In this document: piece after piece, positions 1 through 39,909 of the stretch | How the letters are laid out: every line of letters begins with the position of its first letter | How positions within the stretch are numbered: the stretch's first letter is position 1 | Virus record (IMG/VR): IMGVR_UViG_2706794690_000014 | Length of the DNA stretch: 39,909 nt | Reading direction: 5' to 3' (one strand) | DNA from: a virus | Lineage: Duplodnaviria > Heunggongvirae > Uroviricota > Caudoviricetes | Program-made: the position numbers and the translations under genes | Notes under the pieces: generated by a model | The model's database searches: none | Told to the model about the DNA's origin: nothing | Seen by the model: the letters and a program-made list of their open reading frames with translations, nothing else

Positions 1-381
1 ATGCAGAAAAATGTGACTCCCGGCAGGCGAAAAGGCTGCCCTAATTATCCTCCCGAATTTAAACAGCAGCTCGTTGCTGCCTCCTGTGAACCCGGGATAT
101 CCATCTCAAAACTTGCTCTTGAAAATGGCATTAACGCCAATCTGTTGTTCAAATGGCGACAACAATGGCGCGAGGGAAAGCTGCTATTACCTTCTTCAGA
201 GAGCCCCCAGCTACTTCCTGTGACTCTCGATGCAGCTGCCGAACAGCCAGAATCGCTCGCAGAGGACCCGAAAACCCTCAGTATCAGCTGTGAGGTAACG
301 TTCCGGCACGGGACGCTCCGCTTCAATGGCAATGTCAGCGAAAAGCTCCTGACTCTGCTGATACAGGAACTGAAGCGATGA
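1..381 (+). CDS. tnpA: IS66-family accessory protein TnpA (orf1)
   Basis: 126-aa ORF with the size and composition of IS66 orf1; stop overlaps the next ORF start (378-381), as in IS66 operons. Identified from recalled family features, not a search. Confidence 0.7.
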   Translation: MQKNVTPGRRKGCPNYPPEFKQQLVAASCEPGISISKLALENGINANLLFKWRQQWREGKLLLPSSESPQLLPVTLDAAAEQPESLAEDPKTLSISCEVTFRHGTLRFNGNVSEKLLTLLIQELKR

Positions 382-701
382 TCCCGTTACCTTCCGGGAT
401 CAAAATTTGGCTGGTTGCCGGTATCACCGATATGAGAAATGGCTTCAACGGCCTGGCTGCGAAAGTACAGACGGCGCTGAAAGACGATCCCATGTCCGGC
501 CATGTTTTCATTTTCCGGGGCCGCAGCGGCAGTCAGGTTAAACTGCTGTGGTCCACCAGTGACGGACTGTGCCTCCTGACCAAACGGCTGGAGCGTGGGC
601 GCTTCGCCTGGCCGTCAGCCCGTGATGGCAAAGTGTTCCTTACACAGGCGCAGCTGGCGATGCTGCTGGAAGGTATCGACTGGCGACATATAACCAGGTG
701 A
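378..701 (+). CDS. tnpB: IS66-family protein TnpB (orf2)
   Basis: 107-aa ORF coupled to tnpA by ATGA overlap; typical IS66 orf2 size and position. The expected orf3 (tnpC) does not follow; phage DNA starts instead. Confidence 0.75.
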   Translation: MIPLPSGIKIWLVAGITDMRNGFNGLAAKVQTALKDDPMSGHVFIFRGRSGSQVKLLWSTSDGLCLLTKRLERGRFAWPSARDGKVFLTQAQLAMLLEGIDWRHITR

Positions 702-702
702 A

Positions 703-862
703 TCATTTGATACCGACAAGGGGTTTAGTGAAAGGAGGTGAAATCACCTGTAAGATACTGAAATAAAACAGGTGATGGCTAGATGTGCGGATAAGGTCTA
801 TTTGATACCGATTGTGCAATAATTAGTCATTTATTATAAAATCGGCAACTCATTTGATACTG
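703..862. repeat. Left-end cluster of putative transposase-binding repeats (attL)
   Basis: Three direct copies seen in sequence: tcatttgataccg (703-715), ctatttgataccg (798-810), tcatttgatactg (850-862). The same motif occurs inverted at the right end. Confidence 0.6.
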
Positions 863-934
863 TGGTTTTAGTCTTTTAAGGCGTTCCAAACAATGCGAAA
901 TACTCGATATAGTGCAAAATGCGGGCTAATGCTA

Positions 935-1480
935 TTAACCCGCTTTTGGTTCTACCGCGTTAGATTTGCGACTTCTCTCAGTTTCTTCCAAAATCTCTCT
1001 GACGCGTTCGTCAGACATACCTTCAAGCTGTAATGCAGCTATTCTTTTCCTTCCTTCTAAGCGGATTAGATCTTGATTTTCAGGCTCTAACAACCGAGCT
1101 AAGTACTTGGCTCCATTCAGAACCAAATTTTTCGATAGCTGCTCTAAGTCTTTTTCATCAAGTGCGCTGATAATCGTCATAATTATCTTCTTGCTTTCAT
1201 CTTGATTTTCCTTGATCTCACACCGATTCACTTGTGATGCATCACTGAATCCACATAGCCACTCAACACTTACTCCTTCGATAGACGCAATCTGAAGGGC
1301 GACACTTAAGGATGGCTCAGTGCCACGAGACAGATAATTGTTTAGTGTTGAAAATGAAAGCCCCCAATCTCTTGCTGCAGCTCTGACGCTGCGGGAGCCA
1401 ATCAGCCTTTTCAGACGCTCAGCAATGCTTTCTTTTCTACCACCAGGAAAAGAAAGAGATGTTGTTGTTTGCTTGTTCAT
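935..1480 (-). CDS. Phage repressor (c-like), HTH DNA-binding protein
   Basis: 181-aa minus-strand ORF divergent from ner and the transposase operon; N-terminal region reads as a helix-turn-helix. Position matches the Mu c repressor. Confidence 0.6.
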   Translation of the reverse strand: MNKQTTTSLSFPGGRKESIAERLKRLIGSRSVRAAARDWGLSFSTLNNYLSRGTEPSLSVALQIASIEGVSVEWLCGFSDASQVNRCEIKENQDESKKIIMTIISALDEKDLEQLSKNLVLNGAKYLARLLEPENQDLIRLEGRKRIAALQLEGMSDERVREILEETERSRKSNAVEPKAG

Positions 1481-1534
1481 TTTCTTTTCTTCCTATCAAT
1501 TTGAAATTATTAACTTTTAGTGTTGTCAGCAACC

Positions 1535-1636
1535 ATTGATCCACAATAGACAAAAGAAAGATGTTTTTTTTGCTTTACATGAAGCAGAAGTGGATCAATA
1601 CTTATATCAAACTTGATAACTAAGTTTAGTTATCAA
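1535..1636. promoter_or_regulatory. Operator/divergent promoter region between repressor and ner
   Basis: Perfect 24-bp palindrome ttgataactaa-gt-ttagttatcaa (1613-1636) and a perfect 10-bp inverted repeat attgatccac/gtggatcaat (1535-1544 and 1590-1599), in the AT-rich gap between divergent genes. Confidence 0.45.
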
Positions 1637-1665
1637 ATTTCGTAACTTTTTAGGATAGATGAATC

Positions 1666-1896
1666 ATGGCGAGAAATGAAGTTAAGCCTGATTGGCATCC
1701 TCAAAGAATTTTGGGGGAAGTCAGAGCCAGAGAAGGAAGCATGAGGGCGCTGGCCCGTAAAGCTGGCGTGGGTCAGAACAATCTGTACAACGCGGTATAC
1801 CGCCATGTTCCCAAGTATGAGGGGATTATCGCGGAATGCCTGGGGGTGCCGCCCGAGGAGATTTGGCCCAGCCGCTACATTCGTAAGGTCGCGTAA
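1666..1896 (+). CDS. ner: Ner-like DNA-binding protein (Ner/Nlp family)
   Basis: 76-aa ORF immediately upstream of the transposase gene. Contains the conserved W-H and C-terminal IWPSRY motifs characteristic of Mu Ner. Confidence 0.85.
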   Translation: MARNEVKPDWHPQRILGEVRAREGSMRALARKAGVGQNNLYNAVYRHVPKYEGIIAECLGVPPEEIWPSRYIRKVA

Positions 1897-1898
1897 TT

Positions 1899-3986
1899 AT
1901 GTTTGCTTCAGTTAAAGAACTGGTTGGATTACCGGGGATGCCGGGAACGGAGCAAGGCGTTCGCTATTCAATCAGGAAGTATGCAACCAGCGAAACCAGC
2001 AGACGCCGCAAGAAAGGCGCTAAAGGTTTTGAATACAGCATTGACTGTTTACCTGAAGTGACACAGCAGGCATTACGCGAACGTTATGCCCTGCAACTGA
2101 TGACGCAAAAAGCCGATGAATCACCGGCTCCGGTGGTGACAAAGGCCAGACGCTCGTCTGCCGTGGTTGATGCGGTGGAGGCATATCGCGGATCACCACA
2201 ACTGATGGTCGAACGCCTCAATGCCCTGACTGAAAACCAGCGCCAGGTGGCAGACGCACGCATTGCGATCGTCAGTGAGGTGCTGAAATTCACGCAACAA
2301 CCCGGTTTCAGCTGCGCTAAAGCTATCCGGTTCCTCGTTAACAGCCTGGCACGATCACAACTGGACGAGCGCATTGTGGCAATGGTTGAGACGGCGAACG
2401 CCAAAAAGGGAAACAGCCGCGCGTTGAGTGAAATCACGCTGAAACGCTGGATTGCGGCCTTTAACAAGGCACAGAACGCCGCTGAACGCCTGCTTTTACT
2501 GGCACCGGGTAAACGCCAGGAAATAAAAGCCGAAGATATTAACTGGCTGCCCGAATTTCTGGCGCAGTATCGCCAGTCAAACGGCCGACCAATGACCGAG
2601 GCTTACGAGGATTTTGTTGCTGAATGGCAGCACCGGCACGCTGATGAGCCTTATATGCTCGATATCATGCCCTCTTATGACACCATTCGCCGCGCAATGA
2701 AGAAACTGCCGGAAGTGGTGAAACAAAAAGGCCGGGTAACTGGCAGTGAATACCGTCAGCTTGAGGGATTCACGCGCCGCGACTGGTCCAGAATGCCGGT
2801 GAATTATGTCTGGATTGGTGACGGTCACGGCATGAAGCTGAAATGCGCGCACCCGGTTCACGGGCGGCCATTCGCACCGGAAGTGACCTTTGTTATCGAC
2901 GGTGGCACGCGCTTTGTGGTGGGCTGGAGCCTTGACCTGGCTGAAAATGTTTTCGCCGTAGCCGGTGCCATACAGCACGGTATTCGCCATCATGGCAAAC
3001 CGTTTCTGTATTACTCGGATAATGGCTCCGGGGAAACCGCCGACGTCCTGGATAAGGAGATTGTGGGGATACTGCCACGACTGGGGATTAATCACCCGAC
3101 AGGGATTGCCGGTAATCCGCAGGGACGGGGCATTATCGAACGGCTTAACCGCACATTACCGATGCGCATAGCCCGTAAATACCGCACCTATTTCGGGAAA
3201 GGAGCAGATCGCGAGACGTTACGTAAAACCAACCGCGATTTACGCTCGGCATTCAGTGCCCTGCAACAGGGCAAACGGCTGAACGCCCGGCAGCAGTCAG
3301 CGATGCGTGATTTACCGTCCTGGTCTGAACTGATTGATGCCATTCGTGACGGTGTTGAGTGGTACAACAACCGGCCGCACGATGAATTACCCATGAAGCC
3401 GAACGGTAAACATTACAGCCCGGCGGAGTTCAGAAAAAAACGCCTGGCGGAAGAGGACACGGAAATTGAATGGCTGTCCGATGTTGAACTGCGGGATATG
3501 TTCCGGCCGATGGTGGAGCGCCCTGTAAGACGCTGTGAAATACGCTGGCTGAATAATATTTACTACGCGCCCGAGCTGCGTGACGAGCATGGCCGTAAGG
3601 TACTTATCAGCTATGACATTCATGATGCCGAACGAATTACCGTGCGCCGCCCGGATGGCAGCGTGATTTGCGAGGCGGTATGGGACGGCAATAAACGCGA
3701 AGCCTTCCCTGTCAGCGCGGAATACTACAAACAGCAGCAGCGCCTTAAAGGCATGCGTAAACGCGCAGAGGAAAAAATCCGTGATGCCGAGGATGAGGTT
3801 GTCAACGTGCTGGAGCACAAGCCGCAGGAGCCCTGGCTGGAAAACATATACCGCCCTGTGGGTAATACGGTGACCGTTCAGCAACCGGTCGCTGACGATG
3901 AACCTGATGAAGAATACGAGCGTAATTTCCAGCGGGGATTGCAACTGCTCGAAGCGAAATTAAAAGAAAGTGATCCGCTGGCCTGA
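1899..3986 (+). CDS. DDE transposase, MuA-like
   Basis: 695-aa ORF following ner, with an integrase-core-like region (VWIGDGHGMKL...). Size and position match Mu transposase A. Confidence 0.85.
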   Translation: MFASVKELVGLPGMPGTEQGVRYSIRKYATSETSRRRKKGAKGFEYSIDCLPEVTQQALRERYALQLMTQKADESPAPVVTKARRSSAVVDAVEAYRGSPQLMVERLNALTENQRQVADARIAIVSEVLKFTQQPGFSCAKAIRFLVNSLARSQLDERIVAMVETANAKKGNSRALSEITLKRWIAAFNKAQNAAERLLLLAPGKRQEIKAEDINWLPEFLAQYRQSNGRPMTEAYEDFVAEWQHRHADEPYMLDIMPSYDTIRRAMKKLPEVVKQKGRVTGSEYRQLEGFTRRDWSRMPVNYVWIGDGHGMKLKCAHPVHGRPFAPEVTFVIDGGTRFVVGWSLDLAENVFAVAGAIQHGIRHHGKPFLYYSDNGSGETADVLDKEIVGILPRLGINHPTGIAGNPQGRGIIERLNRTLPMRIARKYRTYFGKGADRETLRKTNRDLRSAFSALQQGKRLNARQQSAMRDLPSWSELIDAIRDGVEWYNNRPHDELPMKPNGKHYSPAEFRKKRLAEEDTEIEWLSDVELRDMFRPMVERPVRRCEIRWLNNIYYAPELRDEHGRKVLISYDIHDAERITVRRPDGSVICEAVWDGNKREAFPVSAEYYKQQQRLKGMRKRAEEKIRDAEDEVVNVLEHKPQEPWLENIYRPVGNTVTVQQPVADDEPDEEYERNFQRGLQLLEAKLKESDPLA

Positions 3987-4068
3987 AATAAAAAAATAAC
4001 CCGAGGGGTGACTCAGGTTATTTGAGGTTTCAGTCTCGGAGAATGCTGTCTCAAGCGAGGTGAATAAT

Positions 4069-5001
4069 ATGACCGATATTAACGATGTAATCAAGACCAT
4101 TGATGAACTTATTGATGGCGGCGTACTGACGCAGTATGCCATCGCCAGAGAGGCGGGAATTTCCGACGGCACATTATCGGCTTTCCGTAAGGGAAAATAT
4201 AAAGGCGATAACGCTGCTGTGGCTGCTTCCCTGCGCTCCTGGTATGAGAACTGGAATAAACAAAGCGCACTGCCGGAACCGCCGCAGTTTGTGGAAACTC
4301 AGACAGTCCAGGAGCTGCGCGCACTGTTTCAGGCGGTTCGCCTGATGGGCTGTATTAACGTTATTGTGGGCGTACCGGGTGTGGGTAAAACGGCCACTGC
4401 CCGTAATTACTGCCAGGAGCAACCAAACACCTGGATGATCACCCTGTCACCCGCGCACTCCAGCGTCACGGAGTGTCTGCTGGAGCTGGCCGATGCGCTG
4501 GGGATTGATTACACCCGCGCGAACAAAGGGGCATTATCCCGCGCCATCCGCCGTCGCCTGATGGGAACGCGTGGACTGGTGATTGTGGATGAGGCGGATC
4601 ATCTTGGTATTGACGGTCTGGAGCAACTCCGGGCAATTCAGGACGCCACGGGGATCGGGATGGTGCTTATTGGTAACCCGCGCGGATTGTTTAAAGGTGG
4701 ACGCCGCGCCTTTGATGATTTATCGCGCCTGTTCAGCCGTCTTGCCCGTACAAAACAACTTCGCAAGGCCAAAAAGGCGGATGTGCTGGCCATTGCCATG
4801 GCGTGGGGGATCAGTGGTGAGGCCGAGCTGGCCGTCATGCAGGCTATCGCTGAAAAGCCGGGAGCGTTACGCGTTCTGACACATACGCTTAACCAGGCGT
4901 GGCTCACCGCCAGCGGTGAAGGCGCGGCGCTGACAGAAAAACATATTAATGCGGCCTTTAAAGAGGTTTATACCAACCCTGAATTACTCTCACAGGTGTG
5001 A
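4069..5001 (+). CDS. Transposition ATPase, MuB-like (AAA+)
   Basis: Walker A motif GVPGVGKT; follows the transposase. ATG at 4069 with GAGG 8 nt upstream is preferred over the GTG at 4060. Confidence 0.8.
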   Translation: MTDINDVIKTIDELIDGGVLTQYAIAREAGISDGTLSAFRKGKYKGDNAAVAASLRSWYENWNKQSALPEPPQFVETQTVQELRALFQAVRLMGCINVIVGVPGVGKTATARNYCQEQPNTWMITLSPAHSSVTECLLELADALGIDYTRANKGALSRAIRRRLMGTRGLVIVDEADHLGIDGLEQLRAIQDATGIGMVLIGNPRGLFKGGRRAFDDLSRLFSRLARTKQLRKAKKADVLAIAMAWGISGEAELAVMQAIAEKPGALRVLTHTLNQAWLTASGEGAALTEKHINAAFKEVYTNPELLSQV

Positions 5002-5003
5002 TT

Positions 5004-5225
5004 ATGGCGGTATTTAATATTCCTGATATTTACGGACGCTTTTACCTGGTTAATTTCGATAACGTGAAGGTGATTTCACTGGCCGAAAATAAAGAATGTG
5101 GCGATTTACTTTTTGAATTTAATGACCGCACACGAATGGTGATATCTGCCGGACTTGATCGCGAAGGTGCGACAGAAGTTTACAGCGGAATATGCCGTTC
5201 TGTTGGTGCGAAACAAGTCAGCTAA
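5004..5225 (+). CDS. Hypothetical early protein
   Basis: ORF in the early accessory region; start abuts the MuB stop. No recognisable domain. Confidence 0.4.
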   Translation: MAVFNIPDIYGRFYLVNFDNVKVISLAENKECGDLLFEFNDRTRMVISAGLDREGATEVYSGICRSVGAKQVS

Positions 5226-5237
5226 ATGAGGTGTTAT

Positions 5238-5492
5238 ATGAATATGCAATCCTGCGGTAACAAAATGAATTTATTCGACTCCCTGAACAGCGCGCGCCGT
5301 CTGACCGAACTTGCCGGTGCGGTACTGGAACGCAGTAAGCGCTATCCGCAACGTTTTGCACTGAAAACCACGCCGCCGGTAGGCAACGTGCAGGGAACCG
5401 GTGAAATTGAAATCACCATACAGACCAACGGCCTGCGCCGCCGTGTGAAGGCCACCCGCATCAGCGGCTGCACGGTTTACTGGGAGGTGTGA
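5238..5492 (+). CDS. Hypothetical early protein
   Basis: ORF with GAGGTG upstream; start could be 5226, 5238 or 5244. Confidence 0.4.
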   Translation: MNMQSCGNKMNLFDSLNSARRLTELAGAVLERSKRYPQRFALKTTPPVGNVQGTGEIEITIQTNGLRRRVKATRISGCTVYWEV

Positions 5493-5493
5493 G

Positions 5494-5775
5494 GTGAAAA
5501 AAAATCTCATTGCATGGGCGTGGTCGAGTGGTCTTATTGAGTTTGGTTACGTCCTGCCGGAAGGTGCATTGCCGATAGTTGCCGGAAAGCCTGCCACGGT
5601 ACGGCATGTGATTGAGGTTATGGCGCGTCATGGACGTGATGAACAGGAGCAGTTACTGGTTCCGGGGATACCGGAAGCGGTGACGGAGGAAGAAGCCTTT
5701 AATGCCATGATTCGGTTCTGCCGTGAGGTTAGACGCCGGGTCAGTTATCCAAACAGAACGAGGACCAGAGGATGA
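5494..5775 (+). CDS. Hypothetical early protein
   Basis: GTG start with GGAGG 8 nt upstream; tightly packed with neighbours. Confidence 0.45.
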   Translation: MKKNLIAWAWSSGLIEFGYVLPEGALPIVAGKPATVRHVIEVMARHGRDEQEQLLVPGIPEAVTEEEAFNAMIRFCREVRRRVSYPNRTRTRG

Positions 5776-6044
5776 GTAAAGTCGTACGCATTATTTTCGA
5801 ATACAAGGAAGATGTTATCTGCAAAAACTCTGATGGCAGCACGCACAGAGGGGTAAGTCTGGATATACGTTCAACCGGAATAAAGAAGAAAGATAATGGA
5901 CCCGCCATGATTTTTGGGGTGGTTATGCTGGCAGAAAGCAGAAACTTCGCAGAGTTTGTGGCAATGAAAGCCAGTGCATTCATGAAAGACAGAGGCATGG
6001 CTTCCGGGGTTATTAACGGTAATGAATTTAATCAACAGGGGTAA
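5772..6044 (+). CDS. Hypothetical early protein (paralog 1 of a tandem pair)
   Basis: Begins MSKVVRIIFEY; N-terminus resembles the next ORF (MSKVRVIFEF). Confidence 0.5.
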   Translation: MSKVVRIIFEYKEDVICKNSDGSTHRGVSLDIRSTGIKKKDNGPAMIFGVVMLAESRNFAEFVAMKASAFMKDRGMASGVINGNEFNQQG

Positions 6045-6048
6045 TTCC

Positions 6049-6342
6049 ATGAGCAAAGTACGCGTTATTTTTGAATTTAATCATGTTTCGCATGACGAAA
6101 AGTTGGCAGGCAATGACTGTGTTGAAGTGCATGAAAAGATTGGAGTGGATGTGAAAACAGAACGTGATACGGATAACAGGCCGACGTCACTCTGTGACGT
6201 TTATGCAAGTATTCTCCAGTATCACAGTCCTGCAATTATTCAGTTTCTCTCAGCGGAATTTCAGGCATCTGCACAGTCTTTTGGAGCGGATGCCATCATT
6301 AAACGCCACCGCGTGCATAAAGCATCAGGCACACTGCAATAA
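6049..6342 (+). CDS. Hypothetical early protein (paralog 2 of a tandem pair)
   Basis: ATG at 6049 gives MSKVRVIFEFNH; similar N-terminus to the upstream ORF at both DNA and protein level. Confidence 0.5.
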   Translation: MSKVRVIFEFNHVSHDEKLAGNDCVEVHEKIGVDVKTERDTDNRPTSLCDVYASILQYHSPAIIQFLSAEFQASAQSFGADAIIKRHRVHKASGTLQ

Positions 6343-6353
6343 GGAAAAACAAA

Positions 6354-6884
6354 ATGGCTAAACGCGTTACAAAATTAAAGGCCGCAGCCGAGGCGGCACC
6401 GCAGACCCGGGAAGAAGTCAGCCGTGATATCCGCACCCTGGGAGATATTCAGCGAGAGGCGCTGCGCCTGGAAACGGCGATGAATGACGAAGTGGCAGAA
6501 ATCACCGCCCGTTATACGCCGCAGATTGAAAATCTTAAAAAGCAAATCAAAGTGCTTTTTAAAGGGATTCAGGACTGGTGCAAAACCAACCGTGATGAGC
6601 TGACGAACGGCGGCAAAACCAAAACAGCCAATCTGACCACCGGAACGGTGTCATGGCGGCTGGGAACGCCATCATGCAGCGTCAGCCGTGATGTGGAAGG
6701 TGTGATTGAAATGCTGCGCCGTATGGGGCTTGAGCGTTTCATCCGCACGAAAGAGGAAGTGAACAAGGAAGCCGTCCTGGCGGAGCCGGATGCTGTGAAA
6801 GGCATTGCCGGTATCAAGGTGAATAAAGGCGCTGAAAGTTTTTATGTCGAGCCTTTTGAACAGGACGCCGGACTGAATAAATAA
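6354..6884 (+). CDS. gam: Host-nuclease inhibitor Gam (Mu Gam family)
   Basis: 176-aa ORF with conserved Gam stretches (RLETAMNDEVAEIT, DELTNGGKTKTANL, RFIRTKEEVNKEA, EPFEQ); position matches Mu. Confidence 0.8.
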   Translation: MAKRVTKLKAAAEAAPQTREEVSRDIRTLGDIQREALRLETAMNDEVAEITARYTPQIENLKKQIKVLFKGIQDWCKTNRDELTNGGKTKTANLTTGTVSWRLGTPSCSVSRDVEGVIEMLRRMGLERFIRTKEEVNKEAVLAEPDAVKGIAGIKVNKGAESFYVEPFEQDAGLNK

Positions 6885-7029
6885 CACCGCATTAATCAAT
6901 TAAATATCACTTCATTTTAATTATGGCGCTCGCGTCAGGGGACTGCTTGCGCCTGAAAACAGAAAATAAGGGTTAAGAAATATGAAATACGTTTATATCG
7001 TCATTAATAATGTGGTGGGGAAATAAATC

Positions 7030-7563
7030 ATGATTGATGCAAAAGTGCTTGAAGGGGTTAAAAACTGGCTGTGTATTTATGGCCGCCTGACCTGCGGTGT
7101 ACTGGCTGAAAAAATGAATATGCCGCCATCCTCCATGGTTTATTTTCTGCGTGATGCGGTTGATGCAGGCGTGCTGACGGAATGTAACGGTTTTTATGAT
7201 ATTCCGCGTCCCCGCCCGGTGCAGCCGGTTCGTCGCAAATGCAGCCAGGAATCTGCGGCTGATGATGTTCAGTGGTGCGGCTTCAGAAAATCCCTGCCAT
7301 GGATTGAGGGGCATGATATTCCGTCGATGGCGTGGGAATTTGCTCAGGGCGTTCTGACCTGTGAAACCGTTTATGTGGTGGCTGAAGTTGATGAGCAGGC
7401 CATGAAAGAAGGCGTGCCCCAGTTTGTGATGGCGTATATCGACATACGCCTGGGCGTCATTATCTGCGGTTTAAGCGGCTGGAATATCACTGAACATGTT
7501 CTGCGCTACCTGATTGTTGACCGGACAGCAGCGCCTGCCGGGATATCTGCGGAGGTGGCGTAA
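7030..7563 (+). CDS. Hypothetical early protein, possible winged-helix N-terminus
   Basis: 177-aa ORF; N-terminal ~60 aa resemble a winged HTH. Function unknown. Confidence 0.45.
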   Translation: MIDAKVLEGVKNWLCIYGRLTCGVLAEKMNMPPSSMVYFLRDAVDAGVLTECNGFYDIPRPRPVQPVRRKCSQESAADDVQWCGFRKSLPWIEGHDIPSMAWEFAQGVLTCETVYVVAEVDEQAMKEGVPQFVMAYIDIRLGVIICGLSGWNITEHVLRYLIVDRTAAPAGISAEVA

Positions 7564-8078
7564 TGTTCTTTAAAACATCAAACCCTTCCGCGCTGGCTGC
7601 GTGGCAAAAATACCAGCAGGACTGCCAGAAAGTTAAGGATGAGGCAAAACGCCTTGAGGCCGTGCTGAATGTTGCGTGCCGGTCGGTATTTGTATCCGGT
7701 ATCAGTGGATTTTACTTTAAGGGACTGCGTTTTACGGAGGACAAATATCCTTTTCATCGCGACTTATGGCGAAAACCGACTGCGTCGAATGGCTGGAGCT
7801 GCACACCGCGCACATCACGTATCCCTAAAACCCTGCGTGTTGCCTCTGATGAACTGAACAGTCTGTGGCGTGAATATTCGCCCGTCACGTATGCCAGAAC
7901 CGATGCGCTGTTGTTCTGGTTGGGTATTGATTTCTCGGCAATCCTGTTTGGCCCTGTGAAGTGGTTCTGCGTTGACGATGTGATTTACCTTCAGTGCGGC
8001 GTAAAACCCGCAAAACAGAAAATGACCGAAATACTGTCTGATGAGTTTTATGCTGCTGAAAAGCGAGTCAGGGGGTGA
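7563..8078 (+). CDS. Hypothetical early protein
   Basis: 171-aa ORF translationally coupled to the upstream gene (TAATG overlap). Confidence 0.45.
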   Translation: MFFKTSNPSALAAWQKYQQDCQKVKDEAKRLEAVLNVACRSVFVSGISGFYFKGLRFTEDKYPFHRDLWRKPTASNGWSCTPRTSRIPKTLRVASDELNSLWREYSPVTYARTDALLFWLGIDFSAILFGPVKWFCVDDVIYLQCGVKPAKQKMTEILSDEFYAAEKRVRG

Positions 8079-8081
8079 TGC

Positions 8082-8633
8082 ATGATGAAATTACAACCCA
8101 TGGGACTAAAAGGTCGCGCCCCCGCTCATGTCCGTCCGTGGACACCTGAAGAAGATGCGCTGCTGATTGCGCTTTATTCATCCACCCCGGTTAAGGATAT
8201 TGCTGCCAGAATAAAAAGAACTGTCTGGGCTGTATATAACCGGACTGGTGTATTGCGCAGTTCATACCCGGAGTTACTGAAATATAAACACCCAAGATTT
8301 ACACCTGATGAAGATAAGTTTATTCGAAAAAATGCCAGAACAATGACCTGCCAGCAAATGGGAGAATATCTCGGACGTAATAAAGATTCTGTCAGATGTC
8401 GGGCAGGAATGATTGGTGCTGGATTAACAAAGTGCGGAGAGTTACGCCCCGGCACGCGCATATCTGATGATGATGTACGTCTTATACGTGAGCTGCGTGA
8501 TTCCGATTACCCACGCCGTCTGTCATTCCGGGAAATTGGCGAAAAGTTTGGAATATCTGAACATTCTGCTCACGCAGTTTATTACCGTCGCCGGACTGCC
8601 GAGGACGCTGTATTACGGGAGTTAACGCCATGA
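8082..8633 (+). CDS. Putative DNA-binding protein with two Myb/SANT-like repeats
   Basis: Two repeats with the W/F-TP-EED signature (RPWTPEEDALLIALY and RFTPDEDKFIRKN), plus a C-terminal HTH-like segment (LSFREIGEKFGIS). Confidence 0.45.
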   Translation: MMKLQPMGLKGRAPAHVRPWTPEEDALLIALYSSTPVKDIAARIKRTVWAVYNRTGVLRSSYPELLKYKHPRFTPDEDKFIRKNARTMTCQQMGEYLGRNKDSVRCRAGMIGAGLTKCGELRPGTRISDDDVRLIRELRDSDYPRRLSFREIGEKFGISEHSAHAVYYRRRTAEDAVLRELTP

Positions 8634-8962
8634 TAACGACCTTATTTGTTGAATCAGATGAACCTCTTGTGTGTGCCGCCGGAATGCCGCTCTGTGGCGG
8701 AACGCTGACCGGCGTTTATTTCGGGGATTTGCGCGGTTATCCCTGGCATTCACTGGATGACGCATTTCCGCCTGATATGGAGGCTGTCGTGCTGATTGTT
8801 CAGTATGGTGACCAACAGGAACTGCGCATCGGCCATATGGGGTATGAAGGCTTTTTTATTGATGAAGAAACCGGAGCCTGCCTTGAAGATGAGGACGGAC
8901 AGGTGACGCACTGGTGCCATCTTTCGGCCTTGCCGGAATTACAGGGGATACATAATGGATGA
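8630..8962 (+). CDS. Hypothetical early protein
   Basis: 110-aa acidic ORF, coupled to the upstream gene by ATGA overlap. Confidence 0.4.
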   Translation: MITTLFVESDEPLVCAAGMPLCGGTLTGVYFGDLRGYPWHSLDDAFPPDMEAVVLIVQYGDQQELRIGHMGYEGFFIDEETGACLEDEDGQVTHWCHLSALPELQGIHNG

Positions 8963-9098
8963 GCAAATTGTTGAATGTCCCACCTGTGGAAATGAGGACC
9001 CGGAGTATCTGAAAGAGTGCCCACATTGTGGTGAGATAAAATGTAACCACTGCGATATGGGCGACGACACTGCATGTATAAATTGTGAGGATGAATAA
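8955..9098 (+). CDS. Small Cys-rich zinc-ribbon protein (47 aa)
   Basis: MDEQIVECPTCGNEDPEYLKECPHCGEIKCNHCDMGDDTACINCEDE: four Cys pairs. Below the ORF-track size cut-off; found by reading the gap. Confidence 0.4.
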   Translation: MDEQIVECPTCGNEDPEYLKECPHCGEIKCNHCDMGDDTACINCEDE

Positions 9099-9099
9099 T

Positions 9100-9387
9100 A
9101 TGGAAAAAGAAATCAAATTTGCGCCTAAATCTATCGACGAAGAACTGGCTAAAATCGGCATGCTTGAACGTATGCGGGACATTATCGAATATGCGATAAA
9201 AGAAAATCTTGCAGCCAGAGAAGCCCTTTTGATAATGGAGCGGGAGATTAACCTGATTAAGGATGCTGTATCTCTGGATAATAAAATAGCCCGCGAGGAA
9301 TACGTTCGCCGTAGGCTCGGTGTTGATGGTTCAGCAATTCTTACATCTGAACATTATGCAAAAATTTTTAATCTTTTTCAGCGGTAA
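9100..9387 (+). CDS. Hypothetical early protein
   Basis: ATG at 9100 with GAGGA 8 nt upstream (MEKEIKF...); predicted helical. Confidence 0.45.
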   Translation: MEKEIKFAPKSIDEELAKIGMLERMRDIIEYAIKENLAAREALLIMEREINLIKDAVSLDNKIAREEYVRRRLGVDGSAILTSEHYAKIFNLFQR

Positions 9388-9607
9388 TCCCCATACAGGC
9401 CCGGAGATTGTCGAAATGCCAGTCGGTATTAATATATGAGCCATCCTGGATATCTTCTGCATTTTCCGGGGTAGAGTTTTTTTGAGCGAGATTGATAATA
9501 TGTATTGCCTCCTCACGGGAAATCAGCCCCTTATCGAACAGGGTTACCATAAGATTTCCAGCCATTGTGAATGCGGCAACATCAAGTGCATTTTTTATAT
9601 CTGACAT
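9368..9607 (-). CDS. Hypothetical protein, reverse-oriented within the early region
   Basis: 79-aa minus-strand ORF with balanced composition and an AAGGA RBS 8 nt before its ATG; overlaps the 3' end of the 9100-9387 gene convergently. Confidence 0.45.
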   Translation of the reverse strand: MSDIKNALDVAAFTMAGNLMVTLFDKGLISREEAIHIINLAQKNSTPENAEDIQDGSYINTDWHFDNLRACMGITAEKD

Positions 9608-9635
9608 AGATTTTTCCTTTTATGTTAATTGACAT

Positions 9636-9664
9636 GGCGGTGCGGTAACACCGCCCATTTTTTA
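9636..9664 (+). terminator. Rho-independent terminator-like hairpin
   Basis: Stem ggcggtg/caccgcc with loop cggtaa, followed by a T6 run (9658-9663); lies just upstream of gemA. Confidence 0.5.
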
Positions 9665-9677
9665 TGGAGCCACGATA

Positions 9678-10190
9678 ATGAATCGCGCTTCCCTGATTAC
9701 CTTAATACATGTCGCAAAACGCGATCTACAGCTTGACCATGATACCTATACATCCGCGCTGCTGGCAGCCACCGGCAAATCCAGTTGCCGTGATATGTCA
9801 CCCGGTGAGTTATCCCGCGTGCTGGATGTTTTCAAAAAACGCGGTTTTAAAGTGCGTCAGAAGCCGGTTAACCGGGCCTTAAAACCGGGTACGGTGACCG
9901 CCAAAATTCGCGCCATCTGGAAAGTGATGCACCGGCAGGGATTTATCTCTGATGGCGGGGAAACGGCCCTTAACCGCTGGGTGAAATCGCAGACGGCCGC
10001 GCAGAACGACGGCGAAGGTGTGGCTAACTGGCAGTGGCTGGAGCAACAACCCGCGCTGGCCTCTGATGTGCTGGAGCGTCTCAAACGCTGGCACCGCCGC
10101 AAAATGCTGGCAGCCCTGGATATGTCGGAACGTGCAGTGATGAGTTATGAGCGTGTTTGCAGGCTGTATGAAAAATCATTCCCCCGTTAA
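9678..10190 (+). CDS. gemA: GemA-like regulatory protein (Mu gp16 family)
   Basis: 170-aa ORF with a LI.LIHVAKR..L.LD..TY N-terminus and RAIW motif typical of Mu gp16; located immediately before the Mor/C gene. Confidence 0.7.
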   Translation: MNRASLITLIHVAKRDLQLDHDTYTSALLAATGKSSCRDMSPGELSRVLDVFKKRGFKVRQKPVNRALKPGTVTAKIRAIWKVMHRQGFISDGGETALNRWVKSQTAAQNDGEGVANWQWLEQQPALASDVLERLKRWHRRKMLAALDMSERAVMSYERVCRLYEKSFPR

Positions 10191-10194
10191 CCCC

Positions 10195-10225
10195 AAATCC
10201 CGCCACAGCGCGGGATTTTTATTTT
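10195..10225 (+). terminator. Rho-independent terminator
   Basis: 9-bp stem aaatcccgc/gcgggattt with a 6-nt loop, followed by ttattttt; directly after the gemA stop. Confidence 0.6.
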
Positions 10226-10260
10226 AAACTTGCCCTGTGTAATGATGACCGGAGGCGGGT

Positions 10261-10683
10261 ATGGCTGAAACACAGATGAGCATGTTTGGTGACAGCGAAC
10301 AGCTGCACGCGCTGATTGACCGTCTGGATGATATTCCTGATGATGAGCTGAAAAAGAACTGGCCCGGCACGCTGCGGGACCTGGTTGATGTGATCAGTGC
10401 TGAACTGCACCGTCAGGGGATTGAACCTGCTCAGGCGGGAATGCTTGCCCGTAAGGTTGCAGCCGCACAGGCCGGGTACATGGGCGGGCGTGGTTATTAT
10501 CTCCCGGTCGGTGAATCCCTTTTCACCGAACTGCGCAATAATGAAATTTTTTCCCGCTGGAGCCAGGGCGAAAAAATTGAAACCCTGCGCCGCCACTACC
10601 AGATGTCAGAGACGCAGATTTACTCCGTTATCCGCAACCAGCGTCGCCTGCATCAGGAACGCACGCAGCCACGGCTTTTCTGA
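10261..10683 (+). CDS. Mor/C-family late transcription activator
   Basis: 140 aa with a C-terminal HTH (MSETQIYSVIRNQRR); sits between gemA and the lysis genes as Mor/C do in Mu. Cannot tell Mor from C. Confidence 0.7.
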   Translation: MAETQMSMFGDSEQLHALIDRLDDIPDDELKKNWPGTLRDLVDVISAELHRQGIEPAQAGMLARKVAAAQAGYMGGRGYYLPVGESLFTELRNNEIFSRWSQGEKIETLRRHYQMSETQIYSVIRNQRRLHQERTQPRLF

Positions 10684-10754
10684 TATTCCGCAAATCCTGC
10701 CCCCTTTTCCTCACGGTTACGCTGACTCAGAGAACACCATGAGACAGCGTAACA

Positions 10755-11255
10755 ATGCCAAAACTCCCCGCACCCCTGCGTAAAAAGCTGATTGCCCTTG
10801 TTCTGGCCGGAGCCGGGACGTTCACCATTGCCACGCACTACACCGGCTACTGGGAAGGGAAAGAAAACACCACGTACATTGATCCCACCGGCACCCCCAC
10901 CATCTGTTACGGCCATACCGGCCCGGATGTGAAACCGGGGATGACAAAAACTGATGAAGAGTGTCTGGAGCTGCTGGAAAAGGACATGAAATGGGCCTTT
11001 GCGGCTATCGATCGTCATGTTCAGGTGCCGCTTACCCGTGGTCAGACGGTGGCGCTGGCCTCCTGGATTTTCTGGGCCGGTGAAACGAACTTTCGCAACT
11101 CCACGCTCCTGCGCCTTATCAATGCCGGGCAGATGCCCGCGTCCTGTAAGCAGTATATCCGCTGGATTTATTCAAAGGGGGTAAAACTCCCCGGTCTTGA
11201 GGCCCGCCGTTCGGCGGATGAATGGTTATGTCGTTACGATTTGCCGAAAGTCTGA
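10755..11255 (+). CDS. lys: Endolysin (phage lysozyme) with N-terminal SAR-type signal anchor
   Basis: Catalytic E-x8-D-x5-T pattern (WEGKENTTYIDPTGTPTICYGHT); weakly hydrophobic Gly/Ala-rich N-terminus (LIALVLAGAGTFTIATHY). Confidence 0.8.
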   Translation: MPKLPAPLRKKLIALVLAGAGTFTIATHYTGYWEGKENTTYIDPTGTPTICYGHTGPDVKPGMTKTDEECLELLEKDMKWAFAAIDRHVQVPLTRGQTVALASWIFWAGETNFRNSTLLRLINAGQMPASCKQYIRWIYSKGVKLPGLEARRSADEWLCRYDLPKV

Positions 11256-11328
11256 ACCGCTTCTGGCGACCGCTCATGATTGCGCTGCTGTGTGCCGTTG
11301 TGCTGCTGCGGGGTGTGCTGTGTCTGCG

Positions 11329-11718
11329 GTGAACAATCCCTTACCGGCCCTGATTGCCGGAGGCTGTATGGCGGCGCTGGGGGTGATGAGCGTGCTGGCT
11401 GCCGTGGTATGGGGAATGCACCAGAAGACGCAGCGCCTTGAGGACAATAATCATGTGCTTGTGCGTGAACGGGACGAAGCCCGTCTGGTGCTGGCAAACC
11501 AGCAACGCACCCTGCAACTCATTTCACAAATCAGCAAGGCGGCCACGAATGAAAAACAGCAGAACATGCAGCACAGCGAGGAACAGCAGAGCATTGTCCG
11601 CCGGTCACTGGCAACGGTGCCTGCTGCCGCTGTGCCTGTGCCTGATGATGTGGCTGACCGGGTGCGGCGGGCCGTCTGTGAAATACGTGCCGGTGAAGCC
11701 GGTGCCGATCCCCGCTGA
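11329..11718 (+). CDS. Putative i-spanin (Rz-like)
   Basis: N-terminal TM segment (LPALIAGGCMAALGVMSVLAAVVW) followed by a charged, coiled-coil-like region. Start uncertain (GTG 11329, ATG ~11369, or ATG 11197). Confidence 0.55.
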   Translation: MNNPLPALIAGGCMAALGVMSVLAAVVWGMHQKTQRLEDNNHVLVRERDEARLVLANQQRTLQLISQISKAATNEKQQNMQHSEEQQSIVRRSLATVPAAAVPVPDDVADRVRRAVCEIRAGEAGADPR

Positions 11719-11920
11719 ATGGCTGGCTGACTGCCTGGTCCCTCCCGCGCCGCAGCCGTTCACGTTTGGTGCATCGGTCACTTACAACCTGCAACTGCTG
11801 GCGGTGATTAAAAACTGCAACGTGGACAAGGCCAGCATCCGCCGTCTGGAGACACAGCGACAGCATGAATTTACTGATATGGCCGGAACGACTGCTGTTC
11901 CGGCAGGAAAGACGAAGTAA
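11549..11920 (+). CDS. Putative o-spanin (Rz1-like lipoprotein), overlapping the i-spanin in another frame
   Basis: Lipobox-like LTGC followed by a Pro-rich mature region (PVKPVPIPAEW...PPAPQP); begins inside the i-spanin and extends past it. Start uncertain. Confidence 0.5.
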   Translation: MKNSRTCSTARNSRALSAGHWQRCLLPLCLCLMMWLTGCGGPSVKYVPVKPVPIPAEWLADCLVPPAPQPFTFGASVTYNLQLLAVIKNCNVDKASIRRLETQRQHEFTDMAGTTAVPAGKTK

Positions 11921-11930
11921 GGAAAAAGGT

Positions 11931-12158
11931 ATGGATGATTCAGATTGTGCTCAGGCAGTCATGGAGCGTGCAACAGAACGCGCCCTTTGTGACCGGCTGA
12001 CACGTAAGCGCCGGGTGGCGGAGACACCGGGCAGGCGTGTATGCGCGGACTGCGGGGGTGACATTCCGGCTGCCCGTCTGGTTGCCGTGCCGGATGCCAT
12101 CCGTTGTGTGAACTGCCAGAACATCATGGAGGCCGGTCATGTGGGTCAGCATCGTTAA
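11931..12158 (+). CDS. TraR/DksA-family C4 zinc-finger protein
   Basis: CADCGGDIP...CVNC C4 motif in a ~75-aa protein, as in phage/plasmid TraR-like proteins; ATG at 11931. Confidence 0.6.
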   Translation: MDDSDCAQAVMERATERALCDRLTRKRRVAETPGRRVCADCGGDIPAARLVAVPDAIRCVNCQNIMEAGHVGQHR

Positions 12159-12450
12159 AGATTATGTCGTGCCGATCCTGTCGGCAACGGCCACAGCCGG
12201 GGGGATCTTCATGGCGCTGATGCGCAAAACCTTTGTCCCCCGCGAGGCCTTTGAAAAACTCTCCGACCGGGTTGAGCGGGTGGAGAGCCGGATTTCCGGC
12301 CTGCCCACGCAGCAGGAGGTGAACAGACTCAATATCGAAATCACCACCCTGCGCGGTGAGCTTAAGGCCACCAATGCCACCCTGAAATCCGTCTCCCATC
12401 AGAACGAACTGCTGCTGGAGCAGGCTGTAAGGAAAAAACACAATGAGTGA
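12139..12450 (+). CDS. Small membrane protein (TM plus coiled coil); possible lysis accessory
   Basis: N-terminal hydrophobic segment (VVPILSATATAGGIFMALM) followed by a coiled-coil-like region; located between the lysis and packaging genes. Confidence 0.45.
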   Translation: MWVSIVKDYVVPILSATATAGGIFMALMRKTFVPREAFEKLSDRVERVESRISGLPTQQEVNRLNIEITTLRGELKATNATLKSVSHQNELLLEQAVRKKHNE

Positions 12451-12733
12451 TTTCATTACTGAAGATCAGCGTCTTGTCATTCTGCGGTCGCTGGCGGATT
12501 ACAACGGCGAACTGGGCGAATCCGTGCTTCAGGACTGCCTGGATGATTACGGTCACCGCGTGTCCCGCGACACCGTTCATACCCACATTGCCTGGCTTGC
12601 CGAGCAGGGACTGGTGCGTAAGCGCACGCTTGTTAACGGTTATTTCATCGCTGAACTGACCGGCCGGGGTCAGGATGTGGCGGAAGGCCGCGCCACCGTT
12701 CCGGGTGTGAAGAAACCACGCGCAAGGGGGTAA
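12443..12733 (+). CDS. Hypothetical late protein
   Basis: 96-aa ORF coupled to its neighbours; no recognisable domain. Confidence 0.4.
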   Translation: MSDFITEDQRLVILRSLADYNGELGESVLQDCLDDYGHRVSRDTVHTHIAWLAEQGLVRKRTLVNGYFIAELTGRGQDVAEGRATVPGVKKPRARG

Positions 12734-12735
12734 CG

Positions 12736-13317
12736 ATGGATAAGCCAGCGCGTGGCCGTGTACGCAAGGTGGATTTGCTCCCCGACAGCATCCGTAAGCC
12801 GCTGCTGGAAATGCTGCGTGAAAAACGTCTGACGCAGGTCCAGATCCGCGAGGAAATCAACCGTCTGATCCGTGAAGCAGGTCTGCCGGAAGAGCAGCAG
12901 CTCTCACCGGCGGCCATCAGCCGGGAAGCCTCCCGTAATGAGCTGATTGCCCGTAATCTGCGTGATTTACGCGAGCAGACAAAAGCCATGATGGCCGAAC
13001 TGGGGGATAAGCCGACCGGTGAAACCACGGCACTGATTCTGGAGATGTCCCGTGCCCTGATGTACCGCCGTCTGCGTGCCGCCACCGAATCCCTGAACAG
13101 CGACAGCGATGTGGATATGCGCCTTATTAAGGACATCCTCCTGTCGGCACAGCGTGCAGAAAGTGCCGCCGAGCGCAGCATTAAGCGTGAAAAAGAAATC
13201 CGGGCCGCATTTGCTGAAGAGATGGCGAATGCGGTCACCGATGAGTTGCGCGGCGTGGATGGCATGAGCGAGCAGATCGAATTCCGTATCAGGCAGATGC
13301 TGCTGGGTAAGGCGTAG
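12736..13317 (+). CDS. Putative terminase small subunit / DNA-binding protein (Mu gp27-like)
   Basis: 193-aa charged helical protein two genes upstream of the large terminase, as in Mu. Confidence 0.5.
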   Translation: MDKPARGRVRKVDLLPDSIRKPLLEMLREKRLTQVQIREEINRLIREAGLPEEQQLSPAAISREASRNELIARNLRDLREQTKAMMAELGDKPTGETTALILEMSRALMYRRLRAATESLNSDSDVDMRLIKDILLSAQRAESAAERSIKREKEIRAAFAEEMANAVTDELRGVDGMSEQIEFRIRQMLLGKA

Positions 13318-13327
13318 GAGGTGAATC

Positions 13328-13576
13328 ATGGCAACAGATAACCGCTCACTGATGAGCAGTGCCCATCAGAAAGCATTCAGTCTTGCAACACAGTTACCTC
13401 CTGAAACCATAAAGGTATGTCGTGAGTTGACTGAACTCAGCATTGCCGGGGAAATATCCCTGGAACAACTGCATTCGCTGCTGGCAGAGGCTGCCACTGA
13501 TGAGTTGAGCGGCGTGGACGTGATGACTGAAGAGCTTGAGTCCCGAATCAAAAGCATTCTGACAGGTAAAGCATGA
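13328..13576 (+). CDS. Small protein paralogous to the C-terminus of the preceding gene
   Basis: C-terminal ~25 aa (DELSGVDVMTEELESRIKSILTGKA) parallel the upstream protein's C-terminus (DELRGVDGMSEQIEFRIRQMLLGKA); DNA is also similar. Confidence 0.45.
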   Translation: MATDNRSLMSSAHQKAFSLATQLPPETIKVCRELTELSIAGEISLEQLHSLLAEAATDELSGVDVMTEELESRIKSILTGKA

Positions 13577-15240
13577 TGAACAAAGCCAGAGAAACGTCGC
13601 CTTCACTGATGCAAATGACGCCTCCCCGCAAAATTGATCTGTCAGGTGAAAAAGCCCTGCTGGGCGTGGATGTGCCGGACAGCCTTGATTTGCCCGGTGA
13701 TATGCCGGTGTTTCTGGATTATCAGGCCCGCTGGTTTGCAGATGAAAGTCAGGTCTGCATCGCGGAGAAATCCCGCCGCACCGGTCTTACCTGGGCGGAA
13801 GCCGGGCGTAACGTCATTACTGCTGCAAAACCGAAGCGTCGTGGTGGCCGCAATGTGTTTTATGTGGGATCAAAGCAGGAGATGGCGCTGGAATATATTT
13901 CTGCCTGCGCGCTGTTCTCCCGTGCCTTTAACCAGCTGGCAGATGCTGATGTGTATGAGCAGACATTCTGGGATCGGGATAAAAAAGAAGAAATTTTGAC
14001 CTACATGATCCGCTTTCCGAACAGTGGATTCAAAATTCAGGCATTGTCTTCCCGTCCGTCAAACCTGCGCGGCCTTCAGGGGGATGTGGTGATTGATGAA
14101 GCCGCGTTCCACGAGTCACTGGATGAGCTTCTCAAGGCGGCAATGGCGCTCACTATGTGGGGCGCGCGCGTGCGTATTATCTCCACGCATAACGGCGTCG
14201 ATAATCTGTTTAATCAGTACATTCAGGAAGCCCGCGAGGGGCGCAAGGATTACAGCGTCCACCGCATAACCCTGGATGATGCCATTGCGGACGGGCTGTA
14301 CCGTCGTATCTGTTACGTCACCGATCAGGAATGGTCACCGGAAAGCGAGCAGAAATGGCGTGATGATCTCTACAAAAACGCCCCGACCCGTGAGGATGCC
14401 GACGAGGAATACGGCTGTATCCCGAAAAAATCCGGCGGTGCCTATATCCCCCACGCGCTTATTGAAATGGCGATGATCCGCGACATCCCGATTCTGACGT
14501 TTGAAGCCCCGGACAACTTCATCAGCCGTGCCGCATGGCTGCGTGAATCGGAAGTTTTAACCTGGTGTGAAGAACATTTAAAACCGCTTTTAGAGAAATT
14601 AAATCCCCGTTCCCGCTTCAGCTTCGGGGAAGACTTTGCCCGCACCGGTGACCTGTCCTGCTTTGTGCTGCTGGAAATCACCGAATCCCTGGCAAAGCGC
14701 GAGGTGTTTCGCGTGGAGCTGCGCAACCTGCCGTATGCCCAGCAGGAACAGGTGATGATGTACATCCTGACCCGCGTTCCGGCGCTGGTCGGTGCGGCGT
14801 TCGACGCCACCGGTAACGGCGGCTATCTGGCAGAGGCCGCACTGCTGGCCTTTGGCCCGGACATCATCGACTGCGTGATGTTGTCGCCGAAGTGGTACGG
14901 CGAGTGGATGCCAAAACTGAAAGCCGAGTTTGAAGATCAGAATATCCTCGTCGCCCGCCATCAGACCACGCTTGATGATTTGCGCCATGTGAAGGTAGTG
15001 AATGGTATCCCGCAAATCGACAAGGGGCGCACGAAGGACCAGAACGCAACGGCTGCGAACGCCCGCCGCCATGGTGATTTTGCCGTGGCGCTCTGTATGG
15101 CAAACCGGGCGTCATACATGGAGGGCTTCATCCTGGATGAATCAGCCTGTCAGGCGCTACAGGAGCGGTCGCGGGCAATGGAGGGCGGTTATCGTGATGA
15201 CGATGAGGCATATCATGAATTTGATCGGGGGGGCTGGTAG
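13573..15240 (+). CDS. Terminase large subunit (Mu gp28-like)
   Basis: 555-aa ORF directly upstream of the portal; size, position and ATPase/nuclease-like composition fit TerL. Confidence 0.8.
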   Translation: MMNKARETSPSLMQMTPPRKIDLSGEKALLGVDVPDSLDLPGDMPVFLDYQARWFADESQVCIAEKSRRTGLTWAEAGRNVITAAKPKRRGGRNVFYVGSKQEMALEYISACALFSRAFNQLADADVYEQTFWDRDKKEEILTYMIRFPNSGFKIQALSSRPSNLRGLQGDVVIDEAAFHESLDELLKAAMALTMWGARVRIISTHNGVDNLFNQYIQEAREGRKDYSVHRITLDDAIADGLYRRICYVTDQEWSPESEQKWRDDLYKNAPTREDADEEYGCIPKKSGGAYIPHALIEMAMIRDIPILTFEAPDNFISRAAWLRESEVLTWCEEHLKPLLEKLNPRSRFSFGEDFARTGDLSCFVLLEITESLAKREVFRVELRNLPYAQQEQVMMYILTRVPALVGAAFDATGNGGYLAEAALLAFGPDIIDCVMLSPKWYGEWMPKLKAEFEDQNILVARHQTTLDDLRHVKVVNGIPQIDKGRTKDQNATAANARRHGDFAVALCMANRASYMEGFILDESACQALQERSRAMEGGYRDDDEAYHEFDRGGW

Positions 15241-16829
15241 TGGGACGCATCATTGATACTGACGGAAAACCTTTCTCCTTTGACCCGGAGATGCAGAGTG
15301 CCGCGCTGGATATTCCGCAGATTGCCAGCCGTTATATTGAACATCCGGCTTCGGGTATCACCCCGAACCGGGCGGCGCAGTGCCTTCGCGGGGCTGAACG
15401 TGGCGATCTGATTGCCCAGTCCGATCTGGCCGCTGATATTGAAGAAAAGGACACCCACCTTTTTGCGGAGCTGGGCAAGCGACGTCTTGCCATTCAGGGG
15501 GTGCCATGGAGTATTGAGCCGCCACCGAACGCCAGCGCGAATGAGAAAAAGGACGCGGAAATGCTCGACGAATATCTGCATTCCGCAGACTGGTTTGATG
15601 CCATGCTGTTTGACGCCACGGATGCCATCCTGAAGGGCTATTCCTGCATGGAAATTGAGCACGGGATGCTCGGTAAAATGCACATCATCCGCGCCATCCG
15701 CTGGCGTGACAGCGGGCATTTCTGCCTTAACCCGGATGATTTGAGCGAACTGCGGCTGCGTGACGGCAGCCATGCCGGGGTGGCGTTTCAGCCCTTTGGC
15801 TGGATAGTGCATCAGTCGCGTTCACGCACCGGCTACGGTGGTGCGACGGGGCTTGTCAGAACGCTTATCTGGCCGTTCATTTTCAAAAACTATTCCGTGC
15901 GCGATCTGGCGGAATTTCTGGAGGTGTACGGCCTGCCAATGAAGGTCGGGAAATACCCGTCCGGGGCAACACCGGAGCAGAAAAGTGCCCTGATGCGGGC
16001 GGTGATGGATATCGGGCGACGTACAGGCGGGATCATCCCGGCCGGGATGTCGCTGGAGTTTCAGGCGGCAGCGAACGGTCAGGCCGATCCGTTTGAAACC
16101 ATGATTTCGTGGGGTGAGCGTTCCATCTCCAAAGCAATACTCGGCGGCACGCTGACCACAGAAGCCGGAGACAAAGGCGCGCGCTCGCTGGGTGAGGTGC
16201 ATAACGAGGTGCGCCGGGAAATCAGGGATTCTGATTTACGCCAGCTGGCTGCAACCCTGAACCGCGATCTGGTGTATCCGCTGTATGCCCTGAACACCGC
16301 CCACGCCATTGATATCCGTCGCCTGCCGCGTATCTGTTTCCAGACCAAAGAACCGGGGGATATCACCAAAATAGCCAGTGCGGTGATGCAACTCAGTGCG
16401 GGGATGGATATTCCTGATCCCTGGGTACGGGATCAGACCGGTATTCCACAGCCCACGCCCGGTGAAGCCATATTCCGTGTCCGTCAGAGCAGTAATGAAC
16501 CGGCCATGCCTGACAGGGAAACGCTACCGGAAAAACAGGAAAAGACAGAACAGACGGCGCTTTCAGCCCGACTGCCGGAAGCGAAAAACACGCCGCGTGA
16601 TGAACTGGACGACATGGGGGACGCGGTGCCTGCCCGCCGCTTACAGGAGGCCATCGATCCGGTGCTGGAGCCGGTCATTGATGTCATCAGAACGCGGGGG
16701 CTGGCGGAGGCACTGGCAGACCTGCCTGCCCTTTACCGTGAAATGGATGATTCCCGCCTGATGACGCTGCTCAGTGATGCCATGTTTGCTGCGGAAATGA
16801 AGGGGATGCTGGATGGCTCAGGGGATTGA
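15240..16829 (+). CDS. Portal protein (Mu gp29-like)
   Basis: 529-aa ORF between terminase and the F-like head gene. Confidence 0.8.
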   Translation: MGRIIDTDGKPFSFDPEMQSAALDIPQIASRYIEHPASGITPNRAAQCLRGAERGDLIAQSDLAADIEEKDTHLFAELGKRRLAIQGVPWSIEPPPNASANEKKDAEMLDEYLHSADWFDAMLFDATDAILKGYSCMEIEHGMLGKMHIIRAIRWRDSGHFCLNPDDLSELRLRDGSHAGVAFQPFGWIVHQSRSRTGYGGATGLVRTLIWPFIFKNYSVRDLAEFLEVYGLPMKVGKYPSGATPEQKSALMRAVMDIGRRTGGIIPAGMSLEFQAAANGQADPFETMISWGERSISKAILGGTLTTEAGDKGARSLGEVHNEVRREIRDSDLRQLAATLNRDLVYPLYALNTAHAIDIRRLPRICFQTKEPGDITKIASAVMQLSAGMDIPDPWVRDQTGIPQPTPGEAIFRVRQSSNEPAMPDRETLPEKQEKTEQTALSARLPEAKNTPRDELDDMGDAVPARRLQEAIDPVLEPVIDVIRTRGLAEALADLPALYREMDDSRLMTLLSDAMFAAEMKGMLDGSGD

Positions 16830-18144
16830 TTTAGGTTATGCCGCCACGCTTCCCTCAAAAGAGACGGTGGCATACTTCCGCGCCAAAGGGGCGCATATCA
16901 GCTGGAACTGGTTCGAAACAGACGCGGATGTTCATGCCCGCTCATTCACGGCAGCAAAAACGGCACGGCTGGATGTGGTAACCACATTACAGGCCGAAGT
17001 GCAGCGGGCCATTGATGAGGGGATTTCACAGAAAGAATTTATCCGCACACTGACGCCACGCCTGCAAAAGCTGGGATGGTGGGGAAAGCAGATTGTGGTG
17101 GACAGCGACGGTAACGCGGAAGAAGTGCAGCAGGGCAGTCCCCGTCGTCTGGCGCTGATTTACAACGTGAACACCCGTGTGGCTTACAATGCCGGGCGTT
17201 ACACGCAGATGATGAACAACACGGACACGCATCCGTTCTGGCAGTATGTGGCGGTCATGGACAGCCGTACCCGCCCGTCGCATTCCGCCCTTAACGGTCT
17301 GGTATTCCGCTATGACGATCCGTTCTGGAAAACACACTACCCGCCCAATGGCTGGAACTGCCGCTGCCGTGTGCGGCCATTGTCTCAGGCCCGTCTGGAT
17401 GCAATGGGGTTATCCGTTTCATCCGGTGAGGATCATCTCTCCACCCGCAATGTTGAGGCTGGCGTGGATAAACAGACCGGAGAAGTCAGAGAAATGCCGG
17501 TGACCACATATTCAGATGGCGCCAGAACCATGACACCGGATGTGGGCTGGTCATATAACCCCGGCTCGGCAGCGTTCGGCACAGACCAGGCGCTGATCCG
17601 CAAACTGATCGAGGTGAAAAGCCCGGCGTTACGGGAAATGGTGGTTCAGGAGATGAACAACAGCCCGGAGCGGCAGCTGGCGTTCCGCATCTGGGCAAAA
17701 AACATCATGCAGACCCGGCGAGGTGGTAACGATATCCGCACGCTGGGCTTTATGACTGAAAGCATTGCGCAGGCAGTGGAAAGCCGGACGGGAACGCCAC
17801 CGGCCCGCCTGCTGGCGATGAGCGGTAAAAATGTGCTCCATGCGGACAGTGTGAAACATCAGAATGACGGCATCGCTCTGACGCCGGAGGACTTCGGGCG
17901 CTTACCGGCAATGCTGGCAAGGCCAAAAGCGGTACTGTGGGACAAACGGCACAACAATCTGATGTATATCGTGGAAAATCAGGATGGCAGTGTGCAGATT
18001 GCCGTTAATGCACCGTACAGTCTGAAACGTCAGCCCGACAAACTGGATGTGATTGTGAATGCTTACCGGGTTATCAATATGGATAAGCTGAAATCGGATA
18101 TCCGGGGCGGAATGCTTGAGGTGCTGGAAGGACAAATTGATTAA
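16813..18144 (+). CDS. Head morphogenesis protein (Mu F / gp30-like)
   Basis: Conserved core DSRTRPSHSALNG...NGWNCRCRV typical of the phage Mu F family. Confidence 0.8.
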   Translation: MAQGIDLGYAATLPSKETVAYFRAKGAHISWNWFETDADVHARSFTAAKTARLDVVTTLQAEVQRAIDEGISQKEFIRTLTPRLQKLGWWGKQIVVDSDGNAEEVQQGSPRRLALIYNVNTRVAYNAGRYTQMMNNTDTHPFWQYVAVMDSRTRPSHSALNGLVFRYDDPFWKTHYPPNGWNCRCRVRPLSQARLDAMGLSVSSGEDHLSTRNVEAGVDKQTGEVREMPVTTYSDGARTMTPDVGWSYNPGSAAFGTDQALIRKLIEVKSPALREMVVQEMNNSPERQLAFRIWAKNIMQTRRGGNDIRTLGFMTESIAQAVESRTGTPPARLLAMSGKNVLHADSVKHQNDGIALTPEDFGRLPAMLARPKAVLWDKRHNNLMYIVENQDGSVQIAVNAPYSLKRQPDKLDVIVNAYRVINMDKLKSDIRGGMLEVLEGQID

Positions 18145-18145
18145 C

Positions 18146-18225
18146 GGTCAGTGGCGGGGGTCGAACCCGCATACATGATCCACCCGGAGGCAGGCACCGA
18201 CTTTACCAGTTAAGCGTACACTGAC
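18146..18225 (-). ncRNA. tRNA-like element (possible degenerate tRNA)
   Basis: On the minus strand: 7-bp acceptor stem, U8, D-loop-like TAACTGGTAA, and a perfect T-arm (GCGGG-TTCGACC-CCCGC). No convincing anticodon stem could be folded by eye. Confidence 0.25.
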
Positions 18226-18265
18226 CGCCTGTTTATTTTATATTCATCCTTTATGCGGAGGCAAT

Positions 18266-18739
18266 ATGTCATCCATTGATGCAGCTGTCGTTGTTGACGT
18301 TACGCGTCTCCAGCGAGTGTTTGCCCGGCTTCAGTTTGTGGGCGGCGGAAAAGACCTGGCCCGCAGTGTGGCGGCGAGTCTTCTGTCATCGTCAGAAATG
18401 GCGTTTGAGCAGGAAAAAGAGCCGGATGGTGAACGCTGGCATGACTGGTCAGATCCTTACCGTGAGTGGCGTACCCGTAAGGGATACACGCCCGGCAAAA
18501 TCCTGACGCTGAACGGCGATCTGGCCCGCCGCCTGACCACGGATTATGGCGATACCTGGGCGCTGATTGGATCAAATGAACCTTATGCAGCCATTCATCA
18601 GTGGGGTGGCCTGCCTGGTATGCCACCGGGACCGGCGGCCATTGGCGCACGTCCGTATATGGGCTTTGATCAGGTGGCAGAACAGGAGATCATGGACGAA
18701 ATCAGAAAACGCTTTAAAAAGGCCACAGAAACGCCGTAA
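18266..18739 (+). CDS. Virion morphogenesis protein (Mu G-like)
   Basis: 157-aa ORF between the F-like and I-like genes. Confidence 0.7.
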   Translation: MSSIDAAVVVDVTRLQRVFARLQFVGGGKDLARSVAASLLSSSEMAFEQEKEPDGERWHDWSDPYREWRTRKGYTPGKILTLNGDLARRLTTDYGDTWALIGSNEPYAAIHQWGGLPGMPPGPAAIGARPYMGFDQVAEQEIMDEIRKRFKKATETP

Positions 18740-18916
18740 TGGTTTAAGGTATGCAAACGTATTACCTTACCCCCTTCAGGCGCGTGTCGTGATTTTCTAA
18801 CCTGTATTTAACGGGCTTTAAAATCTGCGTGAAGCGCCTTTCTCATTCCCCCCCTGTCAGCACTTTCTGAAGTCCCGCAAAACCAGCCCCAAAAATACCC
18901 GGCTTATGCTGCCGGT

Positions 18917-20050
18917 ATGAAGACAGAAAATCACCCAAAAGACGCAAATCGCCCCTCCGGTTTAGCCGTGCTTTCAGCTTCGCTGACTGCATCCGGCGAC
19001 GGATGGTGTCAGTTACTGCCAGCCGGTCGGGTAAAGGCCCGTGACGGTCGCCCGGAAAAACCGACTGAAGGCTGGCTGATTAACGAATCCGCCTGTAACC
19101 GGATGAAAGCCGGGCTTTCCGCCCTGCATCAGCCGTTACTGATTGATTATGACCATCACTCCGTGAATGCGCAGAAAAACGGATTCAAGGCTATTGCTGC
19201 AGGATGGGTTAAGCCGGAAAACATCGAATGGCGTGAGGGTCAGGGGATTTTCATTAAACCTGAATGGACACCACAGGCACAAAAACATATTGATGACCGT
19301 GAATATGCCTATCTGTCTGCATATATGCATTATTTCGCTGACACCGGGGAACCCTACCTGTTGCGCATGGCTTCCCTGACGAATGATCCGGGTATTACGG
19401 GTATGAACCCTGTCGCGGCACTCAGTGCTGATGATCTCTATGTCGTTTCCCCTTCTCAGGAGCAATCCCCCATGAATGAGCAATTACGCCAGTTGCTGAC
19501 GGCGCTCGGTCTGACCGTGGCTGACGGTGACGAATTTACACCGGAACTGGGCACGGCGGCGCTGTCTGCCCTTACCGGGATCAAAACCCGTGCGGATGCG
19601 CACGACACCCTGAAAACGCAGGTTGCCAGCCTGTCGGCAGAACTGGAAACCGCAAAAGGCACACCAACTGGCGGCACTATTGATCTGACGAAATATGTGC
19701 CCGTTGAGACGTATAACGCCCTGCGTACCGAATATGCCGCGCTGTCGGCACAACACGGCAGCACCACGCTGGAGCAGTTGCTGGATAAGGCCGAGTCCGA
19801 AGGACGCATTTTCAAAAGCGAACGCGGATACATGGAAGGACTCGGACAACAGATTGGCGTCGCGGCACTTTCTGCACAGCTTGACGCCCGCCAGCCGGTT
19901 GCGGCTCTGACCACTCTTCAGACCGACACCGTAACCGTGCCGGATAAAAAGACCGCCACCGCTGTGCTGTCGGCTGAAGATATCGCCGCCGCACGTCTGT
20001 TGGGTAAAACCGAAGCCGAGTTCCTGAAAATGAAAGAGGAAATGCAATAA
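18917..20050 (+). CDS. Head maturation protease / scaffold (Mu I-like)
   Basis: 377-aa ORF immediately upstream of the major head gene; Ala-rich helical C-terminal half consistent with a scaffold domain. Confidence 0.75.
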   Translation: MKTENHPKDANRPSGLAVLSASLTASGDGWCQLLPAGRVKARDGRPEKPTEGWLINESACNRMKAGLSALHQPLLIDYDHHSVNAQKNGFKAIAAGWVKPENIEWREGQGIFIKPEWTPQAQKHIDDREYAYLSAYMHYFADTGEPYLLRMASLTNDPGITGMNPVAALSADDLYVVSPSQEQSPMNEQLRQLLTALGLTVADGDEFTPELGTAALSALTGIKTRADAHDTLKTQVASLSAELETAKGTPTGGTIDLTKYVPVETYNALRTEYAALSAQHGSTTLEQLLDKAESEGRIFKSERGYMEGLGQQIGVAALSAQLDARQPVAALTTLQTDTVTVPDKKTATAVLSAEDIAAARLLGKTEAEFLKMKEEMQ

Positions 20051-20997
20051 TGCCTACCCCGATTACACCGGCGATGATCACCGCCCTGATGACGGGCTAC
20101 CGTTCTGATTTTCAGGCCGGGATGTCCATGGCTCCGTCGCAGTACCAGAAAATTGCGATGACCGTGCCGTCCACCTCGAAATCCAACACCTACGGCTGGC
20201 TGGGGCAGTTCCCGCAGTTCCGTGAGTGGATCGGCTCCCGCGTCATCGAGAAGATGAAAGCCTATGGCTACGCCATCGTGAACAAAACCTTTGAAGGCAC
20301 CGTTGCCATTAGCCGCGATGACTTTGAAGACGACAATCTCGGCATCTACTCCCCGTTATTCCAGGAAATGGGTCGTGCCGCTGCGGCACAACCGGATGAA
20401 CTGGTCTTTGCTGCACTGCGTGATGGTCTGAATGCGGCCTGCTATGACGGCCAGAACTTCTTTGATACCGAACACCCTGTTTACCCCAAAGTGGATGGCT
20501 CCGGTGATGCACAGATGGTCAGCAATATGTTTGTGGCAAAAACCGGCTCTGTCGGTGCACAGGCGGATTACAGCGGCCCGGCCTGGTATCTGCTTGACTG
20601 CTCCCGCGCGGTAAAACCGCTGATTTATCAGGATCGCCGCAAAGCCGAACTGGTTGCCCAGACAAAAGTCGATGAAGGCCGTGCGTTTACTGATAACGAG
20701 TTTGTGTTCGGTGCTTCCGCCCGTCGCAATGTGGGCTACGGCTTCTGGCAGATGGCCTACATGATGCAGTCACCGCTGACGCTGGATGCGCTGTGGCACG
20801 GCTGGTCAGCCATGCGTGACTTTAAGGCTGACGGTGGCCGCAAACTCGGCATCAAACCCACCCATATTGTTGTCCCCACCTCGCTGGAAAAACAGGCGGT
20901 GCAGCTGCTGGAGCGCGAGCTGTTCGCAGACGGTAACGCCACAGTCTCTAACGAGATGAAGGGCAAGCTGGAGCTGGTTGTCGCGGATTATCTGTAA
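20050..20997 (+). CDS. Major head subunit (Mu T-like)
   Basis: 315-aa ORF coupled to the I-like gene by ATAATG overlap. Confidence 0.8.
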   Translation: MPTPITPAMITALMTGYRSDFQAGMSMAPSQYQKIAMTVPSTSKSNTYGWLGQFPQFREWIGSRVIEKMKAYGYAIVNKTFEGTVAISRDDFEDDNLGIYSPLFQEMGRAAAAQPDELVFAALRDGLNAACYDGQNFFDTEHPVYPKVDGSGDAQMVSNMFVAKTGSVGAQADYSGPAWYLLDCSRAVKPLIYQDRRKAELVAQTKVDEGRAFTDNEFVFGASARRNVGYGFWQMAYMMQSPLTLDALWHGWSAMRDFKADGGRKLGIKPTHIVVPTSLEKQAVQLLERELFADGNATVSNEMKGKLELVVADYL

Positions 20998-21040
20998 ACG
21001 GTGAGCCGGGCTTACGGCCCGGCCCCTGCGGAGGGCAAAT

Positions 21041-21400
21041 ATGAATGAACATCACACTGTGGCAGCAACAGATGATTCAGGCCTTCAGGTCAGTGGTGAC
21101 AGTCCTGTCACGGTACTGGCAGAAGTGCGTTGCAGTCGTACGCATTTTCGTCGTGCGGGGTTCCTGTTCATGCGGGGACGCCAGCAGGTTGACGTCACCC
21201 CGGAGCAGCTTGCCCGACTGGAAGCGGAGCCATGCCTCACTGTACGAATACTACAGACGCCTGGTGATGATGCGGGAGCCGTGGCGGGTGTGGTTCATGC
21301 AGAGACCGGTGCAGATTTAGCCGAAGCCGAAACCGTACAGGATGCTCCCCGGAAAAAGACCGGCAATAACGCCAGACAGGCGAAAAAGGCGCGCGCATGA
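21041..21400 (+). CDS. Hypothetical head-associated protein
   Basis: 119-aa ORF coupled to the next gene by ATGA overlap; preferred over the alternative-frame ORF 21045-21320. Confidence 0.5.
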   Translation: MNEHHTVAATDDSGLQVSGDSPVTVLAEVRCSRTHFRRAGFLFMRGRQQVDVTPEQLARLEAEPCLTVRILQTPGDDAGAVAGVVHAETGADLAEAETVQDAPRKKTGNNARQAKKARA

Positions 21401-21816
21401 ATTACGCCACCGAAACCGATATGCGGGCACGTTACCGCGAGGATTTGCTCAGGCCATTACTGGCCGTGCCCCGTTCGGATGAACCGGACACGCGCAAGCT
21501 GAACCGGGCACTGACGGACGCGTCTGCCCTTATCGACAGCTATCTGTCTTCCCGTTACACGCTGCCGCTGGCGGTGGTTCCGGCGGTCCTTGTTCAGCAT
21601 TGCTGCACGATTGCCTTTTATTACCTGTGCGATCAGCGGGCATCCGATCAGGCGCGTGACCGTTACCGTGAGGCGCTGGCCTGGCTGAAAGATGTCATGA
21701 ACGGTAACGTGCCGGTCGGCGTGGATACAGACGGTGCGGCCCCTGAATCCGGGGATTTACCGCAGGTGCAGTCTGATGCGGCGGTGTTCGGGCGCAACCA
21801 GAAGGGCTTTATATGA
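21397..21816 (+). CDS. Head-tail joining protein (Mu gp36-like)
   Basis: 139-aa ORF between head and tail modules; assigned from recalled Mu gene order. Confidence 0.6.
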   Translation: MNYATETDMRARYREDLLRPLLAVPRSDEPDTRKLNRALTDASALIDSYLSSRYTLPLAVVPAVLVQHCCTIAFYYLCDQRASDQARDRYREALAWLKDVMNGNVPVGVDTDGAAPESGDLPQVQSDAAVFGRNQKGFI

Positions 21817-22376
21817 TTACGGAAACCGAGCAGGCGTACATCGCCCGTATCCGTGAGTATTTCGGGAATGAACTGGTGTCTGTTGACACACATCCCGGCG
21901 ACTGGAGCGACAGCGTACTGCGCACCATGCTGATTAACGCCCCGGCTATCTATGTTGCCTGGCTGGGTGCCGGTGAAGGGCGTACCCGTGGGCGTCTGGT
22001 CAGTCACTGGGTGTTCTACGTCATCGGCGACATGCTCAATGGCCGTGAGGTCAGCCGTCCCGGGCTTTATCAGATTGTGGCCCGCCTGATTACCGTGCTG
22101 GACGGCTTCAGAGCAGAAAAAACCTCACCGCTTTACTTTGAAAAGGCGGTCAACGGTTACACCGAAACGCAGGCAGGCAGCGGTGCCGTGATGTACGCCC
22201 TGTATTTCTCATGCGAGGAAATGATCGACCCGCTGACGGATATCAGCTCGCTGGATGATTTCCTGCGCCATTACGAAACCTTTACCGAACCGGAAGGCAC
22301 GCCGGAATTTAAGGCACACATCCGTCTGCCTGGTGCAACTGCCGCCGGTGAAAACGCCGGACTGTCAGAGGAATAA
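21813..22376 (+). CDS. Mu gp37-like virion protein
   Basis: 187-aa ORF coupled to the upstream gene; position as in Mu. Confidence 0.6.
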   Translation: MITETEQAYIARIREYFGNELVSVDTHPGDWSDSVLRTMLINAPAIYVAWLGAGEGRTRGRLVSHWVFYVIGDMLNGREVSRPGLYQIVARLITVLDGFRAEKTSPLYFEKAVNGYTETQAGSGAVMYALYFSCEEMIDPLTDISSLDDFLRHYETFTEPEGTPEFKAHIRLPGATAAGENAGLSEE

Positions 22377-22379
22377 CAG

Positions 22380-22658
22380 ATGACAACCATTTTTATTAAA
22401 CCTGCGCCGGGATGCCTGATCCGCGATCCCGACACGATGACTCCGCTCTCTCAGGACGGGGAAGAGAAACCCTTCACTCCGTTCTGGTGCCGCCGTCTTA
22501 ATGATGGCGACGTCATTGTGGTGGATAAAACGGCGGAGCCTGCCCCGGCTGCCACAACTGCTAATACCGGCGCGGCGGCAAAACCAGCGGGAGCGGTAGC
22601 AGAAAAAACTGCGGCGGTGGCTGAAAAAACCGCAGCATCAGATAAGGGGACGTCCTGA
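22380..22658 (+). CDS. Mu gp38-like small protein with Ala/Lys-rich C-terminal repeats
   Basis: 92-aa ORF ending in AVAEKTAAVAEKTAA repeats; stop overlaps the sheath start. Confidence 0.55.
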   Translation: MTTIFIKPAPGCLIRDPDTMTPLSQDGEEKPFTPFWCRRLNDGDVIVVDKTAEPAPAATTANTGAAAKPAGAVAEKTAAVAEKTAASDKGTS

Positions 22659-24160
22659 TGATTAACTTTGATTATATCGGCGATAACAATCGCATTCCGC
22701 TGGTACAGATTGAAATCAATAATTCAATGGCCGTGACCGGCACTCCACCACAGCGTCAGGCGGTACTGTTGTTTGGTCAGGCTGCAATGAAAGACACTAC
22801 CATTCAGGGGCGCGGTCAGCTTGATGTACCAGTACGTATTACCCGAGCTTCACAAGCAAGAGAACTCTGGGGGCGAGGTTCCATGATTGCACTGATGGTA
22901 GAGGAATTTATCGCCATTAACCCTGACACAGAGTTATATGCCATTGCACAGGGGGCTGGAACAGGTCAGTCCAGGGCATGCGTGATGAATATCATTGGAA
23001 CAGCATTGGCAGACGGGGTGTTAAGTGTTTACATCGGCGGTCGCCGTTACCTCCTGCCCGTCAGTAAGGGGAAAAAAGGTAAAGAGCTTGTGGAAGAGCT
23101 GGCTAAGGTCATTAACGCTGACACTGATGCGCCATTCACTGCTATCGCAGCTGAAGTCAGTGGTGATAATGCTGAAGGACTTAAAGGCAGCATGGGGGTT
23201 AACGCCCGCTTTATCGGTGAATGCTCAGCTCATGATTTACGGGTGAACTATTATGACGGTGAAACTACACCGGCCGGTCTTACGCTGGAGCTCGTCGCGC
23301 CAACACAGAAGGCAACAAACCCCGATATCACCCGTAGCGTCTCAGGGATGGGGAATCGTCAGTACAACTACATCGTCATGCCCTATAAGGATGCGGCAAA
23401 TCTCAAAATTCTGGCGGATGAACTGCTGAAACGCTGGGGACCGGTAAAAATGTCGGACGGTATGGTCTGGATGGCGCATACCGGCACCTTCGGTACGGCA
23501 ACCAGTTTTGGTGAATCCCGTAATGACTTCCTGTTTACCTGCACTTCTATTCCTAAAGCACCAGAGCCGGATTATGTCTGGGCTGCCTCCATTTGTGCGG
23601 TCTGTGCGCCCTCCCTGTCAACGGATCCGGCCCGACCATTACAGACACTGGCGCTGCCTGCCCGTATGGCACCTGAAGCACCGGATCGTCTGACGCGGGA
23701 AGAGCGAAACAGCCTGCTTTATACCGGCATGTCCACGGTGACCGTCGCGGCCGCGGATGTGGTGCAGATTGAACGTCAGGTGACGATGTACCGTCAGAAT
23801 GCATACGGCGAAATCGATCCCAGCTATCTGGATGTGGAAACCATCTACACCCTGTCATATCTGCGTTATTCCCTGCGCACCTTTATCACGCAGCGTTTTC
23901 CGCGCCATAAACTGGCTGATGACGGGACGCCCGTTCGTGCCGGTCAGAATATCGTGACACCGGAGATCATGAAACTTCAGTTAATTTCGCTGGGGGAAGA
24001 ATGGGTGGATCTGGGACTGGTCGAAAATCTGGACACCTTTAAAAAGAATCTGCTCGTGGAGCGCAACACAAAAGACCGTAACCGTCTGGATGTGATGTGT
24101 ACACCGGATCTGGTTAACCAGTTCCGCTTCATGGCCGCGCAGATCCGTTTCATTTTGTGA
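22658..24160 (+). CDS. Tail sheath protein (Mu L-like)
   Basis: 500-aa ORF directly upstream of the tail tube gene. Confidence 0.85.
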   Translation: MINFDYIGDNNRIPLVQIEINNSMAVTGTPPQRQAVLLFGQAAMKDTTIQGRGQLDVPVRITRASQARELWGRGSMIALMVEEFIAINPDTELYAIAQGAGTGQSRACVMNIIGTALADGVLSVYIGGRRYLLPVSKGKKGKELVEELAKVINADTDAPFTAIAAEVSGDNAEGLKGSMGVNARFIGECSAHDLRVNYYDGETTPAGLTLELVAPTQKATNPDITRSVSGMGNRQYNYIVMPYKDAANLKILADELLKRWGPVKMSDGMVWMAHTGTFGTATSFGESRNDFLFTCTSIPKAPEPDYVWAASICAVCAPSLSTDPARPLQTLALPARMAPEAPDRLTREERNSLLYTGMSTVTVAAADVVQIERQVTMYRQNAYGEIDPSYLDVETIYTLSYLRYSLRTFITQRFPRHKLADDGTPVRAGQNIVTPEIMKLQLISLGEEWVDLGLVENLDTFKKNLLVERNTKDRNRLDVMCTPDLVNQFRFMAAQIRFIL

Positions 24161-24168
24161 GGTAAGGC

Positions 24169-24534
24169 ATGAGCGGAAAACAGTATCAGGGCACGGCCAC
24201 CATCCGTGTGAACGGGCAGGAGTACGACACCCTTGAGGGGGCCACGTTCTCCCCGTCCGGCTTTGAGCGTGAAGTGGTGAAAGGCGCGAAAGTTTACGGC
24301 TATCGCGAGAAACCCCGTGAGGCGACGCTGGACTGTAAATTCCCGGCGGGCGGAGAAGGTTCACCGGCTGCCGATGAAATCAACACCTGGACTGCGGTCA
24401 CGATTGAGTTCGTGGCCGATACCGGTGAAGTCCACATGATGACGAAGGCCTGGAGCAGTGAACCGGCCTCGCTTGACGGTGGTGGTGATATCTCCGCGAA
24501 GTTCGCCAGCGCCACCAGTACCCGTGTCCAGTAA
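24169..24534 (+). CDS. Tail tube protein (Mu M-like)
   Basis: 121-aa ORF following the sheath gene. Confidence 0.8.
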   Translation: MSGKQYQGTATIRVNGQEYDTLEGATFSPSGFEREVVKGAKVYGYREKPREATLDCKFPAGGEGSPAADEINTWTAVTIEFVADTGEVHMMTKAWSSEPASLDGGGDISAKFASATSTRVQ

Positions 24535-24548
24535 TCAGGAAAAATGTA

Positions 24549-25025
24549 ATGAGCACACGTAAGAAAAAAACGGCGGTTTCTGACGAGGCCGTGATGGAGG
24601 CTATCCGGGATGCACTTGAAGACGGCGATCCCCGCACCGCCGGGCTGGCTGAACAACTGGCGAACGGCTATGTGGATCTGCTCGACGGTCTGCCGTTCGG
24701 GGAATCCCGTGAATACCGCGTCACCTTCCGCGAACTGACGGCAAAAGACAGCATTGATGCGGAGAGCGAGGCCGAGCGTCTTATGGAAACCCGAAACGGT
24801 CCGGTTCTTGTGGCCTCACCGGCACTGCGCGGCATTGCGCTGCTGCGCCGTCAGATTGCCGCTGTCGGCCAGATTGAGGGGCCATTGTCTCCGCGTCAGA
24901 TAGGACAGCTCAGCGAGCGCGATCTCTCCCGACTGATGGCGGCAGTAAGCCTGCTTGATTCCGCGATGGCCGGAAAGCTGGTCGCTGAACGGGGGCGACC
25001 AGATGCAGTGCCGGGATCAGATTGA
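24549..25025 (+). CDS. Tail assembly chaperone
   Basis: 158-aa acidic ORF between tail tube and tape measure, the conserved chaperone position. Confidence 0.65.
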   Translation: MSTRKKKTAVSDEAVMEAIRDALEDGDPRTAGLAEQLANGYVDLLDGLPFGESREYRVTFRELTAKDSIDAESEAERLMETRNGPVLVASPALRGIALLRRQIAAVGQIEGPLSPRQIGQLSERDLSRLMAAVSLLDSAMAGKLVAERGRPDAVPGSD

Positions 25026-25149
25026 AGAAGCCGCAATTGTGCTGGGGATGGTGACAAAAAGCGGCCCGGAGTGGGCGCTTAACCTCCCCTTATCGCAGCT
25101 TTACCGGCACTGCCGACAGACCGAAAAAATTCTCAGAACGAAGCAGTAA
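24955..25149 (+). CDS. Candidate frameshift extension of the tail chaperone (or small overlapping gene)
   Basis: An ORF in the +1 coordinate frame overlaps the chaperone's last ~70 nt and fills the gap up to the tape-measure start (25153). An in-frame ATG at 25003 could alternatively start a 48-aa protein. Confidence 0.35.
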   Translation: MIPRWPESWSLNGGDQMQCRDQIEEAAIVLGMVTKSGPEWALNLPLSQLYRHCRQTEKILRTKQ

Positions 25150-25152
25150 CCC

Positions 25153-27249
25153 ATGGCAAAAAACCTGAAAGCCTCCCTGATTGTCGATTTACTCGGCAAT
25201 ATTTCTGCCAAATCCCGCCAGTGGTCACAGGAGCTGGGGGCATTCTCCCGTTCCGGCAGGACGGGGCTGGGTGGTCTTGGAAATGCAGCACGTCGTGCCG
25301 GTCAGGAGACAGAACTTGTCGGCTCCCGTATGCAGCGAACGCTTGCCGGTGTTCGTGGCAGTATCCGCACGGTGACGTCAGATTTTGACCGCCTTCAGGG
25401 CAGCATTNNNNNNNNNNNNNNNNNNNNNNNNNNNNNNNNNNNNNNNNNNNNNNNNNNNNNNNNNNNNNNNNNNNNNNNNNNNNNNNNNNNNNNNNNNNNN
25501 NNNNNNNNNNNNNNNNNNNNNNNNNNNNNNNNNNNNNNNNNNNNNNNNNNNNNNNNNNNNNNNNNNNNNNNNNNNNNNNNNNNNNNNNNNNNNNNNNNNN
25601 NNNNNNNNNNNNNNNNNNNNNNNNNNNNNNNNNNNNNNNNNNNNNNNNNNNNNNNNNNNNNNNNNNNNNNNNNNNNNNNNNNNNNNNGCGGGTTCGGTAT
25701 GAGTGACAGGGAAGCCCGTCGCTTTATTACCATGCTTCAGGATCAGGGCGGCTATCACGGCTGGTCACTGTCAGATGCACAGGGTGCGTCCCTGCAACTC
25801 AAACAGATGTTTGCCCGCCAGAGTATCCAGGCAGCGGACGCCAATATTCTGACCGGATACGGGATTAACGTTTACCAGTTGCTGGCCGATAAGCTGGGTG
25901 TAAACCAGAAGATCATCCGTGAGAAAGGCGAGAAAGGAAAACTGGGACCGGACAGCATTCGCCTGTTATTTCAGGTGATGGCCGAACAGGCAAAAGGTGC
26001 CCAGAAAAACGCCATGAATTCCTGGACGGGAATGACGTCCATGATGGGCGATGTCTGGGACGGATTTGCCCGCGAGGTGATGGCAAAGGGACCGTTTGAC
26101 AGCCTGAAAAAGAGCCTGAAAGGCTTTCTGGATTATGCTGATGCGGCACAGAAAAGCGGCTTACAGGATAAGCTGGCCACACAGACGGCCTCAGCCCTGA
26201 ATCAGGGATTTGAGTATGCCAGAGACGCTGCGACCGGCTTTTACCGGGTCATTCAGAAAGTCAGGGAAACGCTTCAGGCACTGCGCGACGCCGGTTATGG
26301 CGATGCGCTGGATCGCATTGGTCAGGGTGCGCAGACCGCCGCAAAGTACCTGATGTATATGTATCTCGCCTCCCGTGCGCTGAAGGTGCTCAGGTTTGCG
26401 GGGACGGGGGCATTACGTCTCGGCGCAACCCCCTTACGCTATGGCATGGCGATGACCTCCGTGCTGACGTCGCCCTTCCGCAAACCGCAGACCACTGTAC
26501 CGGGAACGCAGCCCGGACGCGCTGGCCGGTTCCTGAATTTCCTTACCGGGGTAAATCCGGCTGCCGTTCAGCCCGTGCTGGTCACCAATTGGCCTGCGGG
26601 TGGCCTGGCCTCAGGTGGCGGGGATGTGGTGGTCAGCGGTGACGGCAAAACCGTGCGCGGCCGTAAAAAACGCGGCCCCGGACGTGGACGGGGTGTCACG
26701 ACCGTCGTGACTGCCGGTGAGCAACTGGCGGAGAGTGCCGGTAAACAGGGCTTCTTCGGTCGTATGATGAGCCGTGCCGGTGGTCTGCTAACGGCGGCCG
26801 GAAACCGCATGGGGCTGGGGCGTTTTGCCGGGCTGTTCCGTGGTGCCGGTCGGCTGGGTGGTGGTGCCCTGTGGGCCGGTGCCATGGCGGCTCCTGTACT
26901 GCTGGACAGCAGCGCCAGTGCAGCCGATAAAGCCGGTGCCGTGGGTTCCCTTGCCGGAAGTATCGCCGGTGGCGCGCTGGGGGCGGCTGCCGGTCCGGTC
27001 GGGGTTGCCATTGGTTCCACGGTGGGCAGCTATCTCGGTGATTATCTGGGGGGCTGGCTGACGCAGGCCTGGCAGAAACTGCGTGGCGGCAGTGACGAAA
27101 ACGGCGGACAGGCCACCGCGAAAACCGCCGCACGGGTGGAGCTTGTTGCCCCTGAAGGCTGGCGGGCGCGCAGTATTGATGTGGATGATACCGCACAGCA
27201 TGGCCTGGATGTGAACGTCTGGAACGGAGGGAACTATGGCCTCTACTGA
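25153..27249 (+). CDS. Tail tape measure protein (interrupted by an assembly gap)
   Basis: 698-codon ORF after the chaperone; Gly/Ala-rich C-terminal region. Contains 280 N at 25408-25687. Confidence 0.75.
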   Translation: MAKNLKASLIVDLLGNISAKSRQWSQELGAFSRSGRTGLGGLGNAARRAGQETELVGSRMQRTLAGVRGSIRTVTSDFDRLQGSIXXXXXXXXXXXXXXXXXXXXXXXXXXXXXXXXXXXXXXXXXXXXXXXXXXXXXXXXXXXXXXXXXXXXXXXXXXXXXXXXXXXXXXXXXXXXXXGFGMSDREARRFITMLQDQGGYHGWSLSDAQGASLQLKQMFARQSIQAADANILTGYGINVYQLLADKLGVNQKIIREKGEKGKLGPDSIRLLFQVMAEQAKGAQKNAMNSWTGMTSMMGDVWDGFAREVMAKGPFDSLKKSLKGFLDYADAAQKSGLQDKLATQTASALNQGFEYARDAATGFYRVIQKVRETLQALRDAGYGDALDRIGQGAQTAAKYLMYMYLASRALKVLRFAGTGALRLGATPLRYGMAMTSVLTSPFRKPQTTVPGTQPGRAGRFLNFLTGVNPAAVQPVLVTNWPAGGLASGGGDVVVSGDGKTVRGRKKRGPGRGRGVTTVVTAGEQLAESAGKQGFFGRMMSRAGGLLTAAGNRMGLGRFAGLFRGAGRLGGGALWAGAMAAPVLLDSSASAADKAGAVGSLAGSIAGGALGAAAGPVGVAIGSTVGSYLGDYLGGWLTQAWQKLRGGSDENGGQATAKTAARVELVAPEGWRARSIDVDDTAQHGLDVNVWNGGNYGLY
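25408..25687. other. Assembly gap (280 N)
   Basis: Uninterrupted run of n characters. Confidence 0.99.
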
Positions 27250-28594
27250 CACGCCGGGGCGTGGCTCCTTTCGTGGCGTACCGTTCCTGGTTTATCAGGA
27301 GCAGCGGGAACGGGGCGGACGTAACATTGTGCGCCGTGAATACCCACTGCGTGAAAGCGGCGGTGCGGATGATCTGGGGCCAAAACTCCCGGAGTTCACA
27401 TTCACGGTTCTGGTGACCGGAGACGATCTTCAGACACAGCGAAGCCGCCTGCGTGATGCGCTGCGTGCACCCGGTGCCGGTGAACTGATGCACCCGGATT
27501 ACGGCACGTTAAACGTGCTGATAAACAGCTTTGAAAGCCGTTATAACGCCAGCGAGCAGGGAACGGTTGAGTTCACGATCAACGTGATCCCCGCCAGTGA
27601 CGATACCGCCCCTGCGGTGGCAGAAGATACGGCAGCTGCGCTGGAGCAGAAAAGCGGCTCAGCAATGAATCAGCTGTTTAACACGCTTTCAGACGGCTGG
27701 ACGGTGATTTCAGACGGTCTGCATGATGTACAGGCCATGACCGACACCATCAGCGATAAGATTGATGCACTGGAGAATGCCGTTTCGGGGATGGGGATTG
27801 TGCAGGATATCAGTGCCTTTACGGCCAGTTTTACTGCCCTGAAAGGCAATGCCGCCGCCCTGATTAATGCGCCCCGTCGCATGGCTGAATCGCTGGCCGG
27901 AATGTTTGCCGTGCTGACCGGGCTGCCCGGCGATCCTTCCCTGTCTCTGACCGGAAAAGCCGGAACGCCGTCCGGCAGCCTGACCACAAACCGTGACAGC
28001 ATGGCAGAGCAGGCCATGCCGCAGCTGTACCGCACACTTTCCTCCCTGCGTTACACCCTCAGCGAACAGGATGATCCACAGCGCCTGATTGGCCTGACGC
28101 CTGCGGCACAGAAAAATATCCGTCTGCTGCGGAGCGTGATGCAGAGTGCAACCCTGGTGTCGCAGGCACAGACGCTCGGAAAACTGCTGGATCAGGTCAT
28201 CCGGCAGAATACGACGCACGTTCAGGATACTGACCGTTCGGGCGGACTGGCCTGGCTGGAAAGTTCTGCTGATGTGCAGCGTATCAACCGGGATTTGAGC
28301 GATGCCATGGAACAACAGGTGCTGGATCTGTCCGCACAGGGCTATACCGGGACTGCCCTTGCATTACGTGATGCAGGGCTTGCGCTGACAGAAGATTTAA
28401 CCACACGGAGCGTGCATCTTCCCGGTGCTTTTCAGGTCATGGTTCGCACCACCGAACCGGCACTGGTCACGCTGTACCGTGCCACCGGCAACAGCAGTCG
28501 CTGGCAGTATTTTGTCCGCAGAAACAATATCCCCGATCCGGTTTTTGTTCCGGGTGGCCGCAGCGTGGAGGTGATCAGTGAGCAGCAGGATTGA
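27236..28594 (+). CDS. DNA circularization protein (Mu N-like)
   Basis: 452-aa ORF downstream of the tape measure; position as Mu gene N. Confidence 0.7.
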   Translation: MASTDTPGRGSFRGVPFLVYQEQRERGGRNIVRREYPLRESGGADDLGPKLPEFTFTVLVTGDDLQTQRSRLRDALRAPGAGELMHPDYGTLNVLINSFESRYNASEQGTVEFTINVIPASDDTAPAVAEDTAAALEQKSGSAMNQLFNTLSDGWTVISDGLHDVQAMTDTISDKIDALENAVSGMGIVQDISAFTASFTALKGNAAALINAPRRMAESLAGMFAVLTGLPGDPSLSLTGKAGTPSGSLTTNRDSMAEQAMPQLYRTLSSLRYTLSEQDDPQRLIGLTPAAQKNIRLLRSVMQSATLVSQAQTLGKLLDQVIRQNTTHVQDTDRSGGLAWLESSADVQRINRDLSDAMEQQVLDLSAQGYTGTALALRDAGLALTEDLTTRSVHLPGAFQVMVRTTEPALVTLYRATGNSSRWQYFVRRNNIPDPVFVPGGRSVEVISEQQD

Positions 28595-29702
28595 ACTGTA
28601 TATCGGTGGCAGTATTTTTTCCGGCTGGCTGACGGTCAGCGTCCGTCGCTCGCTGGAGCATCTGGCCGGGTCGTTTGAACTGGGGCTGATGCTGCCCGGT
28701 GAGCGCATCCCCTCAGCCCTGCGAACCGGTCAGTCCCTGACGCTCAGAATTAACGGGCAGACGGTCATCAGTGGCTGGCTGGATCAGGTCAGTCAGCGGA
28801 TCAGTGCAACCCGTCATCAGATCAGCATCAGCGGTCGGGATAAAACCGGCGACCTGGTGGACTGTGCCGCCATCCATCCCGGCAGCCAGTGGCGCAACCG
28901 GACGCTGGCACAGATTGCCGCAGATTTATGTGCGCCCTTCGGGATAGCCGTGCGCTGGCAGGTTAACGACGACACGGCTGCACGCCCCTTCAGCTCTTTT
29001 ACGCTGGAAAACTCAGAAACCGTGGCGGATGCGCTGACCCGTGCTGCCCGGCATCGCGGGGTGCTGGTGACCAGTAATGCTGACGGCGATCTGGTGTTCA
29101 CCCAGGCAGGAAGCCAGCAGACGGACAGACTGGTGCTGGGAGATAACCTGCTTGATGCCGATTACAACACGGACTGGCGAGGACGATACAGCGAATACCG
29201 TGTCCGGGGACACGGGCGCGGTGGTGGCAAACGGGGAGACAGCGAATCCGCCGCCCGTCTGGCAGCACCTGTGGGCGTCATCAGTGATGAGCAGATCGGC
29301 CGCTACCGGTCGAAAATCATCCTCGCCGATCAACAGACAGACACCACCGGTGCACGGCAGCGTGCCCTGCGTGAAATGCGCCGTGCGATTGCCCGTTCAG
29401 AACGGTTTTCTGCCACCGTGCGTGGCTGGTTCCGGGATGATGGCCGGTTATGGGATGTCAATCTGCTGACCGGTGTTTCAGCCCTGCGTTTCGGTATAGA
29501 ACAGACTGAACTGCTGGTCTGTCAGGTGGAGTTTTTACTTGATGAACATAACGGGGAAGTCACCCGGCTGGTACTGGCACCGCGTGACGGCTTTATCGTT
29601 CCGGCAGAGCCGGACAGTAAGGGCCGGGGTGGTTCCGGTGACGATGTTGATGCCTTTATTCGCCAGCAGATGAAAAAACAGGGGATCAGCTTTGATGAAT
29701 GA
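28578..29702 (+). CDS. Tail/baseplate hub protein (Mu P-like)
   Basis: 374-aa ORF with a GTG start; position as Mu gene P. Confidence 0.7.
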   Translation: MSSRIELYIGGSIFSGWLTVSVRRSLEHLAGSFELGLMLPGERIPSALRTGQSLTLRINGQTVISGWLDQVSQRISATRHQISISGRDKTGDLVDCAAIHPGSQWRNRTLAQIAADLCAPFGIAVRWQVNDDTAARPFSSFTLENSETVADALTRAARHRGVLVTSNADGDLVFTQAGSQQTDRLVLGDNLLDADYNTDWRGRYSEYRVRGHGRGGGKRGDSESAARLAAPVGVISDEQIGRYRSKIILADQQTDTTGARQRALREMRRAIARSERFSATVRGWFRDDGRLWDVNLLTGVSALRFGIEQTELLVCQVEFLLDEHNGEVTRLVLAPRDGFIVPAEPDSKGRGGSGDDVDAFIRQQMKKQGISFDE

Positions 29703-30306
29703 TGAAGTGTTCAGCCGCCTGATTGCCCCGGTAACGCGCGGTATTCGCCTGTTGTTTGGCCGGGGCGTTCTGACCGGCACACATGACGAACTGAAAATGC
29801 AGAATGTGCAGCTCACCGGCATGGACGGCGAAACCTTTGATGATGTGGAGCGTCCCCAGCAGTACGGGCAGATCAGCGTTCCCCTGCCGGGTGCGGAAAC
29901 CTTTTTTGCCTGTCTGGGCGGACAGCGGGATCAGACTGTGGTGCTTGTGGTGGAAGACCGGCGCAGCCGCCCGACCGGACTCACAGCCGGAGATACGGGG
30001 GTGTATCACCATGAGGGGCACCGGATACGGTTAACAAAGGATGGTCGCATTATTGTGACATGCAAAATGCTGGAGATTTACGCCGATGAGGGGATGCGGG
30101 TGGATACGCCGGAGGCCACCTTTACGGGCAATGTGACGGTGGATAAAAACCTGCATGTTAAGGGTAATTTCGTGCTTGATGGTACAGGTAAATCAGACGG
30201 GCTGTTCACGATGTCTGATGCCGTTATTGCCGGGATCACCTATTCCGGCCATGTGCATCAGGATAACGGCAAAGGCAGTAAGACAGGAGCGCCGGAGAAT
30301 GGCTGA
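29695..30306 (+). CDS. Baseplate spike protein (gpV-like, Mu gp45)
   Basis: ~203-aa ORF; ATG at 29695 overlaps the P-like stop. Assigned from baseplate gene order. Confidence 0.7.
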   Translation: MNDEVFSRLIAPVTRGIRLLFGRGVLTGTHDELKMQNVQLTGMDGETFDDVERPQQYGQISVPLPGAETFFACLGGQRDQTVVLVVEDRRSRPTGLTAGDTGVYHHEGHRIRLTKDGRIIVTCKMLEIYADEGMRVDTPEATFTGNVTVDKNLHVKGNFVLDGTGKSDGLFTMSDAVIAGITYSGHVHQDNGKGSKTGAPENG

Positions 30307-30736
30307 TATTGCAATTGTATGGGATCAGGGGTGCGGTTCGCTGCAACTGAACGGTGCCGACTTGCTGACGGATGACAGTCTGCTGACGGCCGTTCTGATT
30401 TCGCTGTTTACTGACCGCCGGGCGCTGGCATCGGATGAAATCCCTGACGGTACGCGCGACCGCCGGGGATGGTGGGGAGACAGTTTTCGCCCGCGCCCCA
30501 TTGGCTCCCGTCTGTGGCTTCTCAGCCGGGAAAAAACGCTGGCCTCGGTGATAAGCCGTGCCCGTGCTTACGCGGATGAGGCGCTGGGCTGGCTCAGTCA
30601 GGATGGCGTGGCGTCATCCGTGGTCTGTCATGCAGAACGTGTGGGACACGCGCGGCTGGCGCTTTCGGTGCGCATAACCCTGCCTGATGGTTCAGTGAGG
30701 CCCATGATTTTTTATGCTGATCTTAAGGGGGAGTAA
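30299..30736 (+). CDS. Baseplate protein (gpW-like, Mu gp46)
   Basis: ATG at 30299 gives a 145-aa protein (MADIAIVWDQG...), preferred over the upstream start at 30155. Confidence 0.65.
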   Translation: MADIAIVWDQGCGSLQLNGADLLTDDSLLTAVLISLFTDRRALASDEIPDGTRDRRGWWGDSFRPRPIGSRLWLLSREKTLASVISRARAYADEALGWLSQDGVASSVVCHAERVGHARLALSVRITLPDGSVRPMIFYADLKGE

Positions 30737-31818
30737 TGCCTTATCAGCCTTTACCGCTGGCACAGTTAATCACGCAGACACAGCAGGATATCAGCCAGCG
30801 CCTGCCCGGCTCGCAGCCGGGTGTGAATGAAACCACCCTGAATGCCATTGCTTACGCTCAGGCAGGGTTATCTGCTCAGGAGCATGAGCATCTGGCCTGG
30901 ATTGCGCGTCAGATCATCCCGACCGAAGCCGATGAAGCCGAACTGCTGAAACACTGTGCATTCTGGGGCGTCATGCGTAAGCCTGCCTCTCGGGGGGACG
31001 GGCCGGTTCAGCTGATGCTGACCACGGATGCGGGGATCAAGGAAGGTGTGCTTCTCCAGCGAAGTGATGGCGTGGTTTACCGTATCACCACCTCCCTGAC
31101 CGGTAAGGCCGGTACGCTGAATGTCAGTGTGGAAGCCGAAAGTGCCGGTCGTGCGGGGAATGCCCCGGCAGGGACAAAACTGACATTTATCACACCGCAG
31201 GCGGGGATCAACCAGACGGCCACGGTGACCGGAACGGGGATCACCGGTGGTGCGGATGTGGAAACCGTGCCGGAGCTGCTTTCCCGTCTGGTTTTCCGGG
31301 TGCAGAATCCACCGTCCGGCGGCACGCAGTATGATTTTGAACGCTGGGCGCGTGAAGTGCCGGGCGTGACGCGGGCATGGTGCCGCCCGGAATGGCCGCA
31401 GGCGGGCAGCGTGGGGGTAACGTTTGTTCAGGATAATAACCCGGATATTTTCCCCGGTGACGGTGATGTTCAGCGGGTGGCGGATTATATCCGCAGTCAT
31501 GATGATCCGGCGACCGGCCAGCCTGTCGGACAGCCTCTGGGGCCGACGGTGACCGTGTTTAAACTGACCAATAAGCCGGTGCCCTTCAGCATCAGGATCA
31601 TCCCGAAAACACCGGAGAATCAGGCGGCCGTAAAACAGGCGCTGACCGACCTGTTGTATAACGAATCCCGGCCCGGCGGTCTGGTTCTGCCGTCGTCTTT
31701 CTGGCGGGCGGTGGCAGGGGTGAAAAATCTGGAGGATTTTGAAGTGCGCAGTCCGCTGACGTCAGTTCAGGCGGGAGACAGTGAGCTGCTGACGGTAGGA
31801 GAAATCACATGGCTGTAA
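30736..31818 (+). CDS. Baseplate J-like protein (Mu gp47)
   Basis: 360-aa ORF coupled to its neighbours; position as in Mu/P2-type baseplate clusters. Confidence 0.7.
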   Translation: MPYQPLPLAQLITQTQQDISQRLPGSQPGVNETTLNAIAYAQAGLSAQEHEHLAWIARQIIPTEADEAELLKHCAFWGVMRKPASRGDGPVQLMLTTDAGIKEGVLLQRSDGVVYRITTSLTGKAGTLNVSVEAESAGRAGNAPAGTKLTFITPQAGINQTATVTGTGITGGADVETVPELLSRLVFRVQNPPSGGTQYDFERWAREVPGVTRAWCRPEWPQAGSVGVTFVQDNNPDIFPGDGDVQRVADYIRSHDDPATGQPVGQPLGPTVTVFKLTNKPVPFSIRIIPKTPENQAAVKQALTDLLYNESRPGGLVLPSSFWRAVAGVKNLEDFEVRSPLTSVQAGDSELLTVGEITWL

Positions 31819-32369
31819 CCCTGACCCCGCATCAGCGCGCCCTGTTGCAGTTACTGCCTGACGGGCTGGCATGGGACAAGCGTCCGTCATCCGTACTGGC
31901 ATCATTATGTCTGGGCCTCAGTCATTCGACAGCGCGTGTATCCTGGACGGGTAAACAGCTGCTTGCCGAGCGTTTCCCTGACACGTCGCGCCTGCTGCTG
32001 GAAGACTGGGAGCGTTATCTCGGGCTTCCCGAGTGTGATATGGCCGGAGCCACCCTCACGGAGCGACAGCGTTATGCCGGAAATAAATACCGGATGAAGC
32101 CCTCGCTGAACCGTGAATTTTATATCCGGTTTGCGGCGGAGTTTGGTTATCAGATTGACATTCAGCCCTCACCGGATTCGCAGTGGGTCAGTATTGTCAC
32201 GATTAACAGTGAAACCGGCTACCGGAATATGAATGTGCTGGATGATATTCTCACGCCGCTGCGTATTTATGAAGGCGGTGCGCTGGAATGTATTCTGAAC
32301 CGTTATAAGCCTGCATGGCAGACGTTTATTTACGTTTATGCAAACAGCCATGAAGAGGAGACTATTTAA
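31809..32369 (+). CDS. Tail protein (Mu gp48-like)
   Basis: 186-aa ORF immediately before the tail fiber gene. Confidence 0.65.
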
Positions 32370-33250
32370 TGTTTCATGTTGATAATAATTCCGGCGTGGC
32401 GAATATGCCTGCGCTGGCACCGGCGCAGAGTAATACCACCACCTGGTTTACCGAAGGTGACGGACAAAAAGGTATCAGCTGGATTGGTCAGGACTGGCTG
32501 AATATTCTCCAGGCCGAACTGCTGAATATTCTGGCTGAAGCCAGTATTCAGCCGGATAAGGCGCAGTTAAACCAGCTTACGCTGTCCATTAAAGCCATTA
32601 TCGCTGCGAATGCCTTTTCCCGGAAAAATAACCTGAAAGAAATTGCTGATGCCGGTGCGGAGGCCCAGCGTCTGGCCCGTGGTTATCTTGGTCTGGGGAC
32701 GCTTGCCACAAAAAACAGTCTTGGTCCCGCTGACGTTAATGCCCTGGCGAAGGATCAGAATCTCGCCGACCTGGAGAATAAGGGAACCGCCCGTAATAAT
32801 CTGGATGTTTACAGCAAAAGCGAAGGTGATAACCGTTACCTGCGCAGGGAGCAGAACGGCGCAGACATTCCGGATAAAGGGGCTTTTATCGATAACGTCG
32901 GTTTACGGGAAACGGTAAACAGGGCGGCGAATGCCCTGCCATCGGACGGCACCGCCGTTGCCGCGAACAGGCTGGCAAATGCCCACACAATTAATGGTGT
33001 TCCCTTTGACGGGACGCAGGATATCACTATCTCATCAGGAACAGTAACCGCCATAAGACTGGGGTCGGTGACCGCACATATGCCCGGAACATGGGAAAGC
33101 TGGGATCTGAATCTGGGGGGCGGCAATGTTCTTACCGGAATTAAAGTACAGGATGTCGGTAAGAATACGGCAGATAACGTCGGCGGCGTGTATTACCGGC
33201 CGTTGCAGTATCTGTTAAATGGAGCATGGGTGACGGCTGCAAGTATATAA
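32369..33250 (+). CDS. Tail fiber protein (constant N-terminal part plus invertible variable C-terminal part)
   Basis: 293-aa ORF; a gix-like site lies in-frame at codons FIDNVGLRE (32886-32911), so everything 3' of 32899 is inside the invertible segment. Confidence 0.8.
32886..32911. repeat. gix-like recombination site, left
   Basis: ttatcgataacg-tc-ggtttacgggaa: two 12-bp half-sites around a 2-bp core; the right half is the exact reverse complement of the left half of the right site. Confidence 0.7.
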
Positions 33251-33259
33251 TGATATTCA

Positions 33260-33277
33260 GAAGGCCTTCCGGCCTTC
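33260..33277. terminator. Bidirectional terminator-like hairpin between convergent genes
   Basis: gaaggcc-ttcc-ggccttc followed by tttatta, between the tail fiber stop (33250) and the minus-strand assembly gene stop (33282). Confidence 0.5.
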
Positions 33278-33281
33278 TTTA

Positions 33282-33803
33282 TTACTGTGGCTGCTCAGGC
33301 CATTTAATGGCGTTAAATTCAGCTTCTGTTTTAATGGCGGGTAGTTCCATTTTCTTCACCTGACTGATGTATGCCATCCATTGGGTAAGTGCTGCTCTGT
33401 CTTCATCGCTGATGGTGCCCAGTTGTAGCTCCGTTCTCCAGTCATTAATTTTTTCATATGCCTGATTAAGATATGACTGGCGCATTGCTTCCAGTTTTCT
33501 TGCGTAGTTAACCGGAATACGGGAGATTATGCCATTATCAAACTTCCAGTTTCCTGAAATATCCGTGCCTTCAGGGAGTTCATCGACCTCAACCACAGAA
33601 AACCCCGCAGGATACAGCGCCGAGGCGTCCTGTGATATTGAGCAGATAACGCCGCTGTCAGGTGTTATGCAAAGTTTATATTTTTTGGTGAATAATGGCA
33701 GGGATTCGTAGAAATCCTTACCATCTTCACTCTGGAAATACTGAACATTATTACCATATGGCATATTTTCAGGATAATAACGGGTTATATTTTTTAGTTC
33801 CAT
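33282..33803 (-). CDS. Tail fiber assembly protein (U'-like)
   Basis: 173-aa minus-strand ORF inside the invertible segment, directly downstream of the silent alternative fiber cassette. Confidence 0.7.
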   Translation of the reverse strand: MELKNITRYYPENMPYGNNVQYFQSEDGKDFYESLPLFTKKYKLCITPDSGVICSISQDASALYPAGFSVVEVDELPEGTDISGNWKFDNGIISRIPVNYARKLEAMRQSYLNQAYEKINDWRTELQLGTISDEDRAALTQWMAYISQVKKMELPAIKTEAEFNAIKWPEQPQ

Positions 33804-33854
33804 AAAATCCTCCTGGAAATAAATCTGTTTTAAAATATATTATTTACTGACTAT

Positions 33855-34215
33855 TTATAACTGAGATACCGTAATCCATGTACCTCCGACTAATTTTTGC
33901 AGGGGTCTGAATGCTATAAAATCGTTTGAAGCATCAACTTTACTGTCAATCTGCAGGCCTGCCATAACATTACCGTACGCAGAGTAATATGCCCCACCGT
34001 ACATTACCTGCCTGTTCTCTGCTCCCAGCCTGATATCCTGGATATATCGGGAATCCGCATCCTGCTGTGTTATACCAGAAGTGATGTTTATGTCCTGCGT
34101 CCCGTCAAAGGGAACCCCATTAATATTTCTTGGGGTGGCGAGTCTATTCGCGGCAACGGCGGTGCCGTCCGATGGCAGAGCATTCGCCGCCCTGTTTACC
34201 GTTTCCCGTAAACCG
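33855..34215 (-). CDS. Silent alternative tail-fiber C-terminal cassette (S'v-like, no start codon)
   Basis: Minus-strand frame open from the right gix site to a TAA at 33855-33857 (~119 codons). Its first ~40 codons mirror the tail fiber ([23 protein letters not shown]...GVPFDGTQD), then diverge. Confidence 0.55.
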
Positions 34216-34228
34216 AGGTTTTCAGGAA
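34203..34228. repeat. gix-like recombination site, right
   Basis: ttcccgtaaacc-ga-ggttttcaggaa, closely matching the recalled Gin/Hin-family crossover consensus; 66 bp upstream of gin. Confidence 0.7.
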
Positions 34229-34293
34229 AGCCAGGATTAACTCTGTTTTATTCCTCATGCGACAATTCCGGCTTTTTATAATAAGGAAATCGT

Positions 34294-34866
34294 ATGCTGA
34301 TTGGGTATATCAGGGTGTCAACAAATGACCAGAATACGGCGCTACAAAGAAATGCGCTGGAATGTGCAGGATGTGAGCTGTTTTTCGAAGACAGAATAAG
34401 CGGTAAGACAAGGGAGCGTCCCGGACTTAAACGCGCATTAAAGCGACTCCGGCCAGGGGATACCCTGCTGGTCTGGAAACTGGATCGCCTTGGACGCAGT
34501 ATGCAGCACCTTGTCCTTTTAACAGAAGAACTCCGGCAACGCGGCGTTAACTTCCGCAGCATTACGGACAATATTGATACATCCACTCCCATGGGACGTT
34601 TCTTTTTCCATATAATGGGCGCGCTGGCGGAAATGGAGCGGGAACTCATTATTGAACGTACACGCGCGGGTCTTGCTGCTGCCCGTGCTCAGGGGCGTCA
34701 TGGCGGCAGACCTCAGAAACTGACAGAGAAAGAGCGGGAGCAAATCGCCCGTTTGCTGGCTAATGGCGAGTCCCGTAAACAAATCGCACTGATATTTGAT
34801 ATTGGCCTTTCCACCCTTTATCGTTATTTTCCTGCCTCACCAGCTCCGTCACCAAAAGTACCGTGA
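34294..34866 (+). CDS. gin: Serine DNA invertase (Gin/Hin/Pin family)
   Basis: N-terminal catalytic region MLIGYIRVSTNDQ and C-terminal HTH (GESRKQIALIFDIGLSTLYRYF), both typical of serine invertases. Confidence 0.9.
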   Translation: MLIGYIRVSTNDQNTALQRNALECAGCELFFEDRISGKTRERPGLKRALKRLRPGDTLLVWKLDRLGRSMQHLVLLTEELRQRGVNFRSITDNIDTSTPMGRFFFHIMGALAEMERELIIERTRAGLAAARAQGRHGGRPQKLTEKEREQIARLLANGESRKQIALIFDIGLSTLYRYFPASPAPSPKVP

Positions 34867-34951
34867 CGCTTTTTTGAATTTCCGCAAAACACATATTTTT
34901 CAGCGGTCGCTATTCTGACTCTGTTTAATTCAGAAACAGGCAGAAAAGACG

Positions 34952-37006
34952 ATGTCAGACTCCAAGTGGAAAATGCTCTCCGCCATGCCCGGAGAGTTTT
35001 CAGTCAAGGTTGCCGGTGGCACGGTGGCATTTATTGAAAGCCCTTTCCGCCCTTCGGGTAATAAAGGGGGGATCACCTTCGCAGACTGCGTGATCCGCTT
35101 CAGCACGAAAGAGCCATTATGGGTAATGCCGGTATCCGGTAATCCCAGTGCAGAAATCACCAGTTCAGGCGTGACTGGCATCATTCCAATCACATCTGAC
35201 GTGGCCGGAACGCTCACGCCCTCCGACTGGAATGCACCGGATAACGCCGGGCCTTCCGGTAGCACGAATGGCAGCAGTTCAGAGCCGGAATATTACTTTG
35301 TTGTCATTCTCGCGGGTCAGTCAAATGGCATGGCCTACGGCGAGGGGCTGCCGTTACCGGATTCGTTTGACCGCCCGGACCCACGCATTAAGCAACTGGC
35401 ACGCCGCAGTACGGTAACGCCCAACGGTACGTCGTGTACATACAACGACATCATTCCGGCAGACCACTGCCTGCATGATGTTCAGGATATGAGCGGGATA
35501 AACCACCCGAAAGCTGATCTGGCAAAAGGCCAGTACGGGACTGTCGGTCAGGGGTTGCATATTGCCAAAAAACTGCTTCCCTATATCCCACAGAATGCCG
35601 GGATACTTCTGGTGCCCTGTTGTCGTGGCGGGTCAGCATTCACCACTGGAGCCGACGGCTCATTCAGTGAGGCCAGCGGTGCTTCCGCTGATTCTTCACG
35701 CTGGGGGGCCGGTAAACCTCTGTATCAGGACCTGGTAAGCCGCACCAAAGTCGCGCTGGCGAAAAACCCGAAAAACAAACTTCTGGCTGTGGTCTGGATG
35801 CAGGGAGAGGCAGACCTTGCCTCAGGAAGCCAGCAGCATAATAGTTTATTCACGGCCATGGTTCAGCAGTTCAGAACTGACCTGGCTCCGCTTGCTGCGC
35901 AGTGCGTGAGTGGAAATGCCACCACGGTGCCGTGGATTTGCGGTGATACCACGTATTACTGGAAAAACGCTGGCACCGATAAATATGAGGCAGTATACGG
36001 TGGCTACAAAGGCAAGGAAGCACAGAAAATTTTCTTTGTACCGTTCCTGACGGATGAGAATGGACAGAGCACGCCAACGAATGCTCCGGCGGAAGACCCG
36101 GATATTGTGGCTGTCGGGTATTACGGTGCAGCATCCCGAACCCAGGGCAGTTTTGTTTCGACACAGCGTGACAGCCATTTCAGCTCATGGGCACGCAGGG
36201 GCGTCATTTCAGACCGTCTGGCCTCAGCTATTATGCTCCATGCAGGGCGCACGGCTGAACTGATGCGTGGGCAGACCGTGACACCACCGGATGAGAAGCC
36301 GTCACCTGATACACCATCAAAACCGTCCACGCCACCCGCAGACACCACGACGATGAGTACGCTATTTGCTTACCGGGCATCTGAGTCTGAAGGACGGTTG
36401 ACACCACAGGGTTGGGCTGCCGGAGGTGGCAAGGCTCAAATCGTGGATGATGCCGGAGCCAGCGGGGGTAAGGCAATGAAACTGACCAAGGAAACAGGAA
36501 GAGCCCCCTGGTACCTTGAGCATGATGCTGGTAATGGTGCGGACCTGCTGGGTAAAGGTGGTCTTGTCAGTTGTCGTTTTAAACTCGATGGCGCGCTTAC
36601 GGCTAATCAGTACGCACTGGCGCTGTACTGGCCGGTTTCTGCCCTGCCGCAAGGGGTTACTCTGGAAGGAAATGCCGGTCATAACCTGCTGGCATCGTTC
36701 TACGTACAGAGCGATGCCACAGACCTTAACGTGATGTATCACAAAGGAAACACGGCGCAGAACACGAAGCTGGGGTCATTCGGCGCATTTAATAACGAAT
36801 GGCATACGCTGGGCTTCCGTTTTGCCGGTAACAACAGTATTGAGGTGACGCCGGTCATTGATGGTAAGGACGGGACACCATTCATGCTGTCGCAGTCTCC
36901 GGTCGGCACGTTTACGGCAGACAAGTTGCGCGTGACCGATATCACTAAAAATGCGACTTACCCGGTACTGATTGACAGTATCGTGGTGGAAGTGAATAAC
37001 GCGTAA
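34952..37006 (+). CDS. nanS-p: SGNH/SASA-type esterase, prophage NanS-p-like (putative sialate O-acetylesterase)
   Basis: 684-aa ORF with the catalytic-serine motif ILAGQSNGMAYGEG; large C-terminal region typical of prophage esterases. Not a Mu core gene. Confidence 0.6.
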   Translation: MSDSKWKMLSAMPGEFSVKVAGGTVAFIESPFRPSGNKGGITFADCVIRFSTKEPLWVMPVSGNPSAEITSSGVTGIIPITSDVAGTLTPSDWNAPDNAGPSGSTNGSSSEPEYYFVVILAGQSNGMAYGEGLPLPDSFDRPDPRIKQLARRSTVTPNGTSCTYNDIIPADHCLHDVQDMSGINHPKADLAKGQYGTVGQGLHIAKKLLPYIPQNAGILLVPCCRGGSAFTTGADGSFSEASGASADSSRWGAGKPLYQDLVSRTKVALAKNPKNKLLAVVWMQGEADLASGSQQHNSLFTAMVQQFRTDLAPLAAQCVSGNATTVPWICGDTTYYWKNAGTDKYEAVYGGYKGKEAQKIFFVPFLTDENGQSTPTNAPAEDPDIVAVGYYGAASRTQGSFVSTQRDSHFSSWARRGVISDRLASAIMLHAGRTAELMRGQTVTPPDEKPSPDTPSKPSTPPADTTTMSTLFAYRASESEGRLTPQGWAAGGGKAQIVDDAGASGGKAMKLTKETGRAPWYLEHDAGNGADLLGKGGLVSCRFKLDGALTANQYALALYWPVSALPQGVTLEGNAGHNLLASFYVQSDATDLNVMYHKGNTAQNTKLGSFGAFNNEWHTLGFRFAGNNSIEVTPVIDGKDGTPFMLSQSPVGTFTADKLRVTDITKNATYPVLIDSIVVEVNNA

Positions 37007-37021
37007 GCAGGATAAAAAAAT

Positions 37022-37055
37022 GCCGCCGGTAAGGGAAAACAAGAAACCGGCGGCA
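37022..37055 (-). terminator. Terminator-like hairpin, U-tract on the minus-strand side
   Basis: 10-bp stem tgccgccggt/accggcggca with a 15-nt loop; A7 upstream and A5 downstream on the plus strand, so the T-run follows the stem only when read on the minus strand. Confidence 0.4.
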
Positions 37056-37150
37056 AAAAGATCGTTATATCCAAAGCAAAAAATGCAGTGCACCTTTTTA
37101 CCTAACAGATATTACCGGTGTCAACACCATGTCAATAATTGGGAGGGATA

Positions 37151-37333
37151 ATGACATTTTTACAGCTTATTTTATTGTATTTCTGCACGGCAGTATGTGC
37201 GTTATATCTGGTGAGTGGTGGTTATAAGGCCATCAGAAATTATGTTCGCCGCAAAATTGAGGACGCAGCAGCTGAAAAACTCAGTAAAACAGCGCAGGTA
37301 ACTCCGCTCCCAAAAGACCCGACCCAGCCCTGA
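37151..37333 (+). CDS. Small membrane protein (60 aa, single N-terminal TM)
   Basis: GGGAGGG RBS then ATG at 37151; hydrophobic N-terminus (FLQLILLYFCTAVCALYLV) and basic cytoplasmic tail. Confidence 0.45.
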   Translation: MTFLQLILLYFCTAVCALYLVSGGYKAIRNYVRRKIEDAAAEKLSKTAQVTPLPKDPTQP

Positions 37334-37348
37334 TTGCAGGGCTTTATT
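37326..37348 (+). terminator. Terminator-like hairpin
   Basis: agccctg-attg-cagggct followed by ttatt; overlaps the stop of the small membrane protein gene. Confidence 0.4.
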
Positions 37349-37368
37349 CCCGCATAAGGAGGATATAC

Positions 37369-37623
37369 ATGCCAGAAATTAAAGGCACCGTCACTGAAGA
37401 CCTGGTAAAACAGGCACTGTATTCCGGTGAAGTAAATAAGTTGCTGAAAGCGCAGGTCCGCAAGGATTTTGAGGCACAAATCGACACTTACGTTGATGAA
37501 GTGCTGGCAAAACTTATTGGGCCAGCAGTTGCGGCCAGTGATGCTGATAATGAGCCGAAAACCGACGCGCAGCCAGAGCAACCAGACCCGGCTCAGCCCG
37601 GAACTGACAGTACCATGATGTAA
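37369..37623 (+). CDS. Small acidic hypothetical protein (84 aa)
   Basis: Strong RBS TAAGGAGG 7 nt upstream of the ATG; helical N-terminal half, acidic Pro-rich C-terminus. Confidence 0.5.
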   Translation: MPEIKGTVTEDLVKQALYSGEVNKLLKAQVRKDFEAQIDTYVDEVLAKLIGPAVAASDADNEPKTDAQPEQPDPAQPGTDSTMM

Positions 37624-37790
37624 CAATACAAACCGGTGGTGTCCTCTGCCGGTTTGACACTAATGAAAACATCTTTGCCGCTATCCAGCCATATGTAATC
37701 GCTGGATAGTATTTCGTATTCAGAAATATAGCTGCTTATGGAGCAGTCAATCCTGCTTCCCCATCCGGGCAGGCAAATGAACCGGTATCA

Positions 37791-38084
37791 TTAGTCCGAT
37801 TCACGCTTTTGTAGAATCGTTCCCAGAATGCTATACAGCTCATTAGCCTGTTGCTCCATCATTGAGACGGAGGCTATACGGTGCAAAGTGATTTCAGGAG
37901 GTGGCACACCTCCATCTTCTTGCTGTGGAGGAAAAACATAAGATTTAATAAAAAAGTTGAAGCATATGAACTCTCCCGCACTCGAACTGTATTTGCAGGC
38001 ATCTGAATAATCGGAAAAATAATCATTATAGATTTCCGCATTTTCAATCATTTTTCGATTTCTCGTCGTTACATGATTGTCCAT
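37791..38084 (-). CDS. Hypothetical protein, minus strand, in AT-rich cargo DNA
   Basis: 97-aa ORF divergent from com/mom, with a ~210-bp AT-rich upstream region. Confidence 0.4.
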   Translation of the reverse strand: MDNHVTTRNRKMIENAEIYNDYFSDYSDACKYSSSAGEFICFNFFIKSYVFPPQQEDGGVPPPEITLHRIASVSMMEQQANELYSILGTILQKRESD

Positions 38085-38204
38085 AGCAGCCTCTTACGCT
38101 GGCAATTAACCAATTGACTTCTATAAATTAGTTGATTTGTTTGCTTTGCGGTATTCAAATGTACAATCATTCAGCACTTATGCGTTACAGCACCGTTTAA
38201 AATT

Positions 38205-38297
38205 AGTGATCAAACTCATAAATTTTCGCTAATGACATTTCGTGTTATTTGTTGTATCAATTAAATAAATCAAATCGATCGTTTTTGTCGATCGATT
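38205..38297. promoter_or_regulatory. GATC-cluster regulatory region upstream of com/mom
   Basis: Three GATC sites (38208-38211, 38277-38280, 38290-38293); the last two lie in a 9-bp inverted repeat aatcgatcg/cgatcgatt. Mu mom is known to be regulated through three Dam sites. Confidence 0.5.
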
Positions 38298-38340
38298 GAG
38301 TGATAAAGATATCAACAACAAAGCAGGAGGTTATGCGGCC

Positions 38341-38541
38341 ATGTATCGAAACATACGGTGCCGACATTGTAACAAGCTACTGGCACGAGCCAGCTTCAGT
38401 TATCTGGAAGTTAAATGTCCGCGCTGTAAAACCCTCAATCAAATCACATCTCAGAGCGCCACAGAGCACCCCACATACACAAGGAAATCCTGTCGTGGGG
38501 AACAGAAAGCAAGTTACATCCCGTATCATCAGCACGCCTGA
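38341..38541 (+). CDS. com: Com-like zinc-finger translational activator
   Basis: [10 protein letters not shown]...VKCPRCK matches the Com zinc-finger pattern; AGGAGG RBS 10 nt upstream; overlaps the mom frame. Confidence 0.7.
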
Positions 38542-39232
38542 ACTTATTCACTATAACGACAATATCGTCGGTTATGGCTCCCGTGAGTTACGGGTTGAGA
38601 CAATAAGTTGCTGGCTGGCCCGGCTGGTCGTCGTCAATAAACATTACAGCCATCGTTTCGTAAATAATTCCTACCTTCATCTGGGCATATTTTCAGAACG
38701 GGAGCTGGTTGGCGTAATGCAATGGGGTTATGCCCTTAATCCAAACAATGGTGCACGCGTCGTAACTGGCACGCAGAACCGCGAATATATGGAGCTTAAC
38801 CGGTTATGGCTGCATGACTGTATGCCGAGAAACTCCGAATCAAGGGCAATCAGTTACGCGCTCAAACTAATCAGACAACTTTATCCGCAGGTGCAGTGGG
38901 TTCAGTCGTTTGCAGATGAGCGTTGTGGCTGTCTTGGTGTCGTGTACCAGGCAAGCAATTTTGATTATGTAGGCAGTCATGAAACAACATTCTATGAACT
39001 TGATGGCGAGTGGTATCACGAGATTTGCAAGAATGCAATCAAACGAGGAGGACAGCGAGGTGAACATCTGCGGGCTAATATCGACAGAGCCAGTGTTCAT
39101 AAATTCCGTCAGTTTCGTTACATCCGGTTTCTGGACAAGAGAGCCAGAAAACGCCTTAACACAAAGCTATTCAAAGTCCAGCCTTACCCAAAACCACAAA
39201 CAGTTAAAACTGGTTTGAAAGAGAGTGAATGA
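38495..39232 (+). CDS. mom: Mom-like DNA modification protein (start uncertain; frame is open from 38300)
   Basis: Last gene before the right end, overlapping com; C-terminal half has motifs ([33 protein letters not shown]) that fit my recollection of Mom. GTG 38495 chosen for a short overlap with com. Confidence 0.55.
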
Positions 39233-39277
39233 ACGCTTAAAAACTCATTCTAAAACTCAAAAGAAAAGCGCCGATTT

Positions 39278-39346
39278 AGTATCAAATAAGTTGCGTATCG
39301 GCGTTTTTCAGCGGTATCAAATGAAATGCAAATCGGTATCAAAAAA
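39278..39346. repeat. Right-end cluster of putative transposase-binding repeats (attR)
   Basis: Three inverted copies of the left-end motif: agtatcaaataag (39278-39290), cggtatcaaatga (39312-39324), cggtatcaaaaaa (39334-39346). Confidence 0.6.
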
Positions 39347-39390
39347 ATCGCCGCGCTATAGACAGCCTAAGCGGCTGCTGACCTCCCTGA

Positions 39391-39909
39391 CCATGCTGTA
39401 AATCTCTTTATCCTGGTTGTCACAGAATAAGCCCGGTAAAATACGGGCTTATGAACGACATCTCTTCTGACGACATCTTCCTGCTGAAACAGCGCCTTGC
39501 CGAACGTCAGTTGAAAACGAAACCGCTGCTGAAATCCCTGGAAAGCTGGCTGCGTGAAAAGATGAAAACCCTGTCGCGACACTCAGAACTGGCGAAAGCG
39601 TTCGCATATGCCCTGAACCAGTGGCCGGCGCTGACGTACTATGCAGATGATGGCTGGGCTGAGGCGGACAATAACATCGCTGAAAATGCGTTGCGGATGG
39701 TCAGTCTGGGCCGCAAAAACTACCTGTTCTTCGGTTCGGATCATGGAGGAGAGCGGGGAGCGCTGCTGTACAGCCTGATCGGGACGTGCAAACTGAACGG
39801 AGTGGAGCCAGAAAGCTACCTCCGCTATGTCCTTGACGTCATAGCCGACTGGCCGATAAACCGGGTCGGCGAACTGCTCCCCTGGCGCGTAGCACTGCCG
39901 ACTGAATAA
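39391..39909 (+). pseudogene. tnpC: IS66-family transposase TnpC (orf3), 3' fragment only
   Basis: Frame opens just after the phage right end and encodes ~170 aa of transposase C-terminus; the N-terminal ~350 codons expected after tnpB are absent. Confidence 0.65.

Follow-up and report, generated by a model that had tools for sequence, protein, structure and literature searches.

An Sp18-like, Mu-like prophage in tnpB of an IS66-family element with an internally deleted tnpC

Phage Mu duplicates 5 bp of its target and has 5'-TG...CA-3' termini, while IS66-family elements generate an 8-bp target-site duplication. The IS66 elements of E. coli and Shigella share the gene order tnpA-tnpB-tnpC and an ATGA overlap between tnpA and tnpB. 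Sp18 of E. coli O157:H7 Sakai and the Sp18-like phages of STEC have a common gene order of repressor, ner, transposase, MuB, gam, mor, lysis, Mu-type head and contractile tail, which continues with an invertible tail-fibre segment with Gin and then com-mom. These Sp18-like Mu-like phages were predicted to be intact and are packaged (PMC2669165), and six of ten in STEC CC119 lie inside other mobile elements (PMC10132054). LC727895.1 is an Stx phage that contains an Sp18-like Mu-like phage insert, for which the depositors themselves annotate a 4-bp duplication.

Here we analyzed a 39,909-nucleotide virus record (IMGVR_UViG_2706794690_000014; the whole stretch is called the window below), in which a Mu-like prophage had been predicted to be nested inside an IS66 element. 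Pfam searches bore this out, placing a Mu-like phage of 38,672 bp between two IS66-family flanks (Table 1). Its gene order is that of Sp18 and the Sp18-like STEC phages, and it is a member of this known group of E. coli Mu-like phages; the link to Sp18 is made through the O157:H7 relatives and a statement in PMC10132054.

Table 1. Positions of the IS66-family and phage features in the window
Feature	Position	Strand	Basis or remark
tnpA, IS66-family, intact, 126 aa	1..381	+	Pfam HTH_Tnp_1
tnpB 5' part, native codons 1-103 and CA of codon 104	378..688	+	Pfam TnpB_IS66; alignment to intact reference and empty sites
Target-site duplication GACA, left copy, 4 bp	685..688	.	Junctions; empty site
Sp18-like Mu-like transposable prophage, 38,672 bp, apparently intact	689..39360	+	Ends from 8 independent insertions; Pfam
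Three left-end repeats TTTGATAC(C/T)G (706-715, 801-810, 853-862)	706..862	+	Motif scan; presumed transposase-binding
Immunity and transposition module	935..5001	.	ORF list, Pfam
Repressor	935-1480	-	Immunity module
Ner-like gene	1666-1896		Immunity and transposition module
Transposase	1899-3986		HTH_Tnp_Mu_1, Mu-transpos_C
MuB-like ATPase	4060-5001		AAA_22, Phage-MuB_C
tRNA-like RNA gene without anticodon loop, conserved	18146..18225	-	Antisense between gpF-like and gpG-like genes
Invertible tail-fibre segment and Gin-type invertase	32891..34866	.	Pfam, repeat search, PGAP in relatives
Inverted repeats of tail-fibre segment	32891-32976 and 34138-34223		
Gin-type invertase gene	34294-34866		Pfam Resolvase/HTH_7
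Cargo module	34952..37626	+	Pfam; PGAP names in relatives
SASA-esterase/DUF6645 protein, 684 aa	34952-37006		Cargo module
DUF1378 small ORF	~37151-37333		Cargo module; placed by offset from relatives
DUF826 small ORF	~37369-37623		Cargo module; placed by offset from relatives
com-mom DNA-modification operon, right end	38341..39232	+	Pfam Mom; PGAP Com and Mom in relatives
com	~38341-38541		Placed by offset from relatives
mom	38495-39232		Pfam Mom
Three right-end repeats TTTGATAC(C/T)(G/A) (39334-39343, 39312-39321, 39277-39286)	39277..39343	-	Inverted orientation
Target-site duplication GACA, right copy, 4 bp	39361..39364	.	Junctions
tnpB displaced 3' end, codons 104-115, QPKRLLTSLTML* (12 codons)	39363..39401	+	Alignment; far side of phage
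tnpC with in-frame internal 1,080-bp deletion, 152 aa vs 512	39451..39909	+	Pfam, alignment; native start kept
Deletion junction, single copy of 16-bp repeat CAGCGCCT(G/T)GCCGAAC	39490..39505	+	Alignment to intact tnpC

Insertion of the phage into tnpB

Both flanks were assigned to the IS66 family by Pfam, with HTH_Tnp_1 over 1-381, TnpB_IS66 over 378-701 and DDE_Tnp_IS66 plus DDE_Tnp_IS66_C over 39451-39909, and PGAP labels part of the element as ISEc22 family. The original prediction had proposed aligning the flanks to an intact IS66 copy; when this was done, the joined flanks (1-688 plus 39365-39909) matched in two pieces at 99.5-99.8% identity, and the phage junctions mapped in tnpB. Of the two genes that had been called intact at 1-701, tnpA is so but tnpB is not, as its ORF reads through into phage DNA and ends at 701 on four phage-derived codons (HITR*). 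Taking out the phage and one GACA yields an intact tnpB of 115 codons (a 115-aa TnpB) and three consecutive genes, tnpA (HTH), tnpB (IS66 Orf2) and tnpC (DDE), in the order and with the ATGA overlap of intact copies. The empty site reads GGCGACAGCC. Thus, the phage interrupts codon 104 of tnpB with a perfect duplication of GACA, not tnpC as had been supposed, and where an intact tnpC with a 5-bp duplication had been considered as one possible outcome, the flanks rejoin into an intact tnpB with a duplication of 4 bp.

The same duplication length was found wherever the phage group was examined. Eight independent insertions into eight different host genes or elements had identical termini and a perfect 4-bp duplication in every case, showing the transposition to many unrelated sites with short target duplications that characterizes Mu-like phages. 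The termini of the window phage are 5'-TATAACC...GCGCTATA-3'; among the insertions examined, the termini were TATA...TATA, with a left-end TG in locus L031 and in S. sonnei 53G only. The 4-bp duplication and these termini set the Sp18-like group apart from Mu proper. Three putative transposase-binding repeats were found at each phage end, with spacing like that of L1-L3 and R1-R3 of Mu. Judged from the junctions and the empty site, phage entry was a simple insertion into tnpB of an already broken IS66 element.

Gene content of the phage and a tRNA-like RNA

All 55 CDS of an E. coli relative that is 99.9% identical were full length and stop-free in the window; one of them gave a split match, and its ORF is intact. 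Pfam identified a Mu-type transposase, MuB, portal, gpT, sheath, Gin and Mom. A MuA-type transposase and a MuB-type ATPase lie by the repressor and ner at the left end, and the phage has a Mu-type head and tail (Portal_Mu, Mu-like_gpT and sheath, with near-identical prophages annotated by PGAP), a Gin-invertible tail-fibre segment and com-mom. In a PDB search, the transposase matched MuA in the N-terminal DNA-binding domain only, and its catalytic core has diverged too far for a sequence match to MuA structures.

A side finding within the phage was a conserved RNA gene that scored 31 bits with the Rfam tRNA model (RF00005; gathering score 29) and for which PGAP uses the label 'tRNA-OTHER' at the homologous spot of relatives. 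It has the acceptor, D and T arms of the cloverleaf; across 12 variants, 96.6% of cells were paired and compensatory changes occurred in six pairs. It lacks an anticodon stem with a 7-nt anticodon loop, and the anticodon position is taken by a variable region of 28-38 nt with a hairpin, whose loop has 4 nt (UCCG, UUCG or UCAA) in several variants. ARAGORN made no call on it, and no description was found in the literature searched. The element is tRNA-like and is not a decoding tRNA.

The tnpC deletion, the two IS66 copies and the order of events

The original prediction had the third IS66 gene surviving as a 3' fragment, with about 1 kb missing. The size was close, as comparison with an intact tnpA-to-tnpC reference of 2,313 bp puts the loss at exactly 1,080 bp. 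However, tnpC has kept its upstream spacer and native ATG, its first 18 codons now continue in frame into the last 134, and 130 bp separate the deletion junction from the phage end (39360). With 360 codons gone, most of the DDE domain is lost, and positions 195-283 of the 284 in the DDE_Tnp_IS66 profile are left in place of a complete catalytic domain. In intact tnpC, a 16-bp direct repeat occurs twice (positions 814-829 and 1894-1909; 15/16 identical), and these flanking repeats suggest that the deletion arose by slippage or short-homology recombination.

The 152-aa TnpC was recorded in 457 blocks of the assembly collection, and the deletion allele was found in Shigella-type assemblies only, its junction being present in 0 of 5,426 complete E. 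coli genomes. Nine closed or near-closed phage-free chromosomes (L005-L012 and L014), among them S. sonnei 53G (HE616528.1), encode it beside an intact 115-aa tnpB, and the phage-free S. sonnei copies are 99.9-100% identical to the joined flanks of the window. That the same deletion, base for base, occurs in S. sonnei chromosomes without the phage indicates that it predates the phage, that the insertion caused no deletion and that the two events are separate.

S. sonnei carries two IS66 copies in the same orientation, 16.0-17.4 kb apart, of which A is intact and B defective. In closed genomes, an IS600-family element of 1,264 bp splits tnpA of copy B at positions 183-185. The window lacks this element, and its tnpA is 100% identical to that of copy A. 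Over 10.7 kb, a draft contig of 47.9 kb (L004) matches the window at 100% identity, and the 175 bp that precede tnpA in it (IS1 end and leader) are identical to the copy A upstream sequence of four S. sonnei chromosomes. Thus, the intact tnpA and upstream IS1 match copy A, while tnpB::phage and the deleted tnpC match copy B, as does T at joined-flank position 933 (C in copy A). The downstream flank of copy A runs collinearly into the starts of the copy-B loci, the overlap being 98.3-100% identical (99.9-100% at all loci but one), and a crossover between A and B is predicted to delete 18.65 kb. A and B do not differ over window positions 1-688, which include a shared segment of 503 bp (186-688), and this leaves no marker for mapping the crossover there. 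The assembly collection records the tnpB::phage fusion protein in about 110 blocks. S. sonnei 381259 (L003, genotype 3.7.30.4.1), the one closed phage-bearing chromosome, has the same phage junction with IS600 still in tnpA, in a locus that ends inside the phage. The fusion protein in these blocks and the L003 junction indicate that the insertion has been inherited. The joined A/B structure was seen in no closed genome and is known from short-read contigs (L004 and similar places). We infer that the left flank is a hybrid of the two IS66 copies, with the crossover in tnpA/tnpB to the left of the phage.

It is scarcely conceivable that the phage entered tnpC and deleted about 1 kb of it in the same event: the layout agrees superficially, with tnpB-like sequence before the phage and the 3' part of tnpC after it, but tnpB sequence and a perfect duplication border the phage on both sides, tnpC has its own start beyond it, and phage-free chromosomes carry the identical deletion. 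The original prediction also offered flanks from different IS66 copies, rearranged at the phage, as the reason for the missing tnpC DNA. Two directly oriented copies 16-17 kb apart and a far-left context that matches the other copy speak for it, and a hybrid left flank is indeed implied. As the cause of the tnpC loss it is nevertheless extremely improbable, given that both phage junctions have the same 4-bp duplication and rejoin into a tnpB identical to the empty site, an outcome not expected of a rearrangement at the phage, that phage-free copy B already lacks the tnpC DNA and that any crossover must fall left of base 688.

The intact tnpA of the window could instead be a short-read assembly chimera, the true genome being L003-like, with an intact copy A and IS600 interrupting tnpA of B, and the assembler having crossed the 503-bp repeat onto the left flank of A. 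Window-type structures from draft contigs only, the IS600 of L003 and the identity of A and B over the repeat all agree with this; we regard the chimera as unlikely. A two-copy repeat of this length would normally break contigs at its borders, and read pairs would not be expected to support a join from A-left to B-right, whereas 108 blocks have the complete fusion gene on contigs of 20-50 kb and 22 further places resemble L004. The whole fusion gene on such contigs suggests that the 503-bp segment is single-copy there. Gene conversion, copying the IS1, leader and intact tnpA of A onto B and erasing IS600 while both copies and the interval are kept, would give the same local structure. We consider it very unlikely, since the tract would have to insert 0.77 kb of IS1 and also remove 1.26 kb of IS600, and the retained copy A would leave the 503 bp in two copies, where contigs should break.

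Altogether, we think it likely that four separate, ordinary events took place at one IS66-family element of the S. sonnei chromosome. An old in-frame deletion between the 16-bp direct repeats first removed tnpC codons ~19-378 and left an element without a transposase. Copy B then decayed further in S. sonnei, where tnpA took up the IS600-family element and an ISSso6-family element entered the left terminal repeat. In the lineage represented by the genotype 3.7.30.4.1 isolate, the Sp18-like phage transposed into tnpB by simple insertion, with the usual duplication of its group, and was inherited from then on. Sequence comparison shows these three steps; contig structure points to a fourth, in which, in the sub-lineage of the window, homologous recombination within the 503 bp that run from tnpA position 186 to the phage may have joined B to the intact, same-orientation copy A 16-17 kb upstream. 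About 18.65 kb would have been lost, with IS1, leader and tnpA contributed by A, and tnpB::phage and the deleted tnpC by B. The insertion was probably neutral, because the target element was already dead. The arrangement is thus an ordinary one, a Mu-like prophage in a dead IS66 element with an older, unrelated tnpC deletion.

Comparison with IS66, Mu and Sp18-like phages

Intact IS66 copies, which are widespread in E. coli, are 99.5-99.8% identical to the window element. In contrast to them, the window copy has a split tnpB and a tnpC without 360 codons, and in S. sonnei the ISSso6-family element interrupts its left terminal repeat ~9 bp from the tip; the right terminal repeat (GTAAGCG...) is intact 38 bp past the tnpC stop. 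Both repeats were seen in related S. sonnei loci and lie outside the window. The window copy is a defective derivative, unable to transpose on its own.

With Mu (D108, SfMu), the window phage shares the layout of a transposable temperate myovirus, insertion at unrelated sites, three repeats per end and the Pfam families HTH_Tnp_Mu_1, Mu-transpos_C, Phage-MuB_C, Portal_Mu, Mu-like_gpT, Gam, Mor, Gin and Mom. There is almost no DNA similarity to the Mu group, as ~3% of the queried left-hand 24.3 kb matched SfMu, at 71.5%. Mu differs in its duplication (5 vs 4 bp) and termini (TG...CA vs TA...TA), and the SASA/DUF6645-DUF1378-DUF826 cargo and the tRNA-like RNA gene were not detected in Mu-group records.

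The Sp18-like phages are closer. The Mu-like inserts of LC727895 and LC727881 have ~91-92% DNA identity over 62-91% of the window phage, and many E. coli prophages reach 94-99.9%. LC727895 and 53G have G at base 2 of the left end (TG) where the window has TA, and their other terminal bases match. The Sp18-like group and the window phage share the 4-bp duplication; what differs here is the host, S. sonnei, and the target, tnpB of an IS66 element.

Phage insertion and tnpC deletion in the IS66 copy

The window flanks were compared with an intact IS66 copy of E. coli (L001), which is 2,313 bp long, counted from the tnpA ATG through the tnpC stop. When the flanks were joined by taking out the phage and one GACA (1-688 + 39365-39909; 1,233 bp), they aligned to this reference in two pieces only, at 99.5-99.8% identity: joined 1-829 with L001 1-829, and joined 814-1233 with L001 1894-2313. 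The joined flanks encode a complete 115-aa TnpB, and the phage therefore interrupts tnpB at codon 104. The original prediction had taken tnpB to be intact, but its left-flank ORF ends in phage-derived codons, and its native C-terminus lies beyond the phage, ahead of the normal spacer and the tnpC start codon. The host tetranucleotide GACA stands on either side of the phage.

The two alignment pieces overlap by 16 bases at the tnpC junction. Intact tnpC carries the repeats CAGCGCCTGGCCGAAC (814-829) and CAGCGCCTTGCCGAAC (1894-1909), each encoding QRLAE, and a single copy is left in the window; exactly 1,080 bp (360 codons) of tnpC are missing, with the reading frame kept. The deletion junction lies 130 bp from the phage end.

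The assembly collection has an identical 152-aa TnpC in 457 blocks. In nine closed or near-closed S. sonnei chromosomes of ~4.8-5.0 Mb (L005-L012 and L014), among them HE616528.1 (53G, lineage II), the 152-aa tnpC directly follows an intact 115-aa tnpB at a phage-free locus, which is 99.9-100% identical to the joined flanks and has as constant neighbors IS elements, a tail-fibre-like gene, an LRR_TTSS/NEL effector gene and purL. One further assembly (L013) carries the tnpC deletion with an uninterrupted tnpA. Neither the deletion junction nor the exact window junctions of the phage inside IS66 occurred in any of 5,426 complete E. coli genomes. Since the same deletion lies beside an intact tnpB in phage-free chromosomes, it is older than the phage and unrelated to it. 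Thus, the nesting of a Mu-like phage in IS66 and the loss of about 1 kb of tnpC were both borne out, whereas the mechanisms originally offered for the missing DNA, a deletion that accompanied insertion or flanks of different IS66 copies joined by rearrangement, were wrong: tnpB is the interrupted gene and the tnpC deletion is a separate event. Altogether, there is nothing out of the ordinary in the window structure: a transposable phage of a known kind made a simple insertion into an IS66 copy that was already defective. The locus is a textbook mobile-element pile-up in an IS-rich S. sonnei genome, and its "missing" DNA is simply and separately explained.

Features of the window, with coordinates where available
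Feature	Position	Strand	Remarks
IS66-family TnpA, intact	1-381		Pfam HTH_Tnp_1
TnpB_IS66 ORF, left flank	378-701		tail HITR then stop, four phage-derived codons
Left GACA	685-688		host tetranucleotide
Repressor, then Ner-like gene		minus (repressor)	left part of phage
Transposase			695 aa; HTH_Tnp_Mu_1 + Mu-transpos_C; MuB-type ATPase alongside
Kil, Gam, GemA, Mor, then lysis genes			in phage order
Mu-type portal, gpT capsid, sheath, tube, baseplate			phage structural genes
tRNA-like RNA gene	18146-18225	minus	between gpF-like and gpG-like late genes, antisense
Invertible tail-fibre segment	32891-34223		right part of phage; followed by Gin-type invertase, cargo block, com-mom
Expressed fibre gene	32369-33250		present orientation
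Tail-fibre-assembly gene	33282-33803	minus	sole one in the invertible segment
Cargo block	34952-37626		between gin and com-mom
Right GACA	39361-39364		host tetranucleotide
TnpB native C-terminus QPKRLLTSLTML, then stop	39363-39401		right flank read in all frames
tnpC-derived 152-aa protein	39451-39909		matches last third of DDE_Tnp_IS66 + IS66 C-terminal element
Remaining tnpC repeat copy	39490-39505		

A second phage of the same group was observed near this site. In S. sonnei 53G (L008, HE616528.1), a tail-fibre-like gene is interrupted by a heteroimmune sibling, 1,210 bp from the window insertion point; it occupies the locus from position 11125 on, which corresponds to position 11124 of L005. 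The sibling has TG at its left terminus, early genes with 99.3% identity to those of the window phage, and an unrelated immunity region. Two phages of the group have inserted independently, 1,210 bp apart in a genome of ~5 Mb and in different lineages of S. sonnei, and they may mark a preferred or tolerated target region. The reverse nesting was seen in E. coli 23CRST047 (L018, NZ_AP045820.1), where a prophage of the group carries two IS66-family elements, of the ISEc43 and ISEc22 types, in its own genes and has a frameshifted transposase gene.

Proposed hybrid of two IS66 copies to the left of the phage

The tnpB::phage fusion protein was found in ~110 blocks of the assembly collection. One of these is the closed chromosome CP176614.1 (L003; S. 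sonnei 381259, genotype 3.7.30.4.1), which over 10.3 kb has 99.99% identity to the window. In this chromosome and in the nine phage-free ones, tnpA is split at 183-185 by a 1,264-bp element of the IS600 family (PGAP), with a 3-bp duplication. The element is missing from the window and from a draft contig (L004) that is 100% identical to the window over 10.7 kb and terminates in an IS1 end, 85 bp upstream of tnpA. The upstream sequence of this contig is exactly that of an intact IS66 copy (copy A) present in four S. sonnei chromosomes, including CP179952.1 (genotype 3.7.30.1). Downstream of copy A are genes for YncE-like, 753-aa TonB-dependent heme-receptor-like, TonB-like and ChaN-like proteins, after which the region overlaps, collinearly, the start of the loci that hold the copy with the deleted tnpC (copy B). 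This overlap was seen with 10-kb flanks, 6-kb flanks having given IS matches only, and it places A and B as direct repeats 16.0-17.4 kb apart. The loci lie at ~1.00-1.02 Mb in CP179952.1 and CP176614.1 (L033 10001-20381; L003, L005 and L008).

The window therefore mixes the two copies: it has the left context of A, together with the phage, the tnpC deletion and the base at joined-flank position 933 of B. The simplest account is a crossover between A and B, which would fall between tnpA position 186 and the phage and would delete ~18.65 kb. The two copies do not differ anywhere in the 503-bp crossover zone, and the lack of A/B differences over window 1-688 means that the crossover point cannot be placed within it. 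We infer the hybrid from draft contigs such as L004. The main alternative is an assembly chimera that brought the A and B parts together; we find it less likely, given that the fusion gene stands complete on contigs of 20-50 kb in over 100 blocks. On the crossover account, the ~18.65-kb interval holds the only intact tnpC and IS66 copy at the locus, along with the TonB-dependent heme-receptor-like cluster; the tnpB::phage junction and the inferred deletion would be clean markers for an S. sonnei sub-clade related to the 3.7.30.4.1 isolate.

A 1,463-bp element of the IS110 family (ISSso6) was also observed in the left terminal repeat of both copies, ~9 bp from the tip (L005 6419-7881 and L020 3679-5141; the region upstream of tnpA was also compared in L013), and copy A has an extra IS1 between ISSso6 and the IS66 leader. 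This reflects either targeting of the repeat by ISSso6 or an origin of the two copies in the duplication of a larger segment.

Phage genes and a conserved tRNA-like RNA

Each of the 55 genes of an E. coli prophage with 99.9% identity has a full-length counterpart without stops in the window. The only gene flagged, for the tape-measure protein, differs in length by 13 codons in frame, and its 698-aa ORF is intact. Inverted repeats of 86 nt (93% complementary) flank the invertible tail-fibre segment, whose sole assembly gene pairs with the silent alternative fibre end; the fibre gene expressed in the present orientation is not followed by an assembly gene on the same strand. The cargo consists of a gene for a 684-aa SASA carbohydrate-esterase/DUF6645 protein and, after it, small ORFs of the DUF1378 and DUF826 types. 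A stretch of the esterase gene (35309-35808) is ~76% identical to genes of other E. coli phages, and the module may resemble the nanS-p region of lambdoid Stx phages.

Between two of the late genes lies an 80-nt tRNA-like element, which the Rfam tRNA model scored at 31 bits (gathering score, 29) when a 200-bp region was scanned. A scan of the whole window at gathering thresholds gave no RNA genes, and neither did ARAGORN, which rejected the element. PGAP annotates "tRNA-OTHER" at the homologous spot in six relatives, and homologous positions of 80-90 nt were found in L015-L018, L029-L031, L066-L071, L073 and L106 and in IMG/VR relatives down to 61% gpG identity; none was detected in the Mu, D108 or SfMu records. 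The RNA has acceptor, D and T arms, without an encoded CCA, and an 8-bp acceptor helix that includes G-1:C73. At the anticodon-arm position is a variable hairpin, with a 4-nt loop (UCCG, UUCG or UCAA) in several variants. The G-1:C73 pair is the identity pair of E. coli HisRS; G-1 was invariant, and position 73 was C in 11 of 12 variants.

The 121-bp intergenic region differs at 0-1 positions per relative (n=4), compared with ~4-5 per 100 bp in the flanking genes. Close relatives being invariant, covariation was drawn from diverged IMG/VR relatives. Among 12 distinct variants, 96.6% of cells were paired and compensatory double changes occurred in six pairs (four in the acceptor stem and two in the T stem), against 0-2 in shifted-register controls. 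Folding of the single sequence was not significant (z = -0.81). Ordinary phage tRNAs with the same D-loop were considered as ancestors, but their isotypes were mixed and gave no hint of descent. We tentatively read this conserved, structurally constrained RNA of Sp18-like phages as a functional non-decoding tRNA mimic, a reading we hold with less than even confidence. It might possibly be a chargeable acceptor, or a decoy against tRNA-targeting host defenses. The phage also encodes Mom, which reportedly uses charged tRNA (PMC13219725), and a role for the RNA as co-substrate or regulator of this tRNA-dependent modification is speculation. A tRNA-like RNA in Mu-like prophages was not described in the literature searched, including the Mom/tRNA paper, and it is the one item that may merit separate follow-up.

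Termini, target duplication and relation to known phages

Related prophages in complete E. coli genomes match from window 689 to 39360. Seven other, independent insertions were compared, of which four belong to close relatives and two to more distant ones, and one lies in an Stx1a phage. All eight copies terminate 5'-T(A/G)TAACCAGG...CGCCGCGCTATA-3'. Three TTTGATAC(C/T)(G/A) repeats stand at each phage end, with Mu-like spacing. A perfect 4-bp target duplication was present in 8/8: GACA in the window, TACG (L015), AACA (L016), GACG (L017), TAGA (L018), TGTG (L029), TACC (L030) and AGAG (L031). The same 4-bp duplication was annotated in LC727895.1 by its depositors. The original prediction had anticipated 5 bp. 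With the phage boundaries placed one base further to the left or right, only 4 bp fitted the S. sonnei empty site, GGCGACAGCC, which excludes a 5-bp duplication. In a search of solved structures, the transposase matched in its N-terminal DNA-binding domain only (1tns, E = 7e-6), and its catalytic region gave weak scores to retroviral integrases and not to the MuA core. The literature searched held nothing relevant on a 4-bp duplication in Mu-like phages or on the LC7278xx records.

The Mu-like prophage Sp18 of E. coli O157:H7 Sakai was predicted to be intact, and it is packaged efficiently (PMC2669165). Of ten Sp18-like Mu-like phages in STEC clonal complex 119, six lie in other mobile elements (PMC10132054), and nesting in an insertion sequence is thus expected behavior. 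The nearest phage-collection records to the window phage are Sp18-like inserts in Stx phages, at 91-92% identity, whereas phages of the Mu group such as SfMu have almost no DNA in common with it. Mu makes a 5-bp duplication and has TG...CA termini. In contrast to Mu proper, the Sp18-like group duplicates 4 bp, has termini that read TA (or TG)...TA and encodes a transposase that is highly diverged. Because the 4-bp duplications are consistent and the transposase is far from MuA, the Sp18-like group should not be annotated by Mu rules.

What the first reader, a model, noticed from the sequence alone, without database searches (positions are those of the whole stretch)
7030..9387. Block of six uncharacterised early genes between gam and gemA
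Six tightly coupled ORFs with no recognisable core phage function occupy the variable accessory part of the early operon. Such positions in transposable phages commonly hold host-takeover or anti-defence genes; I cannot assign any by eye.
Basis: inference. Interest (0 to 1): 0.5.

Follow-up and report, generated by a model that had tools for sequence, protein, structure and literature searches.

The report
Mu-type accessory early gene block
The six genes are real and belong to the known but functionally unstudied "semi-essential early" region of a Mu-like E. coli prophage: four are counterparts of phage Mu genes 11-14, two are an inserted pair, and nothing links any of them to a known defence or counter-defence system.

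Summary
Six + strand ORFs fill 7030-9387 between gam (6354-6884) and gemA (9678-10190). Each has an ATG and a Shine-Dalgarno site, junctions are -8 to +3 nt, and dN/dS is 0.13-0.26.

The window is a Mu-like prophage, 100% identical to E. coli strain 600029 over the 3.8-kb gam-gemA stretch searched.
- o1, o2, o5 and o6 are homologues of Mu gp11 (68%), gp12 (55%), gp13 (88%) and gp14 (48%).
- o3 and o4 are absent from Mu and sit between the gp12 and gp13 homologues.

Recognisable parts:
- o1: winged-helix N-terminus plus Gp11_C.
- o3: tandem Myb-like repeats plus a third HTH.
- o5: eight-cysteine zinc ribbon.
- o2, o4 and o6 match nothing of known function.

PADLOC, NCBIfam and PDB sequence searches gave nothing else.

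The interval is mosaic: 36 gene orders in 69 related loci. My best reading is dispensable early accessory proteins, partly DNA-binding, that modulate host or phage DNA transactions. That function is inferred. The anti-defence idea is neither supported nor excluded.

Both also occur in Mu, where gp15 on the + strand may be a shadow ORF.

Interest is low to moderate.

The parts
6354..6884 (+). gam (left boundary; Mu Gam-type DNA-end-binding protein)
   Evidence: Pfam Phage_Mu_Gam 5.5e-42. 57% identical to Mu Gam.
6885..7029 (.). 145-bp spacer: deletion scar of an extra gene (cluster c4) that relatives carry between gam and the gp11 homologue
   Evidence: Relatives L004 and L005 have a 540-580-bp gene here; PGAP names it 'DUF5420 family protein' in L004 and 'hypothetical protein' in L005. 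The window keeps homology to the left flank and, against L005, to the first ~18 nt of that gene (up to 6999), and again from 7022 onward. A 14-codon stub remains at 6982-7026. Cluster c4 is present in 36 of 70 loci.
7030..7563 (+). o1: Mu gp11 homologue, with a winged-helix N-terminal domain, a low-confidence linker and a Gp11_C beta domain
7563..8078 (+). o2: Mu gp12 homologue, fold not matched to anything characterised
8082..8633 (+). o3: DNA-binding protein with two Myb/SANT-like repeats plus a third HTH; not present in Mu
   Evidence: No hit in Mu. phrog_323, 'transcriptional regulator', 5e-53. A family profile hits c-Myb R2R3 at 6.9e-7 over residues 18-106. RefSeq name is 'SANT/Myb-like DNA-binding domain-containing protein'. 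The word-indexed homologue search found 27 clusters; every one that a source names is E. coli or Salmonella. A 37% homologue sits in the early operon of a P2-like Citrobacter phage. Against L002 the allele is diverged: dS 0.68 versus about 0.2 in the neighbouring genes. 28 of 50 amino-acid differences lie in the three predicted recognition helices.
8630..8962 (+). o4: small, strongly acidic protein (pI 4.05; 19 D+E against 2 K+R) from a very small family; not present in Mu
   Evidence: No hit in Mu. phrog_6925 2e-51. Only 16 representatives among 1.84 billion proteins. The DUF551 match is below threshold: 14.6 bits against a cut-off of 22, with 3 of 7 family members matching weakly. No PDB sequence match. 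Occurs only together with o3 (12 of 12 gene orders).
8955..9098 (+). o5: Mu gp13 homologue, a 47-aa acidic mini-protein with four CxxC pairs (a double zinc ribbon)
   Evidence: 88% identical to the C-terminal 41 aa of Mu gp13. phrog_5584 3e-26. The same module forms the C-terminus of the longer phrog_6418 and cluster c22 proteins. Zinc-ribbon Pfam hits are below threshold. 8 Cys, pI 4.05. Third-position fraction is 0.73, the highest of the six. PGAP does not annotate it.
9100..9387 (+). o6: Mu gp14 homologue (95 aa from ATG 9100; alternative GTG start at 9085)
   Evidence: 48% identical to Mu gp14. phrog_6075 6e-44, aligned from residue 6. SD GAGGA at 9087. PGAP uses this start. No PDB sequence match.
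9368..9607 (-).
   Evidence: PGAP calls it WP_001280088. phrog_32893 1e-44. ATG with SD AAGGA. Homologous minus-strand ORFs sit at the same place in Mu (7896-8162, phrog_8747 7e-60) and in other loci, sharing a ~35-aa N-terminal motif. PGAP calls the minus-strand gene in the E. coli W Mu prophage.
9636..9655 (+). Conserved hairpin GGCGGTG-N6-CACCGCC about 23 nt upstream of the gemA ATG; here followed by a T-run, so terminator-like
   Evidence: Terminator scan. The exact stem lies just upstream of gemA in every distinct variant inspected, among 32 of 90 fetched loci including Mu (8193-8212), while flanks and loop vary. 0 chance matches in 100 shuffles of the window.
9678..10190 (+). gemA (right boundary)
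   Evidence: Pfam GemA 1.8e-28. 46% identical to Mu GemA.

Best explanation

Six small genes lie on the early-operon strand, downstream of the ner, A, B and gam homologues. They are packed for translational coupling. By analogy with Mu they would be silent in the lysogen and made within minutes of induction or infection.

Four are homologues of Mu gp11, gp12, gp13 and gp14, in the same order. Two, a Myb-type DNA-binding protein and a small acidic protein, sit as a pair between the gp12 and gp13 homologues.

The most likely mode of action is as dispensable accessory factors that act on DNA or on host proteins to tune lytic development:
- o1 (winged helix) and o3 (tandem Myb repeats plus a third HTH) would bind DNA, either as regulators or as nucleoid-associated factors.
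- o5 (double zinc ribbon), o4 (acidic), o2 and o6 would be small binders or adaptors.

None of them is a replication, packaging, lysis or morphogenesis protein.

Shown: gene reality, homology and gene order, the fold or family class of o1, o3 and o5, and mosaic distribution.
Inferred: co-transcription with the early operon, DNA binding itself, dispensability, and any effect on the host.
For: Gene reality and coupling.

Homology to Mu gp11-14, and absence of o3 and o4 from Mu.

Operon context:
- The ner-like, MuA and MuB genes and five small ORFs all lie upstream on the same strand.
- The terminator scan found only weak + strand candidates inside the operon, and no more candidates than in shuffled sequence. 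The first candidate with a G+C-rich stem and a clear T-run is at 9636-9655.

DNA-binding folds:
- o3: profile E 6.9e-7 to c-Myb R2R3, with homologues carrying PF00249, PF13921 and PF04545.
- o3 allele differences concentrate in the predicted recognition helices.

Accessory nature:
- 36 gene orders in 69 loci. By locus, o2 is in 50 of 70, o3 in 36, and o4, o5 and o6 in 24-28.
- An o3 homologue sits in the variable early region of a P2-like phage.

Literature: the Mu SEE region is described as poorly conserved small genes of uncharacterised function. The classical phenotypes (kil, gam, sot, arm, cim, gem) concern replication, immunity, regulation and host killing (PMC8705779; PMC4553209).
Against: - No experiment or characterised homologue supports any activity for o2, o4, o5 or o6.
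- The o1 model is of low confidence overall (pLDDT 55). Only its N-terminal domain gives a clear fold match.
- The window's own o3 scores below the Pfam Myb gathering threshold (19.7 against 24.4 bits).
- The conserved hairpin at 9636-9655 and the minus-strand gene show that transcription at the end of the block is more complex than one simple operon.
- The loci were recruited through o1, so its universal presence is by construction. The sample is almost entirely Enterobacteriaceae.
Confidence: 0.55

Rival explanations
1. Counter-defence island. One or more of the small proteins, especially the acidic o4 (pI 4.05) and the acidic zinc-ribbon o5, inhibit host immunity such as restriction enzymes, RecBCD-linked or other nucleases. 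They could act as DNA mimics or direct inhibitors, expressed early to protect incoming or replicating Mu DNA.
For: - The position is in a variable early region next to gam, which is itself a nuclease inhibitor.
- Gene content shows mosaic turnover.
- o4 and o5 are small and strongly acidic.
- The o4 family is tiny and patchy, with 16 representatives.
Against: - No Pfam, PHROG or NCBIfam hit points to a named anti-restriction or anti-defence family.
- o5 is among the best-conserved genes of the block (88% to Mu gp13). All six are under ordinary purifying selection, dN/dS 0.13-0.26, with no sign of arms-race diversification.
- The phage already carries Mom at its right end.
- No dedicated anti-defence profile set was available, so this is absence of evidence only.
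Confidence: 0.2
2. Phage-internal regulators. The DNA-binding members (o1, o3) act on the phage's own genome, for example on transposition ends, the enhancer, or early and middle promoters. They would correspond to classical Mu SEE phenotypes such as arm (amplified replication) or cim (control of immunity), rather than acting on the host.
For: - o1 and o3 have DNA-binding folds.
- o1 and o2 are the most persistent members next to gam.
- SEE phenotypes tied to replication, immunity and regulation are recorded for Mu (PMC4553209).
- o3 occurs as diverged alleles differing in the predicted recognition helices, as specificity-determining regulators often do.
Against: - o3 is absent from Mu and from about half of the related loci.
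- No repeated candidate operator was looked for or found.
- The arm and cim phenotypes could not be mapped onto gp11-14 from the papers available here.
Confidence: 0.2
3. Prophage-encoded defence or superinfection-exclusion genes that are expressed in the lysogen.
For: Prophage accessory regions often carry such genes. The minus-strand gene at 9368-9607 has the orientation expected of a lysogen-expressed moron.
Against: - PADLOC gives no hit for any of the seven proteins.
- The six genes lie on the early-operon strand with no intergenic space for promoters. The promoter scan finds no more sites than in shuffled sequence.
- No membrane or nuclease domain was detected.
Confidence: 0.04
4. Some of the ORFs, particularly the 47-aa o5, are chance or shadow ORFs rather than genes.
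For: PGAP does not annotate o5 in the identical genome.
Against: - o5 has the highest third-position substitution fraction of the six (0.73).
- It is 88% identical to Mu gp13.
- It has its own PHROG family (3e-26), an SD site and an ATG.
- All six ORFs have dN/dS of 0.26 or lower.
Confidence: 0.01

Closest known systems
Phage Mu semi-essential early (SEE) region genes gp11-gp14 (Mu_11 to Mu_14, formerly E10-E15)
   Same: Same position between gam and gemA, same strand and same order. Sequence homology is 68%, 55%, 88% and 48% for gp11, gp12, gp13 and gp14. The Mu genes are also annotated as hypothetical proteins. The minus-strand ORF and the hairpin before gemA occur in Mu too.
   Different: The window has two extra genes (o3, o4) between the gp12 and gp13 homologues. 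Its gp13 homologue lacks Mu's N-terminal 19 residues. Its minus-strand gene belongs to a different PHROG (32893 against 8747). The phage has one Mor/C-family gene directly followed by lysozyme instead of Mu's mor - middle region - C layout.
Lambda exo-xis region (ea22, ea8.5, orf60a-orf73): small early accessory genes
   Same: A run of small, early-transcribed, dispensable genes of unclear function in a temperate coliphage. They are mosaic between relatives and include zinc-binding and helix-turn-helix mini-proteins and acidic portable domains such as DUF551 (PMC10834534).
   Different: No significant sequence homology. o4 matches DUF551 only below threshold and does not resemble the Ea22-like neighbour of the o3 homologue in a P2-like phage. 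The phage type and replication mode differ.
T4 MotB: dispensable early DNA-binding protein that improves phage fitness
   Same: A functional analogy for o1 and o3: a non-essential early gene in a dispensable region that encodes a DNA-binding protein (PMC6070864 abstract).
   Different: No homology was tested or expected. T4 is a virulent phage. DNA binding by o1 and o3 is only predicted.
c-Myb R2R3 / SANT-Myb tandem-repeat DNA-binding domains
   Same: The o3 family profile aligns over two consecutive repeats (residues 18-106) with c-Myb R2R3 at E 6.9e-7. Homologues carry PF00249 and PF13921.
   Different: The window protein itself is below Pfam's gathering score. It carries a third, AsnC/sigma-70-region-4-like HTH. 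It is a stand-alone 183-aa phage protein. Similar repeat modules are found within or next to genes annotated as HNH endonuclease or DNA methylase in mycobacteriophages.
Anti-CRISPR/aca loci of Pseudomonas Mu-like phages (JBD30, DMS3 group); recalled from general knowledge, not tested here
   Same: Variable small genes in transposable phages, accompanied by an HTH protein.
   Different: As I recall, those loci lie in the late (head) region and have their own promoter. No sequence similarity was detected with any library used here. Nothing in this block was shown to be anti-defence.

Membership tests
Mu SEE-region genes gp11-gp14 | Located between gam and gemA on the early-operon strand of a transposable phage | tested here: met
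   gam at 6354-6884 and gemA at 9678-10190 flank the block. The ner-like, MuA and MuB genes lie upstream on the same strand.
Mu SEE-region genes gp11-gp14 | Sequence homology to Mu gp11, gp12, gp13 and gp14 | tested here: met
   tblastn gives o1 68% (5e-73), o2 55% (8e-62), o5 88% (1e-21) and o6 48% (1e-27). Gp11_C scores 139 bits against a cut-off of 27. This is met for four of the six genes; o3 and o4 have no Mu counterpart.
Mu SEE-region genes gp11-gp14 | Dispensable ('semi-essential') for phage growth | not testable with these tools
   Indirect only: o2 to o6 are each missing from many related loci.
Winged-helix DNA-binding domain (MarR/ArsR-like), o1 N-terminus | Three-helix bundle plus beta wing that superposes on solved wHTH domains | tested here: met
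Myb/SANT DNA-binding repeats, o3 | Profile-level match across tandem repeats to solved Myb domains | tested here: met
   E 6.9e-7 to c-Myb R2R3, residues 18-106.
Myb/SANT DNA-binding repeats, o3 | Pfam PF00249 or PF13921 at the gathering threshold for the window protein itself | tested here: not met
   19.7 bits against 24.4, and 16.5 against 22.9. Several homologues do carry these domains in precomputed tables.
DUF551, o4 | Pfam PF04448 at the gathering threshold | tested here: not met
   14.6 bits against a cut-off of 22. Three of 7 family members match weakly, best E 0.025. Any relation is at best distant.
Zinc ribbon, o5 | Paired CxxC motifs able to bind zinc, conserved among homologues | tested here: inconclusive
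   Four CxxC pairs (8 Cys in 47 aa) are conserved in Mu gp13 and in cluster c22 proteins. Pfam zinc-ribbon hits are all below threshold. Metal binding was not tested.
Known anti-phage defence systems (PADLOC-DB v2) | Match to any defence-system protein model | tested here: not met
   0 families for all six proteins and for the minus-strand protein at E <= 0.1.
Known anti-defence proteins (anti-restriction, Acr, anti-CBASS/Thoeris and similar) | Homology to a characterised inhibitor | tested here: inconclusive
   No hit in Pfam, PHROGs or NCBIfam points to such a family. No dedicated anti-defence profile library was available, and many inhibitors have no detectable homologues.

The most novel reading that the evidence does not exclude
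The gam-gemA interval of enterobacterial Mu-like phages could be a counter-defence or host-takeover island. The acidic mini-proteins (o4, and the zinc-ribbon o5 = gp13) would be direct inhibitors of host nucleases or immune sensors. The allelic Myb-type protein o3 would redirect host transcription.

Separately, the conserved minus-strand gene plus the invariant-stem hairpin in front of gemA could form a lysogen-expressed regulatory module. It is mis-annotated in the Mu reference genome, where gp15 on the + strand would be its shadow ORF.
Probability: 0.15. Interest if true: 0.6.

Novelty: new member of a known kind. Interest (0 to 1): 0.27.

Why it matters
Mu is a model phage, yet its SEE genes gp11-gp15 still have no assigned function. 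I found no functional data on them in the paper library.

This locus adds three things:
- gp11, gp12, gp13 and gp14 homologues persist across E. coli and Salmonella Mu-like prophages, in a nested, left-anchored pattern.
- Other genes are swapped in and out around them.
- At least two members are predicted DNA binders.

That gives concrete starting points: ChIP for the gp11 and o3 proteins, partner searches for gp13 and o4, and re-annotation of the Mu gp15 region. None of it changes current understanding. The block is an ordinary representative of a known, poorly understood class.

Tried and rejected
1. PADLOC gave no hit. NCBIfam gave no significant hit: only two matches far below their cut-offs (12.3 against 42.9 bits; 14.6 against 300 bits).

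2. PDB sequence and profile searches gave nothing significant for o1, o2, o4, o5 or o6. The macrophage-migration-factor hits for the o1 profile, at E about 0.4-1, are noise.

3. AF2 models of o1 and o2 came out at low to moderate confidence, pLDDT 55 and 67.
- The Gp11_C domain of o1 could not be searched on its own.
- The afdb50 library was unavailable.

4. A scan of species-representative genomes with the gp11 profile found only one locus, in Citrobacter braakii. Diversity therefore came from IMG/VR and E. coli genomes and is taxonomically narrow.

5. The first ORF-clustering pass chose the longest ORFs on either strand and picked shadow ORFs. I redid it with + strand priority.

6. The codon-position test cannot decide between the minus-strand gene (9368-9607) and the + strand ORF 9492-9632, because the two frames share their wobble positions. 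The decision rests instead on ORF length, RBS, PHROG membership, the PGAP calls and motif conservation.

7. I tested the idea that o4 matches the Ea22-like gene next to the o3 homologue in a P2-like phage. There is no similarity.

8. Literature searches for Mu gp11-14 functions, accession numbers, Pfam ids and toxicity or takeover screens found no functional data.

9. The enrichment of o3 allele differences in recognition helices used segments that I chose after seeing the alignment. Its p-value is therefore optimistic.
Full report
**What the window is.** The 3.8-kb stretch from gam to gemA (6354-10190) is 100% identical to the chromosome of E. coli strain 600029, a human stool isolate from Bangladesh. 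Related sequence is found in 232 of 5,426 complete E. coli genomes. Among phage records, 6300-10300 matches best, at about 91%, the 'inserted Mu-like phage' regions of two Stx-converting phage records. The left part of the window has the Mu layout:
- an HTH repressor on the minus strand (935-1480);
- a Ner-like gene (1666-1896);
- MuA (1899-3986) and MuB (4060-5001);
- five small ORFs with no family match;
- gam (6354-6884), the block in question, and gemA (9678-10190);
- one Mor/C-family gene (10261-10683);
- lysozyme (10755-11255).

**The observation.** All six + strand ORFs exist at the stated coordinates.
- Each has an ATG preceded by a G-rich Shine-Dalgarno site. Successive genes are separated by -1, +3, -4, -8 and +1 nt.
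- In comparisons with diverged homologous loci, 52-73% of substitutions fall on third codon positions.
- dN/dS against locus L002 is 0.13-0.26 for every gene.

These are genes under purifying selection, not chance ORFs. The sixth gene most likely starts at ATG 9100 rather than GTG 9085. PGAP leaves the 47-aa fifth gene unannotated in the identical genome, although it has the highest third-position fraction of the six.

**Identity of the six genes.** Comparison with the annotated Mu genome by tblastn gives:

| Gene | Mu counterpart | Identity |
|---|---|---|
| o1 | gp11 | 68% |
| o2 | gp12 | 55% |
| o3 | none | - |
| o4 | none | - |
| o5 | gp13 | 88% over its 41 C-terminal residues |
| o6 | gp14 | 48% |

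- The block is therefore Mu's gp11-gp14 run with a two-gene insertion between gp12 and gp13.
- All six fall into PHROG families. Five are of 'unknown function'; o3 is in phrog_323, 'transcriptional regulator'.
- o1 carries Pfam Gp11_C well above threshold.
- o2 homologues carry PF26885, and recent PGAP runs name them 'Mu-Gp12 family protein'.
- PADLOC gave nothing and NCBIfam nothing significant.

**What can be said about each protein.**
- **o3.** It belongs to a small family: 27 clusters in the word-indexed search, and every cluster that a source names is E. coli or Salmonella.
  - Its profile aligns over two consecutive repeats with c-Myb R2R3 (E 6.9e-7). A third HTH lies at residues 128-178.
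  - Related repeat modules lie within or next to genes annotated as HNH endonuclease or DNA methylase in mycobacteriophages. A full-length 37% homologue sits in the variable early (cox to A) region of a P2-like Citrobacter phage.
- **o4.** 110 aa, pI 4.05, with only 16 representatives among 1.84 billion proteins. It has a sub-threshold DUF551 match and no PDB match.
- **o5.** An acidic 47-aa protein with four CxxC pairs. The same module is fused to the C-terminus of longer proteins in other loci.
- **o6.** No informative match.

**Comparison across relatives.** Using gp11 as bait I collected 80 IMG/VR loci, one Citrobacter braakii locus and several annotated E. coli loci.
- In the 70 loci that hold both gam and gemA, the interval between them ranges from 1.1 to 5.2 kb.
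- After ORF clustering there are 36 different gene orders in 69 loci.
- Presence is nested and left-anchored. The gp12 homologue always directly follows the gp11 homologue (25/25 orders). o3 always directly follows gp12 (17/17). o4 occurs only with o3 (12/12). The gp13 homologue occurs only with gp12 (12/12).
- Other small genes replace or join them. These include a 102-124-aa protein (c2), membrane mini-proteins (c8, c14), a cluster (c4) between gam and gp11 that PGAP names DUF5420 in one locus, and others. All that have a PHROG are of unknown function.
- The window's 145-bp gam-o1 spacer is a deletion scar of that c4-type gene.
- Between the window and L002, o3 is far more diverged (73% aa identity, dS 0.68) than its neighbours (90-96% aa, dS 0.14-0.21), while dN/dS stays ordinary at 0.24. 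This fits allelic replacement by recombination.
- 28 of the 50 o3 differences fall in the three predicted recognition helices. I chose those segments after seeing the alignment. The pattern would fit different DNA specificities.

**Transcription context.**
- The terminator scan over 800-6400 and 6300-10800 gave only weak + strand candidates inside the operon, and no more candidates than in shuffled sequence. The first candidate with a G+C-rich stem and a clear T-run is the hairpin GGCGGTGCGGTAACACCGCC followed by CATTTTTTAT at 9636-9655, about 23 nt before the gemA start.
- A second terminator-like hairpin lies at 10195-10218, between gemA and the Mor/C gene.
- The block is therefore most simply read as part of the early operon. 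That is an inference from layout and from what is established for Mu.

**Beyond the finding's coordinates.**
- The interval contains a seventh gene on the minus strand (9368-9607, 79 aa). It has an ATG with SD AAGGA, a PGAP call and phrog_32893 at 1e-44. It converges on o6 with a 20-nt overlap and diverges from gemA across a 70-bp gap that contains the hairpin.
- Mu has a homologous minus-strand ORF (7896-8162, 88 aa, phrog_8747 at 7e-60). It overlaps the annotated + strand gp15 (Mu_54), which matches no PHROG.
- The minus frame is recognisable at 54% identity over 86 aa in diverged loci. By tblastn, gp15(+) is found only in loci at least 96% identical. A + strand ORF that clusters with gp15 is nevertheless also open in some of those diverged loci.
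- All variants share an N-terminal motif of about 35 aa. PGAP calls the minus-strand gene in the E. coli W Mu prophage.
- The codon-position test cannot separate the two frames because they share wobble positions. This conclusion therefore rests on the other lines of evidence.
- The exact hairpin stem is present in 32 of the 90 fetched loci, including Mu. It lies just upstream of gemA in every distinct variant inspected, with variable loop and flanks.

**Interpretation.** The literature available here describes the Mu SEE region as a long, poorly conserved stretch of small genes of uncharacterised function (PMC8705779). [quoted passage not shown] I found no functional data for gp11-gp14.

The best-supported reading is that the six genes are dispensable early accessory proteins. 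Two are predicted DNA binders (o1, o3). The rest are probably small binding proteins that tune host or phage DNA transactions during lytic growth. This is comparable in kind to the lambda exo-xis genes (PMC10834534) or T4 MotB (PMC6070864).

It has no positive support. No profile matches, the genes evolve under ordinary purifying selection, and the phage carries Mom at its right end.

**Verdict.** The block is a new arrangement of a known, functionally dark module rather than a new kind of system. Interest is low to moderate. The most useful by-products are the fold assignments for gp11 and o3, the nested conservation pattern, and the minus-strand gene and hairpin upstream of gemA, which also bear on the annotation of Mu itself.

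Noticed in passing
window 9368-9607 (-); Mu AF083977 7896-8162 (-): A conserved minus-strand small gene lies between the gp14 homologue and gemA. In Mu it overlaps the annotated + strand gp15 (Mu_54), which has no PHROG and, by tblastn, is found only in near-identical loci. gp15 may be a shadow ORF. The variants share an N-terminal motif of about 35 aa and have divergent C-termini.
   Followed up: partly
window 9636-9655 (and Mu 8193-8212; 32 of 90 fetched loci): A hairpin with an invariant stem, GGCGGTG-N6-CACCGCC, sits about 23 nt upstream of the gemA start. It lies in the 70-bp gap between the divergent minus-strand gene and gemA. In the window a T-run follows it, so it looks like a terminator; in Mu no T-run follows. 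Its function is unknown.
   Followed up: partly
window 10195-10218: A second terminator-like hairpin lies between gemA and the Mor/C-family gene. gemA is therefore bracketed by two + strand hairpins.
   Followed up: no
window 10261-11255: There is only one Mor/C-family activator. It is closer to Mu C (40%) than to Mor (28%), and lysozyme follows it directly. There is no Mu-type middle region. The same layout has been reported for Mannheimia Mu-like phages (PMC4553209).
   Followed up: partly
window 6885-7029: The spacer between gam and the gp11 homologue is a deletion scar. Relatives carry a gene of about 180-190 aa here (cluster c4, named DUF5420 by PGAP in one locus; present in 36 of 70 loci). 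The window keeps only its first few codons, within a 14-codon stub ORF at 6982-7026.
   Followed up: yes
window 8082-8633 vs L002 10304-10855: o3 occurs as two diverged alleles: 73% aa identity and dS 0.68 inside prophages whose neighbouring genes have dS of about 0.2. The differences concentrate in the predicted recognition helices of its three HTH units.
   Followed up: partly
window 34952-37006: A 684-aa ORF with a SASA carbohydrate-esterase domain plus DUF6645 lies between the Gin-type invertase (34294-34866) and Mom (38300-39232). It may be a surface-polysaccharide-modifying cargo gene or a tail-associated gene.
   Followed up: no
window about 25,400-25,700: A run of masked bases (N) inside the long ORF 25153-27249, presumably the tape-measure gene judging by its size and position (it was not scanned). 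This explains the apparent G+C dip at 25-26 kb.
   Followed up: yes
window 4998-6342: Five more small + strand ORFs lie between MuB and gam (75-106 aa). None has a Pfam match and they have little or no similarity to Mu gp5-gp9. This proximal half of the SEE region is equally uncharacterised.
   Followed up: no
L089 (Citrobacter phage Shae_phiSM) 3501-4052: A full-length o3 homologue (37%) lies in the variable early cox-to-A region of a P2-like phage, next to an Ea22-like gene. The same accessory DNA-binding gene is thus found in the early regions of unrelated temperate phage types.
   Followed up: partly

Follow-up and report, generated by a model that had tools for sequence, protein, structure and literature searches.

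The gene at 8082..8633 of the window, by which we mean the whole 39,909-nucleotide (39.9-kb) stretch of DNA analysed here, encodes a 183-aa protein that is predicted to fold into three helix-turn-helix (HTH) modules. By sequence comparison, it is significantly homologous to the D5 protein of phage T5 and to gp9 of phage Mu. The protein is an annotated member of a large and widespread phage family with a poorly studied biology. We consider it very likely to be a DNA-binding protein of the D5 family. The best explanation, which is probable by analogy with D5, is that this DNA-binding protein has an accessory part in lytic development. Taken by itself, the functional analogy to D5 is tentative.

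The window is an Escherichia coli Mu-like transposable prophage. Positions 7500-9700 are 100% identical to a chromosome segment of E. coli strain 600029. The annotation of the prophage in that chromosome lists a repressor, an HTH protein, Mu transposase, an AAA ATPase (B), Gam, a gp16 (GemA) family protein, Mor, lysozyme and Mu-type head genes. The prophage lies within sgrR there: next to its left end is an sgrR pseudogene without the N-terminal part (locus L001, 1116-2189), so that the Mu-like prophage apparently inserted into this gene. The gene order in the window is repressor, transposase A, B, gam, gp11-like, gp12-like, the 183-aa gene, gemA and mor. The original prediction placed the gene in a phage early operon, and its position in a Mu-like prophage between the gp12-like gene and gemA/mor bears this out. 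The gene and its neighbours are as follows:

7030-7563, + strand: Mu gp11-like gene (Pfam Gp11_C, PHROG 1949)
7563-8078, + strand: Mu gp12-like gene (PHROG 2314, common to Mu gp12)
8070..8075, + strand: Shine-Dalgarno-like AGGGGG, read from the sequence, 6 nt 5' of the ATG
8082..8633, + strand: coding sequence of the D5-like triple-HTH protein (= WP_000977059.1; 183 aa, 21 kDa, pI 9.9)
8630-8962, + strand: gene for an acidic 110-aa protein (pI 4.05, PHROG 6925), translationally coupled
8955-9098, + strand: gp13-like gene (PHROG 5584; 47 aa, acidic, 8 cysteines, zinc-ribbon-like)
9085-9387: gp14-like gene (profile search)
9368-9607 (-): gp15-like ORF
9678-10190: GemA gene (profile search)

The genes around 8082..8633 are tightly packed. 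The stop codon of the gp12-like gene (8076-8078) sits between AGGGGG and the ATG, 3 nt before the latter, and the TGA of the 183-aa gene (8631-8633) overlaps the ATG of the next gene (8630-8632) in the sequence ATGA. No above-chance promoter-like or terminator-like site separates the gene from its neighbours. When the region 6300-10800 was scanned for repeats, promoters and terminators, nothing rose above chance except the DNA footprint of the protein repeat described below. The 183-aa gene and the acidic 110-aa gene separate the gp12-like from the gp13-like gene, an insertion when compared with Mu, and the 110-aa gene has no counterpart in Mu proper. The dN/dS between alleles of the 183-aa gene is 0.24-0.26, which shows a protein under purifying selection. 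It is a real, conserved early-operon gene.

Other parts of the prophage are variable or unusual. Two terminator-like hairpins with T-runs flank gemA on the + strand, at 9636-9655 upstream and 10195-10218 downstream, in a region where the count of such structures does not exceed chance. In each allele class, 12-14 of the 20 related IMG/VR loci could not be aligned to the segment of about 8900-9700, which carries the gp13-like, gp14-like and gp15-like genes; the prophages are otherwise nearly identical, and this segment is therefore a variable cassette. The intergenic region from gam to the gp11-like gene spans 145 nt in the window (6885-7029) versus about 670 nt in three related loci (L022, where it occupies 6120-6790, L028 and L034), so that these prophages carry an extra insert. 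In addition, a tRNA-like element lies at 18146-18225 on the - strand, between a head-morphogenesis gene (16813-18144) and a virion-morphogenesis gene (18266-18739). RefSeq labels it ‘tRNA-OTHER’; it scores 31 bits against the Rfam tRNA model (gathering 29, E 8e-5) with an over-long anticodon/variable region, and ARAGORN reported zero tRNAs over the whole window.

The 183-aa protein contains a real internal duplication. A W/F-TP-EED signature had been noticed twice about 50 residues apart, and both copies are confirmed: WTPEED at aa 20-25 (nt 8139) and FTPDED at aa 73-78 (nt 8298), with a spacing of 53 residues. These are the only two matches to [WFY]TP[DE][DE]D across the six frames of the window. 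Two matches were found in none of 300,000 shuffles of the protein (expectation 4.7e-5 per shuffle), which places the pair beyond chance. A direct repeat at the DNA level (8142-8156 / 8301-8315) mirrors the protein motif. The duplication itself follows from an hhalign self-comparison based on an alignment of 21 homologues (A1), in which aa 12-66 matched aa 66-120 with a probability of 98% and an E-value of 2.4e-13 over 42 columns. The third segment (aa 119-183) had no significant similarity to either repeat in this comparison.

Structure prediction organizes the protein into an arm and three compact modules:

8082..8135, + strand: N-terminal basic arm, aa 1-18 (M.LKPMG.PGKCPAH.R), conserved yet predicted to be disordered
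8136..8261, + strand: Myb-like repeat 1, aa 19-60 (WTPEED; helices 22-32, 37-44, 48-58)
8295..8417, + strand: Myb-like repeat 2, aa 72-112 (FTPDED; helices 75-84, 90-97, 101-110)
8418..8456, + strand: conserved linker, aa 113-125 (K117 and G119 near-invariant, ‘KCGD/E’)
8457..8630, + strand: third HTH module, aa 126-183 (helices 129-140, 149-156, 160-169; C-terminal helix 173-181)

The AlphaFold2 model built on A1 has a mean pLDDT of 84 and consists of three three-helix bundles, all-helical and with zero beta strands; the two-repeat fragment (aa 15-116) reached a pLDDT of 90 when modelled separately. The predicted fold of three HTH bundles is thus held with high confidence. The arm has a pLDDT below 50 for aa 1-14, and its first 18 residues have a pI of 12. 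Repeats 1 and 2 are likewise basic (pI 9.4 and 9.7). Across 36 full-length homologues, conservation extends to the arm motif, W20, R46 (invariant), R54, L97, K117, G119, L138, R170 and the C-terminal TA.DA..RE.LP. The invariant R46 of repeat 1 aligns with the arginine of the Myb ‘GRT’ motif. Family entropy is highest in helix 3 of each module, and helix 1 is most conserved.

The third module corresponds to the HTH-like segment that had been proposed near the C-terminus, a proposal supported both by the model helices and by weak Pfam matches to HTH_AsnC-type, HTH_10 (18.7 bits, threshold 23.1) and Sigma70_r4. Its type is that of a homeodomain, sigma-70 region 4 or AsnC-type HTH. When the module was searched alone, the best match was the homeodomain 2da1 (E 0.017), including the ‘RP.TRI.DD’ arm. 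It is extremely improbable that the protein is a regulator of the AsnC/Lrp family. Homologues of 57-74% identity are named ‘AsnC family protein’, and the protein has a match of 18.8 bits to HTH_AsnC-type; however, this match is below the gathering threshold of 27 and covers the HTH only (aa 130-164), and the all-helical model has no alpha/beta RAM effector domain. This identity was rejected on the basis of architecture.

The resemblance of the duplicated repeats to Myb/SANT domains is evident at the level of the family. As a single sequence, the protein scores 19.7 bits against PF00249 (Myb_DNA-binding; gathering threshold 24.4) and 16.5 bits against PF13921 (22.9), failing both, and it lies below the gathering threshold of every Pfam family. 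Some homologues of 45-50% identity have precomputed PF00249/PF13921 matches. A family profile of 36 members searched against the PDB matched the c-Myb DNA-binding domain with an E-value of 4.2e-10, B-Myb with 1.4e-8 and Trichomonas Myb proteins with about 1e-6. The alignments span one W-T-x-E-E-D, the linker and the next copy, and the period of about 52 residues matches. Given these profile matches with shared periodicity, we assign the repeats to the Myb/SANT/homeodomain-like three-helix HTH fold, with Myb as the nearest sequence family. The claim of two Myb/SANT-like repeats stands for the family profile and for the predicted tandem three-helix bundles of about 50 residues with an HTH, but not for the single sequence measured against Pfam.

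The likeness to classical Myb domains is incomplete. Only the first position of the three-tryptophan core is aromatic (W20, F73); the second Myb tryptophan falls in a 2-3-residue family gap just before D39-I40-A41, and the third aligns with T55. The predicted two-repeat fragment was not recovered as a rigid R2R3 pair on superposition. The fold is equally near to GcrA and Tc3-type HTHs, and the likeness extends to Tc3 transposase and LuxR-type HTHs. On the sequence comparisons, the repeats would at best be termed divergent Myb-like repeats.

The protein belongs to a family that is common in phages. It matches PHROG 323, ‘transcriptional regulator, D5-like’, with an E-value of 5.3e-53 (181.6 bits, aa 2-182 on profile positions 80-256), and the identical RefSeq protein WP_000977059.1 is named ‘SANT/Myb-like DNA-binding domain-containing protein’. 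Of 5426 complete E. coli genomes, 232 carry the gene, and the 90% cluster of the RefSeq protein comprises 447 member sequences. When 1.84 billion representatives were searched exhaustively, 1141 proteins matched at E<=1e-3, many of which are 300-800 aa long with 3-12 repeat copies. The summed scores of these multi-repeat relatives exceed the Pfam Myb thresholds, and some have helicase domains. BFVD contains many phage look-alikes with multiple HTHs, including ‘D5 protein’ and ‘Myb-like domain-containing protein’. The premise that Myb-like repeats are uncommon in phage proteins is therefore wrong, as PHROG 323, the 1141 matches, the BFVD look-alikes and the T5 D5 and Mu gp9 homologues attest. 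Apart from this claim of rarity, the earlier interpretation was essentially right.

Several further searches were negative. Scanning species-representative genomes with the family alignment yielded zero relatives, and PADLOC-DB models produced zero matches at E<=0.01 to the 183-aa protein and five neighbours. The literature searched yielded nothing on Myb-like proteins of Mu-like prophages or on Mup09. The DRT4/ORF55 paper deals with a different, ssDNA-binding protein.

Names given to the protein in E. coli genomes are inconsistent, ranging from SANT/Myb-like, AsnC family and DNA-binding protein to HTH domain protein and hypothetical. As the RefSeq name and the PHROG class already cover the Myb-like call, that call has little significance as it stands. 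What is added here is that the variously named proteins of E. coli and Salmonella prophages are one family; since this family is homologous to T5 D5 and Mu gp9, ‘AsnC family’ is a misnomer.

T5 D5 falls in the same PHROG 323 (E 1.2e-71) and is collinear with all three modules (hhalign 96.4%, E 1.1e-9, 147 columns); BLASTP gives an E-value of 2e-7 over 183 aa. The T5 record describes D5 as ‘DNA-binding protein; required for DNA replication and late transcription; also involved in shutoff’, and its gene lies inside a ligase-helicase-primase-polymerase cluster. The primary paper on D5, going by its title as cited in PMC12630848, is McCorquodale et al. 1979. Mu gp9 (E8) corresponds to repeat 2 plus module 3 (hhalign 97.4%, E 1.1e-11). 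The window phage has no gene at the gp9 position, and the 183-aa gene is its sole D5-like gene.

Homologues are also found in other early regions. In Salmonella-type Mu-like prophages, the position of the gene is kept at 58-59% identity. The homologues in P2-like prophages have 38-46% identity; in their early operon, they follow a D12-class Dam methylase and precede replication gene A, and may be accompanied by DUF4406, a C5-methylase, a PAPS-reductase-like protein or Ash. The homologue of Citrobacter phage Shae_phiSM (Peduoviridae) is encoded upstream of a replication endonuclease. An obligatory pairing with Dam was considered and rejected: Dam is adjacent in four P2-like loci and absent beside the Shae_phiSM homologue, which therefore indicates no fixed partner. 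Cluster-J mycobacteriophages carry the two-repeat module as a fusion to an HNH_3 nuclease (Thibault gp103). Taken together, the P2-like, mycobacteriophage and T5 contexts link the module to DNA binding and replication-proximal early functions.

Two larger proteins carry similar repeats. T5.108 (locus L002, 9546-12329) is a 928-aa ‘replication origin binding’ protein with annotated SANT/Myb InterPro and helicase domains. P0031, an 807-aa metagenomic relative, combines ResIII/Helicase_C with a run of repeat-type HTHs, counted as 6 query-matching stretches or 4-5 Pfam Myb stretches. It thus seems that phage replication proteins recurrently use Myb-like repeats as a module for DNA binding.

We infer DNA binding by the 183-aa protein, as we do its target and biological role. 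The evidence for DNA binding is the pI of 9.9, the basic repeats and the occurrence of the module as the non-catalytic part of an HNH_3 endonuclease, and this is the most reasonable function. In gp103, the two-repeat module is N-terminal to the nuclease, which is the position of a DNA-targeting domain. This gene lies between two short DNA-methylase ORFs (gp102-gp105, locus L055, 1000-2801). The Thibault methylase gene looks as if it was split by insertion of a homing endonuclease, and a methylase-flanked site is typical of a homing endonuclease with a DNA-targeting non-catalytic part.

SANT domains often bind proteins instead of DNA, and the protein could in principle be an adaptor or RNA polymerase-directed factor that, like GcrA, docks onto a host protein instead of binding DNA. 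By analogy, this would be suggested by the SANT domains of CoREST and Bdp1 and the GcrA DNA-binding domain (DBD) among the best fold matches, by the resemblance of module 3 to sigma-70 region 4, by the T5 D5 equivalent of this module, which exceeds the Pfam Sigma70_r4_2 threshold, and by the effect of T5 D5 on transcription timing. We nevertheless consider such an adaptor improbable. Typical SANT surfaces are acidic, whereas both repeats of the phage protein are basic; in an HNH endonuclease, it is the two-repeat module that makes up the non-catalytic part; and T5 D5 is annotated as a DNA-binding protein. The GcrA C-terminal domain and a match to PF07750 (GcrA) are both absent, with zero matches of the latter to the 183-aa protein even at E<=10, and the isolated DBD fold alone matches.

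The fusion to HNH_3 in mycobacteriophages also raises the question of whether the protein is what remains of a homing endonuclease after loss of the nuclease: a DNA-targeting domain, domesticated or in decay, that persists as selfish or neutral cargo and contributes nothing to the phage cycle. Weak PHROG matches to ‘HNH endonuclease’ and ‘endonuclease’ families point the same way, as do the status of the gene as a mosaic insertion when compared with Mu and its exchange by recombination. However, the three-module architecture, N-terminal motif and C-terminal tail remain conserved between Mu-like and P2-like prophages even at about 30% identity, dN/dS outside helix 3 is 0.13-0.19, and matches are intact and full-length throughout the 232 E. 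coli genomes. An endonuclease relic is therefore highly doubtful.

Comparison with related E. coli prophages revealed that the gene exists as discrete alleles:

8200..8630, + strand: allelic divergence island, 65-81% nucleotide identity to the commoner E. coli allele, with flanks of 92-100%

The island corresponds to aa ~40-183, and identity rises again at the stop codon. The 40 IMG/VR loci compared fall into two groups of 20 in a perfectly bimodal split; in complete genomes, the window-type allele is present in 29 and alleles of 77-80% in 204. Positive selection was rejected as the cause, as dS is raised too (0.79-0.89 inside the island vs 0.1-0.27 in the flanks) and dN/dS is 0.23-0.25. Raised dS with low dN/dS means that the island is an old allele exchanged by recombination. 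Within it, the amino-acid differences are concentrated in the turn and helix 3 of the three modules (22/42 vs 24/141 elsewhere, Fisher p 1e-5), where dN/dS is 0.57-0.70 compared to 0.13-0.19 elsewhere. The finding of discrete prophage alleles that arose by recombination, with differences concentrated in three recognition helices, is modestly new.

These alleles bear on the possibility that the protein is a sequence-specific transcription factor, in which alleles represent different DNA specificities and the modules together read a composite phage or host site of about 15-20 bp. In its favour are the concentration of differences and the elevated dN/dS in the turn and helix 3, the top family entropy of helix 3, and the alignment of N53 and Y52 with N183 and K182 of c-Myb R3, which are base-contacting residues. 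Against it, in a comparison of 20 window-type loci with as many of the other type, made in bins of 100 nt across 600-16900 of the window, only 8200-8630 was perfectly bimodal, and no co-varying cis element or other non-coding segment was found within +/-8 kb. Nor was a repeated candidate binding site found near the gene (6300-10800). The association with mor is partial, dN/dS remains below 1, and non-specific binders also vary freely at exposed helix-3 residues. Allele-specific DNA recognition would account for the divergence of helix 3, and so would weak constraint on the exposed residues of a backbone binder. Moreover, the fact that the recognition helices are the most variable parts of the family argues against one conserved specific target. 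A sequence-specific transcription factor is therefore unlikely, and ‘regulator’ is a label that we infer.

Two neighbouring genes behave differently from the island. Mor (10200-10700) also has diverged alleles (~80% vs ~99% identity) that partly, not strictly, track those of the Myb-like gene; L022, for instance, combines the other Myb-like allele with a Mor that is 100% identical. The 110-aa gene is 94-95% identical across both Myb-like alleles and thus does not co-vary with the Myb-like gene.

It is a long shot that the alleles could mark a second, hitherto unrecognised specificity determinant of Mu-like phages, each with its own DNA sites and thereby tuning replicative transposition or the early-to-middle switch according to phage type. 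If true, allele-specific sites would avoid cross-talk among the up to four Mu-like prophages per genome, and the protein might match a genetically defined function of the Mu semi-essential early region that is still without a gene.

On the basis of these results, we propose the following model for a D5-family DNA-binding protein. The gene would be transcribed with the Mu-like early operon upon induction or infection, yielding a monomer-sized basic protein in which a basic arm is followed by two duplicate Myb-like repeats and a sigma-r4/homeodomain-like HTH on flexible linkers. The third helix of each module would enter the major groove of DNA, while R46, R54, R107 and R170 and the N-terminal arm may grip the backbone. 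The protein would in this way read or coat an extended stretch of duplex DNA and modulate phage DNA transactions, which in a Mu-like phage might be replicative transposition and/or the early-to-middle switch. The semi-essential region of Mu is dispensable and Mu proper does not have a three-module gene; any role is therefore accessory. Knowledge of T5 D5 provides an experimental way into this uncharacterised gene of the Mu semi-essential region. If replication or the timing of transcripts in transposable phages proved to be under the control of the protein, this would close a small gap in what is known of Mu.

As compared with known systems, the protein resembles c-Myb R1R2R3 (PF00249, PF13921) in the W/F-T-x-E-E-D start of helix 1, the ‘GRT’ before helix 3, the period of about 52 residues and the three-helix fold. 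It differs in that aliphatic or other residues replace the second and third conserved tryptophans and, relative to eukaryotic Myb/SANT proteins, in its bacterial/phage setting and its extra third, non-Myb HTH. The DBD of Caulobacter GcrA (PDB 5yiu) is connected to the family through multi-repeat relatives of the 183-aa protein that score on Pfam GcrA; the protein itself lacks both the sigma-70-binding C-terminal domain of GcrA and a PF07750 match. The first 100 residues of Thibault gp103 are 35% identical to aa 12-118, covering both repeats, but an HNH_3 nuclease domain takes the place of the third HTH.

The closest parallels are phage proteins. T5 D5 (T5.118, YP_006946.1), the type member of PHROG 323, is likewise an early phage gene product and has a WTPEQE repeat 1, an FTPDEE repeat 2 and a third HTH. 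Unlike the 183-aa protein, it has 255 aa, with about 55-70 extra N-terminal residues, and is encoded by a virulent phage within a replication cluster. It is essential in replication and late transcription, a role with no demonstrated counterpart in Mu-like phages; as the two proteins are only 23% identical, function may not transfer. Mu gp9 (E8, NP_050613.1) has 99 aa, with a single Myb-like repeat and the third HTH, and its gene is upstream of gam, whereas the 183-aa gene is downstream of gp12. It nevertheless belongs to PHROG 323 (E 5e-29), is homologous to aa 66-166 and is likewise encoded in the semi-essential early region of a transposable phage.

Follow-up and report, generated by a model that had tools for sequence, protein, structure and literature searches.

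A leftward gene between gp14 and gemA in an Escherichia coli Mu-like prophage is homologous, by position and sequence, to phage Mu gene 15

A reversed gene in the early region

The DNA analyzed here, referred to as the window, is a stretch of 39,909 nt (IMG/VR record IMGVR_UViG_2706794690_000014) that constitutes an Escherichia coli Mu-like prophage. From its Ner-like HTH gene to the head genes, every coding sequence is located on the plus strand except for a single open reading frame of 79 codons, termed ORF79. The relevant features of this interval are the following.

9100..9387, plus strand: homolog of Mu gp14 (E15), the last plus-strand gene before ORF79 (open reading frame list and PGAP coding sequence)
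9368..9607, minus strand: ORF79, 79 aa, with an ATG start at 9607-9605 (open reading frame list)
9477..9483, either strand: T7/A7 homopolymer within ORF79, codons 42-44 (read from the sequence)
9615..9619, minus strand: Shine-Dalgarno sequence AAGGA of ORF79, 7 nt before the ATG (read from the sequence)
9622..9649, minus strand: weak candidate leftward promoter, GTTACC-16-TAACAT (inferred from a PWM scan only)
9636..9655, plus strand: GC-rich stem-loop, GGCGGTG-CGGTAA-CACCGCC (terminator scan and fold)
9658..9663, plus strand: T6 tract behind the stem-loop (terminator scan)
9666..10190, plus strand: gemA with its GGAG ribosome-binding site, start at 9678 (Pfam GemA, E 1.8e-28)

The start of the gp14 homolog is placed at 9085 in the open reading frame list and at 9100 by PGAP. 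Its 3' end overlaps that of ORF79 by 20 nt (9368-9387), and the start codons of ORF79 and gemA are separated by 70 nt and face in opposite directions. PGAP annotates ORF79 in identical E. coli prophages as the hypothetical protein WP_001280088.1. A sequence-only reading of this DNA had described a minus-strand open reading frame that carries its own ribosome-binding site and runs into the 3' end of the preceding plus-strand gene, followed before gemA by a plus-strand hairpin with a T6 tract. Both descriptions were verified, the first by the coordinates and the AAGGA sequence, and the second by a terminator scan and by folding, with the T6 tract ending 14 nt before the gemA start. The same reading held that everything else in the early region is on the plus strand. 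This is correct for the coding sequences noted above, with the exception of a gene at the repressor position, which is on the minus strand together with a feature annotated as ‘tRNA-OTHER’; apart from ORF79 these are the only minus-strand features of that stretch. ARAGORN detected no tRNA, and Rfam searches of this region and of the entire window gave no family.

The size of ORF79 says little about whether it is a gene. Neighboring antisense open reading frames are 91 and 108 aa long, and the length of ORF79 alone is no better than chance. The count of terminator-like sites in the scan is similarly ordinary (3 versus 2.0 +/- 1.6 in shuffled sequences). Rather, ORF79 and the hairpin are considered real because both are conserved in relatives.

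ORF79 is a genuine protein-coding gene. When compared with a copy in an Stx1 phage, its frame has a dN/dS of 0.23, while the other five frames range from 0.6 to 1.5. For Mu gp15, the homolog discussed below, and its counterpart in lineage L018, the minus frame again has the lowest value (0.41). An AAGGA, GAGG, or AGGAG sequence is found at the corresponding Shine-Dalgarno place in 10 of 10 lineages, and the sign of the AT skew flips across ORF79. The minus-strand frame is open from end to end in all lineages and its indels are in-frame, whereas the plus-strand open reading frames over the same interval vary from one lineage to the next in both length and frame. Homologs with 29-44% identity conserve an N-terminal motif, FD.AAFT.AGN...L..KG.IS.EEA, and a C-terminal DWHLDNL.

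Rare variants do depart from this pattern, in that clusters P0005 and P0007-P0010 carry a -1/+1 frame switch after K43 or nearby, at or close to the T7/A7 homopolymer. Intact forms nevertheless predominate, with clusters of 33 and 32 member sequences. The middle of ORF79 is locally hypervariable, with 43 of 60 nt identical compared to 51-60 of 60 for the remaining 60-nt blocks between 8600 and 10099. A possible ultra-conserved element comprising the 5' half of the gene and the spacer was dismissed because many neighboring blocks are, like it, ~98% identical between variants.

Public annotations of this interval disagree. The RefSeq record of Mu (NC_000929.1) places Mup15, a hypothetical protein, on the minus strand at 7896..8162, whereas the current GenBank record (AF083977.1) omits it and has in its place a plus-strand coding sequence of 55 aa, Mu_54. 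Records of phage D108 leave the interval, and hence the gp15 homolog there, unannotated. Taken at face value, the GenBank and D108 records would suggest that ORF79 is a noncoding shadow, and that the real feature is either a short plus-strand gene (Mu_54) or an untranslated spacer before the terminator. The plus-strand orientation of all other early genes and the failure to find a minus-strand promoter could be read in the same way. However, the register of Mu_54 is the antisense codon register of gp15, a classic shadow frame, and Mu_54 has no PHROG family. The longest plus-strand open reading frames of the window in this interval are only 39-46 aa and are unrelated to Mu_54. With the lowest dN/dS, the conserved motifs, and the in-frame indels all belonging to the minus frame, we regard a noncoding ORF79 as highly improbable. 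For the reference phage, the comparative data therefore favor the minus-strand gene 15 over the Mu_54 entry of the GenBank record.

Mu gene 15 and its convergent partner

Homology searches, which the sequence-only reading had suggested as a check, placed ORF79 in the Mu gp15 family, and by its position and sequence ORF79 is a homolog of Mu gene 15. The protein matches phrog_32893 at E 1.3e-45, with residues 1-79 aligned to profile positions 1-82. Mu gp15 itself (Mup15, NP_050619.1) is assigned to a different family, phrog_8747, and matches phrog_32893 at 6e-4. In a noncircular comparison by hhalign, in which the query was the window-type subfamily (A7) without any Mu sequences and the target was the Mu-type subfamily (A8), the two aligned with a probability of 97.1% and an E-value of 7e-11 over 54 columns. 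Cross-hits among PHROG profiles join phrog_32893, phrog_8747, and phrog_38610, the last of which represents a D108 open reading frame, and one cluster (P0015) matches all three.

The resemblance to the Mu locus extends beyond the protein. Mu gp15 likewise reads leftward between gp14 (E15) and gemA and overlaps the 3' end of gp14, although by 62 nt rather than 20 nt, and a spacer of ~70 nt with the same GC-rich stem-loop lies ahead of gemA. Both genes encode small, acidic to near-neutral products with a homologous N-terminal region that is helix-turn-helix-like. The proteins are only ~18-21% identical overall, and homology is confined to the N-terminal two-thirds (~54 aa). The C-terminal half of Mu gp15 is unrelated in sequence and does not carry the DWHLDNL of ORF79. 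Moreover, the Mu hairpin is not followed by a real T-tract. D108 has a minus-strand open reading frame of 119 aa (phrog_38610; GQ357916.1 7853-8212, stop included) that agrees with ORF79 in position, orientation, and hairpin. It aligns over the core motif (BLASTP E 2e-6; hhalign 96.4%) and differs by a very acidic N-terminal extension of 30 aa and by its C-terminus.

Across the family, gp15 homologs share about 20-40% identity with ORF79. Contig scans with ORF79 and with P0011 as queries revealed no additional relatives, and gp15 is a small family limited to enterobacterial Mu-like phages. No study of gp15 was found in literature searches.

The neighborhood of the gene is also conserved. The order of a gp14-like gene, a reversed gene, and gemA is kept in L005-L011, L015-L016, and L018, and the gp14–reversed gp15–gemA arrangement is found as well in Mu, D108, SfMu, and at least 10 diverged lineages. 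The leftward orientation between a gp14 homolog and gemA was checked in the window, Mu, D108, and eight lineages from metagenomes or genomes. The gp14 homolog of the window matches phrog_6075 at E 6e-44, and phmmer relates it to gp14 of Mu, D108, and seven other lineages at E 1e-11 to 1e-33. In 10 of 10 lineages gp14 is present beside gp15, always convergent, with a 3' overlap of 4-98 nt, and the spacer between gp15 and gemA measures 68-74 nt in nine of the 10. In L017, two genes part the pair from gemA and the pair nonetheless stays intact, whereas both members are missing from the L020 and L031 types. Judged from this synteny, gp14 and gp15 are inherited as a unit, a module of two convergent genes.

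Such constancy might indicate that gp15 is a partner or regulator, which modulates gp14 or controls gemA and mor, the latter either as a protein or by convergent or antisense transcription opposing the Pe (early promoter) transcript. The shared presence and absence of the two genes, their overlapping 3' ends, their persistence as a pair away from gemA in L017, and the conserved length of the divergent spacer would all fit such a role. However, the plaque-forming Yersinia Muviruses vB_YpM_3 and vB_YpM_23 have cleanly lost gp15 while retaining gp14, the hairpin, and gemA. Prophages whose GemA is 85-100% identical can have no gp15 at all, so GemA does not need gp15. In addition, no DNA-binding domain is recognizable in the protein, which is acidic. 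We consider the proposal of a partner or regulator unlikely. One specific form it could take is that gp15 neutralizes leaky gp14 in the lysogen. A strict toxin-antitoxin relationship was rejected because the two Yersinia phages are viable with gp14 and without gp15, and their viability weakens a strict gp14-gp15 antagonist model.

The stem-loop ahead of gemA

The stem at 9636-9655 consists of seven pairs (six of them G-C) with a loop of 6 nt, and is followed by the tail CATTTTTTAT; it has the form of an intrinsic terminator. The same stem is present in both the minimum free energy and the centroid folds, and the fold of the intergenic region has a z-score of -1.4. A stem-loop is found in 12 of 12 lineages examined, including the Yersinia phages that have lost gp15, and in nearly all lineages it is located 10-25 nt before the ribosome-binding site of gemA. 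Among 11 aligned sequences, all 11 of which have the stem, pairing holds for the plus strand in 77 of 77 cells, with two compensatory pairs and three G.U pairs, and for the minus strand in 74 of 77. This pattern suggests that the conserved stem-loop belongs to the plus-strand RNA.

The sequence-only reading had labeled this element a terminator. That label suits its form in this prophage, but the T-tract is poorly conserved among relatives. The tails vary from T5-T6 in the window, L022, and L017 to TTTCTTTT, ATTTTTAA, and TCTTTCC, and Mu has CCCTTTCC. The strength of termination would therefore appear to differ between phages, with a strong T-tract here and a weak one in Mu. Even with the T6 tract, any termination here must be partial because the gene for the essential activator, mor, is located downstream. 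Mor is required for lytic growth of Mu, and Mu is not known to use antitermination, which makes a strong terminator before gemA and mor awkward. We picture the stem-loop and T6 tract as a partial intrinsic terminator that would damp the transcript from the early promoter Pe just before gemA and mor; the stem-loop might also lie at the 5' end of a gemA transcript made separately.

An alternative is that termination is not the main role of the hairpin. It could instead be a stabilizing or processing stem-loop at the 5' end of a gemA mRNA that starts at a promoter a short way upstream, or a palindromic site bound by a protein, as t9.2 is by Mor. The conservation of the stem with a variable T-tract, as in the Mu tail, and the retention of the hairpin near the gemA ribosome-binding site even without gp15 are consistent with this possibility. 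Furthermore, a promoter feature in the Mu record (‘semi-early promoter’, 8151-8217) covers exactly the stem-loop stretch, and the annotated middle promoter of Mu, Pm, contains a terminator hairpin, t9.2. Mor binds the t9.2 dyad at Pm.

On the other hand, in L017 the gene that follows the hairpin is a DUF2786 gene and not gemA, the G.U pairs favor an RNA over a DNA palindrome, and most tails are still T-rich. Consensus and PWM scans also found no conserved promoter upstream of the stem. We consider a mainly nonterminating hairpin possible, if rather unlikely. Like the window hairpin, t9.2, which overlaps Pm, is a GC-rich stem-loop with a T-run at the boundary of a transcription unit of the early region; the two differ in sequence and position, and the analysis gave no sign of activator binding or of a promoter at the window hairpin. 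The possibility that the hairpin is an activator site of the Mor type was also weighed against the Pm sequence and rejected because its spacing from the start codons of both neighboring genes is wrong for such a site.

Expression, distribution, and possible roles of gp15

The gene was originally described as a seemingly independently expressed insert. Its placement on the opposite strand and its need for transcription of its own still stand, but it is not an insert peculiar to this prophage, given that it is a homolog of Mu gene 15. Because ORF79 is opposed to Pe, it needs its own leftward start, which might be located within or just beyond the 70-nt spacer. Consensus and PWM scans of 10 lineages and inspection of the gemA 5' alignment revealed no convincing sigma-70 leftward promoter. 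The sole hit of the consensus scan, CTGCCA-18-TATCAT (9768..9739), is inside gemA, and Mu-type sequences do not conserve it. The weak GTTACC-16-TAACAT candidate, which the consensus scan did not report, has its -35 element in the hairpin loop and would leave a leader of ~10 nt; five of 10 lineages have a candidate at this place, with PWM scores of 3.6-8.2 bits. No terminator-like site follows ORF79 on the minus strand within 8600-10800.

Transcription from Pe runs antisense through gp15 and should suppress it, which makes expression likeliest when Pe is quiet. Thus gp15 would most likely be expressed during lysogeny or in the first moments of an infection. Low-level expression of Mu early-region genes from the prophage, and gem effects in lysogens, have been reported (PMC3820752).

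The protein itself offers few clues. The ORF79 product is acidic (pI 4.5; 4.3-5.8 in the family), and an AF2 model with a pLDDT of 80 has four helices, so that it is predicted to be a small acidic helical bundle. No DNA-binding domain, membrane segment, or signal peptide was recognized in it, and neither Pfam nor NCBIfam gave a hit. Pfam hits of family members are all stray (E > 0.05; SHOCT, HTH_7, and others), and the SHOCT-like hits, at E ~0.06 and from one family member each, were set aside as insignificant. A profile search of the PDB gave nothing below E 0.005, and searches of PADLOC-DB with the ORF79 protein and four homologs gave no family at E <= 1. The structure search that had been proposed at the outset thus yielded a predicted fold and only generic helical matches in the PDB and BFVD, none of them informative. 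The original statement that no function can be assigned remains accurate, since neither the sequence nor the predicted fold yields one. Composition and size lead us to guess that gp15 most likely binds another protein, for which gp14 or a host protein would be the leading candidates.

The distribution of the gene is patchy. Of 231 complete E. coli genomes that carry this type of gemA, only 13-20 have ORF79, and in the majority of E. coli prophages that share this gemA type its position is occupied by other cargo. Together with the Yersinia deletions, this establishes that gp15 is dispensable for plaque formation. Absence of the gene from otherwise syntenic relatives, which had been proposed as a sign that the open reading frame is not real, was thus found in part, and it demonstrates dispensability rather than unreality. 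The block from 8920 to 9640 also differs in composition, with a GC content of 40-43% compared to 50-60% in its flanks, although it includes gp13 and gp14.

These characteristics invite comparison with the morons of lambdoid phages, accessory genes that lie within phage operons and are transcribed on their own. Like a moron, ORF79 opposes the surrounding operon, has a lower GC content, is patchily present and dispensable, and occupies a position that holds other cargo in relatives. It differs in that no promoter or terminator of its own could be identified, and in that it is inherited with gp14. Moreover, gp15 is old and widespread in the Mu group and is no recent addition.

ORF79 could accordingly be a moron expressed by the prophage, whose product would be present in the lysogen and would shield the host or the prophage by superinfection exclusion or another anti-phage effect, a possibility to which the sequence-only reading had alluded. 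This would be a specific version of the explanation we favor below. Its orientation against a repressed early promoter, the low-GC block, the interchangeable cargo, the hypervariable middle of the protein, and the reported prophage-stage expression and gem effects are what one might expect from such a gene. However, there is no PADLOC match, most exclusion proteins have the membrane segment or signal peptide that this one lacks, the low-GC block extends over gp13 and gp14, both of them ordinary early genes, and gp15 is not inherited alone. On balance we judge a protective moron unlikely.

The best explanation, and in our estimation a probable one, is that ORF79 is a copy of Mu gene 15 in the ‘semi-essential’ part of the early operon, encoding a protein that binds another protein and is expressed when Pe is quiet, and followed by a partial terminator. 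A bolder proposal, which we consider quite improbable, is that gp14, the reversed gp15, and the hairpin form an unrecognized checkpoint in Mu-type development. Under such a scheme, gp15 made in the lysogen would neutralize gp14, or a target in the host or an incoming phage. After induction, transcription from Pe would silence gp15 by collision, and the stem-loop would meter the amount of transcript that reaches gemA and mor, thereby setting the timing of the early-to-middle switch. In a related reading, gp15 could found a new family of prophage exclusion or counter-defense proteins.

By itself, ORF79 is an ordinary result, as it is a further copy of a small uncharacterized gene whose annotation in Mu goes back two decades. 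For Mu specialists, some value is to be found in the preference for gene 15 over Mu_54, the unannotated D108 homolog, the pairing of gp14 with gp15, and the conserved stem-loop before gemA with its differing terminator strength. The genomes compared here also show that cargo is exchanged at the site immediately ahead of gemA, which makes it a reasonable place to seek accessory, defense, and counter-defense genes in transposable phages.

Coding status of the leftward reading frame

The window is an E. coli Mu-like prophage. Six complete E. coli chromosomes match positions 9300-9700 at 100% identity, and the genes around the locus encode a Mu-type transposase, a MuB-like ATPase, Gam, GemA, Mor, lysozyme, and Mu-type head proteins. 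At the left end of an identical prophage in E. coli DETEC-S792 (L004), the host gene is annotated as a hydratase pseudogene without its C-terminus (L004 1443-2837), which fits the insertion of a Mu-type element into a host gene. Elsewhere in the prophage, PGAP places a "tRNA-OTHER" between the head-morphogenesis and virion-morphogenesis genes (window about 17881-17965, minus strand; L004 20582-20666). ARAGORN detected no tRNA there or elsewhere in the window, and nothing in Rfam reached the gathering threshold.

Features of the locus ahead of gemA
9368..9607, minus strand: 79-aa reading frame (ORF79), from the ORF list
AAGGA, 7 nt before the ATG, minus strand: Shine-Dalgarno of ORF79, from the sequence
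9636-9655, plus strand: GC stem of 7 bp
9658-9663, plus strand: T6 run, 3' of the stem
9678 (start), plus strand: gemA, with its own ribosome-binding site in the 70-nt gap

The sequence-only reading had described a reversed ORF with its own ribosome-binding site, an overlap with the 3' end of the upstream gene, and a stem with a T6 tract before gemA, all of which are present. The overlap with the plus-strand gene ending at 9387 is 20 nt, and the 70-nt gap from the ORF79 start codon to gemA holds the stem, the T6 run, and the gemA ribosome-binding site. Taken alone, the length of ORF79 and the count of terminator-like sites are within chance expectation: nearby antisense frames in the ORF list also reach 90-110 aa, and three terminator-like sites were counted versus 2.0 +/- 1.6 in shuffles, which is no enrichment. 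PGAP annotates ORF79 as a hypothetical protein.

Comparative sequence evidence nevertheless identifies the reversed frame as a genuine gene. Measured against an 85%-identical copy in one Stx1-phage record (27 nt differences), dN/dS is 0.23 in the ORF79 frame versus 0.6-1.5 in the other five. An exhaustive HMMER search recovered seven more cluster representatives with 37-49% identity to ORF79, and a profile search brought in proteins of the Mu and D108 types. The N-terminal motif FD.AAFT.AGN...L..KG.IS.EEA..II is kept across the family alignment, in which gaps are whole codons, and the C-terminal motif DWHLDNL.A is kept within the subfamily of the window. The Shine-Dalgarno sequence lies at the same place in every lineage, and AT skew flips sign across ORF79.

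ORF79 contains a T7/A7 run (9477-9483), and in several rare database clusters the frame shifts there or close by. These variants continue in a 61-aa frame that overlaps ORF79 (9331-9516), and the conserved C-terminal motif is missing from them. Because intact forms dominate, they more likely reflect decay or sequencing errors than encode an alternative product. Separately, variants differ far more in the middle of ORF79 (9440-9499; codons 37-56, a linker of low confidence in the structure model) than around it: 43 of 60 nt are identical there, versus 51-60 in each of the remaining 60-nt blocks of 8600-10099. Eight amino-acid changes fall within 14 codons. Either relaxed constraint or diversifying selection could account for this divergence, in a region too small to tell them apart.

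Membership in the Mu gene 15 family

Profile comparisons place ORF79 as a homolog of phage Mu gene 15. Mu carries an 88-aa minus-strand ORF at the corresponding place (L001 2869-3135) and D108 a 119-aa one in the gene 14-gemA gap (L002 2366-2725), and a core motif is common to all three. ORF79 matches phrog_32893 (E 1.3e-45), which cross-matches join with the families of Mu gp15 (phrog_8747) and the D108 ORF (phrog_38610). Profile-profile comparisons with no shared sequences scored the Mu type at 97.1% (E 7e-11) and the D108 type at 96.4% (E 1.4e-9), over the N-terminal 44-54 residues.

RefSeq NC_000929.1 lists the Mu ORF as Mup15/gp15 (7896..8162, minus strand), and a 1991 record of the Mu left end had entered gp15 as a putative 134-aa ORF. 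The current GenBank record for Mu, AF083977.1, has dropped gp15 in favor of Mu_54, a 55-aa plus-strand CDS (L001 2933-3100) antisense to it. Relative to gp15, Mu_54 sits in the antisense codon register, which is where shadow frames usually fall, and it belongs to no PHROG family. Plus-strand ORFs across the gp15 interval change frame and length from each lineage to the next, but the minus-strand ORF is uninterrupted in all of them. Together, these comparisons favor the minus-strand gene over Mu_54. The D108 records carry no annotation on the 119-aa homolog.

The leftward gene travels with gp14, the E15-type plus-strand gene that converges on it. In all lineages recovered by exact-protein look-up, the order is gp14-like gene, leftward gp15, gemA, even where the early region differs (e.g., DUF3164 replacing Gam/gp11/gp12). 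All 10 gp15 lineages have a gp14 homolog (phmmer E 1e-11 to 1e-33), with 3' overlaps of 4-98 nt. In Mu this overlap is 62 bp. The SfMu genome contains four leftward ORFs, and its maximal overlap, between orfs15-16, is also 62 bp (PMC4406740). In one lineage (L017), two extra genes lie between the pair and gemA; even there, gp14, gp15, and the hairpin remain together.

ORF79 is thus a further member of an annotated, uncharacterized family. It had been taken for an independently expressed insert; its orientation is indeed independent of its neighbors, but membership in the Mu gp15 family means that it is no private insert. The earlier view that no function could be assigned still holds, as its protein matched no family in Pfam, NCBIfam, or PADLOC, its structure model had no informative structural neighbors, and we found no paper on gp15 function. 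The product is acidic (pI 4.5; family 4.3-5.8) and is modeled as a four-helix bundle (pLDDT 80). Most likely, gp15 would act by binding another protein.

Stem-loops around gemA and proposed expression

The stem GGCGGTG-N6-CACCGCC occurs in Mu, D108, and every other gp15 lineage, with variant stems in L009, L017, and the L020/L022 type. On the plus strand, 77 of 77 cells pair in an 11-sequence alignment, including two positions with compensatory double changes and three G.U pairs. On the minus strand the three G.U pairs become A.C mismatches, leaving 74 of 77. For these 11 related sequences, the pattern is supportive rather than conclusive of a plus-strand RNA structure, as opposed to a DNA palindrome or a structure in gp15 mRNA. 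The following tail is T-rich in most lineages, ranging from T5-T6 (window, L017, L022) to CCCTTTCC in Mu. The element first proposed as a terminator before gemA combines a stem that is conserved with a tail that varies across lineages. The Mu record has a "semi-early promoter" feature over the same stretch.

In this prophage, the stem-loop and T6 tail would be expected to stop some of the early transcripts shortly before they reach gemA and mor. The Mu lytic program depends on Mor, so such termination would have to be incomplete; if it were complete, gemA and mor would need another promoter.

A leftward gene would need its own leftward start. The consensus scan reported a single site, CTGCCA-18-TATCAT inside gemA, and Mu-type sequences do not conserve it. 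A PWM scan gave a weak candidate whose -35 falls within the hairpin loop, seen in 5 of 10 lineages; it would leave a leader of only ~10 nt. Neither scan yielded a convincing leftward gp15 promoter. Expression would be most plausible while the early promoter Pe is quiet, because Pe transcription runs antisense across the gene.

A second terminator-like hairpin lies directly 3' of gemA on the plus strand (10195-10218; AAATCCCGC-CACAGC-GCGGGATTT, then TTATTTTAAA, site to 10228), so gemA is bracketed by two hairpins.

Exchangeable cargo and natural loss of gp15

The position before gemA is exchangeable. Of 32 IMG/VR loci with a GemA 84-100% identical to that of the window, only 6 have ORF79, and the remainder fall into three cargo types.

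Cargo types before gemA
Type 1, L020 1026-1436, minus strand: 136-aa gene (phrog_585, sub-threshold DUF2513), then a similar hairpin
Type 2, L022 1430-1500: deletion remnant of the 136-aa gene, hairpin kept
Type 3, L031 1018-1501, plus strand: 65-aa and 98-aa genes (phrog_17269), no hairpin

In type 3, the 98-aa gene overlaps the gemA start, and its protein has a hydrophobic N-terminal stretch, likely a membrane segment as judged by eye. This forward arrangement is the commonest in complete E. coli genomes, of which 231 have this gemA type and only 13-20 have ORF79.

In the window, 70 nt separate the gemA stop codon from the mor start (10190-10261); in Mu the two genes overlap. L016 has an additional 145-aa gene between them, which suggests a second exchangeable position. 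On a short metagenome contig (L014 358-512, reverse-complemented), gp15 and the hairpin are followed by ~16 gemA codons, a frame break, and a second gemA-like start (…LIRLIHVARRE…), which suggests a recombination joint inside the gemA 5' end.

Two Yersinia Muviruses that form plaques, vB_YpM_3 and vB_YpM_23, carry gp14 and gemA, and a search of both for all three gp15 types found none. In vB_YpM_3 (L052, MT374852.1), a clean deletion at 811-860 joins the gp14 stop codon to sequence immediately left of the hairpin, with hairpin and gemA intact. Both phages are natural gp15 knock-outs. Because they form plaques, gp15 is dispensable for lytic growth, and because they keep gp14, that gene does not strictly need gp15. 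Dispensability, patchy distribution, and low GC are features that ORF79 shares with morons, but on promoter and terminator it does not fit the definition of a moron, and it is passed on together with gp14.

The original observation is thus confirmed and its interpretation partly supported. The leftward gene is real, conserved, and dispensable and forms a pair with gp14, and a plus-strand stem-loop is conserved ahead of gemA. The interest of the locus rests mainly on the conflict between Mu reference records and on the exchangeable cargo position before gemA.

Follow-up and report, generated by a model that had tools for sequence, protein, structure and literature searches.

A predicted lysis module resembling the holin-less system of phage Mu in a Mu-like transposable prophage

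The locus described here is very likely, as judged by homology with phage Mu, the lysis module of a Mu-like transposable prophage that works in the same manner as the holin-less lysis system of Mu. We establish what its genes are, together with their order, architecture and conservation, and that no recognisable holin is present. The same arrangement has been described for phage Mu (PMC9239132) and is not unusual among Mu-like phages, and apart from a tiny, conserved and unannotated ORF for a membrane peptide the cassette is ordinary for this group. The window, meaning the whole stretch of DNA analysed, comprises 39,909 nucleotides, and every feature that a first-pass annotation had placed in the cassette was found where that annotation had put it. 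Membrane topology was judged throughout by hydropathy and the positive-inside rule alone.

Gene content and architecture of the cassette

The prophage is one of E. coli/Shigella. It carries Mu-type genes for GemA, Mor and gp27 (profile matches to PF06252, PF08765 and PF11985), for Gam and Gp11_C (PF07352 and PF25754), and for Mom (PF25680) and a Gin-type invertase, which together place it among the Mu-like phages; GemA and a Mor-family activator are listed among the hallmarks of Mu-like transposable phages (PMC9239132). The order of the genes is lys, (small ORF), i-/o-spanin, zinc finger, DUF2730, gp26, gp27 and terminase, which matches the order 22-23-23.1-24-25-26-27-28 in Mu, and neighbouring genes of the late operon abut or overlap. 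As in Mu (Chamblee et al. 2022, mBio, PMC9239132; AF083977), the late operon begins just 3' of a C-type activator gene, in this case the sole Mor/C-family activator gene of the prophage (10261–10683). The prophage differs from Mu in having only this one activator and in lacking the middle operon, as homologues of Mu gp18, gp19 and gp20 were searched for in the prophage and were absent.

Transcription of the operon would start from a putative C/Mor-dependent late promoter, equivalent to P_lys, between the Mor/C gene and lys (approximately 10686–10735, + strand). A ACCGCAAATCC-like block and a GTTACGCT/TTAGACT -10-like block in this interval align with Mu and Mu-like relatives, and the C-activated late promoter of Mu is annotated at the equivalent position in AF083977. 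No sigma-70-like promoter was found from 10684 to 13700, nor any + strand terminator from 10200 to 13700. The copy of the putative activator-site motif upstream of lys was the only one in the window, and the search with this motif located no other late promoters.

The first gene, lys (10755–11255, + strand), encodes a GH24 lysozyme of 166 aa that matches PF00959 Phage_lysozyme (E 1e-36) and phrog_7 endolysin (E 1.2e-51), and in which the catalytic triad E34-X8-D43-X5-T49 is readable (codons 10854–10856, 10881–10883 and 10899–10901, respectively). Its N-terminus, MPKLPAPLRKK-LIALVLAGAGTFTIATHY, contains a basic cluster (R9-K10-K11) followed by a weakly hydrophobic, predicted signal-anchor (SAR) segment, L12-Y29; cluster and segment together span 10779–10841 (+ strand). 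The best 18-residue Kyte-Doolittle mean (KD) of the anchor is only 1.51 and 9 of the 18 residues are G, A, S or T, the corresponding values for Mu gp22 being 1.31 and 10 of 18. With regard to homology, the protein is related over the anchor region to two experimentally proven SAR endolysins: it shares 39% identity with Mu gp22 over residues 1–155, aligned from residue 1, and among solved structures it is closest to the SAR endolysin of phage 21, 3HDE (E 2.9e-25), for which the alignment begins at residue 5 and thus covers the anchor. These two relationships argue that the SAR-type endolysin proposed in the first-pass annotation was correctly recognised.

A dibasic motif ahead of the anchor is a further feature that the endolysin has in common with the GH24 SAR endolysin of Mu. 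E. coli-type and Citrobacter-type relatives all have the sequence LRKKL, of which RKK-L aligns with K6-K7-L8 of Mu gp22, the residues that confer dependence on gp25 (PMC9239132). In contrast, the SAR segment contains 2 Gly here but an unusually Gly-rich run in Mu, and with 2 Gly the segment might exit the membrane more readily unaided.

The i-spanin gene (11320–11718, + strand; start GTG 11320, alternative ATG 11368) encodes a homologue of Mu gp23 (24% identity, E 9e-7) that has an N-terminal TMD (KD 2.11) and, judging by its family, a helical periplasmic domain, and that matches phrog_214 'Rz-like spanin' (E 1.5e-29). GTG 11320 aligns with an ATG start in Citrobacter-type relatives, and the strongest Shine-Dalgarno sequence is found at ATG 11368 (GGAGG, -9.5 kcal/mol). 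In O157 relatives the PGAP model ('endopeptidase') carries an upstream extension of the i-spanin, which is probably not coding (dN/dS 2–3; permutation test with a BLOSUM statistic, p 0.22–0.92), and the N-terminal extension of some i-spanin models lies in a frame that has no coding signature.

The gene for the o-spanin lipoprotein (11549–11920, + strand; alternative start TTG 11594) begins inside the i-spanin gene in a different frame, overlaps it by 170 nt (125 nt from TTG 11594) and runs 202 nt past its end. The Rz1/LysC-like product, a homologue of Mu gp23.1 (44% identity), matches PF23793 LysC (E 2.9e-17) and phrog_3001 (E 8e-41), and has the lipobox L-T-G-C (Cys codon 11663–11665) followed by G, hence no Asp at +2, and a Pro-rich mature part (85 aa, 10 Pro). 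The earlier description of an i-spanin overlapped by an o-spanin lipoprotein thereby holds on the strength of the family matches to both proteins and the lipobox. Mu likewise has overlapped spanins, and the LTGC lipobox is identical in the two phages. With the LysB/LysC-type spanins of P2 the present pair shares the LysC profile match and an o-spanin gene that begins within the i-spanin gene, out of frame with it, and continues past its end; P2 is, however, another type of phage, and the i-spanin studied here matched PHROG Rz-like families only and no Pfam family. It should be underlined that the RefSeq LysC models seen in relatives begin downstream of the lipobox Cys, which is a point for their annotation.

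In the position of Mu gp24 we found a gene for a TraR/DksA-type C4 zinc-finger protein (11931–12158, + strand), with matches to PF01258 (E 8e-12), TIGR02419 (E 2.4e-19) and phrog_54. Both phages thus have a small zinc-finger-type protein at this place, but the one here is a clear member of the TraR/DksA family, and its similarity to Mu gp24 is weak and confined to the zinc-finger region. For all the likeness in gene order, the lysis proteins of the two phages are only 24–44% identical.

The small ORF between lys and the i-spanin gene

A further difference from Mu is an extra, conserved small ORF between lys and the i-spanin gene (11222–11332, + strand; 36 codons, or 34 when read from ATG 11228). 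Its product, MVMSLRFAESLNRFWRPLMIALLCAVVLLRGVLCLR, is a predicted single-pass membrane peptide, charged at the N-terminus and with its TMD at the C-terminal end, and its KD value of 2.68–2.74 is the highest of all ORFs in the window. The start of the small ORF overlaps the end of lys and its stop overlaps the start region of the i-spanin gene, whereas in Mu and its near relatives the i-spanin start itself overlaps the end of lys. The first-pass annotation had reported a hydrophobic ORF of 18 codons at 11276–11332; the ORF and its hydrophobicity stand, but the length does not, as the frame is open from ATG 11222/11228. Since the W-R-P motif 5' of ATG 11276 has persisted through synonymous changes, the sequence comparison makes a length of 34–36 codons (start 11228 or 11222) more likely than one of 18.

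Conservation of the small ORF was assessed in 21 distinct relatives spanning two clades, with differences at 13–20 of 69–72 compared sites. The frame was open in all 21, with equal length and the same TGA stop. dN/dS was 0.12–0.80 in the small ORF frame, compared with 0.6–3.3 in the other two frames, and the permutation test with the BLOSUM statistic gave p 0.0002–0.04 in 9 of the 11 pairs (0.17 and 0.27 in the remaining two). A permutation that counted amino-acid changes gave p 0.15–0.36 for several pairs. Taken together, these data make it probable that the small ORF is a genuine additional gene in this lineage.

It is quite possible, on the other hand, that no gene exists here, and that the 77 nt separating lys from the i-spanin gene are kept for translation initiation or coupling, with the GC-rich sequence leaving the frame open incidentally. 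In favour of this view, the ORF is short, with a modest Shine-Dalgarno sequence (-5.0 kcal/mol), the invariant CGGGG block within it may be the Shine-Dalgarno sequence for GTG 11320, several of the pairwise tests above were non-significant, and the ORF is without annotation in all five RefSeq relatives inspected, a gap that deserves mention as a matter of annotation. However, an incidental frame would not readily be expected to keep its length and stop in every sequence of both clades, with substitutions that are largely synonymous or conservative in this frame alone. RNA structure was rejected as the cause of the conservation of the interval, since folding was at chance level (z -0.32) and Rfam gave only chance matches below threshold.

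Searches with the small ORF against PHROGs, NCBIfam and Pfam gave no family match. Exact look-up of the peptide showed that the gene is called sporadically, as 'Uncharacterised protein' in a few Shigella sonnei assemblies. The metagenome relatives were either at least 98% or at most 51% identical, with none in between, and therefore added no new levels of divergence for the small ORF. The lysis genes of Klebsiella phage Kp4866-3 and of locus L043 were unrelated and thus uninformative on this point. An origin as a duplicated i-spanin anchor, or as a relative of Mu gp20 or gp23, found no support, as local alignments scored no better than composition-preserving shuffles (p 0.11–0.54).

The small ORF is absent from Mu, and a small membrane ORF that has no Mu counterpart means that the system may be more than a simple copy of that of Mu. 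Short single-pass membrane proteins in or near a lysis cassette are known in Lcc6 (65 aa) of phage LambdaSo and in Mu gp20 (39 aa). With gp20, annotated as N-in/C-out in AF083977, the small ORF product has in common the charged N-terminus and C-terminal TMD and no detectable sequence similarity, and the likeness to Lcc6 is by description only. Lcc6 acts together with a pinholin (bioRxiv 10.1101/2024.01.23.576932), and gp20 is the product of a middle gene that has no lysis phenotype (PMC9239132). It is conceivable, though rather unlikely, that the small ORF encodes a conserved single-pass micro-protein which serves the holin-less cassette as a fifth component specific to this lineage, for example by modulating exit of the SAR endolysin with or against the DUF2730 releasin, or by a minimal perturbation of the membrane that is absent in Mu. 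Should the small ORF turn out to act in lysis, holin-less lysis would gain a further component; failing that, there is nothing out of the ordinary about the locus.

The DUF2730 protein and its proposed part in release of the endolysin

The gene at 12139–12450 (+ strand), four annotated genes 3' of lys, encodes a membrane-tethered DUF2730 protein of 103 aa that is homologous to the Mu gp25 releasin. The match to PF10805 DUF2730 is full-length (E 1.2e-22; residues 6–97 correspond to profile positions 3–101 of 102), phrog_736 is matched as well (E 2.6e-32), and the identity with Mu gp25 is 33% over 94 residues (E 1.2e-18), a direct similarity that speaks for type I as against types II and III; tblastn likewise matched the Mu CDS that AF083977 labels 'releasin'. 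A single N-terminal hydrophobic segment (residues 9–28) is followed by R29-K30, so that hydropathy and the positive-inside rule predict an N-out/C-in single-pass protein with an Arg-Lys junction, in agreement with descriptions of the family, where a twin-Arg or Arg-Lys motif marks the boundary between membrane and cytoplasm. The AF2 model (single-sequence prediction, pLDDT 74.5) has a helix at residues 2–28 and then a helical hairpin, for which Foldseek returned no match in the PDB at E <=0.001 and hence no hint of an enzyme fold. The TM protein had been put forward in the first-pass annotation as the most plausible lysis accessory, and its membership of the gp25 family gives this proposal sequence-based support.

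Mu gp25, the founder of the family, was found by experiment to be needed for release of the SAR endolysin in holin-less Mu and has been called 'releasin' (PMC9239132). By homology with Mu, we infer that the lysozyme studied here depends on the DUF2730 protein and acts independently of a holin. Lysis would then proceed as follows. The single Mor/C-family activator would switch on the late operon with lys as its first gene, and the lysozyme would be exported by Sec and kept inactive and tethered to the inner membrane by its weakly hydrophobic SAR segment, with the cytoplasmic-side R9-K10-K11 cluster holding it in place. The DUF2730 protein, with a helical domain that is predicted to be almost wholly cytoplasmic, would build up from the same transcript and help the SAR segment to leave the bilayer, whereupon the freed lysozyme would refold and degrade the peptidoglycan. 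The complex of i- and o-spanin, bridging the inner and outer membranes, would then fuse or disrupt the outer membrane. As no holin would be involved, timing would be set by the accumulation of endolysin and releasin and not by membrane depolarisation.

One difference from Mu bears on how a releasin may work. The cytoplasmic domain of Mu gp25 has been described as predominantly anionic (PMC9239132) and is net -2 by our own count, whereas that of the DUF2730 protein is net +3 (14 K/R, 11 D/E), so that a mechanism of electrostatic neutralisation would not transfer directly. The net-positive domain, and an anchor that is not Gly-rich although the dibasic motif is kept, both have a bearing on the published models.

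The same features can be read in favour of an alternative in which the lysozyme releases itself on accumulating, as SAR endolysins do, and lysis is brought about by endolysin and spanins, the DUF2730 protein having another job such as packaging or morphogenesis, which is suggested by its gene adjoining gp26, gp27 and terminase. The non-anionic domain and the plain helical hairpin that has no structural match would suit such a role, and the anchor lacks the Gly run suggested as a possible hindrance to spontaneous release (PMC9239132). Moreover, several Mu-like phages pair DUF2730 proteins with non-SAR endolysins (PMC9239132), and the role of the family may therefore be broader than, or differ from, SAR release. 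We nevertheless consider self-release improbable. The dibasic motif behind the gp25 dependence of Mu gp22 is conserved in the endolysin, the DUF2730 protein is of the same type as gp25 by direct pairwise similarity (E 1e-18), and it is partnered with a GH24 SAR endolysin, the type for which dependence was shown; gp25 also assisted unrelated SAR endolysins (PMC9239132). Release aided by the DUF2730 protein is thus the reading that we prefer.

Search for a holin and occurrence of the cassette

That the cassette has no canonical holin had already been claimed, and profile searches agree with this: none of the membrane proteins encoded by the prophage matched a holin family in Pfam, PHROGs or NCBIfam. 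Within the prophage, a TMD or lipoprotein signal occurs only in Lys, the small ORF product, the two spanins, the DUF2730 protein and a cargo DUF1378 protein (37139–37333), and TMD scans of the window revealed no further credible membrane protein. The absence of a holin is a trait shared with Mu. Phage 21, on the other hand, has R21, the closest lysozyme structure and one aligned over the anchor region, together with the pinholin S21 68 (3HDE/3HDF), and frees its enzyme by pinholin depolarisation, whereas no pinholin-like gene was found here.

It is very unlikely that the phage is not holin-less and that the small ORF product or the DUF1378 protein is an unrecognised holin, pinholin or depolarising factor, as neither matches any holin profile and, to our knowledge, no known holin has 34–36 aa and a single TMD. 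The DUF1378 protein attracts attention by its cargo module with the genes for an esterase and a DUF826 protein, since in Stx phages such modules adjoin the holin gene, but the module here lies between the gin-like invertase gene and mom, about 25 kb from the lysis cassette. In the case of the small ORF, attention is drawn by its place between lys and the spanins, by a hydrophobicity that no other ORF of the window reaches and by its constraint at the protein level, and the 65-aa single-TMD protein Lcc6 is needed for lysis by Shewanella phage LambdaSo (bioRxiv 10.1101/2024.01.23.576932); Mu, however, has a homologous cassette that lacks the small ORF and lyses free of any holin (PMC9239132).

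The cassette is a divergent and naturally common relative of the Mu system, and as such offers a comparison case for how the releasin works. It was found intact in 231 of 5426 complete E. coli genomes, at 88–99.6% nucleotide identity, and also occurs in Shigella and Citrobacter. Lysogens include E. coli TOE17, and O157 strains carry a Mu-like prophage that is 90% identical, presumably Sp18. A search of genome contigs with the lysozyme yielded one locus, in Citrobacter braakii.

The lysis cassette within a Mu-like prophage

The cassette is a divergent member of the published Mu lysis system, with lysis proteins showing 24–44% identity to those of Mu, and the region encoding it is part of a Mu-like transposable prophage. 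Profile searches identified GemA (9678–10190), a single Mor/C-family activator (10261–10683) and a Mu gp27 homologue (12736–13317), in addition to Gam and a Gp11-type protein elsewhere in the prophage and a Gin-type invertase and Mom near its right end. From 10755 onwards the gene order is that of Mu genes 22, 23, 23.1, 24, 25, 26, 27 and 28. These late genes overlap or abut, and scans of 10200–13700 revealed no terminator on the + strand and no sigma-70-like promoter past the activator gene, an arrangement that fits one activator-dependent late operon in which lys is the first gene. When the sequence preceding lys was aligned, blocks common to the window, Mu and the relatives emerged at the site of the C-dependent late promoter of Mu, and we therefore regard these blocks as a putative promoter of that type. 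The activator gene lies directly 3' of the GemA gene and is followed by lys (9678–10755). Neither a second Mor/C-family gene nor the Mu middle operon (gp18, gp19, gp20) was found in the prophage, and the single activator together with the missing middle operon suggests a two-tier rather than a three-tier transcription cascade.

Of 5426 complete E. coli genomes, 231 carry the same cassette at a nucleotide identity of 88–99.6%, many of them being O157:H7 genomes; the cassette also occurs within Mu-like insertions in Stx phages. In O157 Sakai one Mu-like prophage, Sp18, is predicted to be intact (PMC2669165), and the O157 matches presumably correspond to Sp18.

Endolysin, releasin homologue and holin search

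The functions of all cassette genes are assigned here by homology, and topologies were predicted from hydropathy and the positive-inside rule. The first gene, lys (10755–11255), encodes a GH24 phage lysozyme of 166 aa (PF00959, E 1e-36; phrog_7, E 1.2e-51) in which the catalytic triad can be read as E34-X8-D43-X5-T49. Its N-terminus, MPKLPAPLRKK, is followed by LIALVLAGAGTFTIATHY, a weakly hydrophobic anchor segment (Kyte-Doolittle 1.51) with Gly, Ala, Ser or Thr at 9 of 18 positions. Much the same values, 1.31 and 10 of 18, apply to Mu gp22, whose SAR domain is proven. The lysozyme is 39% identical to gp22 in an alignment starting at residue 1, and its best solved relative is the SAR endolysin of phage 21 (3HDE, E 2.9e-25); since the latter alignment begins at residue 5, the match takes in the anchor. 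These similarities support the SAR endolysin proposed in the first-pass annotation, with membrane tethering and release as predicted properties. In Mu gp22 the positive charges of K6 and K7, directly before the anchor, make release dependent on gp25 (PMC9239132), and the equivalent region here, R9-K10-K11-L12, is invariant in the E. coli-type and Citrobacter-type relatives.

The founding releasin is Mu gp25, a non-holin protein that the gp22 SAR endolysin needs for its release and that was of help to unrelated SAR endolysins as well (PMC9239132). The membrane protein encoded at 12139–12450 (103 aa), earlier singled out as the most plausible lysis accessory, matches DUF2730 over its whole length (PF10805, E 1.2e-22; phrog_736, E 2.6e-32) and is 33% identical to gp25 (E 1.2e-18), which argues for such a role as a candidate releasin. 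It consists of a short N-terminus, a hydrophobic segment (residues 9–28) and an R29-K30 junction, and an AF2 single-sequence model (pLDDT 74.5) places helices at residues 2–28, 35–53 and 58–102, with no structural match to this model in the PDB. Releasins are described as having an N-out/C-in TMD with an RR or RK junction, being encoded at most five genes downstream of the endolysin and belonging to transposable phages (PMC9239132), and the DUF2730 protein shares all of these traits, its topology being predicted. However, the cytoplasmic domain of Mu gp25 is described as predominantly anionic (net −2 by our own count), whereas that of the DUF2730 protein has a net charge of +3. This net positive domain and the Gly-poor anchor are the chief features that could give the system a behaviour unlike that of Mu.

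All ORFs and a greedy gene set were scanned for hydropathy, and just six credible proteins showed a TMD or lipoprotein signal: the lysozyme, both spanins, the DUF2730 protein, the product of a small ORF and, in a cargo module towards the right end, a DUF1378 protein. Searches of Pfam, PHROGs and NCBIfam, extended to E 1 for the cassette proteins, matched none of the six to a holin family, in agreement with the initial view that no canonical holin is present. Two membrane proteins of the Mu middle operon, gp19 and gp20, were formerly proposed as holin and antiholin but have been shown not to act as such (PMC9239132), and the prophage lacks homologues of both. By analogy with Mu, the activator would switch on the late operon, and the SAR anchor and RKK cluster would retain the exported lysozyme, still inactive, in the inner membrane until the DUF2730 protein helps the anchor to leave it; the freed lysozyme would degrade the peptidoglycan, after which the spanin complex would disrupt the outer membrane. 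The lysozyme would depend on the DUF2730 protein, and lysis would proceed without holin control.

Spanins and a conserved small ORF

The Rz-like i-spanin (phrog_214, E 1.5e-29; frame ending at 11718) has an N-terminal TMD (KD 2.11) and resembles Mu gp23 weakly but significantly (24%, E 9e-7). One start candidate, GTG 11320, is aligned with the ATG of Citrobacter-type relatives and is the PGAP choice in an E. coli genome with 99.6% identity, and another, ATG 11368, has the strongest Shine-Dalgarno sequence (GGAGG, −9.5 kcal/mol). The o-spanin, in another frame, starts at either ATG 11549 or TTG 11594 and ends at 11920 (PF23793 LysC, E 2.9e-17; phrog_3001, E 8e-41). It is 44% identical to Mu gp23.1 and has the same lipobox as the Mu protein (LTGC), Gly at +2 and a mature form of 85 aa with 10 prolines. 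The two genes overlap by 170 nt (125 nt from the TTG start) and the o-spanin extends 202 nt past the i-spanin, so that the overlapping spanins described initially are confirmed; the Mu pair is likewise of the overlapped architecture.

The PGAP model "Rz1-like lysis system protein LysC" was inspected in five relatives: in four of them it starts at a GTG equivalent to window 11678 (for example 2173–2415 in the relative L003 and 2172–2414 in L004), and in the fifth, L006, later still. This start is downstream of the lipobox Cys (11663–11665), and the signal peptide and lipidation site are therefore missing; should the other copies be annotated in the same way, this truncation would affect many of the 231 cassette-bearing E. 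coli genomes. In the Citrobacter-type relative L034 an additional 138-aa ORF (3548–3964) lies between the o-spanin and TraR/DksA genes, indicating that the cassette tolerates insertions at this junction.

The hydrophobic ORF first reported as 18 codons (11276–11332) does exist but is probably longer, the frame being open from ATG 11222 and ATG 11228. Both starts overlap the end of lys, the predicted product is MVMSLRFAESLNRFWRPLMIALLCAVVLLRGVLCLR, and the stop (11330–11332) overlaps the i-spanin start region. Relatives were drawn from E. coli genomes, one Citrobacter braakii genome and IMG/VR viral contigs, and Mu-near comparison loci from a metagenome scan. The frame is open, of identical length and closed by TGA in all 21 distinct 111-nt versions. 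For the 23 codons outside lys, Nei-Gojobori dN/dS was 0.12–0.80 in this frame compared to 0.6–3.3 in the other two. In a permutation test, in which the observed substitutions were re-placed at random sites and the translations scored by BLOSUM62, p was 0.0002–0.04 in nine of 11 non-independent pairs (0.17 and 0.27 in the other two). A cruder count of amino-acid changes was significant in some of the pairs only, these again being non-independent. Upstream of ATG 11276, a W-R-P motif is preserved through synonymous changes, which favours the version of 34–36 codons. The product matched no protein family profile, and neither the i-spanin anchor nor Mu gp20 or gp23 was significantly similar to it; RNA structure in the region did not exceed chance (z −0.32), and no Rfam family scored above threshold. 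We lean towards regarding this ORF as a real small gene. Mu and Mu-near relatives lack it, their i-spanin start overlapping the lys end, and it is the sole cassette element without precedent. A small single-TMD protein is reported as required for lysis by Shewanella phage LambdaSo (bioRxiv 10.1101/2024.01.23.576932), which is only a precedent for the small ORF.

The small ORF is unannotated in all five RefSeq relatives inspected; a small number of Shigella sonnei assemblies list it as "Uncharacterised protein". The i-spanin of O157 relatives is named "endopeptidase" and carries an N-terminal extension (L004 1784–2212; window about 11290–11319) that overlaps the conserved small ORF and shows no coding constraint in its own frame (dN/dS 2–3, permutation p 0.22–0.92). 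In one viral contig, L032 (IMGVR_UViG_2526164665_000023, about 2501–3079), a 1-nt indel close to the lys end joins the lysozyme and small ORF frames; the resulting protein has 192 aa, ends ...AVLLLRGVLWLR and reflects a natural fusion or else a sequencing error.

Further features of the prophage

Two antisense ORFs on the − strand, 12124–12456 (110 aa) opposite the DUF2730 gene and 12645–13265 (206 aa) opposite the gp27 gene, probably reflect no more than the GC richness of the coding strand. A run of about 270 N (25408 to about 25680; masked or unsequenced) falls within a long ORF, 25153–27249, presumed to be the tape-measure gene. The prophage is inserted within an IS66-family element (1–701 and 39451–39909), of which the left flank contains orfA and orfB (HTH_Tnp_1, TnpB_IS66) and the right flank the 3' portion of the DDE transposase gene; imperfect terminal inverted repeats are located at 689–716 and 39333–39360.

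The cargo module (34952–37623), flanked by the Gin-type invertase gene and mom, encodes a 684-aa SASA-type carbohydrate esterase with DUF6645, the single-TMD DUF1378 protein (64 aa, 37139–37333) and a DUF826 protein. In Stx and lambdoid phages, modules of this esterase/DUF1378/DUF826 kind adjoin the holin gene; Mu has nothing comparable. The DUF1378 protein resembles the LambdaSo lysis factor Lcc6 (65 aa) in layout. At 32891–34223, 86-nt inverted repeats (93% complementary) surround a segment of about 1.2 kb carrying a tail-fibre assembly gene on the − strand; together with the adjoining Gin-type resolvase/invertase gene (34294–34866), it looks like a G-segment-like invertible host-range switch.

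Follow-up and report, generated by a model that had tools for sequence, protein, structure and literature searches.

Small proteins that exploit the interfaces of the small (TerS) and large (TerL) terminase subunits are encoded by phage satellites, where SaPI TerS and Ppi, and PICI Rpp, redirect or block packaging. The 82-aa protein described here, ORF82, differs from these satellite-encoded hijackers in being encoded by the phage itself, inside the late operon, and in showing no sign of selection on such an interface. To our knowledge ORF82 has no homology to SaPI TerS, Ppi or PICI Rpp.

In phages lambda and P22 the C-terminus of TerS binds the N-terminal ~20-60 residues of TerL (review PMC9611059), and this contact makes it reasonable a priori that a second TerS tail could bind TerL. 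The polymorphic cassette found at the present locus covers exactly the terS 3′ end and the first ~20 codons of terL, which are the segments in contact in the pairs Nu1-gpA of lambda and gp3-gp2 of P22 (PMC9611059). A neutral TerL leader and a third ORF carrying a second tail are features of this locus that are not described in lambda or P22.

The small terminase of the Mu type, gp27 (PF11985), is the relative of the ORF82 tail. ORF82 shares with it a homologous tail and the stop/start overlap with TerL, but is without the DNA-binding N-terminal region and the long central helices, and its tail has lost three invariant residues and is about ten times less constrained. The N-terminal part of ORF82 has its own relatives, namely PHROG 30922 and the untailed ORF65 and ORF67 proteins, with which it has in common the N-domain motif, the position between gp27 and TerL and a Shine-Dalgarno (SD) sequence, while the untailed proteins differ in having no TerS tail and in ending after the third helix. 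ORF82 is also like a moron, as a small insert of distinct composition that is present or absent (25 of ~230 genomes) between conserved genes. It differs from morons in that no promoter or terminator of its own was found (scan of 12400-14000), and in being fused in frame to a fragment of a neighbouring family, with predicted translational links on both sides.

Both PHROGs (family 30922) and RefSeq already list the 82-aa protein as hypothetical. Neither its chimeric nature nor the junction family was found described in the literature searched, nor was anything relevant on Mu gp27/gp28 biochemistry and DUF3486.

Genetic organisation of the locus

The window, that is, the whole stretch of 39,909 nucleotides that was analysed, is an apparently complete Mu-like prophage of E. 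coli, which we take to be Sp18-like, with ORF82 within the late operon. The features of the region are as follows.

10755-11255: lysozyme
Between the lysozyme and TraR/DksA zinc-finger genes: spanin-like ORFs
11865-12158: TraR/DksA zinc-finger protein
12139-12450: DUF2730 protein
12443-12733: gp26-like winged-helix protein
12736-13317, + strand: gp27, small terminase subunit (TerS), 193 aa
13222-13317, + strand: repeat copy 1, the genuine TerS tail, gp27 residues 163-193 MANAVTDELRGVDGMSEQIEFRIRQMLLGKA and stop
13317-13323, + strand: SD sequence GGAGGTG for ORF82, beginning on the final base of the gp27 stop and separated from the ATG by 4 nt
13328-13576, + strand: ORF82, complete chimeric ORF, 82 aa
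13328-13492, + strand: ORF82 N-domain, residues 1-~55, homologous to the small-protein family of the junction; PHROG 30922
13481-13576, + strand: repeat copy 2, TerS-like tail, ORF82 residues 52-82 LAEAATDELSGVDVMTEELESRIKSILTGKA and stop
13573-13578, + strand: coupling junction ATGATG, read from sequence
13573-15240, + strand: TerL, large terminase subunit, gp28 homologue (PHROG 2, 5e-43; synteny with Mu gp28)
13576-13635, + strand: hypervariable N-terminal leader of TerL, ~20 codons, tracking the junction allele
15240-16829: Mu-type portal (PF06074), downstream of TerL
16813-18144: MuF

The small subunit was recognised by Pfam PF11985 (Phage_Mu_Gp27/DUF3486) across its full length (116 bits, 3e-33) and by PHROG 426 'terminase small subunit' (2e-54), and it is 57% identical to Mu gp27. 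The large subunit matched PHROG 2 'terminase large subunit' at the value listed. Minus-strand ORFs at 12645-13265, 12967-13329, 13366-13557 and 13394-13606 were taken to be shadows of the coding strand.

The tail shared by gp27 and ORF82

A preliminary description of this DNA had reported that the ORF at 13328-13576 ends in a ~25-aa segment closely matching the C-terminus of gp27, in protein and in DNA. Both the coordinates and the homology were confirmed, and the match proved to be longer than first given: alignment of the two C-termini by BLASTP paired gp27 163-193 with ORF82 52-82 without gaps over 31 aa, with 18/31 residues identical (58%), 24/31 positive and E=3e-10. The likeness also holds for the DNA, since 13222-13317 and 13481-13576 agree in register at 63 of 96 positions (19/20 in the core), where 20,000 shuffles averaged 25.4 ± 4.2 matches without once attaining 63; elsewhere in the window, on either strand, no stretch of 96 nt reaches 45/96. 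The similarity breaks off abruptly upstream of the 31 shared codons, where in-register identity is no higher than chance. In-register homology between ORF82 1-51 and gp27 112-162 was considered and rejected, the identity there being that of chance.

The gp27-type tail is found in ~50 Mu-like prophages as a helix end, a G-containing loop and a terminal helix ending in LG(K/I)A. The conserved gp27 tail reads ...ELRGxDGMSE..E..I...LLGKA, with a stop that overlaps the TerL start. The ORF82 tail is 53% identical to that of Mu gp27. It has kept the overlap with TerL and 7 of the 10 gp27-invariant positions, invariance being judged on 12 aligned gp27 homologues that are all at least 73% identical to the window gp27, whereas R172, G176 and S178 are replaced in all ORF82 alleles (R172->S, G176->V, S178->T). 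Only residues 52-82 align, and ORF82 is without the gp27 N-terminal region (KVDLLP...IR motif and short HTH-like helices) and the long central helices. PF11985 gave no match to ORF82 in hmmscan at E<=10, a setting in which the HMMER filters drop most matches above ~E=0.1; the profile spans 173 positions with a gathering score of 28 bits, of which ORF82 falls short. The remainder of Pfam returned only a sub-threshold and irrelevant HIGH_NTase1 (E=0.019). PHROG 30922, of unknown function, matches ORF82 over its full length (residues 2-82 against profile 2-82/82, E=7e-52).

A single-sequence AF2 model of ORF82 (pLDDT 74) has helices at residues 11-20, 25-39, 45-60 and 67-79, in which the tail accounts for the last part of helix 3, the loop that follows it and helix 4. 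The gp27 model was run on a shallow alignment of 12 sequences and has a pLDDT of 54, so that its secondary structure alone is usable; at that level its tail is arranged alike, with a helix at 128-171, a loop and a helix at 179-189 (low pLDDT). Foldseek of the ORF82 model against the PDB returned generic or designed helical bundles only, nothing at E<=0.001, and the gp27 sequence gave no significant match in the PDB.

A family of small proteins at the gp27-TerL junction

The N-domain of ORF82 belongs to a family of separate 57-67-aa proteins encoded between gp27 and TerL in Mu-like prophages of E. coli, Salmonella, Citrobacter and Mixta/Apirhabdus. An exhaustive HMMER search with an ORF82 profile among 1.84 billion representatives gave four matches, all to the same family or its frameshift variants, and found no remote relatives. 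The sole informative extra match was the 67-aa E. coli ORF67 (P0012, E=1e-10), which has the SD and residues 1-~55 in common with ORF82, ends in ...AHAQSSRRGKT without a terminase tail, and lies, at locus L013, between TerL and a gp27 of a type identical to that of the window. The wider family was found only by reading junctions by eye, at 59 gp27 loci from GTDB species representatives, and by searching again with a mixed profile. The reading yielded a 65-aa junction ORF in Citrobacter braakii (BLASTP to the ORF82 N-domain, E=4e-7) and a 57-aa one in a decayed Apirhabdus prophage, both homologous to the N-domain, and the new search added at least 15 Salmonella clusters of 65 aa and a Mixta protein of 57 aa (1e-9 to 1e-23).

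All family genes whose context was fetched stand between gp27 and TerL, and in all that were examined (L013, L017, L020, L076-79 and the window) the gene is on the same strand and has its own SD. The members share the N-domain motif L-x-S-x-A-H-x-x-A-F...C-R...I. Untailed members stop after the third helix, in ...LEDKVKKV or ...SSRRGKT, and the TerS tail is limited to the E. coli forms of 79-82 aa. Similarity to the tail was sought in the Salmonella, Citrobacter and Mixta members, and in unrelated junction ORFs of other lineages, and was found in none. ORFs of this unrelated kind, also small, are present there in a few further Mu-like lineages (L032, L066/67, L068, L079), and the terS-terL junction is therefore a recurrent insertion point.

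Across genera the family members are separated by saturated synonymous divergence (dS 1.3-2.0) with omega ~0.3-0.5, the Salmonella and Citrobacter members giving ~0.3, and many sequence variants occur within Salmonella. Persistence at saturated dS argues for a real, weakly constrained gene and not junk, and from these ratios the N-domain family appears to be under weak purifying selection only.

Junction alleles and their distribution

Of the 5,426 complete E. coli genomes, ~230 harbour a prophage of this family and 25 have ORF82; in the remaining ~206 the ORF82 query matches only the gp27 3′ end. Three junction alleles were distinguished.

Allele A: gp27 joined directly to TerL; ~206 genomes
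Allele B: gp27, ORF82, TerL; 25 genomes
Allele C: gp27, untailed ORF67, 120-nt spacer, TerL; Logan raw-read assemblies only

Allele C had no match among complete E. coli genomes or phage records. The gp27 of allele A ends in ...SEQLESRIKGILLGKA with a stop that overlaps the TerL start (TGATG), and its TerL begins MNNAEELSPLLTNTVSTRKIDLA. All allele B gp27s end in ...SEQIEFRI(R/K)QMLLGKA, with the SD right after the stop and then ORF82, and the TerL of this allele begins M(N/S)KA(R/K)E(T/K)SPSL...PPRKIDLS. The terminal helix of B- and C-type gp27, IEFRIRQML, is atypical.

Alleles B and A are 93-100% identical in nucleotides on both flanks, and this identity collapses from ~13262 to 13620, a stretch made up of the last ~18 gp27 codons, ORF82 and the first ~17 TerL codons. 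The TerL leader is only 61-68% identical to that of ORF82-less alleles, against 93-100% further downstream, and there are three distinct leaders, one each in alleles A, B and C. ORF82 itself was intact, with no indels, at each of the ~20 loci inspected, which held seven distinct DNA alleles, and the RefSeq records consulted annotate it as a CDS. P0010 and P0011, from read assemblies, are frameshifted variants.

Origin of the chimera

The tail of ORF82 is nearer to that of allele-A gp27 (22/31 aa, 71%) than to that of its own neighbour (18/31). The last 120 nt of allele-A gp27 are themselves composite: the upstream 60 nt find their best match in the window gp27 (54/60), whereas the final 60 nt match the ORF82 tail at 48 positions against 41 for the window gp27, and the match to ORF82 runs on into the TerL start. 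Composition also sets the two genes apart, with GC 0.49 and GC3 0.48 in ORF82 versus 0.58 and 0.67 in gp27. The N-domain (13328-13492) has a GC of 0.48 compared with 0.58 in the flanks, and GC3 is 0.55 in the copied tail versus 0.81 in the genuine one.

Because the N-domain family exists independently, and because the tail lies nearer to the gp27 of ORF82-less prophages, these comparisons indicate that ORF82 is a chimera formed by recombination between alleles and not by local tandem duplication. The gene had been taken for a partial duplicate of gp27. The part of that proposal that concerns the tail stands, in that a real copy of a TerS tail is present, but residues 1-~55 come from a separate family and the tail is nearer another allele; the comparison with related prophages likewise upheld the tail homology while placing the tail closest to gp27 of relatives that have no ORF82.

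The first ~55 residues thus derive from the small, fast-evolving family of 57-67 aa inserted between gp27 and gp28 in a sub-clade of Enterobacterales Mu-like prophages. The last 28-31 residues are the C-terminal helix-loop-helix tail of an A-like gp27 allele, brought along with its terS-terL joint. The two parts meet at a short '(L/M/V)-A-x-A' stretch encoded by both parents, so that the third helix of the N-domain continues into the TerS helix end, and recombination at this microhomology would fit the position of the joint. Allele B could have formed by recombination between C-like and A-like alleles, or a deletion from one tail copy to the other in B could have given rise to allele A; the chimeric 3′ end of allele-A gp27 fits such a deletion equally well, and the direction could be either.

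Expression signals and predicted translational coupling

Every allele keeps a purine-rich variant of the ORF82 SD, as do the homologues from Salmonella, Citrobacter and Mixta. At the other end of the gene, the ORF82 stop TGA (13574-13576) overlaps two candidate TerL starts, at 13573 and 13576, of which relatives have only the second (TGATG overlap). In ~50 Mu-like prophages gp27 and TerL as a rule overlap at their stop and start codons (gap of -1 or -4), and in Mu the two genes are joined directly across a 7-nt gap. Overlap of the gp27-TerL type is reproduced by ORF82 and by the Salmonella and Citrobacter ORF65. Since the fusion would have brought in the terS 3′ end, ORF82 would have inherited the ancestral overlap with TerL. 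Translation would run from gp27 to ORF82 by way of its strong SD and from there through TGATG to TerL, and we infer that ORF82 relays a translational coupling by which TerS is normally linked to TerL with no gene in between. The 120-nt spacer of allele C indicates that TerL can apparently be expressed without the overlap.

A consensus scan of 12400-14000 on both strands found no sigma-70-type promoter. Within gp27-ORF82 there was no terminator-like site on the + strand, the sole + strand one (13694-13708) being inside TerL. A candidate hairpin (13341-13360) in the 5′ part of the small ORF was discarded, with z-scores of -1.5, -2.7, -0.6 and +0.3 across alleles that do not consistently improve on shuffles.

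Constraint on ORF82 and its neighbours

Synonymous and nonsynonymous differences were counted among six distinct B alleles.

ORF82, whole: 16 synonymous, 33 nonsynonymous
gp27, whole: 53 synonymous, 9 nonsynonymous
TerL codons 21-554: 95 synonymous, 19 nonsynonymous
ORF82 tail: 7 synonymous, 9 nonsynonymous
gp27 tail: 17 synonymous, 2 nonsynonymous
TerL, first 20 codons: 2 synonymous, 7 nonsynonymous

The neutral expectation for ORF82 is 25% synonymous, from which the counts do not differ (binomial p=0.25), while ORF82 differs from both gp27, which is under strong purifying selection, and TerL (Fisher p ~1e-8). Eight further IMG/VR loci gave a like pattern, 15:33 for ORF82 and 51:9 for gp27. 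Segregating sites fall on the first, second and third codon positions as 14/16/18 in ORF82 and 6/3/51 in gp27. Purifying selection on the ORF82 tail as a putative TerL interface was not found: its ratio of 7:9 differs from the 17:2 of the gp27 tail (Fisher p=0.009), and one allele carries Leu70->Pro (L70P) in the terminal helix. The probability that 49 neutral changes would by chance leave no stop is ~0.17, so that the intactness of ORF82 is by itself not significant, and it is also compatible with some selection.

Role of ORF82

The near-neutral drift of ORF82, its tail included, suggests that the tail is most likely a passenger of recombination and not a conserved TerL-docking module, and the neutral TerL leader, the ORF82-less relatives and the tail-less family members favour the same reading. 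We therefore consider it probable, with some reserve, that ORF82 is a chimeric accessory ORF generated by recombination, whose tail was kept together with the coupled terS-terL joint and not for binding to TerL. It more probably represents a by-product of mosaicism in phages than a new regulator of packaging. The preliminary description had raised the idea of a competing or adaptor module, and the evolutionary evidence leans against it. Some residual affinity of the tail for TerL is possible, because 7/10 of the gp27-invariant positions are kept.

An alternative that sets the terminase aside is that the N-domain family is a fast-evolving accessory effector, in anti-defence, superinfection exclusion or an anti-satellite role, with the tail as baggage; the junction would then merely be a permissive insertion site. 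The persistence of the family across genera at saturated dS with omega ~0.3-0.5, the many Salmonella variants, a GC below that of the flanks as in morons, and the unrelated small ORFs found at the same junction are all consistent with this, and high turnover fits a gene engaged in an arms race. We nevertheless find this reading unlikely: within the E. coli B alleles neutrality is not rejected, no promoter or terminator of its own was found, and apart from PHROG 30922, with no known function, there is no Pfam or PDB-fold match.

ORF82 might also be a TerL-binding module, in which the borrowed tail docks on the TerL N-terminus and the protein acts as competitor, adaptor or third subunit, and may tune packaging or block hijacking. 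The tail homology is real, with the helix-loop-helix pattern kept along with most invariant positions, and the TerS C-terminus does bind the TerL N-terminus in lambda and P22 (PMC9611059). The variable cassette takes in precisely the tail of TerS and the leader of TerL, the latter specific to each allele; B- and C-type gp27 has its atypical terminal helix; and expression of ORF82 is predicted from its strong SD in the same operon. Yet the tail evolves near neutrality where the genuine tail is constrained, tolerates a proline in its terminal helix (L70P) and has lost R172, G176 and S178 in every allele. The TerL leader on which it would dock is itself unconstrained (2:7), the Salmonella and Citrobacter members and E. 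coli allele C are tail-less, and ~90% of the prophages in this family do without ORF82, all of which makes a docking function unlikely.

A bolder form of the idea, which we hold to be quite unlikely, is that ORF82, and perhaps the whole junction family, is a third component of the Mu-type terminase with its captured tail on the TerL N-terminus. Such a component could possibly limit premature TerL activity, exclude the TerS of satellites or competitors, or mask TerL from terminase-sensing immune receptors, and both the IEFRIRQML helix and the TerL leader peculiar to each allele would in that case have co-adapted to ORF82.

At the other extreme, ORF82 could be an untranslated or functionless recombination scar that is open by chance, as its neutral-like substitutions, the non-significance of its intactness (P ~0.17) and the frameshifted P0010 and P0011 would allow. 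This is very improbable in view of the good SD kept in all alleles, the lack of indels in ~20 loci, the conserved stop/start overlap with TerL, the homologous ORFs that stay open across genera and the four confident helices of the single-sequence AF2 model.

A simple local tandem duplication of the neighbouring gp27 3′ end, with the upstream 50 codons diverged or arisen de novo, would account for two adjacent tail copies in direct orientation, but can be dismissed as extremely improbable, contradicted as it is by the untailed homologues of the N-terminal 55 residues that other genera and allele C carry at this locus, by a tail nearer another gp27 allele than its neighbour's and by the GC3 of the copy (0.55 versus 0.81 in the neighbour's tail), with no in-register similarity upstream of the 31 codons.

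Implications

The practical use of the result is chiefly in annotation, where ORF82 should not be named a terminase subunit; the gene also serves as a case study of gene birth. Were its tail to bind TerL, which current evidence does not favour, ORF82 would supply a structurally and biochemically undescribed terminase type with a natural dominant-negative or adaptor peptide. As a chimera, ORF82 offers a clean and datable case of phage mosaicism building a new protein, in a fusion resembling exon shuffling between an accessory ORF and a fragment of an essential neighbour. Translational coupling at the junction would constrain which recombinants survive, and the locus singles out the terS-terL joint as a place where small genes are repeatedly inserted in Mu-like phages.

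The gp27 and ORF82 tails

In the alleles that carry a small ORF at the junction, namely B (gp27-ORF82-TerL) and C (gp27-ORF67-spacer-TerL), the small terminase gp27 ends in SEQIEFRI(R/K)QMLLGKA (window 13270-13314, gp27 residues 179-193). The ending of nearly all other homologues is SE(E/Q)LE(A/S)RI(K/R)G(I/V)L(L/M)GKA. The same Phe as in gp27 of B and C is present in some alleles of ORF82, the 82-aa ORF with a gp27-type tail, as LEFRIK; its gain there could have come about through gene conversion of one tail by the other, or through a recurrent C->T change.

Mosaicism within ORF82

Comparison of window 13328-13380 with three related prophage loci (L002 2511-2563, L007 and L008) revealed two sharply distinct N-terminal allele types of ORF82, MATDNRSLMSSAHQK and ME(K/T)NIRALII(S/R)AR(H/R)E, which are about 68% identical in nucleotides across 50 nt while the surrounding region is 95% identical. 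The N-terminal stretch is a second mosaic patch, nested in the first.

A palindrome was observed a few codons inside the small ORF (window 13341-13360; allele C locus L013 5016-5038; L002 about 2527-2547). In allele C the stem is GC-rich and 10 bp long; in the other alleles it measures 7-8 bp. The two N-terminal allele types have different stem sequences. The fold z-scores vary from -2.7 to +0.3, and since they are inconsistent the palindrome may be a matter of chance.

The TerL leader

The first ~17-20 codons of TerL, the large terminase, are hypervariable (window 13576-13635, codons 1-20; L001 2419-2480; L013 5324-5390). Upstream of the conserved PRKIDL motif, alleles A (gp27 direct to TerL), B and C each have a leader of their own, and the three are mutually unrelated. 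Among B alleles the leader holds 2 synonymous to 7 nonsynonymous changes, against 95:19 in the remaining TerL. Neutral drift of the leader is unexpected because the equivalent N-terminus in P22 is the TerS-binding site (PMC9611059). At the TerL start, ATGATG (window 13573-13578) offers two in-frame ATG codons, of which relatives have only the second. The true start is probably 13576, overlapping the ORF82 stop by 1 nt, and not 13573 as in the mechanical ORF list.

Neighbouring genes and overlapping frames

P0031, a 291-aa protein from one Logan assembly of raw reads, consists of a gp26-like winged-helix protein and gp27 fused by read-through (96 + 2 + 193 aa), with 'VT' standing where the stop and start codons would be. 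Either an artefact of sequencing or a naturally occurring fusion of gp26 to TerS could explain it, and in both cases it hints at gp26 working with the terminase. Almost all of gp27 is overlapped in antisense by an Arg/Ser-rich ORF of 206 aa (minus strand, 12645-13265), likewise open in relatives L001 and L013, which is most likely a shadow of gp27 codon usage and no gene.

Two other late-region genes of the window are:

11865-12158, TraR/DksA-type C4 zinc-finger protein (PF01258)
16813-18144, MuF-like protein with a C-terminal MuF_C domain (PF18819, residues 347-429)

The zinc-finger gene lies between the spanin genes and DUF2730, at about the position of gp24 in Mu, and the annotated starts of its product vary among relatives (75, 90 or 97 aa). 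The MuF-like gene and the portal gene end share a 17-nt overlap.

Inserts at the terS-terL joint

A larger insert of ~630 bp is found at the gp27-TerL junction in a Mixta-like locus (L079 3001-3624, Logan SRR35949625) and in Apirhabdus (L020 3021-3678). Its ORFs, and the junction ORFs of other Mu-like prophages, are as follows.

Small ORFs at the terS-terL junction in other lineages
~630-bp insert, ORF 1: 57 aa, member of the ORF82 N-domain family
~630-bp insert, ORF 2: 65 aa, MANEKIDYKSS...
~630-bp insert, ORF 3: 65 aa, antisense, MKEKLTIDQKLQ...
L032 3067-3261: 64 aa, Marinobacterium, unrelated
L066/L067 3082-3288: 68 aa, Vibrio/Enterovibrio, unrelated
L068 3055-3309: 84 aa, Endozoicomonas, unrelated

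Cargo genes seem to be inserted recurrently at the terS-terL joint.

Follow-up and report, generated by a model that had tools for sequence, protein, structure and literature searches.

Phage tRNA genes are now understood to act, in part, against the tRNA-cleaving nucleases of the host. If a phage RNA retained the body of a tRNA but lacked the anticodon and the charging end, it would represent a different tactic, that of mimicry without decoding. In tmRNA (SsrA) the tRNA-like domain carries the G3:U70 alanine identity pair and a free CCA end, has no D stem and is accompanied by a large mRNA-like and pseudoknot domain; the tRNA function of SsrA was reportedly linked, by Ranquet et al. in 2001, to the control of Mu prophage repression. 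The 'tRNA-Other' of Bacillus cereus, the vtRNAs of murid herpesvirus 68 (MHV68) and the stable RNAs C and D of phage T4 are derived from tRNAs and have non-decoding roles. Some of these pseudo-tRNAs are encoded by viruses and some are annotated only as tRNA-Other; they retain a loop of the anticodon type or undergo processing to a CCA terminus, and to our knowledge none of them combines a 9-bp closing stem with an arm capped by a tetraloop. Late phage operons may also contain morons, autonomous accessory transcription units that normally encode a protein and have a clear terminator. YrlA and the other bacterial Y RNAs, which are partners of Ro60/Rsr, are non-decoding tRNA mimics with a D arm, a T arm and an acceptor-like stem; they also occur in phages, and their supposed role is to offer proteins the shape of a tRNA. 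YrlA is encoded beside rsr and contains the motif GNCGAAN0-1G, to which Ro binds; both termini of the RNA lie in the Ro-binding stem, and its acceptor-like stem is closed (PMC4201824).

The element described here is encoded on the minus strand of a 39,909-nucleotide stretch of viral DNA (the window; Caudoviricetes, IMG/VR record IMGVR_UViG_2706794690_000014), which contains a complete Mu-like prophage. It takes up almost the whole spacer between two genes that the first-pass annotation had assigned to head morphogenesis, and these neighbours are indeed homologs of Mu F and Mu G (Table 1). Its 3′ end and the stop codon of F (18142–18144) are 1 nt apart. The element points leftward, opposing the late genes and running in the same direction as the repressor gene. 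No rsr gene is found near it, and no minus-strand ORF downstream of it is conserved in the F–G context; a 77-aa ORF with a TTG start, considered as a hidden downstream gene, was rejected as unconserved and limited to the lineage of the window. The observation is real, and the element is neither a working tRNA nor a decaying pseudogene nor a chance hairpin. It is very probably a gene descended from a tRNA that specifies an RNA of ~85–95 nt, inserted between F and G as an accessory unit ('moron') and transcribed leftward from its own predicted sigma-70 promoter.

Table 1. Positions in the window of the RNA gene, its parts and predicted promoter, and the surrounding prophage genes.
Feature	Position	Strand	Remarks
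HTH repressor	935–1480	−	
MuA transposase	1899–3986	+	
MuB	4060–5001	+	
Mor-type late activator	10261–10683	+	
Large ORF in terminase (TerL) position	13573–15240	+	no Pfam match
Portal	15240–16829	+	
Mu F-like head morphogenesis gene (left neighbour)	16813–18144	+	PF04233, PF18819; convergent with the RNA gene
tRNA-like RNA gene, full model	18145–18227	−	R1, 90.2 bits; Rfam tRNA; PGAP
Closing stem, 3′ strand	18145–18153	−	CACUGAC+CG (positions 66–74)
T arm	18154–18170	−	GCGGG-UUCGACC-CCCGC; T54-Psi55-C56-R57-A58 consensus kept
Anticodon-arm replacement and variable region	18171–18199	−	CG-GUG-C-CUGCC-UCCG-GGUGG-AU-CAU-GUAU; from folding
D arm	18200–18215	−	GCUU-AACUGGUA-AAGU; A14, G18, G19, A21
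Linker U-A-C, acceptor stem to D stem	18216–18218	−	cmscan needs an insertion here
Closing stem, 5′ strand	18219–18227	−	CG+GUCAGUG (positions −2, −1, 1–7); pairs with 18145–18153
Predicted sigma-70 promoter of the RNA gene	18235–18264	−	consensus scan
Mu G-like virion morphogenesis gene (right neighbour)	18266–18739	+	PF05069; divergent from the RNA gene
Protease I	18917–20050	+	
Major head protein T	20050–20997	+	
Tail sheath	22658–24160	+	
Mom	38300–39232	+	

Read along the minus strand from 18225 to 18146, the element has the order GUCAGUG-UAC-GCUU-AACUGGUA-AAGU-CGGUGCCUGCCUCCGGGUGGAUCAUGUAU-GCGGG-UUCGACC-CCCGC-CACUGAC-C. It is modelled as a 9-bp closing stem (positions −2 to 7 with 66 to 74), a U-A-C linker, a D arm, a hairpin without an anticodon and a T arm. 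Within the closing stem, GUCAGUG and CACUGAC form the seven perfect pairs of the acceptor stem (18225–18219 with 18153–18147). This stem, the conserved GG of the D loop (G18 and G19) and the perfect T arm with its UUCGA-type loop are all as the first-pass annotation had described them, and a 4-bp D stem is present in addition. The same annotation could not fold an anticodon stem. The arm is indeed non-canonical and contains no anticodon, but it is not missing: folding gives in its place a hairpin CUGCC-UCCG-GGUGG (18193–18180), which stands on a base helix formed by GUG and CAU and is capped by the UNCG-type tetraloop UCCG (18188–18185). The linker between the acceptor and D stems, which is normally 2 nt long in tRNAs, is U-A-C. 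The closing stem leaves no discriminator base unpaired. There is no encoded CCA, the nucleotides after position 73 being GUUAAU.

The determinants of the L-shape of tRNA are kept, comprising the acceptor, D and T helices, U8, A14, the G18-G19 pair of nucleotides and the T-loop. According to the modelled structure, the RNA cannot read a codon and, as encoded, offers no acceptor end, because its capped arm lacks an anticodon and both of its termini are paired. Two amino acid identities were considered and rejected. Alanine is ruled out by the C:G pair at position 3:70, and without G3:U70 the element could not simply replace SsrA. A histidine identity (G−1:C73) was dismissed because other lineages have A:U or U:A at this pair, because pair −2:74 forms as well, and because there is no CCA.

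A covariance-model search, which the first-pass annotation had proposed as a check, yields a match. The Rfam tRNA family (RF00005, gathering cut-off 29) scores 31.0 bits (E = 1.3e-4) over exactly 18146–18225 on the minus strand, corresponding to model positions 1–71, in a search of 17950–18450 with relaxed filters. In the cmscan alignment the anticodon arm becomes a local insertion of 24 nt, and an additional base follows position 9. A default-filter Rfam scan of the whole window at the gathering threshold gives no match, because the speed filters drop it. ARAGORN, which requires an anticodon arm, calls neither a tRNA nor a tmRNA in the window and found nothing in relatives. Rfam families other than tRNA do not match the element, with no Y-RNA match at E up to 10. 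In RefSeq, the same 80 nt in a 100%-identical locus of E. coli 600029 are labelled tRNA-OTHER by PGAP. A family covariance model, R1, gives 90.2 bits over 18227–18145 and identifies this as the sole copy within the window, the runner-up reaching 8.8 bits. The folding energy does not differ significantly from that of shuffled sequence (z = −0.81; with flanks z = −0.02), and it is the covariance model and the comparative data, rather than thermodynamics, that support the predicted RNA. Full-text literature searches retrieved no description of this RNA; a match naming prophage Sp18 is irrelevant to the element, and a paper on AcrIIIA1 has host tRNA fragments, not this RNA, as its subject.

The F–G region is present in 230 of 5,426 complete E. 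coli genomes (~4%), where it is mostly annotated tRNA-OTHER, and the carriers include many O157 and other Shiga-toxin strains. A search with the G protein only, which makes no assumption on the RNA, retrieved 35 viral loci, and a homologous element occupies the same site in the same orientation in all Mu-like relatives down to 61% G identity other than L035. In this search the element is absent from locus L035 (65% G identity), in which F and G abut, and from three distant loci. It is also absent from phage Mu, in which F and G overlap, and from the Shewanella phage MuM16-1, in which they are 9 nt apart; a search of Mu, MuM16-1 and L035 with R1 found no copy. In D108 and SfMu both annotated genes cover the G match, and the element is judged to be absent on the basis of this overlap. 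DNA-pattern scans of viral, genome and metagenome collections raise the total to 42 distinct variants, with carriers that span E. coli to Shewanella and include Citrobacter braakii and Edwardsiella anguillarum. Most matches to the D-arm pattern in genome contigs were chance occurrences in coding DNA of Acinetobacter, and the same scan supplied the copies from Edwardsiella, Citrobacter, Shewanella and Rheinheimera; a scan of viral contigs for the T-arm pattern gave mainly genuine tRNAs, tmRNA ends and att fragments. The F–G location is kept although the neighbours may be only 32–54% identical to the F and G proteins of the window. Because the element is absent from Mu, MuM16-1 and L035 and no E. 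coli host tRNA is among its blastn matches, it is accessory on these comparisons and did not arise by recent copying of a tRNA gene of the host.

The helices were assessed in a gapless alignment of 32 variants from which the variable arm had been removed, using the cloverleaf core and a four-pair extension of the terminal stem. In this alignment 88.6% of the cells are paired, compared with 71.2% after shuffling and 41–56% in slid registers. The covariation score is 0.524, a value reached in none of 500 shuffles (0.179) and well apart from that of slid registers (0.07–0.21), and 15 of the 20 pairs are changed on both sides (11.2 in shuffled data and 7–12 in slid registers). All seven acceptor pairs covary. 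Pair −1:73 is formed in 28 of the 32 variants (GC 15, AU 5, UA 5, CG 1) and pair −2:74 in 24 (AU 9, CG 8, others), the terminal stem reaches 11–14 pairs in some family members, and CCA follows position 73 in only 1 of the 42 variants. The paired positions are thus conserved by covariation in related prophages, the second check that had been proposed, and the interpretation as a tRNA-like structure is sustained by the covariance-model match, the conserved position and covariation in every helix. Both conditions under which the first-pass annotation would have counted as refuted, a missing covariance-model match and unconserved pairing, turned out the opposite way.

Some of the invariance in the full set, that of the D- and T-loops, is partly imposed by the DNA search patterns, but the protein-anchored set shows the same loop motifs free of this bias. 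Similarly, the U-A-C linker found in every family member was part of the search patterns, yet it is present in every variant retrieved via the G protein alone. This linker also occurs in true tRNAs, namely the chromosomal tRNA-Lys of L210 and, within a phage tRNA cluster, the UUA 'stop' tRNA of L226 and L232. As ARAGORN calls all three of these loci tRNAs, the linker marks ancestry and not loss of function.

The middle region folds as a hairpin in all 32 distinct cases, with 4–12 bp overall and 6–12 bp in the anticodon-less members in Mu-type contexts. Its loop is a tetraloop in 19 of the 32, the others having 3 nt or 10–18 nt. Seven of the 19 tetraloops are of the UNCG type (UCCG or UUCG) and cap five different stems, i.e., CUGCC/GGUGG (window), ACCC/GGGU, GCC/GGC, CGG/CCG and CGC/GCG. 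In the subgroup of the window the distal stem shows compensatory change, occurring as CUGCC/GGUGG, CAGCC/GGCUG, CCGCG/CGUGG and CUGUC/GACAG. A 7-nt loop is absent from 29 of the 32 distinct arms and present only in L210, L226 and possibly L036. That the element is a true decoding tRNA with an unusual anticodon arm could be argued from the PGAP label tRNA-Tyr of a related unit in NZ_CP075652, but this unit folds as AGCCUG-GUAC-CAGGCU with a 4-nt loop, so that its isotype call is spurious. The UCCG loop of the window, the lack of a free 3′ end and the absence of an encoded CCA also contradict such a tRNA, which, together with the plus-strand terminator discussed below, is the least credible of the readings considered.

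The sequence variation is informative about the functional strand. The helices contain 30 G:U pairs versus 5 A·C pairs, and since A·C would be G:U on the opposite strand, the minus-strand RNA is read as the functional one; the UNCG loops, too, make sense only in an RNA from the minus strand. In a set of 26 close relatives the diversity π in the element is 0.020, which is four-fold lower than at the third codon positions of the neighbouring F and G (0.086–0.087; first positions 0.013–0.023). The element is under purifying selection, comparable to that on first and second codon positions. A neutral pseudogene is excluded by the strand bias, the UNCG loops and the low π taken together, and so is an element that acts purely as DNA or on the plus strand. 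Variants of the T-loop are nevertheless in circulation, i.e., A58C (18161) in 4 of the 26 sequences, and G57A (18162). Many O157 genomes have a 98.9%-identical variant that lacks a tRNA annotation and putatively carries the A58C change, and such a change in a common O157 lineage could reflect relaxed constraint in the T-loop.

These T-loop mutations, the absent anticodon, the lack of an ARAGORN call and an Rfam score barely above the cut-off are what might be expected of a decaying tRNA pseudogene, or of a functionless hitch-hiker from a phage tRNA gene, and a decayed tRNA was among the suggestions of the first-pass annotation. This suggestion did not hold up. Besides the purifying selection, there are compensatory changes in all helices, the replaced arm is always maintained as a hairpin with stable loops, including tetraloops, the promoter is conserved, and one site is retained while F and G diverge to 32–54% identity. 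A pseudogene is therefore disfavoured and quite improbable. Even less probable is a DNA-level role, as a linker for module exchange between head genes or as an att site for integrases that target the 3′ half of tRNA genes. Such a role would fit the T-arm and acceptor sequence GGGTTCGACCCCCGCCAC, which is common to many phage att fragments and tRNA 3′ ends, and the mosaic neighbours in some loci, but it leaves unexplained the RNA- and strand-specific signatures described above and the fact that the helices covary rather than conserve their sequence; moreover, no interrupted copy of the element was seen among ~250 loci. The genes flanking the element in locus L245 are an example of such a mosaic.

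The predicted promoter comprises a −35 hexamer TTGCCT (18264–18259) and a −10 hexamer TAAAAT (18240–18235), separated by an 18-nt spacer, and is the only minus-strand promoter-like site near the element. Transcription is predicted to start at approximately 18229–18227, 2–4 nt ahead of the closing stem, and the −35 hexamer overlaps the Shine-Dalgarno sequence of G (GGAGG) on the opposite strand. A −10 hexamer (TAAAAT, TATAAT, TATACT, TATGCT, TATATT, TACAAT or TAAGCT, often preceded by TGn) ends 7–14 nt upstream of position +1 in nearly all anticodon-less members outside the arrays described below, the exceptions without a near-consensus hexamer being L036 and the L234 type. The −10 box is kept in at least 12 unrelated upstream contexts, including F–G lineages, positions after T, upstream of copA and at a CRISPR trailer.

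The first-pass annotation had alternatively proposed a chance hairpin acting as a terminator, and a plus-strand intrinsic terminator between F and G would agree with the T-rich run that follows the closing stem on the plus strand of the window. However, this run is missing in relatives such as L186, which keeps the minus-strand −10 box. Since the T-run is not conserved and the −10 box is, the conserved feature is the promoter and not a plus-strand terminator. No intrinsic terminator is detected on either strand in 17600–18800, nor at the element in a scan of 9000–22000, and neither the chance hairpin nor the terminator is borne out. In locus L157, as an exception, a T-run follows an 11-bp closing stem.

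Outside the F–G junction the element is found in diverse settings, in Mu-related elements and at a few chromosomal sites. Two or three units, whose middle hairpins differ from one another, form arrays that begin ~300 bp past a Mor homologue; such arrays occur in an E. coli island beside a truncated mdtP gene and in gut metagenome contigs. In L212, L219 and L222 the Mor homologue is directly followed by a T-type capsid gene, and the element lies downstream, antisense to T. Among the contexts that keep the −10 box are a site ~2.1 kb past T, one upstream of the Rheinheimera copA gene, and the trailer end of a type I-E CRISPR array. In the post-Mor arrays, upstream of copA and beside the CRISPR array, the element is co-oriented with its neighbours. 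No protein gene co-occurs consistently with it across these contexts.

These settings bear on two further explanations, which head the list of alternatives; in descending weight, the latter are a cis-acting insulator, a processing module, a pseudogene, a DNA-level element, and a decoding tRNA or terminator. As a cis antisense insulator, the leftward promoter and structured RNA would hold down any leaky or late expression of G and the downstream genes, through convergent transcription into F and complementarity of the RNA to the F–G junction and to the region of G where ribosomes bind. At the F–G and post-T sites the element runs antisense to the late operon, its −35 hexamer overlaps the G Shine-Dalgarno sequence, and in the absence of a terminator after it transcription may run into F. 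The co-oriented copies are at odds with this mechanism, as is the selection on tetraloops and on nucleotides of the tRNA tertiary structure, for which antisense action has no use, and Mu manages without the element. The insulator is therefore unlikely. Somewhat less likely is a module for processing or stability, in which the element would be a tRNA-like 5′ handle (an RNase P, Z or E site, or a protective cap) of a longer leftward transcript whose functional part lies downstream; this part would be an antisense RNA, with an accessory gene taking its place in other elements. In L212, the locus of its group that was examined in detail, the element lies 217 nt upstream of a co-oriented DUF2971 gene, which matches the PADLOC candidate defence family PDC-S31; the arrays resemble co-transcribed, processed units; and no terminator follows the copy in the window. 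On the other hand, the F–G context contains no conserved downstream ORF, and the closing stem of at least nine pairs together with the promoter at the 5′ end suggests that the mature RNA is the primary transcript.

An RNA acting in trans is favoured over a regulator of the F–G junction because the orientations and contexts vary. The full explanation, which joins the RNA gene to a role in trans as a tRNA look-alike, is plausible while remaining short of probable. The most likely role is, tentatively, that of a stable trans-acting tRNA decoy. Because the promoter is of a constitutive type and runs with the repressor gene, against lytic transcription, we infer expression from the prophage, and the RNA would be synthesized constitutively in the lysogen. 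It would accumulate as a stable, untranslatable RNA, to which the paired 5′ end should give stability. Acting in trans, its elbow and acceptor–T helix may occupy or divert a protein that recognizes the shape of tRNA. The target might be a nuclease or toxin that attacks tRNA and belongs to a defence or competitor system; an enzyme of tRNA processing or modification is another candidate. The phage or lysogen would benefit in phage–host or phage–phage conflict. A bolder and more doubtful generalization is that Mu-like phages and related Mor-carrying elements share an undescribed class of anticodon-less, uncharged and self-promoted mimics, which would serve as decoys or sponges in conflicts over tRNA. 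Such mimics might blunt tRNA-targeting immune nucleases or toxins, or tune a tRNA-sensing pathway that controls lysogeny, with the variable capped arm possibly setting specificity.

The structural and evolutionary case for an RNA gene is strong, and the finding exceeds a 'decayed tRNA'. The family is clearly defined and common, although databases label it only 'tRNA-OTHER' or, wrongly, 'tRNA-Tyr'. This holds a warning for annotation, as ARAGORN and default Rfam scans miss the family and tRNAscan-based isotype calls are spurious.

The element belongs with the tRNA-derived mimic RNAs, as a database-flagged tRNA-OTHER that is functionally uncharacterised. With canonical tRNA (RF00005) it shares the 7-bp acceptor helix, the D arm with G18 and G19, and the T arm with the UUCGA loop. 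It differs from canonical tRNA in having a UCCG tetraloop on a longer stem instead of a 7-nt anticodon loop; in a closing stem that extends via −1:73 and −2:74, so that there is no free discriminator and no encoded CCA; and in a predicted promoter that abuts the 5′ end and leaves almost no leader. Like the tRNA-like domain of tmRNA it is an anticodon-less tRNA mimic, but it has C3:G70, a full D stem, a length of only ~85 nt and no mRNA-like domain. It is unrelated in sequence to the B. cereus tRNA-Other, the MHV68 vtRNAs and the T4 RNAs. YrlA is likewise a non-decoding tRNA mimic that is also found in phages; in the present element, by contrast, the ends form the acceptor-like stem, the other arm is capped, and the neighbours are Mu F and G. 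Finally, unlike a typical phage moron the element encodes only an RNA and has no evident terminator, but like a moron it is inserted between genes that overlap in Mu and varies in its presence among relatives; a promoter of its own is predicted from a conserved motif.

The T-loop of the element, the tRNA-like RNA gene without an anticodon that lies in the spacer between the Mu-type head genes F and G, varies naturally among its 26 close relatives, four of which carry A58C (tRNA numbering; window position 18161) and two G57A (18162). In O157:H7 genomes a 98.9%-identical variant of the element is widespread, which may or may not be the A58C form, and which has no tRNA annotation in PGAP.

Homologues of the element, which together with it form a family, are found in several other settings (see the table). 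In the Rheinheimera MAG, a P-type ATPase gene of the copA type is preceded, 76 nt upstream, by the chromosomal family member. The closing stem of this copy comprises 11 bp and is followed by TTGTTTTTTTATT; among the family copies seen, no other has a classical terminator tail. Two Rheinheimera-type genomes each have a family member ~190 nt past the trailer end of a CRISPR array. The array is type I-E-like, with the repeat CTGTTCCCCGTAAGCACGGGGCTAAACCG, and its transcript and the family member, which has its own -10 box (TATGCT), are convergent.

Downstream of homologues of the late activator Mor, two to three tRNA-like units are arranged in tandem, not only at the two tabulated loci but also at L244, L247 and L251; the settings of these arrays are an E. 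coli island adjoining a truncated mdtP gene and gut metagenomes. The units are separated by spacers of the ...ATCGCTTTTTT type, and the middle hairpin differs from unit to unit within the arrays. One unit is annotated by PGAP as tRNA-Tyr, with an 'anticodon' that falls within a GUAC tetraloop. At L253, a run of GTGAAA-type repeats (about 975-1050) precedes the array.

In the compact Mu-related element the gene for the Mor homologue is directly followed by a T-type major capsid gene, while the tRNA-like gene and then a gene for a DUF2971 protein are found downstream on the opposite strand. The DUF2971 protein matches PDC-S31, a candidate defence family of PADLOC, and the compact element may be satellite-like.

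A tRNA whose anticodon, UUA, would recognise the stop codon UAA has the same unusual U-A-C linker and the same D arm as the family. Its presence is a hint that the phage carrying it may suppress or recode stop codons. This tRNA belongs to a metagenomic phage tRNA cluster, with 17 tRNAs in L232.

Coordinates of family members, related loci and other features of the window
Feature	Location	Strand	Remarks
tRNA, anticodon UUA	L226 1979-2053	-	
tRNA, anticodon UUA	L232 3742-3816	-	
Compact Mu-related element	L212 9894-14313		equivalents in L222, L219
Family member	L207 5376-5451	+	CRISPR repeats start at 5641
Family member	L180 3251-3326	-	CRISPR array end near 3063
Chromosomal family member	L157 7319-7401	-	Rheinheimera MAG
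Tandem tRNA-like array	L003 3996-4295	-	
Tandem tRNA-like array	L253 1133-1433	+	
IS66-family ORFs (HTH_Tnp_1, TnpB_IS66)	window 1-701		left edge
Terminator-like hairpin	window 9636-9655	+	strong, with T-run
Terminator-like hairpin	window 10195-10218	+	strong, with T-run
G-I spacer	window 18740-18916		177 nt
684-aa protein, SASA (sialate O-acetylesterase-like) and DUF6645 domains	window 34952-37006		between tail-fibre region and mom

Elsewhere in the window, the two terminator-like hairpins flank an ORF (9678-10190), with a Mor-type activator gene just downstream, and may mark the early/middle transcription boundary. The gene for the 684-aa protein is likely an accessory gene. The spacer between G and the protease gene I, which presumably also contains the late promoter for I, matches by position the region of phage Mu in which a strong gyrase cut site is annotated immediately after gene G.
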